Source of the DNA: an uncultured delta proteobacterium
Lineage (GTDB): Bacteria > Desulfobacterota > Binatia > UBA9968
DNA: 64,000 nucleotides
Direction of reading: 5' to 3'
NCBI GenBank assembly: GCA_963727625.1
Contig: CAVSHR010000007.1
Span: forward strand, 32,001-96,000
In this document: positions 1 through 64,000 of the stretch, piece after piece
How the letters are laid out: each line of letters opens with the position of its first letter
Position numbering within the stretch: the first letter of the stretch is position 1
Translations under genes and position numbers: made by a program
Notes under the pieces: model-generated
What the model saw: only the letters and a program-made list of their open reading frames with translations
Told to the model about the DNA's origin: nothing
Database searches by the model: none

Positions 1-3
1 CCC

Positions 4-175
4 ATGACCAAGGACCCCATCCCCGGCAGGACTGTGGACGAAGCGCCCCCGCTGCGTGCGTGCCGAGCGTGATGGACGCACGTTCTACTTTTGCAGCGAG
101 CACTGCCAGAAACAGTTTCTGTCAACGCTCGTTCAAAGCATGGCAGAGCGCGGTCGCTCAGGTAAGGGGTTGTAA
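4..175 (+). pseudogene. YHS-domain small protein, frameshifted
   Basis: Reads MTKDPIPGRTVDE... then, in another frame, AERDGRTFYFCSEHCQKQFL (YHS consensus DPxCGM...YYFCS..C). A 4-bp GCGT duplication near 54-61 breaks the frame. Confidence 0.65.
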
Positions 176-249
176 CTTTATCGGTAGAAATGAATCATAC
201 TTACGGATGATGAAATATTAACCCGAGAGAAGATAAAGAGGAAATTATT

Positions 250-471
250 ATGATGGGATTCGGAGGTATTTTTGGAATCCTGCTGATCGGAGTGATTGTG
301 TGGGCCGTCATTCAGTTTATGAATAAAAACAGTTCCAGCAAACCATTTACTTCCAATCGGCAGGAGCCGTCGGCTGATAAAGAAAATGCGCTGGACGTTC
401 TGAAAAAACGCTATGCCCGCGGAGAGATCAACCAGGAAGAATATGAGCGGATGAAAGAACGTGTGAAATAA
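250..471 (+). CDS. SHOCT-domain small membrane protein
   Basis: N-terminal TM helix; C-terminal ALDVLKKRYARGEINQEEYERMK matches the SHOCT consensus; RBS GAGG upstream. Confidence 0.85.
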   Translation: MMGFGGIFGILLIGVIVWAVIQFMNKNSSSKPFTSNRQEPSADKENALDVLKKRYARGEINQEEYERMKERVK

Positions 472-528
472 TTGGGAAGTACCTTAAGACACCCAAGGAA
501 GGCGCTCCGAGGTATTATTTGAAGAGCC

Positions 529-1089
529 ATGGTGAAGCAGAACATATTTCAAAAGAATCTCATGTTCGTGGTCACCCTGCTCAGCCTGCTAGCGTTCCAA
601 AGTTCTTCTCTGGCAGCCGGCGGCTTAATTGGCTCCGCGGCTCCCTATTTTAGAGTTCAATCGGGCGATGACAAGACACTGACCTTAGCTATGATCAAGG
701 GCAAGGTCGCCGTCATATTCTACCAGAACAAAGACATTCTGGACGCCAACAAGAGACTAAAGGATGAATTAAATAAACTGTATTACGAGCAGACGGATGC
801 CTTAAAAGACGTTCTAGTAAGACTCCCCATTATCGATTGTTCGCATGCATTCTGGCTCCTCCGGGGGATATGGAAAAGTAGACTCAGGGAATACTCTAAG
901 AAAGAGGGCCTCACCATATACGGTGACTGGAATGGCAAGATGTCGTCCGACTATAAGATGAAAGCCGGCATGAGCAACGTCGTCATCATCGATAAAGGTG
1001 GAAGAATAAGGTTTTTTACCTCGGGGGAGGTCAAGCCTGAAGAGATCAATGCCGTGAAGGAACTATTGATAGCTTTAGCAAGAGAGTAA
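529..1089 (+). CDS. Exported thioredoxin-like fold protein (YtfJ/AhpC-TSA-like)
   Basis: Signal peptide; IGSAAPYFRV start; VVIIDKGGRIRF C-terminal motif; no CxxC. Confidence 0.65.
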   Translation: MVKQNIFQKNLMFVVTLLSLLAFQSSSLAAGGLIGSAAPYFRVQSGDDKTLTLAMIKGKVAVIFYQNKDILDANKRLKDELNKLYYEQTDALKDVLVRLPIIDCSHAFWLLRGIWKSRLREYSKKEGLTIYGDWNGKMSSDYKMKAGMSNVVIIDKGGRIRFFTSGEVKPEEINAVKELLIALARE

Positions 1090-1387
1090 GGAATAGGAGA
1101 GCTATCGCCCCGGTCACAAAAATTAGAAAAGATGGGGCAATTTCCTCAAAAAAAGGATGTTTCGATGCAGCCATGCCTGATTGTGGCATTAGAGGTTAGC
1201 CATTTTAACTGTCATCTTTGCACTGCAAAATGCTATTCCCGGTCGTGTGACTTTTTGAGTTTGGAAATTTGAAGGCTCGTTGGCTTTGGCGCCGATGCTA
1301 ACATTTGCCTTGGGAGTTTTAATGAGTTTGTTGGTATCGATTCCTGCTATACGAGTGTGGTGTCTCTTAAATCGGGAGATTTATTTG

Positions 1388-1477
1388 CGTCATTCCGGCC
1401 AAGCTGGCGTTAGCTAGCGCGAGCCGGAATCCAGAAAGGCCAAAAAAACCTGGATTCCCGCTTCCGCGGGAATGACG
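1388..1477. repeat. CGTC-type palindromic REP dimer
   Basis: CGTCATTCCGGC...GCCGGAATCCAG followed by CTGGATTCCCGCTTCCGCGGGAATGACG: nested inverted repeats. Confidence 0.75.
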
Positions 1478-1937
1478 ACTAAGGCCGTCTTGGATAAAGT
1501 ACAAACAGCGTGAGACACACCACTGGAAAGAAGATCGGCAATTTCAAATCAGAAGAAGAAGATTGAGGAGCTGGAGAATAGATTACGGAAAAGCATTCCA
1601 CCGTCGGGATGAAAACTACGCTACGGAGAACAATATCTTGATCTATTCACCTCTTTTGCCGATTGTATCTGTCGCGCCAGGGTCAAGAGGCGATGCAAAC
1701 CGATGAGCCGGTCGAAGCTAACCGCGTTGATAACTTAGGGGAGCCGGTCCCGGGCGATCATGGCGCACACGCAGTTTCGCTGCGCGGTTGCGTCAATGGA
1801 GTTCTCCGTTCCAGACGACGAAGAATAGAAAATGGCTCGCATTGGCAGGGGTTGTCCTGACGGCCATAGTTTTCGATTGCTGGAGAAAATCCACAGGCAG
1901 AGAAGAGTTCCTAGCCTCTGAGGATGGCTTATAAACT

Positions 1938-2795
1938 ATGAACTCAGCCATTTTGGGAGGGCTTACGCTCAAGGATCTCGCTTTAAAAACCTGGAGGGCA
2001 ATTTATCAACACAACTGCCTTGGCAGGGCCGCAGAGCTTGCTTTTTACTTTCTGCTGGCTTTGTTCCCCTTGCTCATTTTTTTGCTAAACCTGATCAGTT
2101 TTATGCCTGGCGTTCAGGAAACTATTCTGTTTTGGCTATCGAGGCTGATGCCTCCGGATGCGACCCGTATAGTGGAAACCTGGGTCCAGAATGTTTTTGC
2201 CAATCGCAGCGGTGGTCTGATCTCTTTCGGCCTGATCTTTTCACTGTGGGCAGCATCGAGCGGTGTGGAAGCGTTGATTGCCGCGCTCAACAGCGCTTAC
2301 GAGGTTGAGGAAGGACGGCCGTTCTGGAAGGCGCGGCTCGTGGCACTGGGATTGGTTATTGCGCTGTGCCTTCTCGTCATCGGAGGTGCGGTGCTTATAA
2401 CGTTCGGCGACCCACTGGCTCGAGGCCTGGCCAATCTGGTCGGCTATCAAAAAACCATCGGCACGATATGGCTCATCATTCGCTACTTAATGGGTGTGGC
2501 CATGTTGATTATCGGGATGGCGGTCATCTATGTCTTCGCTCCGAACGTCAGGCAAAGATGGACCTGGATCGCTCCCGGCGCCCTGTTTGCCGTAGTGACC
2601 TTTGTAAGCGCTTCTTATCTGTTTTCCCTCTATATCCGGTATGCTGCGAGCTACAATGCCATCTATGGAAGTCTCGGGGCAGTCATCGTCCTGATGCTCT
2701 GGTTGTACCTTATGGGGCTCATCACGTACATTGGCGGCGAGATCAATTCCCAGATCGCAAGCGCTGCCGGAAAGCGTGTGGTGCGTAAGGTGTAG
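1938..2795 (+). CDS. YihY/virulence factor BrkB family membrane protein
   Basis: AAELAFYFLLALFP, YNAIYGSLGAVIVLMLWLY and GGEIN motifs; about six TM segments. Confidence 0.9.
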   Translation: MNSAILGGLTLKDLALKTWRAIYQHNCLGRAAELAFYFLLALFPLLIFLLNLISFMPGVQETILFWLSRLMPPDATRIVETWVQNVFANRSGGLISFGLIFSLWAASSGVEALIAALNSAYEVEEGRPFWKARLVALGLVIALCLLVIGGAVLITFGDPLARGLANLVGYQKTIGTIWLIIRYLMGVAMLIIGMAVIYVFAPNVRQRWTWIAPGALFAVVTFVSASYLFSLYIRYAASYNAIYGSLGAVIVLMLWLYLMGLITYIGGEINSQIASAAGKRVVRKV

Positions 2796-3020
2796 CGGGA
2801 CTATTGCCCTGCTCTTTTTCGCCGAACTTAGAATGACCATCGGCGAAGCAGTGGTGCGGCGGGGGCGGTTTTGTATATGGTGAGCGACGAAGCCGCCTAC
2901 GTGACCGGCACGCCGCGCTTCGAACTATTTTGACCTATGAATAAAAACTCCATCGCCTTTGGCGGGCCATGGTTTGAGCCGCGCCGGACACCGCAGCACG
3001 AGGCTTGCGTGGCCTGAAAT

Positions 3021-4244
<1,224 letters not shown>

Positions 4245-4429
4245 AAGTGCCGCATTCATCGACGACCAATGGAACGTTTGCCGCTTTCTCGGCTTTGACC
4301 GAAAAAAGAAATTTGAATATGCGCCGAAATCCAGCTCTCGGCTGGATCCATTTTCGGCGGGTGGTGTCCCCCCTATAATGTCTGGTGGGGTCAACACCCC
4401 ATCGCGCTCTCAGCAGGCGAAGCAGGATC

Positions 4430-5860
4430 ATGCTCGATTATTTGATCAATTTTGTCGGCGACCTCGGTCATTGGGGTTACCTCGTCATCTTTATTGTCGT
4501 GGCGCTGGAATGCCAGGCGCTGTTGGGCGTGGTCATGCCGGGCGAGAGCCTTGTGGTGGCGGGAGGATTCTTCGCGGAACAAGGGCTGCTCGATCCGGGT
4601 GTCCTGATCGTTGTGATCTCCATAGCTGCCATTCTCGGTGATAGCATTGGCTACGAATTCGGGCGGCATCTGGGACGAGGATGGCTGCTGAAACATGGGG
4701 CGCGATTTGGGCTGCGTCAGGAGCACCTGGATCACGTCGATAGTTTCTTCGTGCGCCATGGCGGCAAGGCCGTTTTCGGCAGTCACTTCCTGCATCTGTT
4801 GCGAGCGCTGATGCCCTTCGTCGCTGGTGCCCGCCGCATGCGCTATCCGAAGTTCCTCCTCTTCAATGCGGCGGGCTGCATCGTCTGGGCGACCGTGTAC
4901 GTCTTGCTTGGCTATTTGGCAGGGAAGAGCTGGCATGTGGCCGCGAAATGGATCGGTCGCGCCAGCGAAATTGGCGGTGGCGCGCTGCTGCTCGCCATCG
5001 CGCTGGGCTGGCTTTGGCGCTGGCTGGGGCGGCACGAGGCCGATGTCAAGCAGCGCTGGCAGGAGGTGGCGGAACATCCGCGCGTGGTAGCCCTGCGCCG
5101 ACGATTTACTCCCCAACTGGAATTTCTTCTCGATCGTCTCTCGCCGGGCGGCTATCTGGGACTTCATCTGACGATTGGGGTCCTGCTCCTCATCGGCGCG
5201 TCCTGGTTGTTCGGTGGCATCGCACAAGACGTGGTAGCCGGCGATCCGCTGACGGTTATCGACAAAATCATCGCGGAGTGGTTCCACGAGCGCCGGACTC
5301 CAGGACTGACGACAACGTTCCAGCTTGTGACCGGTCTCGCCTCGCCCACCTGGGTGACGGGCGTCACGCTGGTTAGCGCGCTTGTTTTGTGGTGGAAGCG
5401 GTGCTGGTATCGGTTGCTGGCCTTGGTGCTCGTCCTACCCGGTGGCATGGTCCTGGACTTTCTACTGAAAATTCTCTTCCAGCGTCACCGTCCCAGTTTC
5501 GCGGGTTCGTTCCTGATCTTCCACGGCTATAGTTTTCCGAGCGGTCACACGATGGCGGCCACGTTGCTGTATGGAGTGTTGGCCTCTTTTGCGGTCATCG
5601 CGCTCGAAGCCTGGCGCTGGCGAGTGGGGGCCGTCCTCGGCGCGTTCGTCATGGTTCTGCTGGTCGGTTTTAGCCGCGTGTACTTGGGTGCTCATTATCC
5701 AAGTGATGTGCTGGGAGGCGCGGCGGCCGGCTTCGCTTGGCTGGTGTTGTGTCTTACCGCTGTAGATACACTGCGCCGCAGCCGCACCCCCTATGCGGCG
5801 TCCCAGCTAGGAACACGAGGCACTCAGGGTCACGTCGGGACGAGAGGCGATACCCGCTGA
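4430..5860 (+). CDS. Bifunctional DedA / PAP2 phosphatase membrane protein
   Basis: DedA motifs (PGESL, GDSIGY, PFVAG); PAP2 motifs (RHRP, SFPSGH, SRVYLGAHYPSDV). Start placed at ATG 4430 after AGGA. Confidence 0.9.
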   Translation: MLDYLINFVGDLGHWGYLVIFIVVALECQALLGVVMPGESLVVAGGFFAEQGLLDPGVLIVVISIAAILGDSIGYEFGRHLGRGWLLKHGARFGLRQEHLDHVDSFFVRHGGKAVFGSHFLHLLRALMPFVAGARRMRYPKFLLFNAAGCIVWATVYVLLGYLAGKSWHVAAKWIGRASEIGGGALLLAIALGWLWRWLGRHEADVKQRWQEVAEHPRVVALRRRFTPQLEFLLDRLSPGGYLGLHLTIGVLLLIGASWLFGGIAQDVVAGDPLTVIDKIIAEWFHERRTPGLTTTFQLVTGLASPTWVTGVTLVSALVLWWKRCWYRLLALVLVLPGGMVLDFLLKILFQRHRPSFAGSFLIFHGYSFPSGHTMAATLLYGVLASFAVIALEAWRWRVGAVLGAFVMVLLVGFSRVYLGAHYPSDVLGGAAAGFAWLVLCLTAVDTLRRSRTPYAASQLGTRGTQGHVGTRGDTR

Positions 5861-5932
5861 ACGTAAGCGCAGGCCATGATTAAGCTTCACAGGTCGAAAG
5901 GTTTTCTGGACCGAATGTGTCGCTGACAAAAC

Positions 5933-6373
5933 GCTCGAAGGGACACTTCGAGCACTCCAAGGTCCCGTTAGCGTGTAAGTTGGGCTATAAGGATTGGGCC
6001 GAGAGCTGAGGCATTTCACCTCGGCGGCTCGCTATTATGCCACACCTCCACAGGCGCTAATTTCCGCCAGGACGCCCTGCGTCTCTGGAGCGCCTATGAA
6101 ATCTCGCCTTACCGTGCGAACAACCGGCGAAGATTTATTGCTGTTGCGACTTTCCCTTCCGGCATTGTTCTTGCGCCATTTAGTTAGCAGTAAGACCGTG
6201 ACTCGCTGTTTGAGGGATTCATGCATAAATAAATCTTTTCAAGTTGGTCCACTATTAGACAGCAATCTCTCGTGAAAAAAAATAGGTTCAGTAACATAAC
6301 AAGGAGATAAATCATGGCTGAGAATAACGCAGTAGTGGGGGTCTACGACTCCCACACCGAGACAGAAGCGAGC
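5933..6373 (+). repeat. Copy 1 of duplicated leader plus 5' end of general stress protein gene
   Basis: Homologous to 11321-11760; near-identical from 6140/11528 onward, more diverged upstream. Confidence 0.9.
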
Positions 6374-6427
6374 CGGCACGGGATGAGTCAACGGGCGGGC
6401 GTTCCGGTGAGGTGGGATAAATGTTGA
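6314..6427 (+). pseudogene. Truncated copy of general stress protein gene
   Basis: MAENNAVVGVYDSHTETEAS matches the first 20 aa of 11701..12228, then unrelated sequence and a stop. Confidence 0.85.
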
Positions 6428-6443
6428 TTCTCAAGGGAAGACA

Positions 6444-7178
6444 ATGAGACTCACCCTCAAGCCTCTGAACGCAGTCGCTCTGATCGCAACCGCACTGCAT
6501 TCTGGCGCTGCTTTCGCCCAAACCGCGGGCACCTCAGTCACGCCCAAGACGGGCCTAGCCCAGAGCCAGCAGGTGTCGACGGTGGCAGCCACCGGCAAAA
6601 CAAATCCCCTGGCCGGCGGCGCCGAGATCTTCGAGAACCTTAGTGAGGCCTCGTCGGTAATCGATGCGGCCGCGCTCAAGAAATCGTTGTCCGAATTTGA
6701 GGTGCTCTACCCCGAGATTTCTCGGCGTCTGTCTGCCGACGGAAAAATGCGTTTGGACGCGCTGGTGACCGGCGTTCGCAACGCCTGGCAGAAGAGAGAT
6801 CGCAGCGCGATGGCGATCCACTCCATTGAAGTCTACCGCTTGTTCCAGGAGTCGATCGATCATAGCGGTCAGCCAGTGCCCGTCGAAGTTCCCATGCTCG
6901 ATTACGCAGGTTTTAAGCTTAATGGCCTGCTGCTTTCGACTCGACCGGATTGGAGGCAAGTCGCCAAGACAGTGCAAGAGGCGTCGAAATGGTGGACTGC
7001 CATCGGACCCCGGATCACGGACAAGACCCTCCAGGATGCCATGGATCACACCCTTGACGGCATCAAGGAGGCCGCCGCCCGGAAAGATCCCAAGCTTCTG
7101 CGCTTCGCAGCGAAAATGGACCTCATCCTGGTGGACGGTCTGGAAACTTTCTTCAGTTCCCACCCACCTCCCAGATGA
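6444..7178 (+). CDS. Exported hypothetical protein
   Basis: 244 aa ORF with signal peptide (AAFA/Q); helical character; no recognisable family. Confidence 0.75.
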   Translation: MRLTLKPLNAVALIATALHSGAAFAQTAGTSVTPKTGLAQSQQVSTVAATGKTNPLAGGAEIFENLSEASSVIDAAALKKSLSEFEVLYPEISRRLSADGKMRLDALVTGVRNAWQKRDRSAMAIHSIEVYRLFQESIDHSGQPVPVEVPMLDYAGFKLNGLLLSTRPDWRQVAKTVQEASKWWTAIGPRITDKTLQDAMDHTLDGIKEAAARKDPKLLRFAAKMDLILVDGLETFFSSHPPPR

Positions 7179-7261
7179 CGCCCCAATCGCAATCCGTGCA
7201 GATCAATGGCAACCCGGAGCGGATTTACCACCGAACCGAGCTTAATAGGAGTTTATAGCAG

Positions 7262-7507
7262 ATGGATATGAATATGAAGGCCGAAGATCATGCTGTCGTG
7301 CAACGCATGCTTAACAAGGTTCCGGAAGTCACGCTCTACTTCTGGATCATCAAGATCATGGCAACCACGGTTGGCGAGACCGCGGCCGACCTCTTGTCAG
7401 TCAAGCTCAATCTCGGCCTCACCATCACCTCCTTTGTGATGGGCGCACTGTTGCTGTTGATGATGCTGGTCCAGCTACACTCCCGTGAGTACGTGCCGTC
7501 GATTTGA
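7262..7507 (+). pseudogene. Truncated COG4705/DUF347 membrane-anchored protein
   Basis: LNKVPEVTLYFWIIKIMATTVGETAAD is the family N-terminal signature; only 81 aa, far shorter than typical members. Confidence 0.75.
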
Positions 7508-7597
7508 GGAAGGAGCTTGCCGGTGTCCCGCCGCCACGAGACGGCTTACCACGACTACTACGGTCGCCCCTATCATTGGAGTGGCCCATATTTCTGA
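7495..7597 (+). pseudogene. Internal fragment of a third PRC-barrel gene
   Basis: Translates LPVSRRHETAYHDYYGRPYHWSGPYF; compare KPVSRQHEAYYHDYYGYPYYWTGPYL in 8369 and 12866. Confidence 0.75.
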
Positions 7598-7635
7598 GGA
7601 GCGATAGGCTTTAACATCACCACATAGGAGGCAAA

Positions 7636-8259
7636 ATGATAAGCAATGACAAAATTGAAAGTGCATCTCCGCATGTCCTGCCGTCCCTGCCCTACGCGGA
7701 AAACGCGCTGGACCCGGTAATCTCCGCAAAAACGATGGGCTTCCACTACGGCAAGCATCACAGGGGATATGTCGATAACCTGAACAAGCTGGTAGCAGGA
7801 ACGAAGTTTGCGGGCCTGCCGTTGGAGAAGATCATCACCGCGACAGCCGGCAAAGCTGACAAGACCGCGATCTTCAACAATGCAGCGCAAACATGGAACC
7901 ACATATTTTACTGGCGCAGCATGAGGCCGAAGGGGGGCGGTGAACCAGCCGCAGTGTTGAAGCAAAAGATCGAGGCTTCCTTCGGCACCGCGGATGCGTG
8001 CAAGAAGGAGTTGGCGGCTGCAGCAATGAGTCAGTTCGGCAGCGGCTGGGCCTGGCTCGTGGCGGATGGCGCCAAGCTCAAGGTGGTCAAAACTGCCGAT
8101 GCAGACGTGCCGATGACCACTGGCATGAAACCGTTATTGACCATCGATGTGTGGGAACACGCCTACTACTTGGATTACCAGAACCGACGCGCGGACTATG
8201 TCAACGCAGTGCTGGATAAACTGATTAATTGGAATTTCGCGGCAGAGAACCTTAGCTGA
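7636..8259 (+). CDS. sodB: Superoxide dismutase, Fe-type
   Basis: HYGKHH, WNH and DVWEHAYY metal ligands; NNAAQ and FGSGW signatures favour Fe-SOD. Confidence 0.95.
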
Positions 8260-8368
8260 TGGCAGCCTGAACGGTTGCATGCTTTGTCCTAAAACGAGAC
8301 TAACGGGACGCTCGATCCGCCGCGCGCTGCACGACACGGATGAGATAGATTAAGAGGAGGGAAAGAGC

Positions 8369-9133
8369 ATGCAAAAAAGTACAAGGGATCAGAAGGGTAA
8401 TACGATCGTCGCAATCGATGGCGAGATTGGCAAGGTGGATGATTTCTATTTCGACGACAAATCCTGGACCATCCGATATCTGGTGGCCGACACCGGGAAT
8501 TGGCTTTTGGGCCGTAAGGTACTGCTCTCGCCGATCGCAATAGGCAAGGCGGATTTTTCCAGCGGGCGGTTCAACGTGACGCTGACCAAGAAGCAAGTCG
8601 AGGAGAGCCCCAGCATTGACACCGACAAGCCGGTTTCACGCCAGCACGAGGCCTATTACCATGACTACTACGGTTACCCCTATTATTGGACGGGTCCTTA
8701 TTTGTGGGGCCCCATGTACTTTCCTCAGCTCCCAGTCGCCACTCAAAAACGAGTTGAAGAACGGCGCTCGGAGCGAGAAGAAGCGGGGGATTTGCATCTG
8801 CGCAGCGCTGCTCACGTGACCGGCTATCACATCGAGGCCACGGATGGCGGCGTCGGTCATGTCGAAGACTTTATCATTGACGATGAAACCTGGGAGATTC
8901 GCTACATGGTGGTGGATACGCGGAATTGGTTGCCGGGCAAGAAGGTGCTGATCTCGCCGCGGTGGATCGATCGGGTGAGCTGGAACGATTCTAAAGTTTA
9001 CGTGAGCTTGGCCCGAGAGGCGATCAAAAATGTTCCCGAGTATCATCCGGACACTCTCAACCGGGATTACGAGGTGAAGCTGCACGATCATTACGATCGG
9101 CCGAAGTATTGGGATTCAACGACGTTGTTTTGA
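8369..9133 (+). CDS. Tandem PRC-barrel domain protein (copy 1)
   Basis: Two repeats of DG.IG.V.DF..DD..W.IRY.V.DT..WL.G.KVLI.P separated by a Tyr-rich linker. Confidence 0.9.
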   Translation: MQKSTRDQKGNTIVAIDGEIGKVDDFYFDDKSWTIRYLVADTGNWLLGRKVLLSPIAIGKADFSSGRFNVTLTKKQVEESPSIDTDKPVSRQHEAYYHDYYGYPYYWTGPYLWGPMYFPQLPVATQKRVEERRSEREEAGDLHLRSAAHVTGYHIEATDGGVGHVEDFIIDDETWEIRYMVVDTRNWLPGKKVLISPRWIDRVSWNDSKVYVSLAREAIKNVPEYHPDTLNRDYEVKLHDHYDRPKYWDSTTLF

Positions 9134-9182
9134 GTTGCTGGCCGCAGAAATGCCAGAACAGAGTGAGACCGGGGAGCCGATT

Positions 9183-9643
9183 ATGCCTGATCACGAAAAG
9201 ATTTTTTTGTATTCCACTTCGAAGAATTTTTTCATTGCAGCGGGCGTTTTGATTGCCGTCTTCATGATCGGATATCTCGTAGGCTATTGGCCTTTACATG
9301 TCAGTGCCAGCAAGGTTAAGGAGCAAAATTCACAGCTCGAACAGAAACTCGGGTTGACTGAACACAGCCTTGGCTTTGCTAAGCTGCGCGGTCAAGTCGG
9401 CATGATGAGCTATGAGGCCAATCGGAACAACTATGCCGAAGCCGCAAATTTTTCAACGGCGTTTTTAACGGAATAAGGGAAACGATCCGCGACACTAAGG
9501 ACGAAGCATTGAAAGAGCAGCTGACAACGATCAGTGTGCGCAGGGACGAGATTACGACCAATCTCGCGCAGGCTGATTCGTCCGTTAAGGAAAAGCTCGC
9601 GCAGATCTATGCTGATCTCTTCAAGGTGACGGCGGTGCTCTGA
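9183..9643 (+). pseudogene. Membrane-anchored coiled-coil hypothetical protein, frameshifted
   Basis: Adding one T to the T-run near 9462 extends STAF into FNGIRETIRDTKDEALKEQL...FKVTAVL* ending at 9643. Confidence 0.65.
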
Positions 9644-9869
9644 GGGAATTTAAGTCAGCTTGAGCGAGGATCGTTGAGAGGAAATTTGGTGGCAGCCGAA
9701 TCGACGTCAGTCCTCTAGGCCGAGATCCTCGTTATTGTTGCGATGAAATTTACCGGCCCACTACTTTCACGGGTAGCTCCGCGATCATCCTGCAAGGCAT
9801 TCACTCGCGCGTTGACATCGGCAACGAGCGGCTTGAACCTTTTGGGGTTGGCGCGGAGCGGCAAACTCG

Positions 9870-10020
9870 CCGAGAGCGCGCTTGAACTCTTGCGCTGCCA
9901 TTTCCTTGATCGTCGAAAGAACCGCCGCCATCGCGTTATTCACCAGATATTGATTGGTCCAAGGTTTTCTTCCACCGCCCGGCCGCGGCCTCGACCTGAT
10001 CCGGTTCCGCGACATCAGCG
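9870..10020 (-). pseudogene. Short-chain dehydrogenase/reductase relic
   Basis: With two indels reads [24 protein letters not shown](V)NNAMAAVLSTIKEMAAQEFKR, the SDR DV...G.ID..VNNA segment. Confidence 0.65.
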
Positions 10021-10159
10021 CACCATCATCGGTGCGAGCTCTATAAGCGCTGGCCGACCGACTGCGCACGGGGGTGGCTGACCTTTGCGAAGTCGGTTTC
10101 GTTGCGCCGGCTCGTACGACTCTTTCCAGCGTGGAACAGATGGCAACGGCAGGAGGCAC

Positions 10160-11221
10160 ATGATCTTCACATATTTGTTGCTACTGGTGCCATTCTCGCT
10201 GGGTCTGGCGTACTTCCATGCCGCGCCGCTCTGGGTCTTCGTCAGCGCAGCCGCCGCGATCGTTCCGCTAGCCGAATGGATCCGCCGCGCCACCGAACAG
10301 ATGGCGGAACGGGCGGGACCAGCCATCGGTGGTCTTTTGAATGTGAGCTTCGGCAACGCCGCTGAGTTGGTCCTGGCGCTTTTTGTCCTCTACACCGGAA
10401 AGACAAGTGTCGTCAAAGCCACAATCACCGGTTCGATAATCGGCAACAGCTTGCTCGGCCTGGGCGTCGCCATCGTGGTCGGCAGCTGGGGGCGCGCAAA
10501 GCAAACCTTTCATCGTGAGCGAGCAGGGTTACTGGGAAGTCTTTTGATTCTATCGGTGATTGCGCTCTTACTCCCGGCGCTGTTCGATTATACCGAACGC
10601 GAACTGATTGCCACAGCAGGCGCGGAAACACTTGACGAAAGCCTCAGTTTGGGCGTCTCGGTAGTGCTAATCCTGGTCTATGCGGGAAATCTTGTTTACA
10701 CCCTGTTCACACACCGCGACGTCTTCACTATCGAAGAAAAGCACGACCGCGCCACATGGTCGTTGCTCCTTTCACTCGTAGTTCTCTTTGGCGCGACTGC
10801 CTTGGTGGCCGGGGAAGCGTACCTGGTTTCCGGAACGCTCGAGGCCACAGCCGGCAGCCTGGGCCTATCGGAGTTTTTCTTGGGCATCATCGTATTGCCG
10901 CTGGTGGGAAATGCCGCGGAATTTTTCGCGGCATTCTCTTTCGCGCGGCAGGATCGGATGGGGTTGGTCATGAGTATCGCTGTGGGCTCAAGTATTCAGG
11001 TGGCATTGTTGATGGCCCCCCTGCTTGTGCTGATCTCGTACGGTTTACGCCGTCCGATGAACTTGGTGTTCAGTAACCCGCTAGAGTTGATTGCCATTGC
11101 CGCAACGGTGTTCGCGGTCAATTCGATCGCTCAGGACGGCGAAACAACGTGGTTCGAGGGCGTGTTGCTGATTGCCGTGTATGCACTCTTGGCCATGACC
11201 TTCTTTTTTGTGACCGCATGA
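10160..11221 (+). CDS. cax: Ca2+/H+ antiporter (CAX family), second paralog
   Basis: [22 protein letters not shown] and GNAAEF; ATG 10160 after AGGAGG. Confidence 0.92.
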
Positions 11222-11320
11222 GAAAAACCCAAACGTCAGAAGATCTCTCCATGGCCACCCGATAGACGGCGCAAGCGTCGGTGATAGTCAATCGGCTCGC
11301 TTCGATTGAAATGGTGAACC

Positions 11321-11760
11321 GCTCGAAGGGACATTTAGCACCCGCCGAGTTTTCGTTAGCTTGTAAGTAGGCAACTGAGGACAGGATGGGGAGCTGAGGC
11401 ATTTTGCCTCGACGGCGCGCTAGTTTGTCACACCACCACAGGCTGCTAGTCGGCGGCAGGACGCGCGCATCTCGAATGCATTGACGAAATTCCTCCCTGC
11501 AGTACGAAAACCTTGTAGAGATGTATCGCTGTTGCGACTTTCCCTTCCGGCATTGTTCTTGCGCATTCAGTTAGCAGTAGGACTGTGACTCGCTGTTTGA
11601 GGGATTCATGCATAAATAAATCTTTTCAAGTCGGTCCACTATTAGACAGCGATCTCTCGTGAAAAAAAATAGGCTCAGTAACATAACAAGGAGGTAAACC
11701 ATGGCTGAAAATAACGCAGTGGTGGGGGTCTATAACTCCCACACCGAGGCAGAAGCAAGC
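11321..11760 (+). repeat. Copy 2 of duplicated leader plus gene start
   Basis: Homologous to 5933-6373. Confidence 0.9.
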
Positions 11761-12228
11761 ATCAAAGAGCTGCAGCGGTCAGGCTTCGACATGAAGAAGT
11801 TGTCGATCGTGGGCAAGGACTATCATACTGAAGAACACGTCGTCGGCTACTACAATACCGGCGACCGCATGAAGGTCTGGGGCAAGCTTGGGGCCTTTTG
11901 GGGCGGCTTTTGGGGACTTCTGTTTGGGTCGGCGATGTTTGTAATCCCAGGCATCGGTCCGCTCATCGTGTTCGGACCGCTGGTGGGGTGGATTGTCGGA
12001 GCACTGGAAAGCGCCGTCGTCGTCGGCGGGCTTGGTGCGTTGGGCGCCGGGCTGGCCAGCATAGGGATTCCCAAAGACAGCATCATGCAGTACGAGACTG
12101 CGCTCAAGTCTGACAAGTTCCTGGTCATCGCGCACGGCCCAGCCGGCGAGGTAGCCAAGGCCAAGAGCATTTTAGAGACGACCGGCGCAGCACAAATCGC
12201 CGCCCATCAAGGGGTATCGGCAGCTTAA
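11701..12228 (+). CDS. General stress protein (YflT-like N-terminus / DUF1269-like glycine zipper)
   Basis: VVGVYNSHTEAEASIKEL, WGGFWGLLFG glycine-rich TM region, SIGIPKDSI; RBS AAGGAGG. Confidence 0.85.
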   Translation: MAENNAVVGVYNSHTEAEASIKELQRSGFDMKKLSIVGKDYHTEEHVVGYYNTGDRMKVWGKLGAFWGGFWGLLFGSAMFVIPGIGPLIVFGPLVGWIVGALESAVVVGGLGALGAGLASIGIPKDSIMQYETALKSDKFLVIAHGPAGEVAKAKSILETTGAAQIAAHQGVSAA

Positions 12229-12379
12229 CTTGCTGTGACGACAACGGGCCCGGGTCTGGAGGGAGTGGCAGGGCCTGACTCGTGCGCTGGAAGCGCGACT
12301 TGTTACTCGCGCAATCCGCGTCGAGGGAGAAACAAAAGCACGGCGCGCCGAATAGGATTCGGAGACAAGGAAGAATCCC

Positions 12380-12850
12380 ATGACGAAACAAATCGTGGTC
12401 CACGGTCAGCGGGTCAAGCTCTATAGTCCAGACGGAGGACACACTTGGTCGAGCAACCCGCAAGCGATCAGTGCTTACGGACGACGGAAGGAACTGTTGC
12501 GCTTGGAGTTAAAATACAGCTTTGCGCGGATCGACGAGATGGGGGACCTCGATACGGATGATTTTAGTGAATTAGACACTCCAAAAAGCCTGACCAAGGC
12601 AAAGGAGAAAATTCATGCGCCCACCAGCGTGAATAAAGCACAGCTTGCTCGACTTGATACTAGGCGCGGCGTTTCCGGCGGCTACGCGCAAGGGCTGGAC
12701 GATTCTGCAAACCAAGTCGGACTTCTCGATCACGGAGGGTTTCATCGAAAGGTCCAACCATGTCGACAACGTCCGCGGCCGGATCATTTCTCACACGGTA
12801 AGGCGAGTTCCGTTCAGGCGAAAGCTAACGATAGGAACGAGATAAGATAA
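12380..12850 (+). CDS. Hypothetical protein
   Basis: RBS AAGGA; globular-looking N-terminal ~70 aa (YSPDGGHTWSS); the C-terminal part may be read-through. Confidence 0.55.
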   Translation: MTKQIVVHGQRVKLYSPDGGHTWSSNPQAISAYGRRKELLRLELKYSFARIDEMGDLDTDDFSELDTPKSLTKAKEKIHAPTSVNKAQLARLDTRRGVSGGYAQGLDDSANQVGLLDHGGFHRKVQPCRQRPRPDHFSHGKASSVQAKANDRNEIR

Positions 12851-12865
12851 AAGGGGGGAAAGAGC

Positions 12866-13684
12866 ATGCAAAAAAGCGTAAGTGATCTGAAGGGTAATAG
12901 CATCGTCGCAACGGACGGTGACATTGGCAAGGTGGCGGATTTCTATTTCGACGACAAATCCTGGACCATCCGCTATCTGGTGGCCGACACCGGCAATTGG
13001 CTTTTCGGCCGAAAGGTACTGATCTCGCCGATCGCAATCGACAAGACGAATTTTTCTAGCGGGCGGTTCAACGTGACGCTGACCAAGAAGCAAGTCGAGG
13101 AGAGCCCCAGCATTGACACCGACAAGCCGGTTTCACGCCAGCACGAGGCCTATTATCACGACTACTACGGTTACCCCTATTATTGGACTGGTCCTTATTT
13201 GTGGGGCCCCATGTACTTTCCTCAGCTCCCAGACGCCGATCAAAAAAGAATTGAAGAACGGCGCGCGGAGCGCGAAGAAGGCGGCGATCTTCATTTGCGC
13301 AGCGCTGCTAACGTGACCGGCTATCACATCGAGGCCACGGATGGCGGCGTCGGTCATGTCGAAGACTTTATCATTGACGATGAAACCTGGGAGATTCGCT
13401 ACATGGTGGTGGATACGCGCAATTGGTTGCCGGGCAAGAAGGTGCTGATCGCGCCGCGGTGGATCGATCGGGTGAGCTGGAACGATTCCAAGGTATACGC
13501 AAGCTTATCCCGAGAGGCGATCAAGAACGCCCCCGAGTATCAACCCGACACTCTCAACCGGGAATACGAGGAGAAGCTGCACGATCATTACGATCGGCCG
13601 AAGTATTGGGATTCTCCTGTTGCCGCCCCGAAAAGCGCCTCGGATAAAACCCGGCTTCAAGGAGCTGATCGCAGCAAAGGATGA
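12866..13684 (+). CDS. Tandem PRC-barrel domain protein (copy 2)
   Basis: Highly similar at DNA and protein level to 8369..9133, including the RBS region. Confidence 0.9.
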   Translation: MQKSVSDLKGNSIVATDGDIGKVADFYFDDKSWTIRYLVADTGNWLFGRKVLISPIAIDKTNFSSGRFNVTLTKKQVEESPSIDTDKPVSRQHEAYYHDYYGYPYYWTGPYLWGPMYFPQLPDADQKRIEERRAEREEGGDLHLRSAANVTGYHIEATDGGVGHVEDFIIDDETWEIRYMVVDTRNWLPGKKVLIAPRWIDRVSWNDSKVYASLSREAIKNAPEYQPDTLNREYEEKLHDHYDRPKYWDSPVAAPKSASDKTRLQGADRSKG

Positions 13685-13809
13685 GATATCCTTGGGCGTA
13701 AGTTGTTGGAACCCGCTGTCGGCGAAGCTGTCAATCCCTTGGCAGCTGCCATCGACGGGATCATCGCCGGATTGCTGCGGCGTTTATTACGGGAAGGCCA
13801 ACAACGTCG

Positions 13810-13910
13810 GCGGTTTCGCGCCCGGACCGGCGCTGATGCGCAAATACAGCTTGACCGCTGAGAACGCCTGCAAACGATCACTGGCGTTGCTGGAGAAAAA
13901 CATTGGCTGA
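13810..13910 (+). pseudogene. Transketolase C-terminal relic
   Basis: GGFAPGPALMRKYSLTAENACKRSLALL resembles the transketolase tail FGASAPG..LM..YGFT.ENV...A.ALL; lies directly before rpiB. Confidence 0.55.
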
Positions 13911-14397
13911 TTCGCGGACAGTGCTGCCAAGGACGCCGAAACGCATCGGTGTCGCTGCCGATCATGGAGGATTTGAGTCGAAGGAATATCTGGTCGGGAT
14001 GTTGCGTGAAGCTCGCTATGAAGTGATTGACTTTGGCGACGGGCAGCCAAACCCGGATAATGACTACCCGGATTTTGTTGTGCCCTTGGCGCGTGCAATT
14101 ACCCGCGGCGAGGTGGATCGCGGCGTGGCCATCTGCGGTAGTGGCGTGGGTGCGTGCATTGCCGCCAACAAGGTGCCGGGCGTGCGGGCGTGCCTGATCC
14201 ATGAGAGTTTTTCAGCGCACCAGGGGGTCGAGGACGACGACATGAATGTGATCTGCCTGGGCGGCCTTGTGGTCGCGAATACGCTCGCTTTGGAGTTGGT
14301 CCGAGTATTTCTCCAAGCACGATTCGGGGGCGCCGAGCGTCACCGGCGTCGTCTGGCTAAAGTCGCAGCGCTGGAAAGCAGGGAGGCAGAAGCATGA
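13903..14397 (+). CDS. rpiB: Ribose-5-phosphate isomerase B
   Basis: ADHGG, DYPDF, CGSGVG, ANKVPGVRA and RH.RR motifs. Confidence 0.92.
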   Translation: MADSRTVLPRTPKRIGVAADHGGFESKEYLVGMLREARYEVIDFGDGQPNPDNDYPDFVVPLARAITRGEVDRGVAICGSGVGACIAANKVPGVRACLIHESFSAHQGVEDDDMNVICLGGLVVANTLALELVRVFLQARFGGAERHRRRLAKVAALESREAEA

Positions 14398-14448
14398 GCA
14401 GCAACCCTTTGAAATGGTTGGGACGACTGGGTTTTTGACGATAGGGTC

Positions 14449-16125
14449 ATGAAAGTAAGCCCTCTTGCAGGCAAGCCAGCCACGCCCGCAATGCTGGTCG
14501 ACGTACCCAGACTTGTCACGGTGTATTATGCCGAGACGCCTGACGCGTCAGTACCGGAACAACGGGTTGCCTTCGGCACCTCGGGCCACCGTGGTTCCGC
14601 ATTCGAAAAGTCTTTCAATGAATGGCATATCCTCGCCATCAGTCAGGCCATTTGTCTGTACCGAAAGCGGCAGAAGATCGATGGCCCGTTATTTCTCGGC
14701 ATGGACACGCACGCGCTGTCTGTGCCGGCCCTTGCCAGCGCGCTGGAGGTGCTGGCGGCCAACGGCGTGGATGTCATGATCGCTGAGGGAGACGAATATA
14801 CCCCAACCCCCGCCGTTTCTCACGCGATTCTCACGTACAACCATGGGCGCAAGACCGGATTCGCCGACGGCATCGTCATCACGCCATCACACAATCCGCC
14901 ACATGACGGCGGTTTCAAATACAATCCCCCAAACGGCGGGCCGGCGGAAGCCGCCGTCACCGGCTGGATCGAGGCGAAGGCAAACGAGTTTATCGAGAAT
15001 GGCCTTCGAGGCTTGAAAAGGATTGCTTTCGAAAAAGCGCTGCACGCACCGACGACGCATCCACACGACTATCTTAACGCTTATGTGAGCGATCTCGCCA
15101 ATGTGCTCGACATGGACGCGATTCGCGGAGCGAGGATCGGGATGGGAGTTGACCCACTCGGCGGCGCCGGGGTCCACTACTGGGGGCCGATTGCCGAGCG
15201 CTACGGGTTGAACCTCACCGTCGTCAATGAGGCCGTTGATCCGACTTTCCGTTTCATGACGGTGGATTGGGATGGCCAGATCCGCATGGATCCCTCCTCG
15301 CCCTACGCCATGCAGAGCTTGATCCGCCTCAAGGATCGCTTCGACATCGCTTTCGCCTGCGACACCGACCATGACCGGCACGGGATCGTCACCCGAAACG
15401 CGGGGTTGCTGCCGCCCAACCATTACCTTTCCGTCGCTATCTACTACCTCTTTCAACACCGGCCGAAGTGGCGCAAGGGAGCGGCGATCGGCAAAACGGT
15501 GGTGAGCAGCCGGATGATCGATCTCGTCACCGCCAAGCTTGGGCGGAAGCTCTACGAGGTGCCGGTCGGTTTCAAGTGGTTCGTCGACGGCTTGCTCGAC
15601 GGCTCGCTTGGCTTCGCTGGCGAAGAGAGCGCAGGGGCCTCCTTCGCTCGTTTGGATGGCACCGTTTGGACGACCGACAAAGATGGAATTGTCCCGGCTT
15701 TGCTATCGGCGGAGATCACCGCGCGCATGGGCCGCGACCCCGGCGAAATCTACCGTGAGCTTGCGCGCGAGTTTGGCGAACCTGTTTACGACCGTGTCGA
15801 AGCGCCGGCTACTCCGGAGCAAAAACAAATGCTGGCGCAGCTCTCACCACGACAGATAACGTCTGCCGAGCTGGCCGGCGAAAACATTCAGAGCATCCTC
15901 ACTCAGGCTCCTGGCAACGGCGCTCCCATCGGCGGAATGAAGGTGATTACCGAGAGCGGATGGTTCGCGGCGCGTCCGTCAGGGACCGAAGACATCTACA
16001 AGATCTATGCGGAGAGCTTCCGGGGAGCGGATCATCTGCGCCGCATCGTGGAGGAAGCACAGAACATCGTCGGCAAAGCTTTGGCCGTGTCCCCACAGCA
16101 GCCGGGGATATTCCAACGGAGGTAA
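14449..16125 (+). CDS. pgm: Phosphoglucomutase (alpha-D-glucose-1,6-bisphosphate-dependent)
   Basis: FGTSGHRG, TPSHNPP, DTDHDR, GEESAG and RPSGTE motifs. Confidence 0.96.
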   Translation: MKVSPLAGKPATPAMLVDVPRLVTVYYAETPDASVPEQRVAFGTSGHRGSAFEKSFNEWHILAISQAICLYRKRQKIDGPLFLGMDTHALSVPALASALEVLAANGVDVMIAEGDEYTPTPAVSHAILTYNHGRKTGFADGIVITPSHNPPHDGGFKYNPPNGGPAEAAVTGWIEAKANEFIENGLRGLKRIAFEKALHAPTTHPHDYLNAYVSDLANVLDMDAIRGARIGMGVDPLGGAGVHYWGPIAERYGLNLTVVNEAVDPTFRFMTVDWDGQIRMDPSSPYAMQSLIRLKDRFDIAFACDTDHDRHGIVTRNAGLLPPNHYLSVAIYYLFQHRPKWRKGAAIGKTVVSSRMIDLVTAKLGRKLYEVPVGFKWFVDGLLDGSLGFAGEESAGASFARLDGTVWTTDKDGIVPALLSAEITARMGRDPGEIYRELAREFGEPVYDRVEAPATPEQKQMLAQLSPRQITSAELAGENIQSILTQAPGNGAPIGGMKVITESGWFAARPSGTEDIYKIYAESFRGADHLRRIVEEAQNIVGKALAVSPQQPGIFQRR

Positions 16126-16128
16126 ATC

Positions 16129-16530
16129 ATGAAAAAGGCAATTGTAGTTCTGGCGATCGTGTTCCTCTCAAGTATGGCGGCACAGGCACAGATGGGCGGT
16201 GGGATGGGTGGTGGAATGATGAATGAACATGAGGGCGGGGATCCGCGGGGATCTGTGACGGCAACTTCCGGAGCGGGAATTTTCAGTGCTAATTGCGCGA
16301 GCTGTCATCTCAACGGGGGAAATGTTGTGACACCAAATTTACCCGTGAATGGTTCCCGCACGTTGGCGGACTTTAAAACATTCCTTAATTTCATTCGCGA
16401 TCCCAAAATGCCTGATGGGTCTAGAGGCGCAATGCCTGCTAGTACTCAATCTAAAATCTCTGACCGGCAGGCGGAGACACTTTATCAATTTATTACCGCT
16501 AAATATGGTTCTGATAAGTCGGGAAATTAG
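16129..16530 (+). CDS. Periplasmic monoheme cytochrome c (c6-like)
   Basis: Signal peptide, Met/Gly-rich segment, CASCH heme motif, distal AMP Met. Confidence 0.85.
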   Translation: MKKAIVVLAIVFLSSMAAQAQMGGGMGGGMMNEHEGGDPRGSVTATSGAGIFSANCASCHLNGGNVVTPNLPVNGSRTLADFKTFLNFIRDPKMPDGSRGAMPASTQSKISDRQAETLYQFITAKYGSDKSGN

Positions 16531-16600
16531 GGGCATCCACCGTAGATAAGGTGGTGCTCCAGAACACGAGTGCAAGCGGCGGAGCCGTGAAGGAGAAGCT

Positions 16601-19147
16601 ATGAGCGAACAAACCCGTGCCAGCCACCCCCTCTACAATCTTCTCCCCACGGAAATCGAGGGATTCGATTCCCTGGCCGAGCTTGCCTTGGATATGCGGT
16701 CGTCGTGGAATCATGCCACCGACCAGGTGTGGCGGCAGTTGGATGCCGTGCTGTGGGAGCTCACGCATAACCCTTGGGTCGTTCTGCAGACGGTCTCGCG
16801 CGACCAGATCGAGCGCCTGTTGGCCGATCCCGCTTTCCGCAAAAACGTTGACGATCTAGTGCAAGCCAGACGCGATGCGGCGCAGGCGCCGGCGTGGTTT
16901 CAGCAGAATCATTCGCAAGGTCCCCTGACCTGCGCCGCTTATTTCAGCATGGAATTCATGTTGAGCGAAGCGCTGCCGATTTACTCGGGCGGGTTGGGCA
17001 ACGTGGCCGGCGATCAGCTCAAAGCTGCCAGCGATCTTGGCGTGCCGGTGATCGGCGTGGGGCTGCTCTACCAGCAAGGCTATTTTCGCCAGATGATCGA
17101 CAAGGAGGGCGCGCAACAGGCCCTCTTCCCATATAACGATCCCGGACAGTTGCCGATCACGCCGCTGCGCCAAGCGAACGGCGAGTGGCTGCGGTTGGAG
17201 ATCGCCTTGCCGGGTTACTCGGTCTGGCTGCGCGCCTGGCAGGTCCAGGTTGGCAGAGTGAAGCTCTACCTGTTGGACAGCAATGATGCCGCGAATTACC
17301 CCGTGCATCGAGGCATTACCAGCGAGCTGTATGGCGGCGGGCCGGAGCTGCGCCTCAAGCAAGAACTGCTGCTCGGCATCGGCGGCTGGCGGTTGCTTGG
17401 GGCGCTCGGCATCGAGCCGGAGGTCTGTCATCTGAATGAAGGGCATGCGGCCTTCGCGGTGTTGGAGCGCGCCCGCAGTTTCATGCAAGAAACCGGGCAG
17501 CCCTTCGAAGTCGCCCTGGCCGTCACTCGAGCTGGGAACCTCTTCACCACCCATACGGCTGTAGCCGCCGGTTTTGATCGTTTCGCTCCGGCTCTCATCG
17601 AACAATACCTCGGAGGTTATGCCGAGCAGAAGCTCGGCATAACCCTCCACGATTTGCTGGCCTTGGGCCGCCAGAATCCAAACGACTCGTCGGAGAATTT
17701 CAACATGGCCTATCTGGCGATTCGCGGCAGCGGGGCGGTCAATGGCGTGAGCCGCCTGCACGGGAAAGTCAGCCGGCACCTCTTCGAGCCTCTCTTTCCG
17801 CACTGGCCAGAAGATGAAGTGCCCGTCGGCCACGTGACCAACGGAGTCCACATGCCGACCTGGGACTCGGCCCCGGCCGATGATTTGTGGACGGAAGCCT
17901 GTGGAAAAGACCGCTGGCTGGGGACGACGGAAACTCTTGAGCGGGATATTCGCCGCGTCTCCGACGCCAGCCTTTGGCAATTTCGAATCGCCGCCAGCAA
18001 GTCTCTTGTTGAATATGCGCGCCAACGATTGTCCCGGCAACTGGCCTCTTCAGGCGCGTCACTGGAGGCGGCTGAAGTGGCGAAACATCTTTTTGATCCC
18101 AACGCGTTGACCCTGGGATTTGCCCGGCGCTTCGCGACCTACAAGAGACCGAACCTGCTGCTACACGACCGGGAGCGACTGCTTCGCCTGTTAACCAATC
18201 CGCAGCGACCGGTGCAACTCATCATCGCGGGCAAGGCCCATCCGGCAGATCTGGCGGGGCAGGCTCTGATTCAAGAATGGATTCGTTTCATCCGGCGGCC
18301 CGAGGTCCGCCGGCATGTGATCTTCCTCGGCGACTACGACATGCTGTTGTCCGAGCACCTGGTGCAAGGGGTGGATGTCTGGATCAATACGCCACGGCGG
18401 CCCTGGGAAGCGAGCGGAACGAGCGGCATGAAAGTACTCGTCAATGGCGGCATCAATCTTTCGGAATTGGACGGTTGGTGGGCCGAAGCCTACACGCCGG
18501 AGATGGGATGGGCGTTAGGCGACGGCCAGGAGCATGGCGATGATCCATCCTGGGATGCTGTTGAAGCACAGGCGCTTTACGACCTGCTCGAACGGGAAGT
18601 GATCCCCGAGTTTTATGCGCGCAACGAGAACGGTATTCCTACCGCCTGGGTAGCGCGTATGCGTGAAAGCATGGCGCGGCTGACACCGCGTTTTTCCGCC
18701 AACCGTACGGTCCGGGAGTACACCGAGCAACACTACCTTCCAGCTGCCGCCGCCTATCGAGCGCGCGCAGCTGACAAAGGCGCGCTGGGCAGGCAGGTGG
18801 TCGGTTGGCAGGACGCCCTGGAACAGAACTGGGCAATGCTGCACTTTGGCGACGTGAAGGTTGAGACTGTCGAACAGCAGCACGTGTTTGAAGTTCAGGC
18901 CTATCTTGGGGACGTCGATCCGGAGTCGGTGCGCGTCGAGCTCTATGCCGACGGAGTCAACGGCGAGGGCCCGGTTCGCCAGGAAATGAAGCATGTTCGC
19001 CAACTGGTGGGCTCGGCCGGCGGCTACCTTTACAGCGCGGCCGTGCCTGTTGACCGTCCAGCCGCGGACTATACGGCGCGAGTCCTGCCGCACTGCTCGG
19101 GCGTCGCGGTTCCTCTGGAAGCCGCTCACATCCTATGGCAGCGATGA
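16601..19147 (+). CDS. glgP: Alpha-glucan (glycogen) phosphorylase
   Basis: YSGGLG, HLNEGH, ARRFATYKR and EASGTSGMK (PLP lysine). Confidence 0.96.
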   Translation: MSEQTRASHPLYNLLPTEIEGFDSLAELALDMRSSWNHATDQVWRQLDAVLWELTHNPWVVLQTVSRDQIERLLADPAFRKNVDDLVQARRDAAQAPAWFQQNHSQGPLTCAAYFSMEFMLSEALPIYSGGLGNVAGDQLKAASDLGVPVIGVGLLYQQGYFRQMIDKEGAQQALFPYNDPGQLPITPLRQANGEWLRLEIALPGYSVWLRAWQVQVGRVKLYLLDSNDAANYPVHRGITSELYGGGPELRLKQELLLGIGGWRLLGALGIEPEVCHLNEGHAAFAVLERARSFMQETGQPFEVALAVTRAGNLFTTHTAVAAGFDRFAPALIEQYLGGYAEQKLGITLHDLLALGRQNPNDSSENFNMAYLAIRGSGAVNGVSRLHGKVSRHLFEPLFPHWPEDEVPVGHVTNGVHMPTWDSAPADDLWTEACGKDRWLGTTETLERDIRRVSDASLWQFRIAASKSLVEYARQRLSRQLASSGASLEAAEVAKHLFDPNALTLGFARRFATYKRPNLLLHDRERLLRLLTNPQRPVQLIIAGKAHPADLAGQALIQEWIRFIRRPEVRRHVIFLGDYDMLLSEHLVQGVDVWINTPRRPWEASGTSGMKVLVNGGINLSELDGWWAEAYTPEMGWALGDGQEHGDDPSWDAVEAQALYDLLEREVIPEFYARNENGIPTAWVARMRESMARLTPRFSANRTVREYTEQHYLPAAAAYRARAADKGALGRQVVGWQDALEQNWAMLHFGDVKVETVEQQHVFEVQAYLGDVDPESVRVELYADGVNGEGPVRQEMKHVRQLVGSAGGYLYSAAVPVDRPAADYTARVLPHCSGVAVPLEAAHILWQR

Positions 19148-19486
19148 TCCGATCGACCGAAGAAAAGACGATGAAGAAAGCGACGGTAATGGTTCGGTTT
19201 CCAGGCCTCATCGCGCACGGCTTTCTGGGCTGCAGGTGTGACACCGCTGAACCAGTCAAATGAAACTGAAGTGATATGGCCATCGAGCCCGTCTGCGGCA
19301 TTGGCATGGACAAAGAACTCAGGACTGCGCGCTCGGTGTGCCGCGTTTTGGGTCTTACCCTTGCCAAGGAACATGATCATGAAAACGGCGTCTGAAAGGA
19401 CATTGTTATAAAAGTGAAAAATGTCGGTAAGCAGAACATCCCCGCGGTCGCAACTCTGAGCTGCCCCGGGTTTCACGGACAGTTAA

Positions 19487-19574
19487 TTAAGCACCCACGC
19501 TGGTCAATTCGTACTGCATGGGTGTTTGGTAAGCCAGCGATTGATGTGTGTGATTCATAGACATCCTTTCATTA
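19487..19574 (-). pseudogene. Possible IS3-family transposase C-terminal relic
   Basis: YNER....HQSLAYQTPMQYE resembles the IS3 integrase-core tail YN..R.HS.LGY.TP..YE. Confidence 0.45.
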
Positions 19575-20686
19575 TACAGGACGACATAAGTAATTGTGCA
19601 TATGATAGAAAGGTGAGATTGAGGTTTCATGAAACCACTCACCATCAATGACCCCGACATCATCCTGGGGCTACAGGATGAGATTCGACGTTCGGAGGAG
19701 TCACGGTACGAGCATCGATTGCATGGATTGCTTCTTGTGGCCCATGGGTTGAGCTGTTGAGAGGTAGCGCAACTCCTGGGCGACTCCCCGCGAACGGTCC
19801 AGTATTGGGTGACTCGTTTTGAAAAGGATGGCTTGGCTGCAATGGTTGAAGGTGAACGGCCCGGCCGTCCCCGTGCTTTGGGAGAGAAGGAACTGGCCGA
19901 GATTAATCGAGTTTTGCGCCAGACTCCGAAAGCGGCCGGCATGGGTGAAAATCTCTGGGATGGCAAGAGCCTATCGACATTCATCAAGAAGCAATTCCGC
20001 GTGGAGCTAGGGGTGCGCCAATGCCAACGGTTGTTTCGACAGTTGGACTTTCGATCGCGCAAGTCGCGTCCCCTGATCGCCCATGCAGATTCCGAATTAC
20101 AGAGACGGTACAAAAAAAACTGAAAAGAACGTTTGGTAAAAGATCCGAACATTGATCTCTGGGCAGAAGATGAAGTTCATTTTCAGCAACATGGTTCGCG
20201 GTGTCGCATGTGGATTGCACCGGAAACAACCGATCCTGTAGTGTTGCACCAACCCACTCGCAAGAGCGTTGGCTATTTTGGAGCCGTCCGTTTGCGTGAC
20301 GGCAAGCTTGCTTACCGCCGAGAAGATCGCCGGTTCAATGCCGAAACCTTTCTCGTTTTTCTCAAGCAACTCAAGCAAAGCGCTTGTCGTTCAGGACGAC
20401 GGGTCGTGGTCCTACTCGATAACGCTCGCTACCATCATGGAAAACTTCACAAGGATTGGCGGGCACTGCATTGCAAACAATTCCAACTCGACTACTTGCC
20501 CCCTTACAGTCCTGAACTCAACCCCATTGAACGCGTCTGGAAACTTACCCGTCGCAAGTGCTTGCATAACGTTCACTTCGAGCAACTCTCAGAACTGACC
20601 AATGCTGTCGAGAGCCAATTCACCATCTGGACCAACCCCAACCAACCATTGCGCCAATTATGCGCAATTATTTAAGACGCTGTGTA
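19575..20686 (+). mobile_element. IS630-family insertion sequence, decayed
   Basis: Imperfect terminal IRs TATACAGGACGACATAAGTAATTGTGCATA / TATACACAGCGTCTTAAATAATTGCGCATA (23/30 by eye); TA at both ends. Confidence 0.9.
19629..20675 (+). pseudogene. IS630 transposase with in-frame stops
   Basis: HTH region followed by DE...DNARYH...LPPYSPELNPIE; in-frame TGA at 19758 and 20121. Confidence 0.88.
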
Positions 20687-21090
20687 TAGAATCGGGCACT
20701 GCCACGGTCCGACTCGAACTGCCATCGGGGCAATAAGAATCGCCACGTGCAGTCGCCGCGTTCCGAGAAGATCCGTTGAGCCCTGCCGATGAGATGTCGA
20801 TCGTGGGGGAGTCATATCAGAAGGCCCGCGTAAATGGTGTGATATCGAGAGCCGTAGTGAAATTTACTTTTGACAAAACCGGCGCAGTTTTAAGCGCAAG
20901 GATTGAGTTGCTTTCTCAGTGCCACCGAGATTGCACGGCCGCGTCGATGTCGGCGTTTGCCGGGGATCGCTGGTCGCTGGATTCGATCTTGACGGCCGTC
21001 CGAAGGTATTATTGTCGTACCTGTACTTCCCCGATGGGCAGCATCCCAGAGCCACAGACGTAAGTCCGTGGCACGGGGCTTAGGGGAGGC

Positions 21091-21339
21091 TTACCCACCC
21101 TTTGTTTTCTCCTGAACATAGGTAATGACATCTTGAACCGTAACAAAGTGCACTTCACCTTCGGGCATTTCAATATTGAATTCTTCTTCGATCCTGAAAA
21201 TGAGATCCAAGGTATCCAGCGAGTCCAACATCAGATCTTCGATGAGTCTGGATTCCTTTTGAATCTCACTGGGTTGTTTTTTTAAGGTCTTTGCCAGACC
21301 CGTGATAATCCGTTCTTCAACCGAAACACCCGATGCCAT
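21091..21339 (-). CDS. acpP: Acyl carrier protein
   Basis: DLMLDSLD phosphopantetheine motif, IEEEFNIE, TVQD. Confidence 0.9.
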   Translation of the reverse strand: MASGVSVEERIITGLAKTLKKQPSEIQKESRLIEDLMLDSLDTLDLIFRIEEEFNIEMPEGEVHFVTVQDVITYVQEKTKGG

Positions 21340-21351
21340 TTTTCCCTCGCC

Positions 21352-22599
21352 CTAAGAAAACGCCTTCATAACCAAACAAGAGTTATTGCCGCCAAACCCG
21401 AAGGAATTGGACAGGGCGACCTTCACATCTCTCTGACGCGCTTGATTCGGAGTGTAGTCCAAATCACATTCCGGATCGGGTTCTTCATAATTGATGGTCG
21501 GATGAATGACATTGCGTCGAAGAGTCAGTGCGCAAACAATCCCCTCGATTGCCCCGGCGGCGCCGATGGTATGTCCTATCATCGATTTGGTCGAGTCCAA
21601 CGAAATCCGGTAGGCATGTTCACCAAATATCTTCTTTATCGCCCTGGTTTCAACCAGATCGTTCAGGATAGTAGAGGTCCCGTGGGTGTTGATATAATCA
21701 ACCTGGTCGGGGGATATCCCGGCATCCTGGAGAGCCAGCTCGATCACGCGAGCCGCCTCACTCCCCGTACCCTCAGGGTGGACAATATGAGTTGCTTCAG
21801 AGGTTGCCCCGTAACCTACGACTTCGGCATAGGGGGTGACCCCCCTCTCCTTCGCGCGTTCTAATGTTTCCAAGACGATGATCCCGGCTCCCTCTCCCAT
21901 AGCGAAGCCGTCCCGTTTTTTATCGAAAGGCCGACTCGCTCGATGCGGAGCTTCGTTCCGAATGGAAAGCGCCCGAAGGGAACAAAAAGCGGCAAGCACC
22001 CCGGGTAAGATACACGCCTCCGTTCCTCCTGCGATGAAAAAGTCGGCCCTCCCCATCCGAATAAGATCGAATCCATAGCCGATGGTATGGGACCCGGACG
22101 AACACGCGGTTGAAACAGTCATATTAGGACCTTTCAACCCAAATGCAATCGCAACCCCTGCTGCAGCGGCATTTGACATGATTAAGGGAACCGACCAAGG
22201 ATGAACTCGACGCGGGTTATTGGTTTCGAACAAAGTTCGTAACTGCGCTTCATAAATGTCCATCCCACCTAACCCGGTCCCTATAGCAACTCCGACTCGG
22301 CAGGTATTTTCCTTAGAGAAATCGAGGTGAGCATCGTCAATCGCCATTTTTGCCGCGGCTCTTGCGAACTGGGTGTTTCTTGACAGTTTAGGGACCTCCG
22401 AAGACGGGATGTAATCTTCCGGCCTAAAATCTGAGATCTCCCCAGCGAATTGACACGAATAAGAAGTAGCGTCAAAACTCTGGATACGCCGGATACCCGA
22501 TTTCCCCTCAAGCAGAGCCGACCAAAAGGTTTCTTTCCCTAACCCGATGGAAGAAACAACTCCTAGGCCGGTGATCACAACCCTACGACTTGTCATCAA
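21352..22599 (-). CDS. fabF: Beta-ketoacyl-ACP synthase II
   Basis: TACSS, HGTST and KSMIGH (C-H-H triad); SNSFGFGG. Confidence 0.95.
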   Translation of the reverse strand: MMTSRRVVITGLGVVSSIGLGKETFWSALLEGKSGIRRIQSFDATSYSCQFAGEISDFRPEDYIPSSEVPKLSRNTQFARAAAKMAIDDAHLDFSKENTCRVGVAIGTGLGGMDIYEAQLRTLFETNNPRRVHPWSVPLIMSNAAAAGVAIAFGLKGPNMTVSTACSSGSHTIGYGFDLIRMGRADFFIAGGTEACILPGVLAAFCSLRALSIRNEAPHRASRPFDKKRDGFAMGEGAGIIVLETLERAKERGVTPYAEVVGYGATSEATHIVHPEGTGSEAARVIELALQDAGISPDQVDYINTHGTSTILNDLVETRAIKKIFGEHAYRISLDSTKSMIGHTIGAAGAIEGIVCALTLRRNVIHPTINYEEPDPECDLDYTPNQARQRDVKVALSNSFGFGGNNSCLVMKAFS

Positions 22600-22836
22600 A
22601 GACCTTCCTCGGATCTCGATGCTGGCAATTTAAATTTTTCCCTTGGACTGAAATGGAATTGGACCAATTTGATTACTTCTCGCGCGGCCGCGTCCCTTTG
22701 TCGATGCACACGAATGACACGGTAGCAGTCCGCTGGCAGAATCGATTTCTTATCAGAAAACGTAATCCGAAACAAATGGCTGTTACCCTTTCGCTTCGCT
22801 TGTTTTTCTCATCCCCGCACAATAGCATCAACAATT

Positions 22837-23601
22837 ATGCGGTGGCAAAAAAGAGGTGTGGCACTATGCGTCGGGCTGGCACTGCTGAGCTTGGGTCAAA
22901 TGGCCCATGCGGCAGACGATCAACGAGCGCGAGAGATCGTGGACCGGGTCGCTGGGCTTTCCACCAGCAAATCCAGCATCGCTACGGTGGAAATGCAGGT
23001 CACCAACGAAAACTGGCAACGTGATATCACGGTTCAGATCTGGTCGCTCGGAGAGGATAAGATCCGCGTCCGCATTAGCAGCCCTCGGGAAGATGCGGGC
23101 ACGGGCGTCCTGAAAGTTGGCAGCGACATCTGGTACTATCTGCCGAAGGCGGATCGCACGGTTAAGATGCCGCCTGCGATGACGATGACCTCGTGGATGG
23201 GAAGTCACTTCACGCTCGACGATCTGGTGAAAGCGAGTCACCTCACTCGCGATTATTTTGCCGCCCTCTCTTTTGAGGGCGAGAGAAACGGAGTCGGGGT
23301 CTATGAAATCACCCTCACGCCCAAGCCGGACGCGGTGGTCGTGTGGGGGAAGATCTTGCTGGAGGTCCGACGGGCTGACTACATGCCTATCTGGCAGCGT
23401 TACTACGACGAGGACGGGAAGCTGGTCCGGGAGCTGACCTTTTCCGACTACAAAACTATGAACGGGAGGCTCATCCCTACGCGCCTGGTCATGCGACCCC
23501 TGGACAGGCCTGGTGAGCAGACCACGATCGTCTACAAAAATATCCTCTTCGACGTGCCGATCAGCGAGGAGATGTTTTCCCTGAAAAATCTGAAGCGATG
23601 A
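22837..23601 (+). CDS. Outer-membrane lipoprotein-sorting (LolA-like) periplasmic protein
   Basis: Signal peptide; SP.ED.GTG.LK, W.YLP and SWMGSHFTLDD motifs. Confidence 0.85.
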   Translation: MRWQKRGVALCVGLALLSLGQMAHAADDQRAREIVDRVAGLSTSKSSIATVEMQVTNENWQRDITVQIWSLGEDKIRVRISSPREDAGTGVLKVGSDIWYYLPKADRTVKMPPAMTMTSWMGSHFTLDDLVKASHLTRDYFAALSFEGERNGVGVYEITLTPKPDAVVVWGKILLEVRRADYMPIWQRYYDEDGKLVRELTFSDYKTMNGRLIPTRLVMRPLDRPGEQTTIVYKNILFDVPISEEMFSLKNLKR

Positions 23602-24854
23602 TTGGACGGATTCTCGGGCTCGCCTGGCGCAATCTGTGGCGCAATCCCCGGCGCACGTTAATCGCCATGGCTGCCATCGGCTTCGGCTATGCCATGCTGC
23701 TGTTCGTCGCGTGCCTCATGGCGGGATTGCGCCAGCAGATGATCGAGACCGGCACGTCCCTTGTTCTTTCTGATATCGAGGTGCACGCTCCGGGTTACTA
23801 CCCCAACCGTTCCATTTATCAGACCCTGGGAGGCCGACAAGGGACCGATGTCGGCGCGTTGCTTGCCGCCATCGCTGCCGACCCCCGGGTTGATGCTGCT
23901 TCTCCCCGGGTGTACGGCTACGGCTTGGTAAGCGCTACCCATCAATCTGCCGGGGCGGAGATTCTCGGTGTCGTTCCCGATCAGGAACAAAAGGTTACTG
24001 TACTGCAAACTCGAATAGTAAAAGGCACCTATCTCACCGAACGGATGCCAAAGGGTATCGTGATGGGAGATAAATTCGCCACCACGATCGGCGTCGGGGT
24101 AGGCTCGGAAATCATCCTGTTAACGCAGGCCGCCGATGGTTCGATGGGAAATGATCTGTACACGATTGTGGGGACCTTTCACACGGGTCTTGATGCCATA
24201 GACCGGGGTCTGGTGCTCATGTCGCTCTCTTCCCTACAGGAGCTTTTGCGATTGCCGCCTGCAAGGATCCATGAAGTTGGTATCAAGCTCCATGCCATAA
24301 CCGAGGCGACAACGGTGGCGGCGGCACTTGGCGCCCAACTGGGTAAAACCCTACCGGTTAGGGTGCGGGCCTGGCCTGAGCTGGTGCCGGAGCTAGCCGA
24401 TTACGTGCAGTTTAATCGCGGTGTCACTTTTATTCTGTTTTTCATTTTTTTCCTGCTAGCGGTCATTGGCATCGTGAACACGATGCTCATGGCAGTCATC
24501 GAGCGCACGCGCGAGCTGGGCATGTTGATGGCCGTGGGAATGCGCCCGGTTCAGGTGGTTGGTCTGATCGTGGCAGAGGCGGCGGGTCTGGCAGCGGCCA
24601 GTCTGGTTTTGGGGGGAGCGATCGGGGCTCCGCTCCTCTGGTATTTGCAGGTTTATGGTCTCGACTTAGGCGGCGCCGCAGGCGATGTCTCGGTGGCCGG
24701 AGTCGTGGTGGGCCACCACTGGTTCGGTCAGCAAGATTTTCCGGCATACAGTCAGGCCGCTCTCGGCCTGGCCGTCACCGCACTTTTGTCCGCCCTCTAC
24801 CCCGCGTTGCGGGCGGCTCGCTTTCGGCCGACGGAAGCGCTCCGAAAGGTCTAG
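23598..24854 (+). CDS. ABC transporter permease, MacB/FtsX/LolC-E type
   Basis: LAWRNLWRNPRRT, NTMLMAVIERTRELG, YPALRAAR. Confidence 0.9.
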   Translation: MIGRILGLAWRNLWRNPRRTLIAMAAIGFGYAMLLFVACLMAGLRQQMIETGTSLVLSDIEVHAPGYYPNRSIYQTLGGRQGTDVGALLAAIAADPRVDAASPRVYGYGLVSATHQSAGAEILGVVPDQEQKVTVLQTRIVKGTYLTERMPKGIVMGDKFATTIGVGVGSEIILLTQAADGSMGNDLYTIVGTFHTGLDAIDRGLVLMSLSSLQELLRLPPARIHEVGIKLHAITEATTVAAALGAQLGKTLPVRVRAWPELVPELADYVQFNRGVTFILFFIFFLLAVIGIVNTMLMAVIERTRELGMLMAVGMRPVQVVGLIVAEAAGLAAASLVLGGAIGAPLLWYLQVYGLDLGGAAGDVSVAGVVVGHHWFGQQDFPAYSQAALGLAVTALLSALYPALRAARFRPTEALRKV

Positions 24855-24856
24855 CG

Positions 24857-26146
24857 ATGACGGCTGTTCTCGTTCTGGTGAAAATCGGCTGGCGCAATCT
24901 CTGGCGCAATCCCCGAGGTACATTGCTGACCGCGCTGGCTTTGGGCTTGGGTCTTACCTTGCTGCTGATCTCCTTGGGCTTGCTCGACGGCAGCCATGAG
25001 CAAATGATTCGTGAGGGGGTGCGACTCGGCACCGGGCATGTCGTCATCCAGGCGCAGGGGTATCAAGACACCGGCTCCCAGGAGCTGTTGCTACCGGCCC
25101 CGGTTGTATCCATGACTGAGGAGTTTTTGCATACCGAGGCCATGAAGCCTGTTCTGCGCGGCGTGAGTCCCCGGCTTCTGGCCTCCGGCTTGCTCAGTTC
25201 CGCAGCCAACGCTGATGGCGTGAGCATGATGGGAGTCATCCCCAAAGAGGAGCGGGCCGTATCTCTGATTCCCGAGCGCATGGTCGAGGGGACCTATCTC
25301 AACGACGACAAACATTCTGACGTTGTCATTGGCACCGAGTTGGCCCGCAAGCTCGAGGTAAAGATCGGCGCCAAACTAGTGCTCATGACTCAGGCTGTGC
25401 AACAGCCCGGCGTCGACGCTGCGGACGCGGTTGGAGAAGGAATGCAGAGCACTCTTCTGCGGGTGAGCGGGATCTTTCGTACCGGAATACAGGCGGTCGA
25501 TAGCCACGTCATCCAGTTGCCGTTGCCTGTGGCGCAAACACTGCTCGGGGTGCCAGGCCGGGTGACTCAGGTAGCTGTGCTTCTCGAACGGGAGGGTGAC
25601 TCGCCGATGGTGGCAACAGGTTTGCGAAAGCAGTTGGCGGGAGTTCCGGTTGAAGTCCTTCCCTGGCGGGAAGCCATGCCGACACTGGTTCAGATCTTTC
25701 GGCTGAATTCGGTGTTTAATTATGTCATGAACGGTGTGGTGCTCGCGATGGTGGGGTTGGGGATACTCAATACGATTCTCATGCGAGTACTCGAGCGCCG
25801 CTACGAATTTGGTCTTTGTACGGCTCTTGGCCTTCGTCCTCTGCAGCTTGGAGTAATGATCATTGGCGAATCTCTGGCTCTCACGGCGATCAGCCTCGCC
25901 CTGGGTTTGGTGCTGGGTTTGAGTGTCCATTATTTTTTTGCGACCCATGGGTTGGATATGCGCTGGGTCTTTAAAAGCGACCTTCCCGCGGCTCTCGTTT
26001 TTGACCCTATCATCTACTCGCGCTTGAGCCCGTGGCGAATCACTTCATCCGTCGGCATCGTATTTCTGACCGCGACAGTCATATCGTTTTATCCGGCGCT
26101 CAAGGCAGCGCGAACCGAGCTGCCCGGTGCATTGAAAGTGTTTTAG
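24857..26146 (+). CDS. ABC transporter permease, MacB/FtsX/LolC-E type
   Basis: WRNLWRNPR, NTILMRVLERRYEFG, YPALKAAR. Confidence 0.9.
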   Translation: MTAVLVLVKIGWRNLWRNPRGTLLTALALGLGLTLLLISLGLLDGSHEQMIREGVRLGTGHVVIQAQGYQDTGSQELLLPAPVVSMTEEFLHTEAMKPVLRGVSPRLLASGLLSSAANADGVSMMGVIPKEERAVSLIPERMVEGTYLNDDKHSDVVIGTELARKLEVKIGAKLVLMTQAVQQPGVDAADAVGEGMQSTLLRVSGIFRTGIQAVDSHVIQLPLPVAQTLLGVPGRVTQVAVLLEREGDSPMVATGLRKQLAGVPVEVLPWREAMPTLVQIFRLNSVFNYVMNGVVLAMVGLGILNTILMRVLERRYEFGLCTALGLRPLQLGVMIIGESLALTAISLALGLVLGLSVHYFFATHGLDMRWVFKSDLPAALVFDPIIYSRLSPWRITSSVGIVFLTATVISFYPALKAARTELPGALKVF

Positions 26147-26227
26147 AAAAGCTAGCTATTAGCTTTGGGCTTGGAGAAAATCAAAAAACTTCTTGAGGCT
26201 TAGTGCGACAGAGCAGATTTAACCAGG

Positions 26228-27007
26228 GTGCAGAGCATGGAAGAAAAAGCTGCGGTTGAAAGTCATGCGGCCGAGCATGGAGCGGCGAGCGCTGTGGGTA
26301 AGTGTGCGGTGGAACTGAAGAACGTGAAAAAGACCTACCGCACGGGGCCCATCGAGGTCCCGGCGCTGCGCGGGGTAAGTCTACAGATTGCTCCCGGGGA
26401 ATTTCTCGCGATTGCGGGTCCTTCCGGTTCAGGGAAAACCACGTTGCTCAATATCATTGGCGGACTCGACCGAGCGGACAGTGGAGAAGTGTGGGTGGAA
26501 GGAAACAACCTGCAGCTCTTATCTTCAGGGGAGCTCGCTCGTATGCGGCTCGAGCGCCTGGGTTTCGTTTTCCAAGCTTACAACCTGCTGCCGGTGCTGA
26601 CGGCCATCGAGAACGCCGAGTTCACCCTGCTCCTGCAAGGGATCCCGGTGGAGAAGCGTCGAGAAACGGTGCAAAAACTATTTTTGGAAATCGGTCTCGC
26701 CGGTCTTGAAAATCGTCGTCCCGCGGAGTTATCCGGCGGGCAACAGCAGCGGGTTGCCGTGGCTCGGGCTATGGTCACCGAACCTGTGCTGATCCTGGCC
26801 GACGAGCCGACGGCGAATCTTGACTCTGCCACCGCTTTGTCTCTCCTCGATGTGATGGAAAAGCTCAATCGTGATCACGGTACGACATTCGTCTTTTCCA
26901 CCCATGATCCTCAAGTCATGGAGCGGTCTCGCCGGTGGATTCGCTTGCACGACGGTCAGATCGCCAGTGATGCGGCGCATGCAAGCAACATTCTACTACC
27001 GCCCTAA
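26228..27007 (+). CDS. ABC ATP-binding protein, LolD-like
   Basis: [24 protein letters not shown] and TH motifs; the start may be ATG 26237. Confidence 0.92.
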
Positions 27008-27084
27008 AGGGGAATTCACTGATGATGCGACTTGATGCAGGCAATGGCGATAAGGAGCGGTTTGTCGAATGCCGATCCTGAGCT

Positions 27085-27540
27085 ATGGCAAGACTCGCCC
27101 TGAAACAACGAGCCCGACAGATTTGGCAAAAGCTGTCGCACCTCGATGCCACACCGGACCAAATCGCTGCGGGCTTCTCGATCGGCATCTTCGCCAGTTT
27201 CCTGCCGCTTAATCCATCGCCAACAATCACGGCGATCGTTGCGGCGTGGCTGCTGAAGCGGAACGTGATCGCCGCTGTCGCCGGGGCGGCGGCTTCGATT
27301 CTCTATCTGCCGCTTTTGCCGTTGATATGGCTGGCTGAATATCGATTGGGGGAGTGGATTCTCCCGCTGCAGCATCCACCAGTGACGTTTGATCAGCCGC
27401 GACTGTGGGAGGTTTTGCAAAAGGGGTGGGATGTCTATGCAGCAATGCTTGTTGGATCGCTCATCATCGCGACCCCTATCACATTACTAACCTATTTCAT
27501 CATCAAGCGGCTTGCCACGAAATGGGCGCGGCAACGGTGA
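27085..27540 (+). CDS. DUF2062-family membrane protein
   Basis: ATPDQIAAGFSIGIFASFLP and EYRLG motifs. Confidence 0.8.
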   Translation: MARLALKQRARQIWQKLSHLDATPDQIAAGFSIGIFASFLPLNPSPTITAIVAAWLLKRNVIAAVAGAAASILYLPLLPLIWLAEYRLGEWILPLQHPPVTFDQPRLWEVLQKGWDVYAAMLVGSLIIATPITLLTYFIIKRLATKWARQR

Positions 27541-27602
27541 GGCGTCAAACGGGCGAAAAACAGAGGATTCGGTCAACGAGACCTTAGGTACTAAACGCTC
27601 GT

Positions 27603-28235
27603 TCAATTACTGTGGCGAGGCGCGTTGGCTTTGATCCACTCGGCGATTTCGCCAATCAGCCGATTGACCGCATGATTGCTGGCGATGACGGCGCCGTAGG
27701 CGTCGCCGCTGGGTGCTTCTTCGATTATCTCGAATCGACGAGCGGCGATCACTTCCCGTTTCTGGCTCTCAACCAGCTGCGCGCGAAAGGACAGTCGCAC
27801 CCGGCTGGGATTGGAAAAAAACTCCTGTTGCCACTGTAGAATTTCACTGTCCAAGCGAAAATCATCGCGCACGGCGGCAGTGGTGTGCGTCACGGTACTC
27901 CAGCAATTGGTCTTTTCCACGGCTTGAACCATCAGCGGCAGTAACAGCCGAGCCGGAGTCTCGGCCCACTGGTTGTACGCGTAGTATCGGATCTCATGCG
28001 GCCGCAGCAGATAGGCGATACCGCTGGTGTTAGTGCCGCCCTGCTCTTGGGGCAGACTGACCACGAGCACGCCGAGAGGCGATGCGCATGACGGCCATTT
28101 GCCTGCGGAGAAGTCGGGTGTGAAAAGGTAACTATGCACCGGCTGGTTCGGTGCCTCCGGAAAAATCGTGCACCCGGCCATAAGGTGAAACAACACGGCT
28201 AGAAAAACGCCGTTGTTTGTTCGCTTACGTTGCAT
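27603..28235 (-). CDS. ABC transport auxiliary lipoprotein (PqiC-like)
   Basis: Lipobox MAGC; YYAYNQWAETPARLL; follows mlaD. Start uncertain (28235 or 28247). Confidence 0.8.
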   Translation of the reverse strand: MQRKRTNNGVFLAVLFHLMAGCTIFPEAPNQPVHSYLFTPDFSAGKWPSCASPLGVLVVSLPQEQGGTNTSGIAYLLRPHEIRYYAYNQWAETPARLLLPLMVQAVEKTNCWSTVTHTTAAVRDDFRLDSEILQWQQEFFSNPSRVRLSFRAQLVESQKREVIAARRFEIIEEAPSGDAYGAVIASNHAVNRLIGEIAEWIKANAPRHSN

Positions 28236-28239
28236 GCGT

Positions 28240-29142
28240 TCACTCACCCGGTCCCGGCTCCCGGCGGCGTCCGAACAACAGCGACCTGGGATTCTGTTCA
28301 ACCTGTTGGGACAGACCCTGCAGACTCTCGGTCAGCCGCCGGAGTTCCGCGATCAATAAACCGGCTTCGGAAAGAGTTTGGTGGACGTCCTGTTGACTCC
28401 CGGCGACCAACGAATCGACGCTTTTGCCGGTAAGGGCAATTTGCTGCGCCATATTTTCCAAAGCGGCGGCGGTTTCCGTGGCGCGGAAAAACAACGCAGG
28501 CAGTTTTGCAGTCGCTTCTCGGGTATTCGCCAGTGTACTGTCTGCGTTCGAAAAGAGTTTGTCCAGCTCCTTCTCGCGTTGTTTCAGAGCCCCCGTCAGC
28601 TCCGCCAAATTGACCATGGTTTTCCTGATCGATGCGCGGCTCTCTTTATCGGTAAGGTCCTTGAGGGACGAGGCGATCTCATTCAGGCTGGTCATTAGCG
28701 TGGAGGCGGCCTGATCCAGAGGCAATGAGGGTTTAATCTTGATCACCGGATAGCGCTGTCCGGGGGCAGGGGTGAGCGGCGGCGACTCAAGGCCTCCACC
28801 GGCCAGCTCGATAAAAGCGAGTCCCGTAAGCGCCTGAGGCGCCACGCTGGCGACGGTGTCTTCCTTGATCGGCGTGCCCTCGGCGATGTCGAGGATCAGG
28901 CGAACTCTTTCGGGGTTCCCGGGATCGAGGCGCATGTTTCTAACCCTGCCGACGTTGATCCCCTTATACCTCACTGCCGAGTCTTCGGTGACACCCGCCA
29001 CCGATTCGCCGGAATAGGCGTAATAGCTCCGATAGTTTCTTTGCGGCCCGCCGCGCACCAACCACAGGACGATGACGATGAGACCGGCGGTGAATAGGGC
29101 GACGCAGGCGCCGACCAACACATAACTTACTTTCGGTTCCAT
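28240..29142 (-). CDS. mlaD: MCE/MlaD family protein with long helical extension
   Basis: TM anchor; SVAGV..DSAVRYKGINVGRV MCE motif; C-terminal NPRSLLFG. Confidence 0.88.
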   Translation of the reverse strand: MEPKVSYVLVGACVALFTAGLIVIVLWLVRGGPQRNYRSYYAYSGESVAGVTEDSAVRYKGINVGRVRNMRLDPGNPERVRLILDIAEGTPIKEDTVASVAPQALTGLAFIELAGGGLESPPLTPAPGQRYPVIKIKPSLPLDQAASTLMTSLNEIASSLKDLTDKESRASIRKTMVNLAELTGALKQREKELDKLFSNADSTLANTREATAKLPALFFRATETAAALENMAQQIALTGKSVDSLVAGSQQDVHQTLSEAGLLIAELRRLTESLQGLSQQVEQNPRSLLFGRRREPGPGE

Positions 29143-29921
29143 GCTTGCTCCCTAGCGGCCCGTCCGCGTGAGCCCTGAAAATATTCCGCGACCAGGGGGT
29201 GGTCAGAGTGCGACAGCTCGTCCATGGTGCCGACCTGCAAAAGTTTGCCGTCACCCAATACCCCGACGCGGCCGGCGACGTTCCAAAGTGAATCCAGATC
29301 ATGGGTCACCATGACGATCGTCAGTCCGAGAATGGATTTCAGCTGGCGAATCAAGTCGTCCAACGCGGCGGTGCTTGCCGGGTCCAAGCCGGCGGTCGGC
29401 TCATCGAGGAACACCAACTCGGGGTCCAGCGCGATGGCCCGCGCCAGGGCAGCGCGCTTGAGCATCCCGCCGCTCAGCTGGTTCGGATATTTTCCCGCGC
29501 TATTGGCCGGCAACCTCACCCAGTGAAGCTTAATCCCGACGATCTCCCGGGTGAATTCGGCGCTCAGCTTCGTATGCTCGTGAAGCGGTACCGCGATGTT
29601 TTCCGCCACCGTGAGCGCGCTGAACAAAGCCCCATGCTGAAACAATACGCCGAGGCGGCAGCGCAGCTCTATCGATTCGCGCTCGCCGATGGCCGAAAGG
29701 TCTTTTCCCAACACGTGAATCGATCCCGCCTCCGGCCGGTGCAGCATTATCATCTCCTGGAGCAGGGTCGATTTGCCGCCGCCGCTGGCGCCGACGATCG
29801 CGAAGATTTCCCCGCGCCGCACCGTGAAGCTGATGTCGTCATGGATCACCGCACTGCCAAACCTTGTGGTCAAGTGGCGAACCTCGATGACCGGCTCCGG
29901 AATCTTGTCTTCGAGACTCAT
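29127..29921 (-). CDS. mlaF: MlaF/Mkl-like ABC ATPase
   Basis: GASGGGKST, LSGGM, DEPTAGLDP; ATGA overlap with the mlaE stop. Confidence 0.9.
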   Translation of the reverse strand: MSLEDKIPEPVIEVRHLTTRFGSAVIHDDISFTVRRGEIFAIVGASGGGKSTLLQEMIMLHRPEAGSIHVLGKDLSAIGERESIELRCRLGVLFQHGALFSALTVAENIAVPLHEHTKLSAEFTREIVGIKLHWVRLPANSAGKYPNQLSGGMLKRAALARAIALDPELVFLDEPTAGLDPASTAALDDLIRQLKSILGLTIVMVTHDLDSLWNVAGRVGVLGDGKLLQVGTMDELSHSDHPLVAEYFQGSRGRAAREQAWNRK

Positions 29922-31087
29922 CGCACGAACAAGCCGATGCCCATCCATTCGAGCAGTATGGAAAAAAGCGCGTCGAAGACGATCACGACAAAAATGCTCT
30001 GCACGACACTGACCGTCGTGTGGCGGCCGACGCTTTCGGCGCTGCCGCTGACGCAAAGTCCCTGATAGCAGCCGATCATCGCAATAATAACCGCGAACAC
30101 CGGGGCTTTTCCCACGCCGATCAAAAAATTGGTTGGGGAGATCACGGTCTTAAAACGATCGAGAAAAGCGTTGAAGCTGACATCCAGCTGGGTTGACGCT
30201 ACCACCATGCCGCCGAATACTCCGGTCACGTCGGCAAACGCGGTCAAAAGGGGCAGGGCAACGATCAGTGCGAAGACCTTCGGTGCAATGAGCAACGCTA
30301 GAGGACTGATCCCCATCGTGCGCAGCGCGTTCACCTCCTCCGTTACCTTCATCGTGCCGATTTGAGCCGTGTAGGCCGATCCGGAGCGTCCGGCGACGAT
30401 AATGGCGGTGATGATTGGAGCGATTTCGCGCAACATGGTGATGCCGACGAACTCGACGATGAAAATTGACACGCCAAACCGTCGCAACTGCACCGCCGCC
30501 TGGTACGCGATCACAACGCCCATCAGAAACGAGAGCAGTCCAACGATCGGGATGGCTTTGAGTCCGCCCGCTTTTAGGTTGTAGAAAAAGGGTTGCCAGC
30601 GGATTCGACGAGGGTTCAAGAGGAGGCGGAGCAGAACTAATGTGCTTTCGCCGACAAACGAGAGAAATCCGAGTCCCTGCAGCGAGGCGTCAAACGTTGC
30701 GTGACCCAATTGCTCGATTATGCCGGGGGTCTCGGGTTGGCCCGCAGCCGATTCTCCTTGATCCGCCGAGATCCAACGGATTAATTGCTCGAATTCTGAG
30801 CGCAAGCCGCGCAATTCGACGCGGTGCCCTGTCTGTTCCAGGCGGCTCAGAGAACGTCGCACGAGCCAAGCGCCGGCCGTATCCATCGAGGTAATGCCGC
30901 TCATCTCCCAAATCTGCTGGCCGGACTCTGTCCCCAAAACTTCAGCGACCTGTCGCTCCAAAAAGGGAACCTCGGCCATTTTCCAAGCGCCGGCGCAGCG
31001 CAACGTGCCGTCAGAATCTAGCGATGCGCTGGCGGTTGGACGCCGAGCCGTGGTTTTTGCCGTTTGCATGAAGCTCGTTGACCGCAT
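29918..31087 (-). CDS. mlaE: MlaE permease with N-terminal STAS domain
   Basis: MDTAGAWL (STAS); LREIAP, GRSGSAYTAQIGTMKVTEE and VGRHTTVSVV. Confidence 0.92.
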   Translation of the reverse strand: MRSTSFMQTAKTTARRPTASASLDSDGTLRCAGAWKMAEVPFLERQVAEVLGTESGQQIWEMSGITSMDTAGAWLVRRSLSRLEQTGHRVELRGLRSEFEQLIRWISADQGESAAGQPETPGIIEQLGHATFDASLQGLGFLSFVGESTLVLLRLLLNPRRIRWQPFFYNLKAGGLKAIPIVGLLSFLMGVVIAYQAAVQLRRFGVSIFIVEFVGITMLREIAPIITAIIVAGRSGSAYTAQIGTMKVTEEVNALRTMGISPLALLIAPKVFALIVALPLLTAFADVTGVFGGMVVASTQLDVSFNAFLDRFKTVISPTNFLIGVGKAPVFAVIIAMIGCYQGLCVSGSAESVGRHTTVSVVQSIFVVIVFDALFSILLEWMGIGLFVR

Positions 31088-31403
31088 GGAGAGGATATAT
31101 TCGAGGTCGTTGCCGACCCTGCGATCATGAGTGGCTCAATTGACTAAACCACGCTTGTTTGCGCAATTGCAAGTAACCTCGCGAAGCAGTCCCGATCTGC
31201 TTAATTATTTTTCCGCGGCTCGAAAAAGATTGCAGTCTCCTATCGGCCAATATTGGAAAATATCTCCGCCTGCTCACTGAGCTCACAAGGGCTTTAGACG
31301 AGCTAAGCGAGAGCAGTCATGCTGACGGTCCGCGGGGTCGTTGGCGCAGGCGATAAAAGCGGGCCACGCAGCGAGTCTGGCTGAAACCCTCATATGGCGG
31401 ATC

Positions 31404-32162
31404 TCAGGCGTCGTCGCGCAGTTCTTGGGCGAGCGCCTGGAGAAGGGCAGGCTGAGTTGTGTTCAGGAAGAAGTGATCGCCGGGAAACATCCGCAGCGAG
31501 AAGGAGGCACATGTTTGATCACGCCAGGCTTCGAGATCGCCGCGAATTATCCTTTCATCCTGCAAACCGCCGAAGGCGGAAATGGGACAGTTGAGAGGAG
31601 GTTCGGTTAAGTACCTATAAGTTTCGTAGACAGCGAAATCCGCTCGCAAGAGGGGAAGCATGATCTGTCTGAGTTCTTCATCTTCTAACACTTCTCTGGG
31701 AGTGCCCTTCAGTCGATTCAGTTCCAGTAAAAATTCTCCCTCAGGCAGGCTATGGACAGGCGGATCTCGATTAGGGATCTGAGGCGCGCGATCGGCAGAG
31801 ACAAAAAGGCGAACTGGCTGCAGGGCATAGTGTCTGCGCAGTTGGCGGGCGAGTTCAAAACTAACCAATGCTCCCAGACTGTGGCCAAAGCATGCGAAAG
31901 GCTTGTCCAGAAGCGGAAAAAGGGCTTGAGCAAGGGCGTGGATGAGGGGCGAGAGTCGAGTGAACGGCGGCTCCATCAGCCGAGTTCCTCGTCCGGGAAG
32001 TTGCACCGGACAGACCTCAACATCCGCTGGCAAGCCGTCCGGCCATGCGCGAAAAATCGCGATACCGGCCCCCGCGTACGGGAAGCAGAATAGACGGATA
32101 CGGGCCTGTGGGTTCGGCTTGCGGCGCGTAATCCAGGAGTCCAAGACGGACGCTACGGTCAT
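31404..32162 (-). CDS. Type II thioesterase
   Basis: [25 protein letters not shown]. Confidence 0.93.
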
Positions 32163-32380
32163 TTGTCTTCCTGCTTTTCCATTTTCTTCCTCAGGCTAAG
32201 CGGCCTCATGTCGGTCCACACTTCTTTGATGTAGGCCAAGCATTCCGTCTCAGAGCCGCGCTTGCCTGTATCCTTCCAGCCAAGAGGATTCTCGCGGTCG
32301 ACACGCCAGATCGAGTACTGCTCTTCGTGGTTCACGACGACATTGAAGATTGTCCGGTCTTCCTTATCGTCCGTATTCAT
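32159..32380 (-). CDS. MbtH-like protein
   Basis: [12 protein letters not shown]...PLGW...[17 protein letters not shown]; ATGA overlaps on both sides. Confidence 0.95.
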
Positions 32381-35300
32381 TGAGTCTCCTTCATCATCGG
32401 GTCGGTGGATTGACTCTGAGTCAAGCACTCCTCGGCCGATAGCGCCTGGCTGATGCATGCGCTCAGTTTCTCAGCTAGAACTTCAACGTGAGGCTCGTAA
32501 ACCAGATTGGCGTGATTGCCCGGAACGAGATGAACCTCCACCCCCGCGCTAGCCCACTCGCTCCAGCCCAACGTCGGGTCAGGAGACGTTCCCGCAAGCT
32601 CTTCACTAGCCTTGAACAGAGCGATTCGACCCGGGTAGAGATGCAATGCGTAGTTCTGCGTAGCTCGCAGATCGCTCTTGAGGAGGTCGACAAAACGGCG
32701 AGCCTCGGAGACGTCAATCTCCGCGGGCACCAAGCCGGCGCTCTTCGCCTGCTCCAGCATAAAGGCTAACTGTTCGTCTTTGGGAAGCTGAGCAAGGGAT
32801 TCCATGGGGCCAAACGAAATACCGAAGTAACGTTCAACCAACAACACCGCTTCATAATCTTCCTCGGGAAACGTCTCATCGGCAGTGGGAATCCGCCCAT
32901 CCAATAAGGCGAGCAACGCAACCCGCTCACCTTGCGCGTGAAGCTGCTGCGCCATTTCGAAGGCGACAACGCCTCCCATGGACCATCCTCCCAGAAGGTA
33001 CGGCCCCGCCGGCTGCACGGTCTGCATCGCTTCGATGTAATATGCGGCCATATCTTCAATCCGCGTGTGCGGCTCTTGTCCTTCTTCCAGTCCCCTAGCT
33101 TGCAGCCCATAGCAGGGTTGATCGGCGTCCAGATGCTGCGCCAAATAAATGTAAGGAAAAACATGTCCGCCAGCCGGATGCACCAGGAAGAGCGGCCGCT
33201 TGCTGCCATCAGGCTTAATGGCCACCAAAGATGACTGAGGTCCCGGCTTGGCCTGTTGGCGGAGAAGACTGGCGAGATGCTCAACCGTCGCTCCCTGAAA
33301 GACGGTCGTCAGGGGAAGTTTTCTACCCAGTCGTTTCTCGATTAAGGCGAACAGACGGACAGCCAGGAGAGAGTGCCCGCCCAGCTCAAAAAAATTGTCT
33401 CTCACCCCGACAGGGCGAATGCCTAGAACCTCCTCCCAGATCTGAGCGAGTTGGAGTTCCAGGTCATCTCGGGGAGCCACGAATTCCTTATCGAGTTCGG
33501 GCCGTGTTCGGTCGGGTGCCGGCAAGGCTCGGCGGTCTACCTTCCCGTTGGGCATCAACGGCAGGGCATCGAGCAGCACGAAGAGCGCCGGCACCATGTG
33601 CTCGGGCAGTTTCTCTTTGAGAAAACTGCGCAGGTCAGTGGTTGTGGGGACGGGGTCGCGGTCAGCGACTACGTAGGCCACCAACCGCTTCTCTCCGGGA
33701 GCGTCTTCCGGAGCTAGGACGACAGCCTCCCGCACGGCTGGGTGTTGGTCGAGCGCTGCTTCTATTTCTCCCAGTTCGATGCGGAACCCGCGGATCTTCA
33801 CCTGGTGGTCGACACGACCCAAAAACTCAATGTTCCCATCGGGCAGATAGCGGGCCAGGTCCCCGGTTTTATACAGGCGTGCTCCCGGCTCCTCGCTGAA
33901 GGGGTTGGGAACGAACTTCTCGGCTGTCAGCTCCGGTCGGTTGAGATAGCCTCGGGCCAGGCTAACCCCGCCGATGTGGAGCTCACCGGGAACTCCAACC
34001 GGGACAGGGTTGCCGTAGCTGTCTAGAATGTAGATCTCTCGGTTGGCGAGCGGACGGCCGATGGGAATCCTCTGAAAAGTCCTATTCTCGCAAAGTCGGG
34101 GACTCAATTCGAAGGCCGTTGCCGTTATCGTCGTCTCCGTAGGCCCGTAAGCATTGAGCAGACGAACTGAATGCAGCGGTGTTCGCTGCCAGAGGTTGAG
34201 ACCATCGGGCGACATCGTATCTCCGCCGACAATGAAGAGCCTGGGCTGAATGTTCGGAACCAGCTCCGGGACATCCGCCCACTGTCGAGCCAGTTCTTGC
34301 CAGTAAGCCGATGGCAGATTGAGCACCGTGAGTCCAAACTCCGAAATTTTTTGATGAAATTCTCCCGGATGCCACACATCTGTGCCCATCACAACCAGCT
34401 TGGCCCCAACGATCAGTGTCGGCAGGATTTCCTCCAATGAGACATCGAAACTCAATGAAGCAAACTGGAGTACCCCATCGCTGGCATCCAGTTCGTAGTA
34501 CCTTTGAGCACTACGGCAGTGATCCGCGATCGAGCCATGCGAAACCAAGACTCCCTTTGGCTGAGCCGTGGACCCGGAGGTGTAGATTACGTAAGCGAGG
34601 TTTTCGGGCGTGGTTGCGCTGATGGGGTTCTCCCCGCTTTCACTGGTAATGGCCTCCCAGTCTGAATCCAGACTGATGACTCTGGCCTCACATTCAGGCA
34701 ACCCCGCCGTCAACCGCTTTTGGGTCAACAGCACCGGCACCTGGGCATCTTTCAGCATCAGGGCCACGCGCTCTTTGGGATACGCCGGGTCCACTGGGAC
34801 GTAAGCTCCACCGGCTTTGAGAATTCCCAGAAGTCCAATGACCATTTCCAACGATCGCTCGATGCAAATGCCCACCAGCACTTCCGGGCCAACGTTCAGC
34901 GTACGCAGGTAATGGGCCAATTGATTGCTGCGGCGGTTAAGCTCCTCGTACGTCAACTGTTCATGTTCAAACCCTACCGCGATGGCGTCAGGCGTTCTCT
35001 GCGCCTGAGCCTCAAAGAGCTGATGAACACACAAATCCCGCGGATTATCGGTCTTGGTATCGTTCCACTCCACCAGTAGTTGCTGCCGCTCTGCATCGGT
35101 TAAGAGCGGCAGGCCCGAGAGGCGCTGTTCGGGATCGGTGACCATGGCCTCCAGTAAGATCTGAAAGTGGCCCAGCATCCGAACAATCGTGGCGGCCTCA
35201 AACAGATCGGTGTTGTATACGAATGATGCCGTCAGCCCTTGATCGGCGTCGACTACCACAAGGGTCAAATCAAAGTGAGCCGTCTCGCTGTCCGCTTCGA

Positions 35301-38300
35301 CAGGGCTCAGGGTCAATCCCGGCAACTCGACCGCACGCATTGAAGCATTTTGCAGCACGAACATCACCTGAAAGAGCGGATTGCGGCTCAGGTCCCGCTT
35401 GAGACGCAATTCCTCTACTAGCCGATCAAAGGGCAGGTCCTGATGGCCATACGCCCCCAGACATACCTCGCGCACTCGCCGCAAGAGATCGCGAAAACTG
35501 GGATTGCCTGAAAGGTCCGTACGCATGACCAGTGCGTTGACGAAGCAGCCGATCAATCCCTCGATCTCCAGCCGATTACGGTTGGCGATCGGCGTGCCAA
35601 CGATGAGGTCGTCTTGACTCGTGTAGCGATACAACAAAACCTTAAACGCCGCCAAAAATGTCATGAACTGGGTAACCCCTTCCTGGCGACCCAGCGCTTT
35701 CAATCCCTCGGTCAGGGTCCTGGGCAACATCACCGATTGGTGCGCACCCCGGAAAGTCTGAAGAACAGGCCTGGGGTGGTCGGTGGATAGCTCGAGAAGA
35801 GAGGGGGCGCCGGCCAGTTGCTGCTTCCAATAGGCAAGCTGGGTCTCCAGGACTTCCCCCTGCAACCATTGTCGCTGCCAGTGGGCAAAGTCCGCATATT
35901 GGATCGGCAACTCAGGCAGCGACAAGGACTGTCCGGAGGAATAGGCTACATAGAGCCTGGCCATCTCTCTGATCAGTATTCCCGTTGACCAACCGTCGGA
36001 AACAATATGGTGCATCGTCAGTAGCCCCACATATTCCTCGTCGCCCAGCCGCAACAGGGCGACCCGCACGAGCGGGCCCTGGGACAAATCGAAAGGCCGC
36101 TCCGCTGCGTCGGTGACCAACCGCCGGACCTCGATCTCGCGCTCGGCCTCCGCCAGCTTCCGCAGATCAACTACCGGCAACTTGATCATCAAGGCCGGCG
36201 CGATAACTTGAGTTGGTCGTCCATCCACCATCGCAAAGGTGGTGCGCAAGGATTCATGGCGCTTCACGATTTCGTTGAGACTTTGCTCCAGCGCCGGCAA
36301 GTTGAGCGGCCCCCTGAGGCGGATAGCGGCAGGAATATTGTAGGCGGAGTTTCCCGGCTCCAACTGATCAATGAACCACAGTCGCTGCTGGGCGAATGAT
36401 AGAGGCAGGTTTCCGTCTCGTGGAATTGGCAAAATAGGAGGCGCCAGGAGGTTCTGCCCGGCACTTTGGGCTACCGCAATACTCTCAGCCAGGCCGGCCA
36501 CGGTGGGTACCTCGAAAAGACGGCGCAGCGGCAATTCCACCTGGAAGGCTTCGCGGATTCGCGACACGACCTGGGTTGCTAAAAGAGAATGACCGCCAAG
36601 GTCGAAAAAATTGTCGTATATACCTACGCGTTCAATGTCGAGGACCTGAGCCCAGATCTCCGACAGTAGCTCTTCTGCAGGAGTGCGGGGAGGCACGAAT
36701 TCCTTATCGAGTTCGGGCCGTGTTCGGTCGGGTGCCGGCAAGGCTCGGCGGTCTACCTTCCCGTTGGGCATCAACGGCAGGGCATCGAGCAGCACGAAGA
36801 GCGCCGGTACCATGTGCTCGGGCAGTTTCTCTTTGAGAAAACTGCGCAAGTCAGTGGTTGTGGGGACGGGGTCGCGGTCAGCGACTACGTAGGCCACCAA
36901 CCGCTTCTCTCCGGGAGCGTCTTCCGGAGCTAGGACGACAGCCTCCCGCACGGCTGGGTGTTGGTCGAGCGCTGCTTCTATTTCTCCCAGTTCGATGCGG
37001 AACCCGCGGATCTTCACCTGGTGGTCGACACGACCGAGGAACTCAATGTTCCCATCGGGCAGATAGCGGGCCAGGTCTCCGGTTTTATACAGGCGTGCTC
37101 CCGGCTCCTCGCTGAAGGGGTTGGGAACGAACTTCTCGGCTGTCAGCTCCGGTCGGTTGAGATAGCCTCGGGCCAGGCTCGCCCCGCCGATGTGGAGGTT
37201 GCCGGGGACGCCGAGGGGAACCGGGCGAAGAGCCTCATCCAGAATATACATGCGCGCGTTGGGTATAGGTCGTCCGATGGGAATTGTCGAATGAGCACTG
37301 ACCCCTTCGCATAACCAATAGGTTGAATCGATGATCGCCTCAGTCGGCCCGTACACGTTATACAGCTTGGCCCCAGAGCGGTGCTGGAATCGCATGACGA
37401 CTTGAGGCGGCAAGACTTCGCCGCCGCACATGACAGCACGCAAGGCAACGGCGCCGTCGAGCGCGGGTTCCTCCATGAGGAGCCGCAGCAGGGATGGAAC
37501 GCAGTGAAAAATAGAGATCCGTTGGTTACGGATGATCTCCGCTATGTAACGGCTATCACGGTGACCCTGAGCCTCGGCGATGATCAGACTTCCTCCTGCG
37601 ATCAGGGTTGGGAAGAATTCACGCCCCGCAGCATCAAAGGTGATGGGAGTCTTCAGAAGACAGCGATCCTTAGCCGACAGCTCGAGTCTGTCGGTTAGCC
37701 AGTCGAGGGTATTGCTTAGCCCGCAATGTTCAATCATGACCCCCTTCGGCTGTCCCGTTGAACCCGAGGTGTAAATCACATAGGCAGCGTTCCTGGCTGA
37801 TGTGCACCTGACCGCATTCTCCTCACTCTCCTGAGCGATGGCCTCCCACTCTGTGTCCAGGCAGACTACCTGAATTCGAGAATTGAAAATCGAGGATCGG
37901 GGGTCGCCATCTTCTATCCCTTCAGCGGAGTTTATCCTGAGCATGGCCGAAGGGCTCAGGACAGGCTTCGATCCTCGATCTTCGACTAGCCCCGCCAATA
38001 CTCGCTGCTGGGTCAAAAGCACTGGCGCCTGCGTGTCCTCCAACATGGAGGCCACGCGCTCTTTGGGATACGTCGGGTCCACTGGGACGTAAGCTCCACC
38101 GGCTTTGAGAATTCCCAGAAGCCCAATGACCATTTCCAACGATCGCTCGATACAAATGCCCACCAGCACTTCCGGGCCAACGTTCAGCGTACGCAGGTAA
38201 TGGGCCAATTGATTGGCACGGGCGTTGAGCTGAGCGTAGGTCAGCTGGCGGCCCTCGAACACAACGGCAACGTTGTCCGGCGTGCGCTCGACTTGTTCCT

Positions 38301-39726
38301 CAAACAATTGCTGGATGCACTTGTCTTCGGGAAACTCGGTCTTGGTATCGTTGAACTCGACCAACAGTTGCCGGCGCTCAGCACCGCTCACAATCTCCAG
38401 CTCACCGATCGAGGCTTCGGGATCGCGGACGACACTTTCCAGCAACGTCTGGCACTGTCCCGCTAGGCGCTGGATATCTTCGACGCGGAACAAGTTAGCA
38501 TCGTAGTGCAGCTCCAGGGTCGGAAGATCTTCGCTTTGCACACAGGAGAGCTTCAACTTGAACCGGTCAGCGCAAGCAAGTCGCCGGTGAATCGATAGCT
38601 TGACGGCTGGGGTGGTACAACCGGCGGGCTGTTCCTCAAATTCGAAACTAGCGGGGAAAAAAAGCGGCGCCTTGATATTCCCATTGGATCCGACGATTTG
38701 TTCCCAACTAAAATACTCCTGCCATTCGAGAACATCCCGTGCCGATTGATTAACCTGCGCCAAGAGTTCACTGAACTGAAGTTTTTTTTTCAGATGACAG
38801 TGAAGCGGCAAATATTTTGCCAGCGGCCCGATTGTCTCCGATAGCCCCTCATAGGTCCGACCATCGCAGGCCATCCCGACGATAATGTCTGACGAGCCGG
38901 TGAGACGCCAAAGCAGGGTCTGCCAGCAAGCCAGGAAGAACGCGGATGCCGATGCATCATACTTCCGTGTGAGTGTTCTGATCTCTGCTGCCGTATCAGG
39001 AGTAATCGTCGAGGTTAAAAAATGCGGGTCAAAGTGCGCAAGGTGTGTGGGTCCGGACGATGGACGTTCAAAGGGAAGCTGCAAGGTAAGAAGATTAGAG
39101 ATATTCTGCTTGCGCCAGTATTCTCTGCACGCTCTCGTGTCCGCTGACTCAAGCAACTCATTTTGCCATTCTGCGAGATCGGCGTATTGCATCGGTTCGT
39201 CGGAGGATCCCTCGCAACGTGCGCCGGCGGAATAGGCACGGCTGAGTTCACGCACCAGAGTCCCAAGCGATGCCGCGTCCGCGCATAGGGAGGATAGCGT
39301 GACAAGCAACATGGTCTTGTCTGGCGACAGAGTGACGATGGATAGACGCGATAGCGGCCCCTTCTCAAAGTCGAAGGGCAACCGGCCCGCCTCCTGAAAA
39401 AGCACTTCGATTCGCGCCTCTTGTTCGGGAGCGCCCCAACCGGTCAGATCGTGGCAATCGATCGATGGTAGGCTGCCGTCAGTTATAACCTGAACGGGAA
39501 TGGACATCCCCGGCAGGCAAATAAAGGTGGTGCGGAGGATCTCGTGTCGAGCGAAAACGCTGCGCAAGGCCGCTGCTAAAATCTTTGTGTCGAGATTTCC
39601 CTCGATCAGGACGGCGCACTGGCTACAATAAGGCCGGCCGGGGTCCTCTTGCTGCAACGACCACAGATGCTTTTGCTGAGGTGAAAGGCGGAAACCTTCA
39701 ATAACTTCCTGTTGTGATCCGGTCAT
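32377..39726 (-). CDS. NRPS: degenerate C (interface-like)-A-T-C-A-T-TE
   Basis: First C has SSLCAD instead of HHxxxD; two A domains (YTSGST, YGPTE, YKTGD, NGK); two GGHSL carrier motifs; second C HHIVSDG; TE GWSMG. Confidence 0.96.
33478..33981. repeat. Intragenic near-identical repeat (copy at 36694-37197)
   Basis: C-terminal parts of the two A domains are almost base-identical at an offset of 3216 bp. Confidence 0.92.
34762..34927. repeat. Intragenic near-identical repeat (copy at 38050-38215)
   Basis: N-terminal parts of the two A domains (NQLAHYL...YPKERVA) are almost identical. Confidence 0.9.
37871..37986. repeat. In-frame palindromic/heptamer insertion within A domain 1
   Basis: 11-bp IR ATCGAGGATCG/CGATCCTCGAT enclosing CCCTTC...CCTGAGC...GAAGGGCTCAGG; 33 extra aa relative to A domain 2. 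Confidence 0.8.
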
Positions 39727-39951
39727 AGCCTGCCATTACACCGTCGTTGGAGCTGTGGGATTTTAATGTACATTACAGCGTGGTCCTTTGGAAATTCTCG
39801 GCACGATCGGCTTCTCATATACCGGCCGTCGGTCTATCAACGGAAAACTAGCCCGATCTTCCTCTTTTTTGTTCCAGTTCGAAAATGGCGCGGCTTATTC
39901 CAGCTAATCAACAGCGTGCCGGTTAGATTCCGAAGCCAGAACTGGGACCGA

Positions 39952-40734
39952 CTACTCGTCTTCCCGAAGTAATTCATCAATGTAATGACTGATGCGATCC
40001 TTGTTGGAAGAGAGACTGGAAAACTGTTTCTCGCACACATCGCTGAATCGAGCCAAGACTTTGCGGTTGACTTCTTCCTGATCTTCAAAAATCGCAATGG
40101 ACTGGAACCGAAGCCCCCAACGCTCATATTGCAGCAGGCCGATAGTGGCGTCTCGAACTTTATCGTCGCCCGGAAGGGCTTGTACAAAGACCGGACGCTG
40201 CCTGCCATTGATATGGCAATCTACAATGTATTTTCCCTCAGGATCGTGCTCAGCATCGTGCCAGTCAAACGCGCGACGGGATTCCGGCACGTGACTTTCC
40301 ATAAAAGCCCGGAAGTCCTCCATGAAAGTGGACCTCACTCGTTCACGCGAAAGATAAGTGACGTCCGTGATTTTAAGTAAAGCCTGCACGAAGCTGTAGA
40401 GCGCGTCCCCATAGCGGTCATCTTTGATATCCACCGCCAGTTCGCCGCCTTGGTCGCTGACTGCAAACATCGACAAGGCGTTGGTAATAATTTTCTGCCT
40501 CGTCCCTCGTTGGAGATCCTTCTCGTCCATTTTATAGGTCAAGTGCATATAGGTGTGCCCCTCGTCCGAAAGCACCCAATGAGAGTTCTGACGCTTGAGC
40601 ACGATAACGAGATGATCCCCATCGTCAAACACAAACGGGGTAAAGACCTGGTAACGATCCATACCCTCAGACATCAAGTGTATGCGATCCGAAACCTTCG
40701 CTTTGAAATCTCGCTCGATAGTTTCAACTGACAT
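39952..40734 (-). CDS. DUF1828/DUF1829-like protein
   Basis: TPFVFDDGD...LSDEGHT N-terminal motif; C-terminal GKYIVDC.I...VFVQAL has a restriction-endonuclease-like pattern. Confidence 0.75.
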
Positions 40735-40748
40735 AGCAAGCCTCCAAA

Positions 40749-41222
40749 TCAGAGGAGAGACCCCTGAGTTCCCGGAGGTAGTTCAAACGCACAATCCTGC
40801 AACAAACACTGAATTGCCCCGCTCAAATCCGCATATCGATTGGTCGTTTCGGCATAGTGCTCTTCGGCGTAGCCTGCTTCCTGATAACGTTCGGTAGCCG
40901 TGTGGATGTGAAAATCGTAGAACGTGATCCCCTCGATACGGTTCGTGTGCTCATGACTACGTCCATTATAACGCCTTAGCCGAAATAACACACTGGAGTT
41001 TGGGATCGAATATCCAAGAATGACCGAAAAGTCGAGCGGATTAAAAACGCTTTGTCGCACAATAATTTGAAACTCCGAACCACTGGTTCCCGTAATGTCC
41101 AGCTCCCGTTCCTTATGGCCGCTCTTGGCCCGTAATTGAAGTCGCGATTGATAGTCGGAGGGCAGAGCTTTGGACTCTGAGAGCAGGCTAATAATCTTTG
41201 CGTCAGTCAACTGAATTGCCAT
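40749..41222 (-). CDS. Hypothetical protein, DUF6978-like
   Basis: LRRYNG..HEHTN...FHIH motif; 14 bp upstream of the DUF1828 gene. Confidence 0.65.
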
Positions 41223-41237
41223 CAGAGTTTTCGATAT

Positions 41238-41342
41238 CTATTCTTCAAGCACGCGTCCTGTCCACCTTTCGCGTAAAAATCCAAGATCGATAAAATCGTT
41301 ATGCCAGGCCCCGCTTGCCGCTGGGATATCATCCAGGTTCAT
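41238..41342 (-). pseudogene. Possible 5' stub of a PIN/VapC toxin
   Basis: ATGA overlap with the antitoxin stop; begins MNLDDIPA, then diverges with no DTN motif. Confidence 0.45.
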
Positions 41343-41581
41343 AAATTCCAAGCATCCTCTTCCTGGACCCGGCGGAACTGTTCGGGAAGTAGCTTCATCG
41401 GACGCTCGCAGAACACGTGGTACGCGATGTCACGTTCTTTGGAACTCGCGGCGCCCGGACTCAAATACTGCACCAGCGCATCTTGAATCAGATCGCTGAG
41501 GGGCCGTCCCTCTTCGGCGGCCTTGCGCTTGGCAAGGCGCACAATGCCTTCGTCAATTAACGTTGCGATTTTCTGTTTCAT
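41339..41581 (-). CDS. Ribbon-helix-helix antitoxin-like protein
   Basis: KQKIATLIDEGIVRLAKRKAAEEGRPLSDLIQDAL fits the RHH pattern. Confidence 0.8.
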   Translation of the reverse strand: MKQKIATLIDEGIVRLAKRKAAEEGRPLSDLIQDALVQYLSPGAASSKERDIAYHVFCERPMKLLPEQFRRVQEEDAWNL

Positions 41582-41664
41582 AGGAATTACTCCTTTGGCC
41601 CGAGCATTAATCGTGGTGCTAACATTTTGTGAATTCTGGTGTCGCTTGGATTGTTCAGCGTGCG

Positions 41665-44349
41665 CTAGCCAAACCGCCCCACCAACCCCGCCAGCGTCAT
41701 GTTTTCCGCGATCGCATCATGCGGAATGAGTGCGTACTTCCACGGCTTGCCGCCGTACGTCGCCGCGTGGGCGCTTGCCTGCTGACACCATTTAACCGCT
41801 GCTTCTTTCTTCGCGAGGACGTCGGCATCCTCCATCTGATTCTTCGCCTTAGGCTCCAGCATGAAGATCGAGTCTTTCGTCTCGGCTACGAAATCGGGCT
41901 GATACTCCAGGTGATCGGCGCCGGACTTATAAAAGATTTGAAACTGTCCCTTTGCCGGCTTGAACCATTTCTCCGCTTCGCGATCTAGGATCACAGCGAG
42001 GAGTCGCTCGGCTTCGGAGTGAAATTTTTCGACAGGATAGAGCCCTCGTTTAAAACCGCCGAAGAGATATTTCGCCATATTGGACTTGTCCGCTGGCGAT
42101 ATTCGAAAATCGCTCCTCGGCTCCGACTGCGCATAGGCGCTCTGTTTCAGCTCCGTAAAGCCTTTGCTGATCGACGACCTCGTAGTCCACAGCCGACTCC
42201 CAATAGTGCTTTTGCATCTGGACGTGAATGAAACGGGCGATTTCGCGCTGGTGCAGCCGCAGGACCTTCCGTGTGTCGTCGTCCGAAAGATAGCTTTTGA
42301 AATGCCTCACGGTCTGCGGCTGCGAGATCGTAGAGCAGATCGGCATGGCTGTCATAGGCTACATCGTCGAAGTCCACCAGCCCGCTGACGATATAGTCCT
42401 CCAAACGGGCCTCGTCGATCGCGCCTTCCCCAGGCCGACGACTTCCGTTGCCGCCGGTCCTGAGATAATGCACCCAAAGCTCCTCCGAAGGCGGCTGAAG
42501 ATTCAGACGCTGCCAGATCGAGGGTGAACTGCTTAAACCCCGAACGAACCTCGCCTTTGGGAACTACCAGGATGCGCGGGATGTCGATGGTCTGTCTGAA
42601 TCACCAGTCGCTCGTCTTTGCGACCACAGCGGCGATGTCCGGCGGCTTGCGTCACGCCTCCAGTTCCAATTGTGACGGACGATACTGTGCTGGCGACTTC
42701 GCGAACCAGCTCGGCCTGGATTTCGGGGCCTCGTCAGATACGACACGCTCGGCAGCTTCTTGTGGCTGATTTTCCAGGGTTCGGATCACTTCGCGCGTAA
42801 CTTGAGCCACGCGTTCTTCCTCCGGCGTCGCAAAAACCTTGGGCTCGTCTGCGCCCGCGATTTCCGTCGTCGCTGGAAGCTGCCCGCCGGCTTAATGCCA
42901 AGCATACTATCGAGGCGTGATTGCGACACCACCGTCTTACTTTTCTGCTCAAGCTCGCCACCATCGAGCACCACCGCTTGCAGCCGAATCGGCGAATCCG
43001 ACCGATTCGCTTCATTAATAATCTCCTGGAACTTATCGTGAGCCACGATATTGAGCCGGTCCACTGCCGGAACGCCCGTGCGCTTGCCGTAAGGCAGGCG
43101 CAATCCGCGTCCGATGGATTGCTCGATGAGTATCCGGGCGTTGGCGGCACGCAGCGGAATGATCGTGTAGAGGTTGGTCACGTCCCATCCTTCTTTGAGC
43201 ATATTCACGTGGATGACGATCTCGGTCGGCTCCTCTGTGTGTTCCACCTTTAGTAGGCGCTCGACCATCTCGTCTTCTTCCGCGCCCGTCTTGCTCGAAT
43301 CCACCTGAATCACCTTGTCTTTGTAGCGGCCCTCGAAGAAATCATCGCGCTGGATCAACTGCATCAAGTGGCTGGCATGGGTCGTATCCCGCGCGATTAC
43401 TAACACAAACGGTTTCACGATCGGCTCGTCGCTTTCCCGTGCGTACGTTTCAAGCAACACCTTCGTCTGCTCGTGCAGACGCACGCCGTCTTCGAGCTTT
43501 AGGCGCTCGATTTCCTCAGACGACATTCCCGCTGGGTTAAAGTCCTTGCGCGTGACGACGGCGGGCTCTTTAACGAAGCCATCGGCCATCGCTCTCCCGA
43601 GCGGATAGTCATACACAACATTCTTGAATGCCACTGGGCCTTTGCTCGTTTCCACGAACGGTGTCGCAGTCAGTTCCAAGCCCATCAATGGCTTCAGCTC
43701 GTTGATTGCCCGTACCCCCGCGGACGCCCGATAGCGGTGCGATTCGTCCATCAATAGGACGAGATCCGGCAGCCCTGCCAAATAGTCGAAGTAACTTTCA
43801 CCGATGTACTCCGACAACCGTTTGATGCGCGGCGATTTACCGCCACGTACTTCCGAGTTGATCTTCGAAATGTTGAAAATGTTCACCTTGCACCGGATCA
43901 ACTCGTCGAAAAGCGTCCGCGCTCGCGACTCATAGTTGTCACCGGTGATAATTTCCGGTGCGTCCGTAGCGAACTCCGCGATGCCTTTAAAGACATACTT
44001 CGCCGTGCCGGGCGTAAAGTCAGCTATCAGTTTGTTATAGATCGTCAGGTTCGGTGCCAATACAAAGAAATTGTTGATGCCGTGGGCCAGGTGCAGATAG
44101 CTGATGAAAGCGCCCATGAGCCGCGTCTTGCCGACGCCGGTGGCGAGCGCGAAGCACAGCGACGGAAATTCGCGCTCAAAGTCCGTCACCGTTGGGAACT
44201 CGCTGCGAATCGCGTCCAACGCAGCTGCAACGTCCGCGCCCTTCTTGGGTGGCACGATCTCCGTGATCGCGGTCGAGAATCTCCAGCGAGTGGCGCTGGG
44301 GTGGCCGCAGGCTGAGCCGACCGGCGATGGCGTTAACGTGGTGGTTCAT
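41665..44349 (-). pseudogene. res: Type III restriction subunit Res, multiply frameshifted in this sequence
   Basis: MNHHVNAIAGRLSLRPPQ start; ATGVGKT, DESH, QSIGRGLR; C-terminal YQPDF..EPK. Indels near 44270 and clustered in about 42080-42880. Confidence 0.88.
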
Positions 44350-44358
44350 AAGATGTGT

Positions 44359-44523
44359 TTACGCACCGCTCGGTCTACGAGTTCGTTTAGGCGTGGCAAC
44401 TTTGACTTTTCTCGTCTTGCACCAAAATTCAGTCAGGTCGTGGGTGTCCCAGAACTTTCCGATGTCCGCATATGAGCACGCTTTAGAAATCGAACTTTTA
44501 CCTCGTCGAATGTTCCCTCTCAT
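44359..44523 (-). pseudogene. Truncated CopG/BrnA-like antitoxin
   Basis: 54 aa ORF below the ORF-track cutoff: SSISKACSYADIGKFWDTHDLTEFW; the DNA-binding C-terminus is missing. Confidence 0.6.
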
Positions 44524-44526
44524 GAT

Positions 44527-44952
44527 TCAGCCGCCGGGCTGGCGTTTGCGCAGCTCCGCTTCTTTAAGACCATTCTTCAACAAGTAACGCTTAATTCGGT
44601 TGAGAAACTCTCGGCATCGCCGGCACTCACCGCTCGCGTCCTCTTTGGAAAAGACTGTCTCGACGTCGTAGTCGGCTGCCAAGCGATCGTCGAGGCTCTC
44701 AACGAGATAAGCCGACCACTCGGGTTCGATTTCGCCCGGCTTAACAAGATGTAAGCCGAACATTCGCCTGACTGAGGCATGGCTTTCGGCTGCCACATCG
44801 TGGACCTGGAGGGCGGCCTTCGCTGCATGAAGAATTGCGTAATAGGCCCTCGATATTCCGTCCGCATAGCAACGGTTTCGAGTCAAAGTCTCCGCGGCTC
44901 GAAGCGCCTCGCGCGCCCTGCTCCATTCCGCCAAGACCATATTCCGATTCAT
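44527..44952 (-). CDS. HEPN domain protein
   Basis: SRAYYAILHAAKA, SHASV, RLAADYD; ATGA overlap with the MNT gene. Confidence 0.88.
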   Translation of the reverse strand: MNRNMVLAEWSRAREALRAAETLTRNRCYADGISRAYYAILHAAKAALQVHDVAAESHASVRRMFGLHLVKPGEIEPEWSAYLVESLDDRLAADYDVETVFSKEDASGECRRCREFLNRIKRYLLKNGLKEAELRKRQPGG

Positions 44953-45296
44953 GCGACGCGCACCCCGTCGCGGTCCACCGCCTGACGAAAGCTCGATCCG
45001 CTTCGCTTCCGGCTTTCCCACTCGTCCTCGGTGTACGCGATGATAGATGGCAAAACATCCGCAGTGGCGGCCAGCAAGTAGCCGATTCGCCGTAGCGTTC
45101 GTTTAAGGCGCCCAGCCTTATTCTTAACAATCAAAAGCACATCCAGATCGCTTTCAGCATGGGCCTGCCCCCGAGCCTTTGACCCGTAGATCAGCATCTC
45201 ATGAACGGCGTCCGGATATTTTTCATTAAGCGCTTTTCGATAAGAATCGATCCACGCTCTTTCCGCCTTCGTAAGTTGGAGGACGTGATTTTTCAT
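44949..45296 (-). CDS. Minimal nucleotidyltransferase (MNT)
   Basis: YGSKARG....SDLDVL (GS...DxD). Confidence 0.9.
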   Translation of the reverse strand: MKNHVLQLTKAERAWIDSYRKALNEKYPDAVHEMLIYGSKARGQAHAESDLDVLLIVKNKAGRLKRTLRRIGYLLAATADVLPSIIAYTEDEWESRKRSGSSFRQAVDRDGVRVA

Positions 45297-45318
45297 CTTC
45301 CTTTGCCCCCTTTGTCCG

Positions 45319-46945
45319 TTAGTCTCCCTCGGCCGATAGCAAGTCCATCTGCCCGCGCGGAGGCGGCGCCTTCGGCAGATTCTCCACCTTCAGGCTGTAG
45401 TCGTCCTTGCCCCACTCGCAGCGCGACAGCACGGCCTTGGGAATTTTCTTCACCGTCAGATTGCCGTAACCGTCCTTACGACCACGGAAGGCGCTGCATA
45501 CAACCAGCAGCGATCGCTCCGGACCAACCTCGTCGCTCAACTGCTGAAGTTGGTCGTGGCTCAGGTTCGCTGTCGTGACGTAAATGAAATCCCGCTCGGT
45601 GGAATGGCCGTGCTGCCAATAGACCGTATCGCTCGGCGCATAGACGAATCCCTCCAGCTTGCACACCGCCTCCGCCAACATCGCGGCGTTGAACTTCTCG
45701 CTGATGACCCAGTTGCCCCACTTGTCTTTTTCTAGCAGCGACGGCGAAAGGCGGTAGTAACGGAAGCCCCCGCCGCCGTTCCAGCCCACCGCCTCACTGA
45801 TCCCGCCTTGATCCGTTCCGTCGAGGACTTTCTTCATTCGCGGGATGATGTGTGTGTGACAATGTTCGCCCAGCTCCACCATTATCCAGCGTCGGCCCAT
45901 CTTGTGTGCCACGGCACCCGTCGTGCCGGAACCTGCAAAGGAATCGAGAACCCATTCACCTCGGTTGGTAACCATCTCGATGATATATCTCAACAGGCCT
46001 TCCGGCTTGGGGAACTGAAATTTATTCTCTTGTCCAAATAGCTCAACGCTTTCGTAAGTCCCGTGCTGCGTGTAAAACCCGTCGATTATCGATGTCGGTT
46101 TGGTCTGCCGCTCTTCGCCGTCGTCGTCACGAAGGTATTGCTTAGGACACCGTGACCTTCCCCTTCCGCTCAGTGAAGACGATTCCATTTGCGTAGATTG
46201 CCTTTTTTACGCGATCTTCAGACCACTGCCATTGTTTGTCAGGCCAGATATCCTGACCTTTGTGTTTGATTGGATACCGGAGGTTCGGGCGTTCGTCGTT
46301 GCTTGTTGTTCCCAGAGGCTGGAGCCGATACGGACCGCGCGAGTCGTAATGCTCGTCCTTGAACTTGTAGTACTTGAGCGCCTTTTCATTCGGAGGCAGG
46401 AACAAAGGCGGAAGTTGCTCGATCTCCTTTGCGTAGCAGAGAATGAATTCATTCTGGTTGACAACGTAACGAGACTTAGCGCCTCCGCCGTAACTTTTCT
46501 TCCAAACAAACAACTCCACGCGATTTACTCGCCCAAACACTTCATCGAACAGCAGACCTGCGTGGAACAGTTCGACGTTATCAATAAAGCATAGGATGAG
46601 CCCGTCACGAGTGAGCAGCCGTTTCAATGATTCCAGACGGTCGCGCACCAAAGACAGCCATAGTGAATGTTCGACACTGTCGTCGTAGTGAGTAAAAGCC
46701 GCACCCGTGTTATAGGGCGGATCGATGCAGATGCACTTGATCTTGCCGGTAAATTCCTGTTCGAGCGCTTTGAGAGCAAGAAGATTGTCGCCGAAGATGA
46801 GACGGTTATCGAACAGGTCGTGATCGGTCACCCGGTGCGGCGCGTGGTAAGACTTCTCCGGGTCTTCGAGCAGGATCCGCGGCTCAAGCCTGGGCCGGTT
46901 CTCCTTCCCGATCCAGGTGAGTTCGAGCTTGGTTTTGTTGCTCAT
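45319..46945 (-). pseudogene. mod: Type III adenine methyltransferase Mod, one frameshift near 46143
   Basis: DPPY in the 5' ORF; FPKPE and DSFAGSGTT in the 3' ORF (beta-class order). Confidence 0.9.
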
Positions 46946-47114
46946 TTCAGTGGATCCAACGCAGCTTTTTCACTGGATGCTACATAGGCACCACAAGGCC
47001 AACTCTTTTGAATTCAATGAGTTGTCTTGCGCGTGCTTGCCGCTAAGCAGCCTCCAGTTACATCGTGTTACATACGCGCAGAAATAAGTCTACGATGGAG
47101 AAAGTCTAACTCCG

Positions 47115-47834
47115 TCAGTCACGCCACGCGTCCTCTGGTTCTAAGGCCGTTGCCGCCGGATTCTCAAGATCGAATTCCCAACGGGCCGGGTTGTCGTGAA
47201 TGTATTGCCGGATGCGATTCAAAGATTCTTCGTCGCGGACGATGTGTTCGTAGTAGTTGCGTTGCCACAATCGGCCTGGAAAAGGTGTCCAGCCTGATTG
47301 TTTGACGGCGTCTATGAATCGTTTTGTGGTCAAGGTTTTGAACCGATGCATGATGTCGGGCAACGATAACGTAGGGGCAACCCCCTGTGGTTGCCCCAAT
47401 CCGGCGGGTGGATTTTTCGTAGGGGCGCCCCCCTGTGGGCGCCCGGTAGCTGGGCGGGCACCACGGCTTGTCGCAATCCTCGACCCCGCATCCGGGCAGG
47501 CACGGGGGCCTGTCGTAACACTCAACCCCGCATCCGGGCAGGCACGGGGGCCTGCCCCTACAAGAACGACGATGCCGTGGATGTGGTTGGGCATCACAAC
47601 AAACACGTCGGTTTTTATACCCGCGTAATGCGCTGGTAATTCGTCCCACGCGGCTTGCACGATCCATCCGGCATCGTTCAACCGCATGGCGCCATTCTCG
47701 ATCTCGCCGAACAAGCACATTCTGTCTTGCGTTACGACGGTCACAAAGTACATTCCCGCTTGGTTGTAGTCATACCCCTTTAAACGAATTGACCGTCGGT
47801 GGTGTTTGTCTGAGTCGTATTTCATACCGGCCAT
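47115..47834 (-). mobile_element. REP-associated tyrosine transposase (Y1/HUH) gene
   Basis: HHRRSIRLKGYDY, YFVT, MPNHIHGI (HUH), WQRNYYEHIVR, YIHDNP. Confidence 0.92.
47371..47561. repeat. GTAG-family REP cluster inside the transposase ORF
   Basis: GTAGGGGCAACCCCCTGTGGTTGCCC (47371), GTAGGGGCGCCCCCCTGTGGGCGCCC (47419), inverted GGGCAGGCACGGGGGCCTGCCCCTAC (47536), plus two degenerate copies at 42-bp spacing. Confidence 0.9.
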
Positions 47835-47847
47835 TATCTAATCGCAC

Positions 47848-50698
47848 CTAGGCTACGCTCCATCGGACCGAAAACAAGTGCGTCTGCGATATCTGTTGCT
47901 GCAACTTTCCTTCGATCTCTGCAATCAGCTGCTCCCGTCGCCGGTCGATTTCGTCTTGGGCATCGAAGAGGGAGCGGCGTTTGGCGTTGCGCTGGGACTC
48001 CAGCGCTTTGATCTGCTTCTGACCGGCGAGTTTTTCTTCCAGCGTGAGTGCTGCCGTCGCAGCGCGGCGGGCTTCTTTGATCTGGCGATCGATTTCTTTT
48101 ATCTCGCGCTCCAAGCCGACTTTGAGATCCTCGGCCCAGGAGTCGAGTTTTTCAGTCTCGATACCGAAGAAGCGGGCGTTGCGTTCGGAGATTTCCCGCT
48201 GGATTTCGGTCTGGCGGCGCTGGGTGATCGTTTGAAGGTCGTTGGCAGGGGAACAGAGAGAAGATTGCTTGGTCTTGCCGGGCAGAGACAACAAACGACG
48301 TGCAACTTCTTCGTCCACAGTTTCACCCTTGTCGGTGACCGCAGCGAAGATCATGTGATCTTCGGCTTGATCCAGTGATTCAACGCTGAGCTGTGACACA
48401 CATAGATAACCGCTTTGGCCACGCAGGGGTTGGAGGGCGCTGATCTTGCCGACGTAAGCGTCGTAGTCGAAACTGATCTCGGCAGGCGGCAATTCCCGGT
48501 TCTTGGCTTGGGTGATGATCGCTTCGGCGAGCGGATGGCTTAGGCGGTACGTATGCGCATCGCGCGAGCGGCGCGGCAATTCGTAAAGGCCGACGGGATC
48601 TCACCTGGGAAAGGCGAAGTTTGCAGTCGAAAGGAATGGTCAGCTCAAAAACTCCGCATAGTCCTTCAGCTCGTATCGGGATAGCCGCATTAAGCAGCTG
48701 CTCGTATCGATCCAAGAAATCTTTTGCCGCCGCATCCCGCACGCGGAGCTTGTTCCTAACGTCGTCATCGAAATTTTCGAGCAGTTTCTGCTTTGTCTGC
48801 GTCATCGCTTCGTTGATCTCAAAACTGAGTTCGAGCTGAAGCTGATCGAAGGCGGTCTTGATCTCGTCGGTCTTGCGGCAGCGCTGGTAGATGTCGTTGA
48901 TGCGCTTCTCGAAGTCCACTCCGCTTTCGATCGCGCCGAGCACTTCGTCGCTGGCGCCGAAGACGCCTTCGAAAAGTTGGAACTTTTCCGACAGCAACTG
49001 GTAAACGCGCCGGTCTGCGGCGTTCTTGCGATTGAGGAAGTTGACGACTACGACGTCGTGCCTCTGCCCGTAGCGGTGGCACCGGCCGATGCGTTGCTCG
49101 ATCCGCTGGGGATTCCAAGGCAGGTCGTAGTTTACGACGAGCGAGCAGAACTGAAGGTTGATGCCCTCCGCGCCCGCTTCGGTGGCGATCATGATCTGGC
49201 CCTGCTCGCGGAAATAATCCACCAGGGCGGAACGCATATCGGCGGTACGCGAGCCCGTGACGTGGTCGGTGCCCCGGTGACGTTCCAGCCAAGCGGCGTA
49301 GATCGCCTTGGAACCGTCGTCGGTATTGGAGCCGTTGAATAGGACGATGCCATCCTTCCACGGACTGTCACCCAATACGCGCAACAGATAGCTTTGAGTG
49401 CGGCGGGATTCGGTGAAGATGATCGCCTTTTGCTCGGCGCCGAGTTCCACGGCTTTCTTCATGGCGATGGCGAGCGCCTTCAGCAACGCTTTGCCCTTGG
49501 CATTGTGATCGATCGAAGTGGCGAGACGGGCGAAGTTGTCGAGATCGGCGATCTCCGCCTCAATGGCGGCGCGGTCGGCTTCGGAAAGCGGTGCTGGAGG
49601 CTGGTCGTCGTCCCATTCCTCCGCGGTTTCGTCCAGGGCCTCATAGTCTTGGTCGAGTTCCTCTTCCAACGATTCTTTTGGCTCCTGTTTACGCAGCTTC
49701 GCCTTAAGTCGTGTCGAGATCGACGTGAGCGCGCCCGCTATGGCGAAGCTTGAAGATGCCAGCAGCTTGCGCAAGACCAGCGTCATTAGCGAGCGCTGGC
49801 TGGAGGGAAGCGCTTGGAGGTTTGGCCGGCGCAAATACTCCGAGACGAGTTCGTAGAGTTGGTCTTCGCTTTCTTCCGGGGTGAATTCTTCAAGCAGGGG
49901 CAGCCGGTTGGTGTACGGAATGTAGGATGTGACCTGCCTGCGCAATGTGCGGTGGCAAATCGGCTTCAGACGCGCCTTGAGAGTTCGGAAAACCTGGTCC
50001 TGAGTCAGGTTGGCGAACTGCTCACGGAAACTCTTGAGATCGCCGAAGGCGTGCTCGTCGATGATGCTGGCGAGACCGAAGAGTTCGAGCAACGAATTCT
50101 GCAGCGGCGTGGCCGTCAGGAGAAGCTTGTGGCGTCCCTGCAATGCCAGTTTGAGAGTGTTCGCGATGACGTTCGACGGCTTGTAGACGTTGCGCAGCCG
50201 ATGCGCTTCGTCGATAACCACGAGATCCCAAGCCGCGTTCGCAACGTCTGACGCCTTGCTGCGCGCAAAGTGATAGGAGCAGATGACGACAGCGTCCTTC
50301 ACCTCGAACGGCTTGAAGACCCCTTGTTTGATCGCGTCGTTGTAGGACTTGGTCTCTAAAATCCGGCAAGGCAGAAAAAACTTCTCCGTCAGCTCCTGAT
50401 GCCACTGCTTGCGCAGATTGGACGGCACGATAACGAGAATGCGCCTCTTACGCTCGGCCCATCTCTGTGAAAGGACAAGACCCGCCTCGATGGTCTTTCC
50501 CAACCCGACTTCATCGGCCAGCAACGCGCCCTTCGAAAGCGGCGAGTTAAAGGCGAAAAGCGCCGCGTCCACCTGGTGCGGATTGAGATCAACCTGCGCA
50601 CTGGCGACGGCTCCCGCAAGCTTCTCGATACTGTCCGACGAGCAGCGCTTGGTCAGCTCATACGCGTAATATTTAGCGTGGTAGGGAGTCAGGTCCAT
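47848..50698 (-). pseudogene. SNF2-family helicase, frameshifted at about 48590-48695 in this sequence
   Basis: LADEVGLGKT, DEAH, LTATP, EQRIGRCHRYGQ; coiled-coil C-terminus continues in another frame. Confidence 0.88.
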
Positions 50699-51054
50699 TC
50701 AGTCGGGCTTTAGTCCGATTGTTCATTCGAGCAAGAAATGACTCGACTGAAGCTAATGAAATCTATCGTTACTTCGGAAAATTCTTTGGTGCAGTGGTGC
50801 GGCGCTCTAATCGTCGTACCGAACTTGGCCAAAATTTCTCGGTAGTCTACTGCTATCCGTGGGTTTGGGGCAAGGGTGAGCCTGGAGGATAAGGATAAAG
50901 GCGAAAGGATAAAAACAAGCGCGAGGCGGAAGGCGAGGACTGGAAAGCGGGAGCGGTATGAAAGGTTAAGGCAATAGGACCTTCGGAGGGATAAGGGATT
51001 AAAGATTTCCTAGTTCACTCCTAATCCGACATGTACACTTTCGCCGCGCTTTTC

Positions 51055-52641
51055 TTATGTTCTCCTGTTGATGCCGCTGTTTCCGCTGAGTTGCGATCCG
51101 ATCACAGGCTTGCGCTTGACCGTCTTTAACTTCTGGAGATTGGCTTTTCTGCACTCTTTTCGCGCCGTGACCTGTTGTTGCCTGTCGGCCTCGGCGAGAG
51201 TTTCTTTGAGTGCGCTCAACTCGGCATTGGGCTGGGTCACGATATGACGTAGAAGCATTTCAAAATGCTCTGCCATCCGGATGATCGCAGCAGAATCAAA
51301 CAGATCTGAGTTGTATCGTATGGAGGCAGAAAACGATCCTGCCGTTTCGATGATCAACATTACGAGATCCAGAGCGGCTGCGCGGCGTTCCAGGGAGAGG
51401 GACTCCAGCACAAGCCCGCCAGAATTCATCCGGAGCCCGGTTTCGCCCAGCGCGAACGCGGGTACTGCCTGTTCTGCGAGCCGGTGCGGTTTATCCAGTG
51501 CGAACATGACCTGGCAGAGCGGCGAGCGGCTGAGGTCCCGGGTCGGCCGCAGTCGTTGGACCAAGCGAAGGGTAGGGTAATCCTGATGCTCGAGAGCCGC
51601 CAGTACCGTCTCGCGCACCCGACCAAGAAACGCCCGGAAAGTTGGATTGCCCGAAAGATTCGCTCGCAAGACAACAGGATTGGCGAAGAAACCCACAATC
51701 CCTTCAAACTCGGCCCGGCTCCGCCCGACCATAGGAGACGCCACCAGGATGTCTTCCTGACCGGTGTGGTAATAAAGCATCACTTCGAACGCCGCCAGAA
51801 GGACCATGTACAGAGTTGTCCCTTCGGTCTTGGCGCGCGCCTTGAGCTGCCGAGCCAGTGCATCGTTTACGGTGAAATCTTGCTGGGCGCCGCGAAACGT
51901 CTGAATCGGCGGTCGAGGCCGATCGGTCGGAAGATCGAGCACGGGTAACTGACCGGCCAATTGTTTCTTCCAGTAGGCCCATAGCCGCTCACCTTCCGGA
52001 CTCGCCAACATTTCGGTCTGCCAACGAATAAAGTCCGTGTATTGCAGATCAAGAGGACGTAGAGCCGCTGGTCGGCCCGCCTTTTCCGCAGGGTACAGCA
52101 CGCCAAGCTCATTCAGGATCACCGCGAGGGACCAGAAATCAACCACGATATGGTGCACGATCAGCACAAGGATGTGTTCCTGTGCCGAGCGGGTGAACAG
52201 ACTGACCCGCAGTACAGGTCCTCGTTCCAGATCAAAGGGGCGCTGAGTTTCTTCGACCAGCCGGTTCTTGAGCTCATCCTCGCGCCAGGTTGAGGCGTCG
52301 ATCTCCTCGAAGTGGACCTTCAGGCGTTCGTGTATTTGTTGTACGGGTTTGCCAGAACGCACCGCAACCGTGGTCCGCAGCGAAGGATGGCGATCCACTA
52401 GCGCCTGAAATGCGCGCCGCAGGGCCGGAGTGTTTACATCGGAAGATATGCGCGCCGCAAAACTGACATTGTACATCGAGGTCTCCGGCGCGAACTGGCA
52501 CAGGAACCATATTCCCTGCTGATTATCGGAGAGAGGATGAAACGATTTGGCCCCGCTCGCCTTTTTTCGCAGGAGCTGCGCGAGAAGAGCGCGCTTTTCA
52601 TCGGGTGAAAGATCGGCAGTTCGCTGGGATGTCTGGCTCAT
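51055..52641 (-). CDS. Stand-alone NRPS condensation domain protein
   Basis: LSDNQQGIW, RHPSLRT, HHIVVDFWS, YWKKQL; helical N-terminal docking segment; basic C-terminal tail. Confidence 0.92.
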   Translation of the reverse strand: MSQTSQRTADLSPDEKRALLAQLLRKKASGAKSFHPLSDNQQGIWFLCQFAPETSMYNVSFAARISSDVNTPALRRAFQALVDRHPSLRTTVAVRSGKPVQQIHERLKVHFEEIDASTWREDELKNRLVEETQRPFDLERGPVLRVSLFTRSAQEHILVLIVHHIVVDFWSLAVILNELGVLYPAEKAGRPAALRPLDLQYTDFIRWQTEMLASPEGERLWAYWKKQLAGQLPVLDLPTDRPRPPIQTFRGAQQDFTVNDALARQLKARAKTEGTTLYMVLLAAFEVMLYYHTGQEDILVASPMVGRSRAEFEGIVGFFANPVVLRANLSGNPTFRAFLGRVRETVLAALEHQDYPTLRLVQRLRPTRDLSRSPLCQVMFALDKPHRLAEQAVPAFALGETGLRMNSGGLVLESLSLERRAAALDLVMLIIETAGSFSASIRYNSDLFDSAAIIRMAEHFEMLLRHIVTQPNAELSALKETLAEADRQQQVTARKECRKANLQKLKTVKRKPVIGSQLSGNSGINRRT

Positions 52642-55600
52642 TCATTAACTTTCTCATCAGCTAACATATCGGTGAGCAATGAATCCACGTTCTCATCCGA
52701 AAGCTGATCAAGGTTTGCCAACAGCTGTTCGGCATTTCCCTTGTCGATGTGCTCCTGTTGCGATGTGACAGCCGGGGCAAGAGGCGGCGACGGGCTGGAG
52801 CCCTCTGCTGTCAGTTGATCGAGCACCTGTGTTACCGCCTCGTCGACGCTAAAACCCTGAAGAAATTTGACCACCGGAACTTTCACCCCCAAGTCAATCG
52901 CGATCCGGTTTCTCAGTTCGACGGCCATCAGCGAATCCAATCCCAGATTACTAAGCGGTTGCTGCAAGTCCAGTTTAGCTGCGGCAAGCCCGAGCACACG
53001 AGCCACTTGCGCGCTCAGGTAGGACTGCAATAACTCGTGGCGCTCGCCTGGCTCCGCAGCTAGGAGGGCAGCGGAGGTCAGCCCACTTTTTTCTCCCGGA
53101 CGGTCCGTTTGCTGTCGGACCTCGGCTTCCTCAATTGCAAGTTGAGACAGTAGGGGCGGTTCGCTGCCCGCCGGGTAAGACTCGCGGTACTGCTGCCAGT
53201 CGACGGGCACCGCCACGACCTGGATTGCGCCTTGCCCGAGCAGACGTTGCAGCACTTCCAGCGCTTGCTCGGGCGCCATGCTGGTGATTCCCAGAATCGC
53301 AAGGCGCGCGGCGAGGCGCTTCCCCCCAGGCGTATCGGCGAAACCCAGATTGCCCCAAGCGCCCCAGTTGATCGTCAAGGCCGGCTGGCCTTGAGCTCTC
53401 CGGTGATGCGCCAGAGCATCCAGGAAAGCATTGGCGGCGGCATAATTCCCCTGGCCAGCCTGGCCCAAGAGGGAACCCGCTGAAGAGAAGAGCACGAAGA
53501 AATCCAGGGGGGCGTCCTCAAGCAGATGATGCAGCAGCCACCCACCCACCATCTTGGGCTGCAAAACCGTATGCAGTTGGGCGGTATCGAGCTGCACCAG
53601 CAGTCCGTCCTGTATCACTCCCGCCGCGTGCACGACACCGCGGATCGGCGGCCAACCCTCACGGCGAAACTCGTCGAGAAAGCCGCTCAACTGTGCTTCA
53701 TCCGCCACATCCACCGACGCCAGATGCACCGACGCTCCCGAGGCTTCCAGTTCCTGAATGGCAGCGACCTGCCGGGCCAAGCGACCGCCTGTTTCCAGCG
53801 AGCTCCAACTCGAGCGTGGAGGAAGTTTCGTGCGTCCCAAAAGGATCAAGCGCCGTGCCCCTTGCTCGACCATCCAGCGGGCGACCGAGAGGCCGAGCTC
53901 TCCCAGTCCGCCGCTGATGAGATAGCTGCCGTCGGAGCGCCACCTGATCTGACGTTCCCGGCTCGCAGATCGGCGCTTGCGCACTAAACGGGCCACGTAG
54001 CGCCGCCCTTTACGGAACGCCAGTTGATCCTCGCCAGCGGGAGTGGAGATTTCATCGCACAACTGCTGAGCCGTAGTATCTCGCGGCGATGCCGTCGGAT
54101 CGAGATCCACAAGTCCGCCCCACAGTGTAGGGAGTTCTTGAGCAATGACGCGACCCAATCCCCAAAGAGGCGACTGAGCTACGGCCAGCGGCGCGGGCTC
54201 TTCCCCTGCCGCTTGAGCACCACGCGTAGTTAGCCAGAGCCGGGGGAGATCGCGCGATTCCGTTCGCGCCAGTTCCTGGACCAACAGGAGGACACTGCCG
54301 CAGCCCAGAGTCTGGGCTGCATTCAGAGAGGCCGCGGTGGTCTCCTGTGGGCGAGGAGCATCAAGACTCCAGAGATGGACAATCCCACGGCAGACTGGCT
54401 GATCAGATTCCAGTGCCGCCTCGACAAGCCGCCGGAGGTCTTCCGGTTTTTCTGGGCGGATGCGAAAATGCACACCGTCTATGTGCTCGTACGATTCCCC
54501 GCGAGAAACCAGAATGGTCCCTTGTCCCTGTGCTTCCAGCAACGCTGCCAGCCCCTCTCCCACGCCGCCATTGTCGGTAAAGATCAGCCAGCTCCCCCGA
54601 CTGGCCGGCGAGGAAGTTTCCGCAGCTACTTGTCCTTCGACGCGTTCTTTGGGCTGCCACTGAAACTCATAGAGCCAGTCGTCGAGATCCGTCTCAACAG
54701 CGCGCTGTGGGTCGTCGCCCAGATATTCGAAGCGAAGTCCGAGAATCTCGACAGCCACGCGCTCAGCTTCATCGAGGAGCCGCACTTCTCCCGTTACTGT
54801 ATCAGCGTCGCGTTCTTGGACATGGGCGTTACTCCAGAGATGCAGGCCGGGACGACCGCAGACCCGGAGCTGATCTATGCGGGTCGGCATGAAAATACCT
54901 TGTTTGCCGTTTTGAGTTGCTTCGGCGGCTACCGCTGCTCCCATAATCTGTAAGCCGGCGTCCAGAACCGCCGGGTGGATTCGGTAGGCGTTAAATTCTG
55001 TATCCGACCCGTCTGGAACCTTGACTTCACCCAGCACCTCTCCATTGTTTCGCCACAACTGTGCGATGCTCTGGTAAAAGGGACCGTAGTCGATACCGCT
55101 TTCGCGGAGTCTCAGATAATAGTCCTGGCCGGAGACTTTCTCCGAGCATCGACTTTGGATCTCTGCGAGCGTCTCCCTGCCAGAAACAGGGAAAGTGCTG
55201 TTATCCTCTAGAGGACAGGCGTTCCCGGTCGCATGCAGCGTCCACGATTTACTGGCGTGGTCTCCCGGGCGGCTGTAAATGTGAAAAGACGCCCCTCCAT
55301 CGGTGCCGGGAGAAAGGATAACCTGAATCGTGTGGGGTTTGTCCTCAGGTAAAAAAAGCGCCCTGGCAAATTCTACATCCTTCAACGCAAAGGATTGTTC
55401 GCCGAAGACCTCAACGGCGGCGGCCAGGGCCATCTCCAGATAGGCCGAGGCGGGCAGCACGGCAACCCCTTGGATGCGATGGTCGTCCAGATATGGCAGG
55501 GCTCGCTTGTCCAAAGTGAATTCCCAGAAGTGGCTTCCTGCGGGATGGGCCGACGTGAAGTGGTGGCCGAGAAGAGGGTGAGTCCCAATTGCGCTCCGCG

Positions 55601-58600
55601 CAGTTTGCTCCCAGTGAGAGTAGGTTTCTCCTGGTGCGGTCTCCAGCCAGCAACGCTCTCGCTGCCAAGGGTAGACCGGCAGTCGAACGCACCGGCCTCC
55701 GGCCGGATAGAGCCGGCGCCAGTCCACCGGGTACCCCAGAGTATAAAGCGCGCCAAGCGATCCCAGCATGACGGTGCGTTCGTCTTCTTCACGCCGCAGA
55801 GAAGGGAGCACGGCGCCTTCTTGGCCGAGGTTATGAAACCCTTGCTGGATAGAGCTGAGTAAAATGGGGTGGGCGCTGATTTCCAAGAAAATGTCATGTC
55901 CATCTTCCAGCAACTGCTGAACCGCCGTTGAAAACAGCACCGGCTCTCTCAGATTCCGCGCCCAATAGGGCGCCTCGAACTCCAGCCCGTTGCTGACCGT
56001 GCCGGTCACCGTCGAGTAGATGGGTACGGACGCAGGTCGAGGCTCGAGTCCTTCCAATGCTTGCAACAACTCAGCGCGCAAGGGATCCATCTGCGGACTG
56101 TGAGAGGCAAAATCCACCTTCACCATTCGACAGAAGGTATCCTGGCGCTGCAATTGATCCACGATTGCTTGGAGCGCTGCCGGATCTCCGGACAACACAG
56201 TCGAGGTGGGACCGTTGCTGACAGCAATGGACACGCGATCTTCGTAACCGACCAGGACATGGCGAGCCGCCTCCATGGAAAGTTCCACAGCAGCCATTAA
56301 ACCTTGCCCGATGGTGCGCTTGACCAAGCGGCTGCGACGACAAATAACCCGTGCCGCATCATCAAGGCTGAGCGCGCCGGCGACATAGGCTGCCGCGACC
56401 TCTCCCATGCTATGGCCCACCACGGCCTGTGGTTCGATACCCCAGGAACGCCACAGGCCTGCCAGAGCGACTTGAATCGCAAAGAGGGCCGGCTGGATGA
56501 TATCGATTTCGTTCAACCGGGACTGTGCTGCATCGGTGGCAGTGAGCTCGGCGAGCAAAGACCAGTCCCCGTGCGGTCGCATCGCCCGGTCACAGCGCTC
56601 CACGACCTCTCGAAAAACAGCTTCCTGCTGCAAAAGTTTTCGCCCCATGCCAAACCATTGGGACCCTTGCCCGGGAAACACAAAAACCAGTTTTCTCTTG
56701 CGACCTGAAATCTTAGGACCGGAAGACAGACCGGGACGAGCCTCGCCCCGCAAAAAAGCGTCCAGGAGCTCGCTCAGTTGCTCCGGAGAATTGCCGGTCG
56801 CGGCGAGACGGTAGTCGTGGTGGCTGCGCCGCACGCTGGCGCTGTAGCAGATGTCGTGCAGCGATGCCGTGGACGCCGGAGCTGCCAGGGAGTTTTGGTA
56901 AGCTCGCGCGAGAGAGTGGAGAGCCTCCGGGCTACGGGCCGACAGTGGTAATAAGTGTGCGGATTCCGAATCGCCGATTTTCCATTCCGTATTTTGCATT
57001 GGTAAATCGGACTGGGGCGCTTCTTCCAGAACCACATGGGCATTGGTTCCGCCAAAACCGAATGAACTCACCCCAGCCAAGGCTGGACCCGAGTGTGTAG
57101 GCCAAGGGCCCAGGGTTGTCTGCACTCGGAGAGAGAGCTCGTCGAAAGGAATATGCGGGTTGGGCTCCTGAAAGTGCAGGCTCGGTGGGATCTCCTGATG
57201 ATTGAGCGCCAGCGCCACCTTGATCAAGCCGGCAACGCCGGCTGCGGCCTCGAGGTGACCTAGGTTGGTTTTGACCGAGCCCAGGGCACAAGGTTGCTCA
57301 GGGGGACGGTCGATGGCGAGTACTGTGCCCAAGGCTTTCGCCTCGATGGGATCGCCTAAGAACGTGCCCGTGCCGTGGGCCTCGACGTATTGAACCTGGC
57401 CGGGCGAAACTCCGGCACTCCGGTAGGCTTCTCGCAGGACAGCCTCTTGGGCCAACGGATTCGGAGCCATGAGTCCGTTGCTCCGTCCGTCCTGGTTCAC
57501 TGCGCTGCCGCGAATCACGGCATAAATCGGATCACCGTCGGCCAGGGCTCTCGATAAAGGCTTGAGAACGACGAGGCCGGCGCCCTCGCTGCGAACGTAG
57601 CCGTTGGCCCGGGCATCGAAGGCCTTGCAGCGCCCATCCGGAGCCATGGCTCCGGCTTTGGTAAAATTGATCGTAATCGCCGGCGAGAGGACCAGGTTCA
57701 CGCCCCCGGCCAGAGCGAGAGTGGACTCGCCGTTCCACAGACTGCAGCAGGCCAAGTGGACGGCAACGATCGACGACGAACAGGCAGTATCGATTGCTAT
57801 ACTCGGCCCGCGGAAATCAAACAGGTAAGAGATACGGTTGGCCGCGATGCTCATGGCATTGCCTGTGCCCGCGTAGGCATCGATACAGCTTAGATCACTG
57901 AACTGAATGCGGCTGTAATCGTTGGTCGAGATGCCGATAAACACACCCGTACGGCTGGCAGTCAGACGGTCCGGTGCCTGTCCGGCATCTTCCAATGCTT
58001 CCCAGGTCACTTCCAGTAAGAGGCGTTGCTGGGGGTCCATGCGCAAAGCCTCCCGAGGAGAGATGCCAAAGAAGTGGGGATCGAACTGATCCACCTGATC
58101 GAGGAAGCCGCCCCAGCGAGTGTTTATTTTGCCCGGTATCGCCGGGTCTGGATCGTAGAAGTCGTGAAGATTAAAGCGCTCCGCTGGAACTTCTGTGATG
58201 GCATCGACTCCCTCGCGCAGCAACTGCCAGAAAGCTTTCGGGCCGTGCGCGCCGGGAAACCGGCAGCCGATGCCGATAATGGCAATCGGTTCAGTTGTTG
58301 CCTCCCGGTTTTGGTCAGCGCGGGCGGTTGGCTCCGAGGCCTCCGGTGACTCTGCTAAATGGCGTGCGAGAGTCTCGATGGTTGGGTACTCGTAGGCCAG
58401 AGCAGGGGAGAGTTTTCGTCCAAGCCATTCTGCGAGTTCACCAGAAAGGCTGACCGCCTCCGTGGACCCCAGACCGTAGCTGGAGAAGGGCTCCCTGACA
58501 TCTATTTCGTGAGACTCGATTCCCAGCCGCTCCGAAAGTTTGGATACCAACCAGGCTTCAATGACTCCTGCGGTCGGAGAATCCATTGGTGAATTTCCCT

Positions 58601-58664
58601 CTTCGTCACGTTTGGTCCGATCGACACAGTTCAGTAACTCGCCGTTTGTAGACTTCCCGGCCAT
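52638..58664 (-). CDS. Type I PKS: ACP-KS-AT-DH-KR-ACP
   Basis: YGLGS ACP; KS DTACSSS/HGTGT/GHLE; AT GHSMG and FASH; DH HRIQGVAVLP; KR GGLGELG/YAAAN; ACP GLDSL; no ER or TE. Confidence 0.96.
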   Translation of the reverse strand: MAGKSTNGELLNCVDRTKRDEEGNSPMDSPTAGVIEAWLVSKLSERLGIESHEIDVREPFSSYGLGSTEAVSLSGELAEWLGRKLSPALAYEYPTIETLARHLAESPEASEPTARADQNREATTEPIAIIGIGCRFPGAHGPKAFWQLLREGVDAITEVPAERFNLHDFYDPDPAIPGKINTRWGGFLDQVDQFDPHFFGISPREALRMDPQQRLLLEVTWEALEDAGQAPDRLTASRTGVFIGISTNDYSRIQFSDLSCIDAYAGTGNAMSIAANRISYLFDFRGPSIAIDTACSSSIVAVHLACCSLWNGESTLALAGGVNLVLSPAITINFTKAGAMAPDGRCKAFDARANGYVRSEGAGLVVLKPLSRALADGDPIYAVIRGSAVNQDGRSNGLMAPNPLAQEAVLREAYRSAGVSPGQVQYVEAHGTGTFLGDPIEAKALGTVLAIDRPPEQPCALGSVKTNLGHLEAAAGVAGLIKVALALNHQEIPPSLHFQEPNPHIPFDELSLRVQTTLGPWPTHSGPALAGVSSFGFGGTNAHVVLEEAPQSDLPMQNTEWKIGDSESAHLLPLSARSPEALHSLARAYQNSLAAPASTASLHDICYSASVRRSHHDYRLAATGNSPEQLSELLDAFLRGEARPGLSSGPKISGRKRKLVFVFPGQGSQWFGMGRKLLQQEAVFREVVERCDRAMRPHGDWSLLAELTATDAAQSRLNEIDIIQPALFAIQVALAGLWRSWGIEPQAVVGHSMGEVAAAYVAGALSLDDAARVICRRSRLVKRTIGQGLMAAVELSMEAARHVLVGYEDRVSIAVSNGPTSTVLSGDPAALQAIVDQLQRQDTFCRMVKVDFASHSPQMDPLRAELLQALEGLEPRPASVPIYSTVTGTVSNGLEFEAPYWARNLREPVLFSTAVQQLLEDGHDIFLEISAHPILLSSIQQGFHNLGQEGAVLPSLRREEDERTVMLGSLGALYTLGYPVDWRRLYPAGGRCVRLPVYPWQRERCWLETAPGETYSHWEQTARSAIGTHPLLGHHFTSAHPAGSHFWEFTLDKRALPYLDDHRIQGVAVLPASAYLEMALAAAVEVFGEQSFALKDVEFARALFLPEDKPHTIQVILSPGTDGGASFHIYSRPGDHASKSWTLHATGNACPLEDNSTFPVSGRETLAEIQSRCSEKVSGQDYYLRLRESGIDYGPFYQSIAQLWRNNGEVLGEVKVPDGSDTEFNAYRIHPAVLDAGLQIMGAAVAAEATQNGKQGIFMPTRIDQLRVCGRPGLHLWSNAHVQERDADTVTGEVRLLDEAERVAVEILGLRFEYLGDDPQRAVETDLDDWLYEFQWQPKERVEGQVAAETSSPASRGSWLIFTDNGGVGEGLAALLEAQGQGTILVSRGESYEHIDGVHFRIRPEKPEDLRRLVEAALESDQPVCRGIVHLWSLDAPRPQETTAASLNAAQTLGCGSVLLLVQELARTESRDLPRLWLTTRGAQAAGEEPAPLAVAQSPLWGLGRVIAQELPTLWGGLVDLDPTASPRDTTAQQLCDEISTPAGEDQLAFRKGRRYVARLVRKRRSASRERQIRWRSDGSYLISGGLGELGLSVARWMVEQGARRLILLGRTKLPPRSSWSSLETGGRLARQVAAIQELEASGASVHLASVDVADEAQLSGFLDEFRREGWPPIRGVVHAAGVIQDGLLVQLDTAQLHTVLQPKMVGGWLLHHLLEDAPLDFFVLFSSAGSLLGQAGQGNYAAANAFLDALAHHRRAQGQPALTINWGAWGNLGFADTPGGKRLAARLAILGITSMAPEQALEVLQRLLGQGAIQVVAVPVDWQQYRESYPAGSEPPLLSQLAIEEAEVRQQTDRPGEKSGLTSAALLAAEPGERHELLQSYLSAQVARVLGLAAAKLDLQQPLSNLGLDSLMAVELRNRIAIDLGVKVPVVKFLQGFSVDEAVTQVLDQLTAEGSSPSPPLAPAVTSQQEHIDKGNAEQLLANLDQLSDENVDSLLTDMLADEKVNE

Positions 58665-58667
58665 CGC

Positions 58668-60470
58668 TTACTCCTCACCGCGCCGATCCAGGGTGCCGTC
58701 GAGAAAGCTGGCCTGGCAAGCACGGCGCTGAACCTTGCCGCTGGGAGTCTTCGGAATGCGCCCAGTCTTGAGTAGCACCACCTTGTACACTCGCACATCA
58801 TGCTCCTCTGCCACCGCTCGCCGAATAGACCGAACCACCGCCTCGACATCCAGCAGCGGACGCAGCTTCGGCTCAGAGCGCGCTTTCTGATCCTGCGGTT
58901 CGCGATCCGCCTGTTGGTAGCGGCGCTCTATCTCGGCTGCGACGATCAAGCGTTCTTCGTCGGCGACATCGACGGAGAACGCTGCGCAACAACCCGGCCG
59001 TATCGCCGGGTGACTCCGTTCCACCGTCAATTCAATGTCGTGGGGGTAAAGGTTACGGCCGCCGATGATGATCAGATCCTTCAGACGACCGGTGACATAC
59101 AGTTCGCCATCTTTTAAAAATCCCAAATCCTCGGTGCGGAGAAATGGTCCCTCGCCGGTATCGGCAAGGTAGGCACGGAAAGCACGCTCGGTTTCCTCAG
59201 GTCGGTTCCAGTAACCCTGAGCGACGCTCGGGCTTGACACCCAGATCTCGCCCACCTCGTCAGGGGCGCATCGGGTTAACGATTGCGGATCAACGATGAC
59301 AATCTTGGTGTCGAACTGAGCGCGTCCGCAGCCCACGAATGTCCGCACATTCGGTTGCTGCTCCAATGCCTCCACGACGCGATTCTTTTCAAGCGCGCCG
59401 GCCGGTGTGGTGCAGACAATCGGTTCATCTCTTAGAAGTCCGCCTGAAACTATCAGAGTGGCTTCGGCGAGTCCGTAACATGGGTAGGCGAAGCTTGGGC
59501 GGAACCCACAGGGGGCAAAAGACTCGGCGAACCGTTTCAAAGTATCCGCGCGGACCGGCTCCGCGCCGTTATAAGCCGCAACCCAACTGCTGAGATCGAG
59601 AGTTCCACGTTGCTCAGGAGTAATCCTGCGAGCGCACAGCTCGTAGGCGAAATTGGGGCCTCCACTGACCGTGGCTTGGTAGCGTGAAATAGCCTGGAGC
59701 CAGCGCACCGGCCACTGAAGAAAGGATTGGGGCGGCATGAGGAAACAGTGACCTCCCGTATACAGAGGTTGGATGATGCCGTTGCTAAGCCCCATATCGT
59801 GAAAGGCCGGTAACCATGTCACCGATACGCTGTCCGGTGTGAGCTCCAAAGCTTGGGTGAGATATGCCGAATTATGGAGAAGGTTGCCGTGACTGACCAT
59901 CACCCCCTTCGGCACCGCGGTGGAACCCGAAGTGTATTGGAGCAAGGCCAGCGTAGCGCTGCTCGCCGCAGGGTCTTGCCATTCGTGAGCCGGGCTGCTG
60001 GTAACCTTGTCGGTGGCCAACCAGCGCATTGCCTGTAGCTCTGGAGCCTGTGCGAACAGACGCTCACTCTTGGCGAGGATCGATGACGTGGTGAGTGCCA
60101 GCGATGGGCCGGCATCGTTCGTGATCGCAAGAAGCCTCGGGAGAGTCCGCTGCGGCTGGGCCAGATTGGGCGGGGGCAGAGGGACGGCAATGCCCCCGGC
60201 ATATAAGCAACCAAAAAAAGCGGCTATGAACTCGAAACCTGTTGGATAGAGCAACAGGGCACGCTGCCCGCTTGCGCCATAGCTTTGGAGCAATGCGCCA
60301 ATAGCCCGGGCTTGGCAGTCCAACGCCTCGTATGTCAGATGGGCCGCTGCTATTTCTCCATCGAGTAAATAAGTATAGGCGCGATGCTCGGGCTGCTGAA
60401 GCGCTCGCCGGCGAAGCATTTCGATGAGCGTAGACGACTTAACGATTGGATTAGCGGGGCCTCCGTTCAT
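58668..60470 (-). CDS. Fatty acyl-AMP ligase (FAAL)
   Basis: QYTSGST..PKGV, WLPAFHDMGL, PCYGLAEATL followed by the FAAL insertion, PKTPSGK; directly upstream of an ACP-initiated PKS. Confidence 0.93.
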   Translation of the reverse strand: MNGGPANPIVKSSTLIEMLRRRALQQPEHRAYTYLLDGEIAAAHLTYEALDCQARAIGALLQSYGASGQRALLLYPTGFEFIAAFFGCLYAGGIAVPLPPPNLAQPQRTLPRLLAITNDAGPSLALTTSSILAKSERLFAQAPELQAMRWLATDKVTSSPAHEWQDPAASSATLALLQYTSGSTAVPKGVMVSHGNLLHNSAYLTQALELTPDSVSVTWLPAFHDMGLSNGIIQPLYTGGHCFLMPPQSFLQWPVRWLQAISRYQATVSGGPNFAYELCARRITPEQRGTLDLSSWVAAYNGAEPVRADTLKRFAESFAPCGFRPSFAYPCYGLAEATLIVSGGLLRDEPIVCTTPAGALEKNRVVEALEQQPNVRTFVGCGRAQFDTKIVIVDPQSLTRCAPDEVGEIWVSSPSVAQGYWNRPEETERAFRAYLADTGEGPFLRTEDLGFLKDGELYVTGRLKDLIIIGGRNLYPHDIELTVERSHPAIRPGCCAAFSVDVADEERLIVAAEIERRYQQADREPQDQKARSEPKLRPLLDVEAVVRSIRRAVAEEHDVRVYKVVLLKTGRIPKTPSGKVQRRACQASFLDGTLDRRGEE

Positions 60471-60949
60471 TCATACCACCCGGTAAACTTAACTTGCTTT
60501 ATTTCTGAAAATGCTTGTATTTATTGGTGCCGCTCTGATGGCTCTGGCGATTTTGACATCGCCAATGCGGTAATGGATATTGCGCCCTGACCTTTTCACT
60601 TGCGTACGCGCGAACGTTGTCAGGAAGAGGACGCTCTCATCCGGCTCGGCCCTCCGTTTGCCCTGCGCCGCTCGGGCTGGAAATAGTTCAGCGAGATTTG
60701 CCGGTGACACAATCGGCGGTTTTAGTTTGTTGAATCGACATCTCGTTCTCATGTGGGGTAAGTTACAACCCATTCTGACAAAAATTCAAGCCGATCTGCT
60801 TTATCTTTGCTGCATGCGCCATCACTGAGGCCAAGAATTTTCGAATTGAACTTCAACAATAATCCCCAGTTTCCTATAAGCAGCGCACCGGCAAGACAAA
60901 ACCGGTTTGGTATTTTTCACTAATAAAATAACATTCGTTCATTAGCGGC

Positions 60950-61235
60950 TTGAGGGTTATTTCGGTTGGGGTGGGGGTAGCGACCACCTACGATCGGGAA
61001 GGCAACCTTGCGGTGGATTCATGTGTTGCCTCAGGTCTTACGGTTCCCGGGGTGCAATCCTCGGCGGCGAGAATCCCTAGCCGAAAAGCTGCTGTCCGCT
61101 CGGAAGATACTAGGGCTGACACTGAAGGCGATGTCTCAACAGATGGGTGTTGACCCAACAACGTTGGCACGGTGGGAAAGAGGAAAGGGCAGGACTTTCA
61201 TTATGGCTCTGACCATTTTGTCGCCCTTGGAGTAG
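60950..61235 (+). pseudogene. XRE-family HTH regulator relic
   Basis: LAEKLLSARKILGLTLKAMSQQMGVDPTTLARWE; upstream part broken. Confidence 0.6.
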
Positions 61236-61506
61236 TCTCAAATTAATGCCTCGATCGGACAAATTCCACGAGATTTGACTGTAGCGTCTTACAGTTCAAT
61301 TTTCATGAATGTATTTCACCCTTGCGGATGAAAATGCCTATTCGTTGGGCATTTTCCGAGCAATTCGTGTTCGCCAGTCATTTTCAGAGGAATCCTACGT
61401 CGAATATTGGGCTTTTCCTTTCGACGAATCTGGTTTCCCTTCCGCCGTAAATAGCAGTTCTCTCAGGTTCCGTGTTCGTGATAAATAGCGCAACGGTGAG
61501 GTGGCA

Positions 61507-61692
61507 ATGAAAACAACTGGTTGGTCATCCATCTTGGTTGCAGCGGTACTGCTTACTGGTGCAGTGTTAGCCGAGGCGCAGCGAATTAAACTTATACGCC
61601 ATCGCGACGTTCAATTGATCGAGAACCCACTGCGCGACTCGGTGCGATACCAACGCGCGCGGGGAACAACGATTCTTCGAGCAGGAAAATAA
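61507..61692 (+). pseudogene. Signal-peptide stub of an ABC substrate-binding protein
   Basis: MKTTGWSSILVAAVLLTGAVLAEAQ followed by unrelated sequence; RBS GAGGTG. Confidence 0.45.
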
Positions 61693-61693
61693 T

Positions 61694-62265
61694 ATGGGCG
61701 AGACAGTTGCGGATGCGTTCGTGTTTTTCGGGGCCACCGGCGATCTTGCGGACAAACAAATATTTCCGGCACTTCACGCGTTGGTCAAACGCGATCAACT
61801 CAACGTTCCGATCGTCGGGGTCGCAAAATCCGGTTGGAACCTCGATCAGCTGCGCGAGTACGCGCGAGATAGTCTTCAACACCACGGAAGCGTTGACAAC
61901 GTGGCCTGGGAAAAACTCTTGGGTCGGCTCAAATATGTCGACGGGGACTAAAGCGAAGGATCAACCTACGGAGCGTTACGTGAAGCACTCGGCAACGCAG
62001 CGCGTCCACTCCACTACCTCGCCATCCCGCCTAGCATGTTCGTTACGGTCGTGGGTAACTTAGCGCAGGTAGGATACTCCAAAAACGCACGCGTGGTTGT
62101 CGAGAAGCCGTTTGGCCGCGATTTGGAGACGGCCGGAGCGCTCGACGAGATGCTTCACGAATACTTTTCGGAAGCGGCGATATTCCGGATCGACCACTAT
62201 TTAGGCAAAGAAACGGTGCAGAACCTTCTTTACTTCCGTTTCGCCAACTCGTTTTTGGAGCCGAC
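61694..62265 (+). pseudogene. zwf: Glucose-6-phosphate dehydrogenase, disrupted and truncated
   Basis: FGATGDLA, EKPFGRD, RIDHYLGKE; stop at 61949-61951, a frameshift, and truncation after FANSFLEP. Confidence 0.92.
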
Positions 62266-62322
62266 CGCGACTCGGAAATCGTCGCGCATGTCTTCGACGA
62301 ACGCAATCCAGCCGTAACAACT

Positions 62323-62450
62323 ATGATTGCAAGCGTGGTCAAAGAAATCCTGGGCCATAGGGAAATCGAAATGACGCTGCGGTACTCTCACCTAGCCCCG
62401 GCGCACAAAGCGAGCGCAATGGACAAGCTAGGCGAGGCGTTCGAAGCTGC
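62323..62450 (+). pseudogene. Tyrosine recombinase/integrase C-terminal fragment
   Basis: VKEILGHREIEMTLRYSHL (LGH...T..Y catalytic box II). Confidence 0.85.
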
Positions 62451-62613
62451 CGGAAGGGACCGTGAAACCGGTGCGACGGAAGCGCAAGAACCGCGTGCTT
62501 TGGCAGCGAACTTGGCACAAATCAGGAACGTTTTCCTGGTAAGAAGCGGTCGCGGGTTATCAGTGGTTGACCCGAAAACCTTGAAGAGACAAGATGTTAG
62601 CTGTGAAAATGAT

Positions 62614-62655
62614 TGGTGGAGGCGGGGGGGGGCGGGAATCGAACCCCCGTCCGAA
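62614..62655 (-). other. tmRNA (ssrA) 3'-end copy, probable att site
   Basis: Minus strand reads TTCGGACGGGGGTTCGATTCCCG(C-run)GCCTCCACCA: T-arm, acceptor strand and CCA; no upstream RNA body; next to an integrase fragment. Confidence 0.75.
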
Positions 62656-62705
62656 CGGGGTCCGGATGCGGCAGCCCGCGCCGGGAGCGCCACTCAGGAG
62701 GCCGG

Positions 62706-64000
62706 ATGGTAATCGTCATCACACTCTCGCCGCGGGATTACGACGCGGTTCTGTTCGATCTTGACGGGGTGCTGACCAGGACGGCGAGCGTGCACGCGGC
62801 GGCTTGGAAAAAGTTGTTCGATGGGTTTCTCGAGAAACGGGCGGCCGAGGCGGGCGAGCCGTTCGTCCCTTTTGATATCGATGCCGACTACCTGCGCTAC
62901 GTGGACGGCAAACCGCGTTACGACGGCGTGGCTGCTTTCATCGAGTCGCGCGGGATCGAATTGCCGTTGGGCGCAGCCGAAGACGGCCCCGAAGTGCAAA
63001 GCGTGCGCGCGCTGGGAAACCTGAAGGACGAGTTTTTCCAGCAGCAGCTGAAGCTGCACGGCGTTGAGCTCTATGAAGCATCGATCGCGCTGGTGCGTAA
63101 ACTCCGCGCGCAGGAGATCAAGACCGCGGTCGTCTCCTCCAGCAACAACTGCGCCGCCGTGCTCGACGCGGCGGGGATCGCTCGGTTGTTCGACACGCGA
63201 GTGGACGGGACGGACGTCACCCGCCTCGAGCTTAAGGGCAAGCCGGCACCGGACGCTTTCCTGGAGGCTGCACGGCGTCTCGGTGTGGAACCGGCGCGGG
63301 CTGTCGTCGTGGAGGACGCGATTGCCGGCGTCGAGGCGGGGCGCGCCGGCCGATTCGGCTGTGTGATCGGCGTCGATCGCCGCGGGCGCTCGAGCGCGCT
63401 GCGTGACGCCGGCGCCGACATCGTCGTGACCGATATGGGCCAAGTCGAAGTGGCGGAGGAACCCCCTTCCGCGTGGTCGATGGTGTTTGAGGACTTCGAC
63501 CCGGCGCGCGAGGGAATCCGTGAGGCACTGTGCACCCTGGGGAATGGCTATTTCGCGACCCGTGGGGCTGCAGCCGGGGCGGTCGCCGATGACCTGCACT
63601 ATCCGGGGACCTATCTTGGCTGCGGCTACAACCGGCTGCGCACCGATATCGCCGGCCGGGTGGTCGAGAACGAGGACCTCGTCAATTTCCCGAACTGGGT
63701 CGCACTCGGGTTGCGCATCGCCGACCAGGACTGGTTCGATGCGCGAAACGTCAAGCTCCTGTCCTACCGCCAGGAGCTCGACCTGCGGCACGACATGCTG
63801 TTGCGCCACATCAGTTTCGAGGACGTCCATGGGCGGCGCAGCACCCTCCGCGAGCGACGCCTGGTGTCGATGGCCGACATGCATATCAGTGCGCTGGAAG
63901 TGTCGCTGACTGCTGACAACTGGTCCGCTGGCGTCACGGTCCGATCGGCGATCGACGGACGAGTCGTCAACGCCGGCGCCAGGCTGTACCGCAAGTTCAA
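62706..64000 (+). CDS. Beta-phosphoglucomutase-family HAD hydrolase fused to GH65 (trehalose/maltose phosphorylase-like); runs off the window
   Basis: RBS AGGAGG; LFDLDGVLT, VSSS, GKPAPD, VEDA, then in-frame REALCTLGNGYFATRG. Absent from the ORF track because it has no stop in the window. Confidence 0.92.
   Translation, partial: MVIVITLSPRDYDAVLFDLDGVLTRTASVHAAAWKKLFDGFLEKRAAEAGEPFVPFDIDADYLRYVDGKPRYDGVAAFIESRGIELPLGAAEDGPEVQSVRALGNLKDEFFQQQLKLHGVELYEASIALVRKLRAQEIKTAVVSSSNNCAAVLDAAGIARLFDTRVDGTDVTRLELKGKPAPDAFLEAARRLGVEPARAVVVEDAIAGVEAGRAGRFGCVIGVDRRGRSSALRDAGADIVVTDMGQVEVAEEPPSAWSMVFEDFDPAREGIREALCTLGNGYFATRGAAAGAVADDLHYPGTYLGCGYNRLRTDIAGRVVENEDLVNFPNWVALGLRIADQDWFDARNVKLLSYRQELDLRHDMLLRHISFEDVHGRRSTLRERRLVSMADMHISALEVSLTADNWSAGVTVRSAIDGRVVNAGARLYRKF

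Follow-up and report, generated by a model that had tools for sequence, protein, structure and literature searches.

A widespread, uncharacterized PKS-NRPS gene family with an adjoining Lol-like transporter operon in uncultured bacteria

What does a fatty-acid-loading PKS-NRPS assembly line make when it lies beside envelope-trafficking genes, and where does its product go? This question is raised by a gene cluster in the 64,000-nucleotide stretch of DNA analyzed here (hereafter, the window), which an earlier note had read as the source of a new cell-envelope lipid. We lean toward the reading that the cluster is a horizontally acquired member of a widespread, uncharacterized family whose product is a small N-acyl dipeptide exported by a Lol-like route of its own.

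The assembly line and its predicted product

The synthase genes are all on the reverse strand, and the FAAL, PKS, stand-alone condensation (C) enzyme, NRPS, MbtH-like protein and type II thioesterase (TEII) listed in the earlier note proved intact by Pfam and motif searches. The FAAL (600 aa; 58668-60470; Pfam AMP-binding, 3.5e-64) matches the NCBIfam fatty-acid--AMP ligase models at E 1e-133, under their curated cut-offs, and is 66-89% identical to its orthologs in related loci. A 3-nt gap in ORF coordinates separates it from a type I PKS (2008 aa; 52638-58664) of the order ACP-KS-AT-DH-KR-ACP (in Pfam, PP-binding, KS, AT, DH, KR, PP-binding), which carries the motifs DTACSS, HGTGT, GHSMG, FASH, HxxxGxxxxP and LGLDS and, in its KR, the conserved Asp at the LDD position. 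The free-standing C enzyme (528 aa; 51055-52641; Pfam Condensation, 1.3e-105) has the active site HHIVVDF. The NRPS (2449 aa; 32377-39726) reads I-A1-T1-C2-A2-T2-TE; Pfam finds in it two Condensation, two AMP-binding, two PP-binding and one Thioesterase domain and no third C-like (epimerase) stretch, C2 holds HHIVSDGWS, the TE holds GWSMGG (GxSxG), and the codes of A1 and A2 both end in the conserved Lys. An MbtH-like protein (73 aa; 32159-32380; Pfam MbtH, 2.5e-21) and the TEII (252 aa; 31404-32162; Pfam Thioesterase, 2.5e-46) complete the set, the TEII being found in 26 of 28 related genome loci. In the cluster, the synthase genes take up ~20 kb and the transporter genes a further 5 kb.

Catalytic motifs are thus present in KS, AT, DH, KR, both ACPs, the free C, C2 and TE, and the genes provide what a hybrid FAAL/type I PKS/NRPS line comprises: loading, extension, a live C for each amide bond and a TE. 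ATGA-type start/stop overlaps in the ORF coordinates at PKS/C, NRPS/MbtH and MbtH/TEII agree with the claim that most synthase genes are translationally coupled; another lies at LolA/FtsX in the transporter operon. Among window ORFs of at least 100 aa, Pfam finds no TonB receptor, halogenase, epimerase or other tailoring family, as the earlier note had also stated.

The assembly logic can be read as it was before. By domain content, the FAAL activates a fatty acid and loads it on the first ACP of the PKS, and a single extension with ketoreduction and dehydration, in a module with KR and DH and without ER, gives a 2-enoyl acyl-ACP. The AT motif, here FASH, is of the branched-extender xASH type and points to a 2-methyl branch on the acyl chain, in line with the alpha-branch proposed earlier. 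The free-standing C would then couple this chain to amino acid 1, which T1 of the NRPS carries, C2 would add amino acid 2, and the TE would release the product.

The pocket codes are DARHMGVIDK for A1 and DVENIGAITK for A2, with Arg and Glu, respectively, at the 239 position. The A1 code recurs in 39 of 47 I-type NRPSs and in 12 of 21 genome relatives, its uncommon alternatives being of a DLTK type, which we take to be Asp/Asn codes; D[VL]ENIGAITK is the A2 code in 37 of the 47. Among solved structures in the PDB, the A2 pocket stretch has ApnA A1 (Arg/Tyr-activating) as its sole match at E ≤ 1e-20, with six of nine variable code positions identical, and the A1 pocket has no informative relative. 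The “acidic then basic” order claimed before fits the A1 Arg, the A2 Glu and the likeness of A2 to ApnA A1. The codes are consistent with these substrate calls by pocket likeness only: amino acid 1 is most likely an acidic residue or its amide, Glu-like, and amino acid 2 is most likely basic, Arg-like. The earlier label of a small zwitterionic lipid is not supported: the predicted lipodipeptide carries one acyl chain, two carboxylates and one basic group, which does not amount to a zwitterionic bilayer lipid, and with its one chain it would be a detergent-like amphiphile.

The free condensation enzyme and the interface domain

The NRPS begins with a C fold that lacks the catalytic histidines (38317-39726, reverse strand; alignment and Pfam Condensation), in which SSLCADAAS aligns where HHxxxDG is expected, and the provisional “(I)” given to this domain was well chosen. 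It aligns over its full length to the C domains of McyB (E 1e-37) and Txo1 (E 2e-35). The second His of HHxxxDG is missing in all 120 of its best homologs, whose family motif is [PS][AS]LCAD; 38 of these 120 belong to NRPSs that carry TauD, and the window's domain shares 42-52% identity with those that open TauD-bearing cyanobacterial NRPSs. Because it is without the histidines, the I domain should be unable to catalyze acyl transfer.

Gene order ties this domain to the free C. In all 44 free-C loci among 80 metagenome loci, the free C gene is followed by an I-domain NRPS, an order identical to that of the window, and in 41 of the 44 the gap is -44 to +26 nt with no gene between; the 18 metagenome loci with C fused to A are all without an I domain. 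The C-terminal tail of the free C (residues 490-528) is specific to the free form, fused forms having no such tail, and R494, N501, L505, K509 and R510 within it are conserved in 41-44 of 44 sequences. A model of the free C/I complex, which is a prediction built with alignments made for this analysis, has a score of 0.70 (median of three runs) against 0.01 for the best control; 58 of 80 solved complexes attained this level, as did 2 of 110 mismatched pairs. The runs had at least 82% of contacts in common with partner pLDDT of at least 82, and they place the interface on the free C at residues 490-519. The docking model may echo the known docking between donor helices and C domains. We infer that the I domain is the fixed partner of the free C and would act as a landing pad that receives its C-terminal tail.

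A mobile family and its neighbors

The cluster family covers 38 genome loci and 80 metagenome loci at 60-90% protein identity. An ortholog of the free C at ≥ 60% identity is present in 38 of the 41 genome loci examined, all of them in MAGs of Verrucomicrobiota, Acidobacteriota, Alpha- or Deltaproteobacteria. Of 8000 scored sequences, 1122 are homologous to the free C at E ≤ 1e-50, and the best 120 of these are 67-92% identical to it; its nearest solved domains are those of Txo1/Txo2 and TycC. The carriers are uncultured bacteria of soils, bogs and wetlands. Neither the free C nor, even at E ≤ 1e-20, the LolA-like gene is found in any of 30 other species of the window's genus (a set that includes the unpublished G005), and because of this absence we regard the window cluster, on sequence grounds, as a horizontally acquired copy of a widespread, uncharacterized PKS-NRPS family. 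The idea that the layout is special to the window genome was rejected: the family is very widespread, and the window holds just one of its copies, with some damage. The earlier note had recognized no characterized cluster with such a layout, and none turned up in the literature that we searched.

Beside the synthases lies a forward-strand operon (22837-27540) encoding a secreted LolA_like protein with a signal peptide (22837-23601; Pfam), two FtsX/MacB_PCD permeases (23598-24854 and 24857-26146; Pfam), a LolD-like ATPase (26228-27007; Pfam and NCBIfam) and a DUF2062 membrane protein (27085-27540; Pfam). Its two permeases, single ATPase and periplasmic LolA-fold carrier have the Lol-like layout. 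The NCBIfam scores are far below the cut-offs (98-124 bits versus 362 for lolCE, 222 versus 308 for LolD), and the LolA-like protein has no NCBIfam match. A housekeeping Lol system was rejected, as no equivalog-level match to LolC, LolE, LolD or LolA exists; at most, the operon may act in a Lol-like way. The linkage to the synthases that had been proposed is real across four phylum-level groups: a DUF2062 or ABC gene adjoins the synthases in 24 of the 28 genome loci that have the TE and ≥ 3.5 kb of sequence beyond it, and a transporter gene is absent from the available sequence in four of these 28 and in three of eight metagenome loci that are long enough. Five relatives' genomes hold six LolA-like genes, all six of which adjoin synthase genes; the gene lies beside the cluster in each of the five genomes checked, and the sixth copy lies beside a remnant cluster. 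In G042, FAAL, PKS, LolA and FtsX genes run head to tail on one strand.

The claimed link between the synthases and MCE/Mla genes is confined to the window's own sub-lineage. The reverse-strand Mla/MCE operon (27603-31087; Pfam) encodes a STAS-MlaE protein, a MlaF-like ATPase, a MlaD/MCE protein and an ABC_trans_aux lipoprotein with a lipobox; MlaE scores above the TIGR00056 cut-off (253 versus 212), and MlaF and MlaD score under their NCBIfam equivalog cut-offs. This block shares 82-88% identity with its counterpart next to the G044 cluster, and the window's genus has only Mla/MCE paralogs of ≤ 54% identity. A matching MlaE gene beside the cluster is seen only in the window, in locus L011 of G044 and in L092, i.e., in 1 of 38 genome loci with the C ortholog and 1 of 80 metagenome loci. 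An extra FabF-type ketosynthase gene (21352-22599, reverse strand; NCBIfam fabF equivalog, 557.6 versus a cut-off of 493.75) is 87% identical to the KS gene at the matching place in G044, compared with 42-52% for the genome's three other FabF-like genes. The Mla/MCE operon and the extra FabF gene ride along with the cluster in the window genome.

The interruption at which the earlier note had hinted is an inserted, decayed defense island of 11,344 nt (39735-51078; PADLOC and Pfam, with borders from a metagenome contig) that splits the cluster. It holds pieces of a DrmD-like SNF2 helicase (47848-50698), a Y1-transposase-like remnant with REP-like hairpins (47115-47834), a type III Mod in two pieces (45319-46945), a nucleotidyltransferase/HEPN pair (44527-45296), type III Res pieces (41665-42078 and 42786-44255) and a DUF1828 protein (39952-40734). 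An intact type III restriction-modification/DISARM-like system was rejected: Mod is split (profile positions 1-238 and 339-559), as are Res (2-392 and 730-863 of 871) and DrmD (two pieces). The soil-metagenome contig X1 joins position 39734 straight to 51079, with 27 differences from the window in 570 nt and 46 in 1689 nt, and the island occupies precisely the point where the stop of the C gene and the start of the NRPS gene overlap. This junction is a recurrent insertion site; G044 and G090 carry larger or smaller inserts there with the genes intact. Unrelated defense islands insert again and again at one 4-nt gene junction of a biosynthetic operon.

Known systems and the destination of the product

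The interface domains of beta-hydroxy-aspartate siderophore NRPSs, reportedly the subject of work by Reitz and colleagues in 2019, resemble the window's I domain in having a C fold without catalytic histidines, in having homologs with TauD domains and in opening an NRPS whose upstream partner protein has a C domain at its end. They differ in that the window lacks a partner hydroxylase and siderophore uptake genes, and its docking partner appears, in the model, to be a C enzyme. In the accessible part of the myxoglucamide study (PMC13638107), initiation uses MxgA (FAAL-ACP-C-Ox) and MxgB (I-A(Glu)-PCP...), and in vitro C alone sufficed and the I domain was dispensable. As far as that text goes, the shared features are a FAAL-loaded acyl chain, an acidic first residue, a live LCL-type C outside the acceptor-module NRPS and a histidine-less I domain at the NRPS N-terminus. 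By the same partial account, the window differs in having its C as a separate protein with a docking tail, not as part of the upstream enzyme, and a full PKS module ahead of C; it lacks an oxygenase, whether as domain or as gene, adds just two residues before TE release with no sugar or later PKS part, and has a Lol-like export operon attached.

Mycobacterial glycopeptidolipids likewise use FAAL, PKS, NRPS and MbtH to make an envelope lipopeptide with its own transporters, but these are MmpL/Gap proteins, and the product is an actinobacterial tetrapeptide with sugars. Pseudomonas-type cyclic lipopeptide clusters also pair an NRPS lipopeptide with an FtsX-family ABC exporter; they differ in their starter C domain, long peptides, lack of FAAL and PKS, and fused MacB with a MacA adaptor and no LolA-like protein. 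Aryl-polyene clusters, in the available part of one report (PMC8253772), are widespread and horizontally spread and make an acyl product handled by a cluster-encoded LolA-like chaperone within a dedicated outer-membrane transport route, but with type II FAS-like enzymes, an RND transporter and a LolB-like protein; the window has a modular PKS-NRPS, a LolCDE-like ABC transporter and no LolB-like gene.

In the pathway that we favor, the LolCDE-like ABC transporter would pull the product from the inner membrane and pass it to the secreted LolA-like protein, and with such a hand-over the product would end at the cell envelope or surface rather than simply leave through a TolC-type channel. The earlier verdict of a cell-envelope lipid rather than a secreted antibiotic was overstated, as there is a credible, if less probable, case that the same line makes a secreted antibiotic or biosurfactant, with the FtsX-type ABC genes as a MacB-like efflux or self-protection pump and the LolA-like protein as a periplasmic accessory. 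The predicted compound is surfactant-like, the genus distribution is that of an accessory trait (0/30), TEII, MbtH and PPTase are typical of accessory secondary metabolism, and the permeases and ATPase fall far short of the LolC/LolE/LolD models; moreover, in the part of a MIBiG-based survey open to us (PMC7849407), MacB-FtsX pumps occur in 7 of 27 antibacterial/antifungal Gram-negative clusters and in none of the other classes, and they are noted in Acidobacteria clusters. However, Pfam finds no membrane-fusion or TolC-type outer-membrane-factor gene in the window cluster, the separate permeases, separate ATPase and secreted LolA_like protein have the LolCDE/LolA layout, the specificity codes are nearly fixed across phyla, and envelope genes (BON, Mla, an LPG_synthase_TM protein, DUF748) recur nearby.

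The state of the window copy bears on whether there is a product at all, and we think it unlikely that the cluster is a decaying relic without a product in its genome. Wear is evident in the island at the C|NRPS junction, in the loss of the PPTase gene that follows TEII in relatives (23 of 28 related loci), in 22 extra residues within A1, which at most 1 of 31 relatives shares, in an IS630-type fragment at the left border, and in the absence of the second NRPS of G044 and of the BON, Crp and secreted 320-aa genes of relatives; G045 has a second, clearly decayed cluster copy. Yet the core frames (600, 2008, 528, 2449, 73 and 252 aa) are open with intact catalytic motifs, another Sfp-type PPTase gene (41% identity) lies elsewhere in the genome, G044 and G090 keep intact genes around inserts at the same site, and the island is itself decayed and therefore not new. 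The window copy may work poorly, its C/NRPS coupling being broken by 11.3 kb. Very improbable, in our estimate, is that the I domain brings in a beta-hydroxylase from another locus, as happens for beta-hydroxy-Asp siderophores and glidomide, so that residue 1 would be beta-hydroxylated and the product could chelate metal. The 38 TauD-bearing homologs and the ties of I domains to alpha-KG hydroxylases in the literature (PMC13638107, in the part available) speak for it, but the window holds no TauD gene and its cluster no alpha-KG/Fe(II) beta-hydroxylase, free or fused, the sole TauD gene of the genome is on another contig with no NRPS/PKS gene within ~8 kb on either side, the free C and I-NRPS genes abut in 41 of the 44 free-C metagenome loci, and TonB receptor and siderophore uptake genes are absent.

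Beyond the acyl dipeptide pathway with its own export route, we put forward a bolder and rather doubtful extension: uncultured soil bacteria would use a dedicated LolCDE/LolA-like machine to sort a lipopeptide to the outer membrane or surface, and this lipopeptide would be the first Lol-type cargo that is NRPS-made and not a lipoprotein, and a Gram-negative counterpart of the mycobacterial glycopeptidolipids, passed between phyla as one mobile unit, with the I domain re-used as a docking site for a trans-acting C instead of a hydroxylase. Through its fixed pairing with LolA-like and LolCDE-like genes, the cluster allows one to test directly if Lol-type machines also carry lipids that are not lipoproteins. 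A free-C/I-domain pair without a hydroxylase bears on the role of I domains, which is a question after the 2026 myxoglucamide work, to judge from its accessible text (PMC13638107). The pathway likely matters ecologically, because it is strongly conserved, at 65-90% protein identity, and common to several bacterial groups, and as a small-molecule pathway shared by uncultured bacteria of four phylum-level groups it is a tractable target.

Gene content and predicted product of the cluster

The gene order of the window was established from six-frame open reading frames together with Pfam, NCBIfam and PADLOC scans. On the minus strand lie a FAAL gene (58668-60470), a PKS gene with the domain order ACP-KS-AT-DH-KR-ACP (52638-58664), a gene for a stand-alone condensation protein of 528 aa (51055-52641; hereafter the free C), a gene for an NRPS of 2449 aa (32377-39726), MbtH (32159-32380), a type II thioesterase (TEII; 31404-32162) and a STAS-MlaE/MlaF/MlaD/ABC_trans_aux operon (27603-31087; the Mla/MCE block). 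Between the C and NRPS genes are 11.3 kb of broken defence genes. A convergent plus-strand operon (22837-27540), which we call Lol-like, encodes a LolA_like protein, two FtsX/MacB_PCD permeases, a LolD-like ATPase and a DUF2062 protein, and beyond it is a FabF-type KS gene (21352-22599, minus strand). The catalytic motifs of the PKS are complete, with FASH in the AT, HxxxGxxxxP in the DH and the LDD aspartate retained in the KR; by established motif rules, xASH marks an AT of the branched-extender type. Neither an ER nor an epimerase, a halogenase, a TonB receptor or any other tailoring family turned up in Pfam scans of window ORFs of at least 100 aa. Because the motifs are complete and no tailoring family was found, the gene and domain inventory of an earlier note, which had read the window from sequence alone as a lipo-dipeptide assembly line with envelope-trafficking genes, is confirmed. 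At L029, a related locus in an alphaproteobacterial MAG, methylmalonyl-CoA mutase genes (large and B12-binding subunits) adjoin the cluster's stand-alone KS (L029 positions 5768-7979), which is consistent with a methylmalonyl extender.

The core reading frames of the window's cluster are all open despite losses: the PPTase gene that follows TEII in relatives is absent from the window, as is the second, C-fused downstream NRPS found in G044, the genome with the closest relative. A Sfp-type gene, 41% identical, occurs elsewhere in the window's genome. The first adenylation domain (A1) carries an insert of 22 residues (583-604; about window 37915-37980) that lies between core motifs and is shared by no more than one of the 31 relatives aligned. 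Contigs from an RNA library (X19) cover the FAAL, PKS and C genes and the NRPS start, but DNA may have been present in that library and the contigs cannot show transcription; we attach no weight to the thin coverage of the defence genes in these runs. Within the NRPS, residues 850-1011 (the C-terminal part of A1 and the start of T1) are identical to residues 1922-2083 of module 2 (162 aa; 480/486 nt), and a second identical block of 47 aa lies near the A-domain start; since the family consensus has the same likeness, modules 1 and 2 appear to evolve in concert.

We took pocket residues from standard positions in 21 genome relatives and in 47 NRPSs that, like that of the window, begin with a histidine-less interface (I) domain. 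The A1 code of the window, DARHMGVIDK, recurs in 12/21 genome relatives and 39/47 I-type NRPSs, and a second type, DMKN[FI]GIANK, is found in 9/21 genome relatives; both have a basic residue at position 239. The main code presumably resembles those of Glu-activating domains, and the rare A1 alternatives are DLTK-type codes, which we take to specify Asp or Asn. For the second adenylation domain (A2), the code D[VL]ENIGAITK is shared by 37/47 I-type NRPSs, and the single solved relative of its pocket stretch is ApnA A1 (6 of 9 variable code positions identical), which we take to be an Arg/Tyr-activating domain. The A1 pocket stretch matched only unrelated A domains among solved structures. From the basic residue 239 of A1 and the likeness of A2 to ApnA A1, we can reasonably infer an acidic first and a basic second residue; the earlier note's acidic-then-basic order stands in that form, and not as a result. 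Given the conserved pocket codes, the most likely product is predicted to be an N-(2-methyl-2-enoyl) fatty-acyl dipeptide of the Glu-Arg type, released by the TE. None of the three specificity codes was in print in the literature searched, and fragments of the codes are likewise absent from the signature-sequence paper PMC12283262. The corallorazine lipodipeptides were considered as a match and rejected, as the text of their paper does not mention a FAAL, a thioesterase or a transporter.

A mobile cluster family and its transport genes

Among 8000 sequences scored, 1122 were homologs of the free C at E<=1e-50, and the best 120 were 67-92% identical. Relatives of the cluster occupy 41 loci in species-representative genomes, all of them MAGs assigned to Verrucomicrobiota, Acidobacteriota, Alphaproteobacteria or "delta proteobacterium", and an ortholog of the free C at >=60% identity is present at 38 of these. 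Maps made by tblastn with the window proteins give a conserved order, FAAL-PKS-[C-A-T-C-A-T-TE]-TEII-PPTase, followed by a convergent DUF2062-ABC-FtsX-FtsX-LolA operon. C and NRPS form a single open frame of >1,900 aa at 20/41 genome loci, and at two (L011 in G044 and L012 in G090) C is free, as in the window. A metagenome scan with a 549-aa free C as query yielded 80 further loci: free C followed by an I-domain NRPS at 44, C fused to A at 18, 16 cut at contig ends, one too distant and one with a free C and no I domain within its 2.7 kb of sequence. The two genes overlap or lie <=26 nt apart in 41 of the 44 pairs (the gap is 404-543 nt in the other three), so that free C plus I domain without an intervening gene is a standard variant of the family. 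Near relatives of the cluster occur in soil and wetland metagenomes.

The link between the synthase and the Lol-like transporter, proposed in the earlier note, is real, and the two blocks do co-occur. At the 28 genome loci with a TE domain and >=3.5 kb of sequence past it, a DUF2062 or ABC gene is present in 24, TEII in 26, PPTase in 23 and MbtH in 3; at the four loci without transporter genes (L018, L027, L034, L036), either the sequence ends or an insert is present. A LolA-like gene stands at the far end of the operon in five genomes of four groups, and a sixth copy, in G045, adjoins a remnant of FAAL, MbtH and TEII. With that remnant (L140/L141), G045 has the cluster a second time in decayed form: the LolA-like, ABC, TEII, MbtH and FAAL genes are left and the PKS, the NRPS and both permeases are gone. 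In the alphaproteobacterial genome G042, FAAL, PKS, LolA and FtsX are consecutive on one strand. Eight metagenome loci extend 3 kb past the TE; the Lol-like operon is found in five of them and not in three.

In the 30 other species of the window's genus, including the unpublished genome G005, we found neither the free C (0/30) nor, even at E<=1e-20, the LolA-like gene (0/30). Ordinary flanking genes are ~70% identical within the genus, whereas the cluster is 80-91% identical to the copies in G044 and G090, neither of which is among those 30 species. These comparisons show that the whole unit, Lol-like operon included, was acquired by horizontal transfer. The ends of the acquired segment cannot be placed by synteny, since the GlgP-like and GH65 genes that flank it are not neighbours of each other in five genomes of the genus, and there are no tRNA or Rfam matches in the window. 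A fragment of a DDE_3 (IS630-type) transposase at 20133-20675, immediately beyond the segment's FabF end, may mark its border.

The earlier note had also tied the synthase to MCE genes, and as a general trait this link does not hold. A matching MlaE (86-88% identical) adjoins the cluster, outside the window, only in G044, where it is divergent from FAAL, and at the metagenome locus L092; the window's genus has only paralogs of the block at <=54% identity. The extra FabF is 87% identical in G044, and the window's genome holds three other FabF-like genes. The Mla/MCE block is therefore not a family trait; like the extra FabF, it travels with the form of the cluster that this sub-lineage carries. 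Several further envelope-type neighbours, none of them in the window, recur loosely in relatives: proteins with BON domains, regulators of the Crp type, an LPG_synthase_TM protein, DUF748 and a secreted protein of 320 aa that belongs to no known family. Those that often adjoin the relatives' clusters include a multi-BON protein (e.g., L085, L116, L022, L054, L058), a Crp/FNR-type regulator (L076, L099, L055) and the ~320-aa secreted protein without a Pfam family (L036, L038, L062, L085, L103).

The free C, the I domain and the junction between their genes

Over its full length, the N-terminal domain of the NRPS can be aligned to the McyB and Txo1 C domains, with SSLCADAAS in place of HHxxxDG. 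The second histidine is absent in all 120 best homologs, which have the common motif [PS][AS]LCAD, which supports the I domain that the earlier note had marked as (I). Among these 120, 47 are I-A-T-C-A-T-TE proteins of ~2,400 aa, as in the window, and 38 are NRPSs of ~2,900 aa with a TauD domain, those named being cyanobacterial. The free C retains HHIVVDF, and its closest match is with domains of the LCL type (Txo1/2, TycC) rather than with starter C domains. A hydroxylase was considered as partner of the I domain and set aside: there is none in the window, and the genome's only TauD gene is on a different contig, away from any NRPS or PKS. The logic of the window matches that of myxoglucamide, for which a 2026 report (PMC13638107) describes an MxgA that ends in a live C domain (plus an oxygenase) and an MxgB that opens with an I domain ahead of a Glu-activating A domain, and in which the C of MxgA alone sufficed.

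The tail of the free C (residues 490-528) is missing in the fused forms, whose matches end near residue 489. Within it, 41-44 of the 44 free C proteins conserve R494, N501, L505, K509 and R510. We modelled the complex from alignments of 32 I-domain and 44 free C sequences. The score was 0.70 (median of three), and the highest-scoring of three controls had 0.01; the 0.70 mark is reached by 58/80 solved complexes and 2/110 mismatched pairs. The runs have >=82% of contacts in common, with a partner pLDDT of >=82, and place tail residues 490-519 against I-domain residues 6-13, 180-206, 292-294 and 334-337. The model supports binding of the free C tail to the I domain. The modelled contact resembles the known "hand" docking by which a donor helix and a C domain join NRPS subunits, and this likeness may account for some of the score. 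The complex fits an arrangement in which the dead I domain would retain a docking role only.

A soil-metagenome contig of 2259 nt (X1) joins 39165-39734 directly to 51079-52767, with 27 and 46 differences, which identifies the defence genes as part of an insertion of 11,344 nt (39735-51078). This near relative has the standard arrangement, with the stop of C overlapping the start of the NRPS gene; in the window, the island has also taken the place of a few codons at the end of the C gene. Besides pieces of a DrmD-like SNF2 helicase and type III Mod and Res genes in two fragments each, the island contains a nucleotidyltransferase/HEPN pair, a protein of the DUF1828 (PDC-M24B) family and what remains of a Y1-transposase-like gene, accompanied by REP-like hairpins. 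The same junction holds 873 other nt in a wetland contig (X2), 5.4 kb with a PIN toxin and DUF1206 in G090, and ~18 kb with the BREX-type genes DUF6079, methylase and PglZ in G044; the spacers of the window and of the G090 locus have only their first 75 nt and last 121 nt in common. Unrelated defence cargo has therefore landed repeatedly at this junction. The split between free C and I-NRPS predates the insertions and was not caused by them. The junction is a 4-nt gene overlap, and L073 belongs to the same set of loci. No convincing terminal direct or inverted repeats were seen at the island termini. The Y1 (IS200-like) transposase match, which is weak, covers 47115-47834, with adjoining REP-like palindromes and hairpins at 47370-47561; in the window's genome this stretch has no repeats beyond two matches of ~115 nt. 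In the wetland metagenome X2, by contrast, the bin with this match is covered very deeply and its joints vary a great deal, so the repeat is widespread there.

Destination of the product and place among known clusters

Where the predicted product goes can be argued in two ways, and we place a route to the envelope or surface slightly ahead of plain secretion. Secretion would suit a single-chain lipodipeptide, which is detergent-like, and the accessory, patchy distribution of the cluster; MacB-FtsX pumps are, moreover, statistically tied to antibacterial clusters (PMC7849407). However, the transport set is laid out like LolCDE, includes a secreted LolA_like protein and lacks both an adaptor and a TolC-type gene, and the product-determining residues are nearly invariant across phyla. 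There is also a precedent in the APE clusters, which encode a LolA-like outer-membrane route of their own (PMC8253772).

The overall kind of the cluster, a FAAL-PKS-NRPS lipopeptide cluster, is known. We found no description of the family or its product in the literature, including searches for LolA or LolA-like proteins with NRPS or FAAL, for DUF2062 and for interface domains. The unusual conserved traits are the private Lol-like transport set, the predicted docking of a C in trans on an I domain without a hydroxylase, and mobility across phyla at high identity. The family also varies in its modules. At locus L126 (and L125), a one-module variant has the order FAAL-PKS-free C-I-A-T-TE-MbtH, then ABC-FtsX-FtsX-LolA, and an NRPS of this type would yield an N-acyl amino acid, not a dipeptide. 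The closest relative, L013 in G044, has a free C and two tandem NRPSs, I-A-T-C-A-T-TE-MbtH and then C-A-T-C-A-T-TE-MbtH, from which two lipodipeptides could arise from one acyl chain.

Follow-up and report, generated by a model that had tools for sequence, protein, structure and literature searches.

A probable multi-allelic insertion hotspot for defence and addiction genes at a C/NRPS boundary of a lipopeptide-type biosynthetic operon

An 11-kb block of DNA with genes of anti-phage type separates a stand-alone condensation (C) gene from the adjoining NRPS gene in the window, the 64,000-nucleotide stretch from an uncultured delta proteobacterium that was analysed here. The conserved ends of this insert, which we call shells, recur in relatives around unrelated cargo, and therefore we regard the window, with good but not full confidence, as carrying one of several alleles of an insertion hotspot for defence and addiction genes at a permissive C/NRPS gene boundary. 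The recurrence of the shells does not agree with the single clean event that had been proposed in a first-pass annotation of the sequence.

The host operon and its empty site

The operon at the site is of the type FAAL-PKS-C-NRPS-TEII, an arrangement of lipopeptide-type biosynthesis. It begins with a gene for a FAAL, a fatty-acyl-AMP ligase-type adenylating enzyme (58668..60470; Pfam AMP-binding, 3.5e-64), whose orthologue also lies 5' of the PKS gene in related loci. This is followed by an open frame for a type I PKS of 2008 aa with the Pfam domains ACP-KS-AT-DH-KR-ACP (52638..58664; 86-91% identical to its orthologue in the relative L018) and by the C gene (51055..52641; 528 aa; Pfam Condensation, 1.3e-105). 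Beyond the insert lie the NRPS gene (32377..39726; 2449 aa; Pfam domains C'-A-T-C-A-T-TE), with orthologues 86-88% identical in L017 and L019, and the final cluster gene, for a type II thioesterase (31404..32162; Pfam Thioesterase, 2.5e-46). Consistent with the first-pass annotation, FAAL through TEII and all 12 insert ORFs are on the minus strand, and the C and NRPS genes are uninterrupted open frames. The C protein, which has over 100 stand-alone homologues 519-556 aa long, carries the active-site motif HHIVVD at residue 163, and the first C-like domain of the NRPS has SSLCAD where HHxxxD is expected. The C gene gave a dN/dS ratio of 0.15-0.25 and the first NRPS domain one of 0.25-0.38 in comparisons that included pairs of occupied alleles; between the window and L017, both occupied, the values were 0.21 and 0.33, respectively. 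Judged from these ratios (0.15-0.38), purifying selection persists on the genes that flank the insert.

Empty-site alleles were found in two metagenome contigs, L058 and L061, with flanks 86-94% identical to the window, and these bear out the earlier view that the DNA was inserted between two still-open genes of one operon. In both contigs the C gene stop overlaps the NRPS start as ATGA. Blastn and alignments against them place the breakpoints at 51083|51082 and 39740|39739, and hence the insert at 39740..51082 (11,343 bp) instead of 39766..51037; the spacer of about 63 bp predicted to remain after excision is replaced by the ATGA overlap. For the spacer and breakpoint detail, the empty alleles thus differ in just the way that the annotation had named as contrary to its reading. 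The blastn matches to the window ran up to 51076 for L058 and 51080 for L061 and resumed from 39739 for both, break calls that are ambiguous by a 4-8 nt overlap. No repeat beyond 2-3 ambiguous bases is present at the true breakpoints, and thus no target-site duplication such as would mark a transposon or IS. A tight C/NRPS junction occurs in 23 of the 27 metagenome loci showing both genes, with a projected distance of 12-94 nt. The native junction is tight: stop and start overlap as ATGA or are some 10 nt apart. The first-pass annotation had suggested that the insertion may put defence genes under the cluster promoter or uncouple the downstream NRPS; the comparison shows for the window allele that the ATGA translational coupling of the two genes is lost. 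Comparison of the junction with L058 and L061 further shows that the tail of the C gene, its last 8 codons and stop (51082-51055), is encoded by the insert.

Alleles and shells at the junction

The site has the C and NRPS genes on its two sides, at 78-94% identity, in the window, L017, G123, L060, L062, L058 and L061. Two alleles of these close relatives are empty and five are occupied, by 0.9, 1.7, 5.5, 11.3 and 18.3 kb. The 18.3-kb allele of G123 carries PBECR2, HigB/HTH, BrxF, BrxC, PglXI, IetA, IetS, BrxHI, PglZ and BrxA genes, among them those of HigBA, BREX type 3 and IetAS; all six PADLOC families of BREX type 3 (BrxF, BrxC/PglY, PglXI, BrxHI, PglZ and BrxA) are present in order, and four of the BREX genes are each broken in two in this long-read MAG. 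PIN and DUF1206 genes occupy the 5.5-kb allele of L017, and DUF2934 and two-TM ORFs the alleles of L060 and L062 (0.9 and 1.7 kb), which hold no known defence gene. About 0.55 kb is found at the site in L068 and L099, of a more distant lineage, and small-gene alleles in four metagenome contigs measure 0.6-1.7 kb. With its constant flanks, its empty or varied alleles, its defence-enriched cargo and no single mobile-element hallmark, the locus has the features of a cDHS-like defence hotspot.

The outer breakpoints are identical in five occupied alleles, and the shells inside them are common between alleles while the interior cargo is not. The left shell takes up the terminal 103 bp of the insert on the C side (50980..51082, minus strand), of which L017 shares 103 bp, L062 and L060 about 62 bp, and L018 32 bp. 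The right shell (39740..39847, minus strand) is composed of a new 40-nt NRPS leader (39740-39779), also present in L017 and L019 and partly in L062, and of a further 68 bp (39780-39847) that match L017 5459-5526 at 96% identity. Among the matches listed from 123 genomes of the order, the left shell occurs nowhere else save in L017's own genome, and it has no second copy in the rest of the window's genome.

Shells of this kind could instead be the ends of site-specific mobile elements with variable cargo, which would integrate repeatedly and excise precisely by means of a recombinase acting in trans, such as one of Xer type on the 12-bp palindrome TAATGTACATTA of the leader. The first-pass annotation was correct that no integrase is present, in that no integrase family was matched in the insert by Pfam, PADLOC or NCBIfam; among the scanned ORFs of the window, L017 and G123 cargo, integrase and recombinase families are lacking with one exception, the window insert having a Y1 ORF of RAYT-like type. 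The site has no tRNA and no Rfam family, and with neither a tyrosine or serine recombinase gene nor an att repeat the insert does not resemble an integrase-borne genomic island. A recombinase in trans would suit cargo devoid of integrases, and the identical outer breakpoints with shells at both ends, a flank tree that does not place the empty alleles as outgroup, and the palindrome, whose core presumably resembles the centre of dif sites, also agree with such elements. Nevertheless, we consider them unlikely. The palindrome is at one end alone, with the right end of L062 reading AATGTACGGT; a heptamer, ATGTACA, at the left end is not kept in L017, L018, L060 or L062; terminal repeats are absent, the two ends showing no significant direct or inverted repeat; and the left shell is confined to this site within the matches and genome just described. 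The nested lengths of shared shell (32, about 62 and 103 bp) are more readily explained by repeated replacement of the interior than by a fixed element end.

The cargo of the window allele and its decay

The cargo is of anti-phage type, as first annotated, with PADLOC matches to DrmD, MTase_III, REase_III, PDC-S09 and PDC-M24B. It is single copy in the genome, and its 12 proteins have no matches in 41 + 80 related loci. From the C side onward, all on the minus strand, the first gene (47848..50698; PADLOC DrmD, 6.9e-203) encodes a DrmD-like SNF2 helicase, is frameshifted into ORFs 48380-50698 and 47848-48579, and scores 685 bits with NCBIfam DISARM_DrmD_b, under the cut-off of 950. Next is a RAYT-like Y1/HUH transposase ORF of 239 aa (47115..47834; Pfam Y1_Tnp, 8.3e-7; NCBIfam REP_Tyr_transpos 67.5 bits, under the cut-off of 80) with NHIH and YYEH motifs, between which REP-like palindromes (47370-47561; repeats D6 and I1) are translated in frame. 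The type III Mod methyltransferase gene (45316..46957; PADLOC MTase_III) is frameshifted into ORFs 46142-46945 and 45319-46188, which cover profile positions 1-238 and 339-559 of 575. A TA-like pair placed between Mod and Res consists of an MNT-type nucleotidyltransferase of 115 aa with a GSx10DxD motif (44949..45296; Pfam NTP_transf_2, PADLOC PDC-S09; NCBIfam MntA 25 bits, under the cut-off of 60) and its partner, a HEPN-domain protein with an Rx6H motif (44527..45021; Pfam HEPN, 2.5e-14); in their adjacency and in both motifs (GSx10DxD in the MNT, Rx4-6H in the HEPN) the two have the features of an MNT-HEPN (type VII) TA pair. The type III Res gene remnant (41668..44349) matches PADLOC REase_III on three separate ORFs. 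It is followed by a ribbon-helix-helix (RHH)-like ORF of 80 aa (41339..41581; weak profile match to DUF6364), the DNA of which is conserved across many genomes of the order, by a 157-aa ORF with no family match in Pfam, PADLOC or NCBIfam (40749..41222), and by a DUF1828 protein of 260 aa (39952..40734; Pfam, 6.5e-27), the PADLOC candidate PDC-M24B (1.9e-22). The MNT/HEPN, RAYT-like, RHH-like and DUF1828 genes are open.

The core of DISARM is DrmA, DrmB (DUF1998) and DrmC, with DrmD/DrmMI. The insert resembles DISARM class 1 in having a DrmD-like SNF2 helicase beside an N6-adenine methyltransferase, but it does not encode DISARM: PADLOC found no DrmB or DrmC match in the 12 insert ORFs and no DrmA gene, only a secondary weak DrmA match on the DrmD-like ORF. 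Mod and Res belong to the families known from classical type III R-M, where, unlike here, no MNT-HEPN pair splits the two genes. The insert differs from both systems in that all three large genes are broken. An 888-aa open homologue from G101 aligned with the DrmD-like gene by tblastn in two frames, with one frameshift near 48692-48729, and a 596-aa open homologue from G106, 80-81% identical, aligned with Mod in two frames, with one frameshift near 46144. For Res, a 905-aa open G106 homologue aligned as four pieces in three frames; three frameshifts, near 44268, 42317 and 42173, are accompanied by in-frame stops at 42788 and 42566. These are 7 lesions in about 7.2 kb, versus 0 across some 17.5 kb of the cluster genes, and as assembled they rule out an intact defence system, including a full type III R-M system, whose families are matched by two broken genes. 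On the strength of these reading frames, the R-M/DrmD cargo is a cassette decayed since its arrival, and its defence function has probably been lost in this genome. Its small TA-like pairs may have been retained for their addictive effect, as addiction modules.

Local errors in the consensus may account for part of the apparent decay of Res, since the 1-nt indels that distinguish the window from relatives' contigs (runs X1 and X2) cluster at 42171-42763. That the insert as a whole is an assembly artefact, with cargo misjoined to the operon in a metagenome-derived genome and frameshifts that are consensus errors, is improbable, even though the genome has 6.3% contamination in 15 contigs, the best public run contains just 7% of sampled words, and many genes are split in related long-read MAGs. 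None of the frameshift sites is a long homopolymer, the adjacent cluster genes are free of frame breaks, and the cargo is found once. Moreover, the C gene/shell and shell/NRPS junctions recur in four or five independent assemblies, and the inner 68-bp and 103-bp shells adjoin the flanks in L017 as well; the joins special to the window, which link the shells with the cargo near 50980 and 39848, are known from one assembly.

Origin of the insert and comparison with known systems

The earlier proposal of a 7-bp target duplication rested on ATGTACA, which is indeed present at 39766-39772 and 51031-51037. The left copy (51031..51037, plus strand) falls within the left shell, at a distance of 45-51 bp from the breakpoint proper; it is missing in the four relatives sharing the flank that are named above. 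The right copy (39766..39772, plus strand) is part of the palindrome in the conserved NRPS leader, 27-33 bp inside the insert, and is kept in L017 and L019, both with other cargo. In the whole window the heptamer has 5 matches versus 2.16 expected, with at least 5 in 9 of 100 shuffles; the two spacers have five different 7-mers, but no 8-mer, in common, and at least one common 7-mer turns up in 96% of 5000 full-spacer shuffles (13% using 60-nt ends), so that the repeat is within chance. Y1/IS200-type enzymes are not known to produce a target duplication. A single recent transposition of the 11 kb, suggested by the heptamer near both ends and the Y1 transposase-like ORF, is thus hardly credible, being already refuted by empty alleles with other breakpoints and no 63-bp spacer, and by alleles with other cargo that keep the right heptamer and lack the left.

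Syntrophobacteraceae-like genomes of one clade have the junction split between ...CTCAGCGG and TAATGGCAGG..., and the first inserted DNA left the shells, through which the C gene gained an 8-codon tail plus stop and the NRPS a 40-nt leader. Inside shared shells the interior varies from allele to allele, with DrmD-like/type III R-M, MNT-HEPN, RHH-like, unassigned and DUF1828 genes in the window and, elsewhere, small membrane genes, a PIN gene, or HigBA with BREX type 3 and IetAS. The site may be permissive because the boundary separates two polypeptides acting in trans, the free C protein serving as the putative sole intact HHxxxD source for the first condensation. Once coupling was broken, more co-directional DNA would be cheap. 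Cargo may have entered by illegitimate or cassette-level recombination with no dedicated integrase, and alleles may have spread via homologous recombination in the conserved flanks. A single founding insertion needs a one-clade origin of the occupied alleles; the flank tree is a star that gives no such grouping, with no occupied allele closer to the window than the empty L061, and its shape leaves room for repeated site-specific insertion or precise excision.

The scanned ORFs follow the operon strand in 12 of 12 cases in the window insert and 15 of 15 in G123, counts that represent roughly 9 independent units and are partly expected, because genes within one cassette are co-oriented anyway. 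Promoter and terminator scans were at background (4 versus 5.1 expected and 14 versus 13.7 expected, respectively), and the cargo has one, weak, terminator-like site on the operon strand. Cargo may be retained solely in the operon direction and free of strong terminators, which would leave the NRPS gene transcribed.

For cDHS1 and cDHS2 of Pseudomonas aeruginosa, flank-mediated transfer by homologous recombination has been proposed, and these loci, like ours, have between consistent flanking genes a variable region that differs widely in size (PMC10250203). They lie between core chromosomal genes beside a non-coding RNA, whereas the present site is a stop/start overlap in an accessory biosynthetic operon; unlike there, the cargo here is all co-directional, in a sample of seven occupied alleles. 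Defence hotspots of the E. coli pan-genome likewise are fixed positions that are empty or filled with varied defensive cargo by strain, but the cargo there is on recognisable prophages, ICEs and transposons (PMC10121019), and none of the alleles here showed such a hallmark. The mobile or allelic R-M units of Furuta, Abe and Kobayashi (2010) similarly insert without obvious mobility genes, and one locus exchanged type III for type I+IV systems there, as type III/DrmD alternates with BREX here; the units described there have long target duplications or flanking inverted repeats (PMC2853133), which were sought here and not found. In a survey of lanthipeptide clusters, R-M and other defence genes also occurred near biosynthetic clusters, as a statistical neighbourhood within 40 kb for RiPP clusters (PMC12715929), whereas here they lie inside an assembly-line operon for which empty alleles are known.

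The operon and its empty junction

ORF calls and Pfam place every gene of the operon, from 60470 down to 31404, on the minus strand. A fatty-acyl-AMP ligase (FAAL)-type enzyme (58668-60470) is followed by a type I PKS with the order ACP-KS-AT-DH-KR-ACP (52638-58664), a stand-alone condensation (C) gene of 528 aa (51055-52641), approximately 11.3 kb of unrelated genes, an NRPS of 2449 aa with the order C-A-T-C-A-T-TE (32377-39726), and a type II thioesterase (TEII; 31404-32162). The first-pass annotation had described the intervening genes as lying on the cluster's strand between open flanking frames, and both features are present in the sequence.

A search for C-gene orthologues among 60 genus and family relatives found none, the best match being 46% identical, and hence yielded no empty allele. 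More than 100 stand-alone C proteins, 519-556 aa long and 67-92% identical, came from a protein search. When one genome per species was scanned, 41 related genome loci emerged. A 65-90% identical C domain is present in 38 of them, mostly fused to an A domain; most of the 41 are FAAL-PKS-NRPS-TEII clusters whose fused C domain is 65-83% identical, for which reason the C gene was initially taken for a truncated relic of a fused NRPS. That idea was rejected when a metagenome scan, queried with the NRPS's own first C-like domain, recovered 27 loci in which a stand-alone C gene directly precedes an NRPS that begins with a second C-like domain of that type (C'-A-T...). The projected distance between the two genes is 12-94 nt in 23 of the 27, and at the tight junctions the C stop codon either overlaps the NRPS ATG or lies about 10 nt ahead of it.

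The closest tight-junction loci, L058 and L061, have flanking DNA that is 86-87% and 90-94% identical to the window, and their junction reads ...CTCRGCGGTAAYGGCAGKCTATGACCGG..., with the TGA stop contained within ATGA. These are the empty-site alleles that the first-pass annotation proposed to look for. Their homology to the window ends at 51076-51080 and restarts at 39739. The break was placed by eye after ...CTCAGCGG (51083) and before TAATGGCAGG (39738), with one more G (39739) ambiguous, so that the insert occupies 39740-51082, or 11,343 bp. Insertion within the operon is thus borne out by the empty alleles, and the limits first proposed, 39766..51037, are replaced by these. The insert encodes the final eight codons and stop of the C gene, where NSGINRRT* replaces NGRL* or NGSL*, and only 13 native bases remain ahead of the NRPS start. 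Two loci depart from the window inside the NRPS gene. In the NRPS of L058 one module is missing: homology at the DNA level covers 39739 to 36584 and picks up again over 34009 to 32066, which looks like an in-frame deletion between the two repeated A/T regions. In the related locus L096, positions 1-2693 are 98% identical to window 39549-39088, with homology beginning at NRPS residue 60, and a sugar-transferase gene and a small TA-like pair stand where the NRPS start would be; either the 5' end has been truncated or rearranged, or the contig is chimeric.

The heptamer ATGTACA, proposed earlier as a 7-bp target duplication, is present at 39766-39772 and 51031-51037. Both copies, however, lie inside the insert, 27-51 bp inward of its ends. 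The right copy belongs to GCTGTAATGTACATTAAAATCCCACAG, a leader also found in L017 and L019 with other cargo (L017 is a Syntrophobacteraceae MAG from the window's family, and L018, L019 and L149 are loci of the related genome G123); the metagenome contig L062 reads AATGTACGG at that position. The left copy sits in a stretch common to L017, L018, L060 (another metagenome contig) and L062, where its site reads CGTAC-TG, GGTTTG, GTGTCT-TG and GTGCAC-CG, respectively. Nor does the match exceed chance: the two spacers have five different 7-mers in common and no 8-mer, a common 7-mer arises in 96% of shuffles of the full spacers and in 13% of those of the 60-nt ends, and ATGTACA occurs 5 times in the whole window against 2.2 expected, a count that 9 of 100 shuffles reach. 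The target duplication is therefore refuted, as is the spacer of approximately 63 bp predicted to follow excision, since the empty alleles have the ATGA stop/start overlap instead. A long decayed target duplication was also rejected, because local alignment of the insert's left tail to the start of the NRPS gene gave p values of 0.06-0.9 in 15 comparisons, each pair being judged by 2000 shuffles. No terminal inverted repeats of the insert were found, and no Rfam family (E up to 0.1) or tRNA was detected over 39000-52000.

In pairwise comparisons dN/dS ranges from 0.15 to 0.25 for the C gene and from 0.25 to 0.38 for the first NRPS domain, pairs with both alleles occupied included, so that both genes have stayed under purifying selection despite the intervening DNA. 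The role of the HHxxxDG motif in C domains is well established. The free C protein has HHIVVD and the second NRPS C domain HHIVSDG, and the first NRPS C-like domain has SSLCAD at the HHxxxD position; we infer from these motifs that the free C protein performs the first condensation in trans, which would explain why insertion is tolerated at the boundary between the two polypeptides.

Content, decay and origin of the cargo

The insert genes, identified by PADLOC, Pfam and NCBIfam, are all on the minus strand. From the C-gene side they are a DrmD-like SNF2 helicase in two ORFs (48380-50698 and 47848-48579), a RAYT-like Y1/HUH ORF (47115-47834), a type III Mod methyltransferase in two ORFs (46142-46945 and 45319-46188), an MNT nucleotidyltransferase (44949-45296) with its HEPN partner (44527-45021), a type III Res enzyme in at least three ORFs (42786-44255, 42050-42355 and 41665-42078), an RHH-like ORF of 80 aa (41339-41581), a 157-aa ORF with no family match (40749-41222), and a DUF1828 protein, the PADLOC candidate PDC-M24B (39952-40734). 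The DISARM system, whose core genes include DrmA, DrmB and DrmC, was rejected as an identity, because none of those three genes is present in the insert.

Breaks in the split genes were mapped with open homologues from the same order (DrmD, 888 aa, from G101; Mod, 596 aa, and Res, 905 aa, from G106). DrmD has one frameshift near 48692-48729, Mod has one near 46144, and Res has three, near 44268, 42317 and 42173, plus two in-frame stops at 42788 and 42566. These amount to seven lesions in approximately 7.2 kb of DrmD, Mod and Res, compared with none in approximately 17.5 kb of neighboring cluster genes, and the frameshift sites are not long homopolymers; judged by sequence, the R-M/helicase cassette consequently looks dead. 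The label "anti-phage-type" given to the insert at first holds for the gene families. The frameshifts and the inner joins of shell to cargo are read from a single assembly. No public run contained more than 7% of the words sampled, and the contigs of four runs, aligned at 85% likeness, are those of relatives; among the pieces listed, none spans either junction, a result that carries no weight for or against the joins. A cluster of 1-nt indels at 42171-42763 separates the window from contigs of relatives approximately 92% identical to it in two public runs, and part of this cluster is possibly a local consensus error.

Pieces of the cargo have 70-90% DNA matches dispersed across genomes of the same order, such as DrmD in G079 and G017 (85-88%) and Mod in G012 (84%). 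Remnants with the same gene order, DrmD-(RAYT)-Mod-Res, but with heavy deletions occur in G008 (L147, G008:C42; within 2.4 kb) and G115 (L148, G115:C211; within 1.8 kb). The scattered matches and deleted remnants show that the cassette circulates and decays in this order, where decay seems to have occurred repeatedly. Locus L146 (G106:C51 2281-10601) is an apparently intact relative, with genes for an AAA_13/SMC-like ATPase of 911 aa, a 596-aa Mod, a 423-aa DUF1016/YhcG PDDEXK nuclease and a 905-aa Res. What lies between Mod and Res varies in its turn: MNT-HEPN in the window, the DUF1016/YhcG nuclease gene in G106.

REP-like palindromes (CGTAGGGGCAACCCCCTGTGGTTGCCC and relatives, direct and inverted) occupy 47370-47561 inside the RAYT-like ORF, and their in-frame translation gives GPRACPDAG repeats that lie between the HUH motif (NHIH) and the Tyr motif (YYEH) of the protein. 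Contigs from public metagenomes stack on the 26-nt palindrome arms, and the letters between the arms vary (joint 47396 to 47536). A stretch of approximately 200 bp at 41098-41321, covering the start of the 157-aa ORF and sequence upstream of it, has 85-89% matches in several genomes of the genus and three or four copies in G021:C48, and may be a small repeated element.

The junction as a probable hotspot

The junction is occupied in three genome assemblies and four metagenome contigs, with cargo that differs among them. The L017 allele (5.5 kb) carries a PIN-domain gene and a DUF1206 gene. The G123 allele (18.3 kb) carries PBECR2-like, HigB/HTH, BrxF, BrxC, PglXI, IetA, IetS, BrxHI, PglZ and BrxA genes, which make up a BREX type 3 set around an Iet pair; four of the genes are split in two in the long-read MAG. 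L060 and L062 (0.9 and 1.7 kb) hold DUF2934 and small membrane ORFs, and in a more distant lineage the metagenome contigs L068 and L099 hold approximately 0.55 kb. None of the window's 12 cargo proteins has a match in the 41 and 80 related loci. The junction is probably a hotspot rather than the site of a single event. In a related fused-type cluster of a Limisphaerales MAG, a gap of approximately 1.2 kb between the PKS and NRPS genes (L023 6473-7670) may represent a further boundary at which DNA has come to sit between genes of this cluster family.

In an all-against-all comparison, the cargos have their ends alone in common. The left shell extends over 103 bp with L017, approximately 62 bp with L060 and L062, and 32 bp with L018; the right shell is 40 bp in common with L017 and L019, and a further 68 bp at the right end (39780-39847) is also in L017, there 2.4 kb deeper in. 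Because the shells are nested, these end sequences argue for an old founding insertion whose interior would since have been replaced or expanded several times. The flank tree leaves such a founding insertion unconfirmed, as its ingroup is a star, with support only for the ingroup and for the pair L060 and L062; a site-specific element mobilized by a trans-acting recombinase is therefore a competing, though less likely, explanation. Among the matches listed for 123 genomes of the order, the left shell turns up elsewhere only in the genome of L017 itself, and it has no second copy in the rest of the window's genome.

Orientation of the cargo and setting of the cluster

All 12 cargo ORFs in the window and all 15 of those scanned in G123 are on the operon strand, as are the family-bearing ORFs of L017, L060 and L062. 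The cargo contains only one terminator-like site on that strand, a weak one, and promoter and terminator scans were both at background level. Such co-orientation is consistent with a need for read-through into the NRPS gene. A stronger reading is that the boundary of the C and NRPS genes is a selected landing pad, a cluster-borne, recombinase-free hotspot at which defense and addiction modules are kept co-directional for co-transcription; we consider this unlikely. If it were true, immunity and the expression of secondary metabolites would be coupled, post-segregational "locks" formed by the TA and R-M modules would guard a horizontally roaming biosynthetic cluster against deletion, and the defense hotspot would travel with the cluster from host to host without a recombinase.

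Most descriptions of defense-island hotspots place them between core genes or on mobile elements, whereas this one is inside an assembly-line operon. The nearest parallels in the literature searched are four. Core defense hotspots of P. aeruginosa have consistent flanking genes and no single class of mobile element, and flank-mediated recombination is proposed for them (PMC10250203). The other three are E. coli defense hotspots carried mostly on mobile elements (PMC10121019), insertion and allelic substitution of R-M units (PMC2853133), and statistical co-localization of defense genes with lanthipeptide clusters (PMC12715929). In contrast to these four, the window's hotspot lies within an assembly-line operon at a stop/start overlap, its cargo is strictly co-oriented, and its empty alleles are in hand. 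With empty, small and large alleles available, the tolerance of a PKS-NRPS operon for foreign genes spanning 1-18 kb at a coupled gene pair is directly testable, and the same set allows one to ask directly whether defense genes are expressed from the cluster promoter and whether addiction modules stabilize the biosynthetic cluster. In genome mining, clusters with such inserts may be split or mis-scored by cluster-calling software, and a C gene standing by itself, 11 kb away from the NRPS it belongs with, is readily mistaken for a fragment.

Around the cluster, the DNA is rearranged from one relative to another, as the positions of two segments show. Window 29376-31084, an MlaE/STAS segment downstream of the thioesterase gene, matches L018 1-1709; in G123 it is inverted and on the opposite side of the cluster, upstream of the FAAL gene. 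On the thioesterase side, G123 (locus L019) and L059, another related locus, continue downstream of TEII into the segment found at 27534-26208 in the window. L019 (G123:C2, about 544428-560400) also has two tandem NRPS genes after the island. The first is window-like (88%), and the second has a first C domain that is 88% identical to the stand-alone C gene and is fused directly to a different A domain. The 5' 1.5 kb of the C gene, together with 40 bp of the PKS end, is present twice on the G123 contig.
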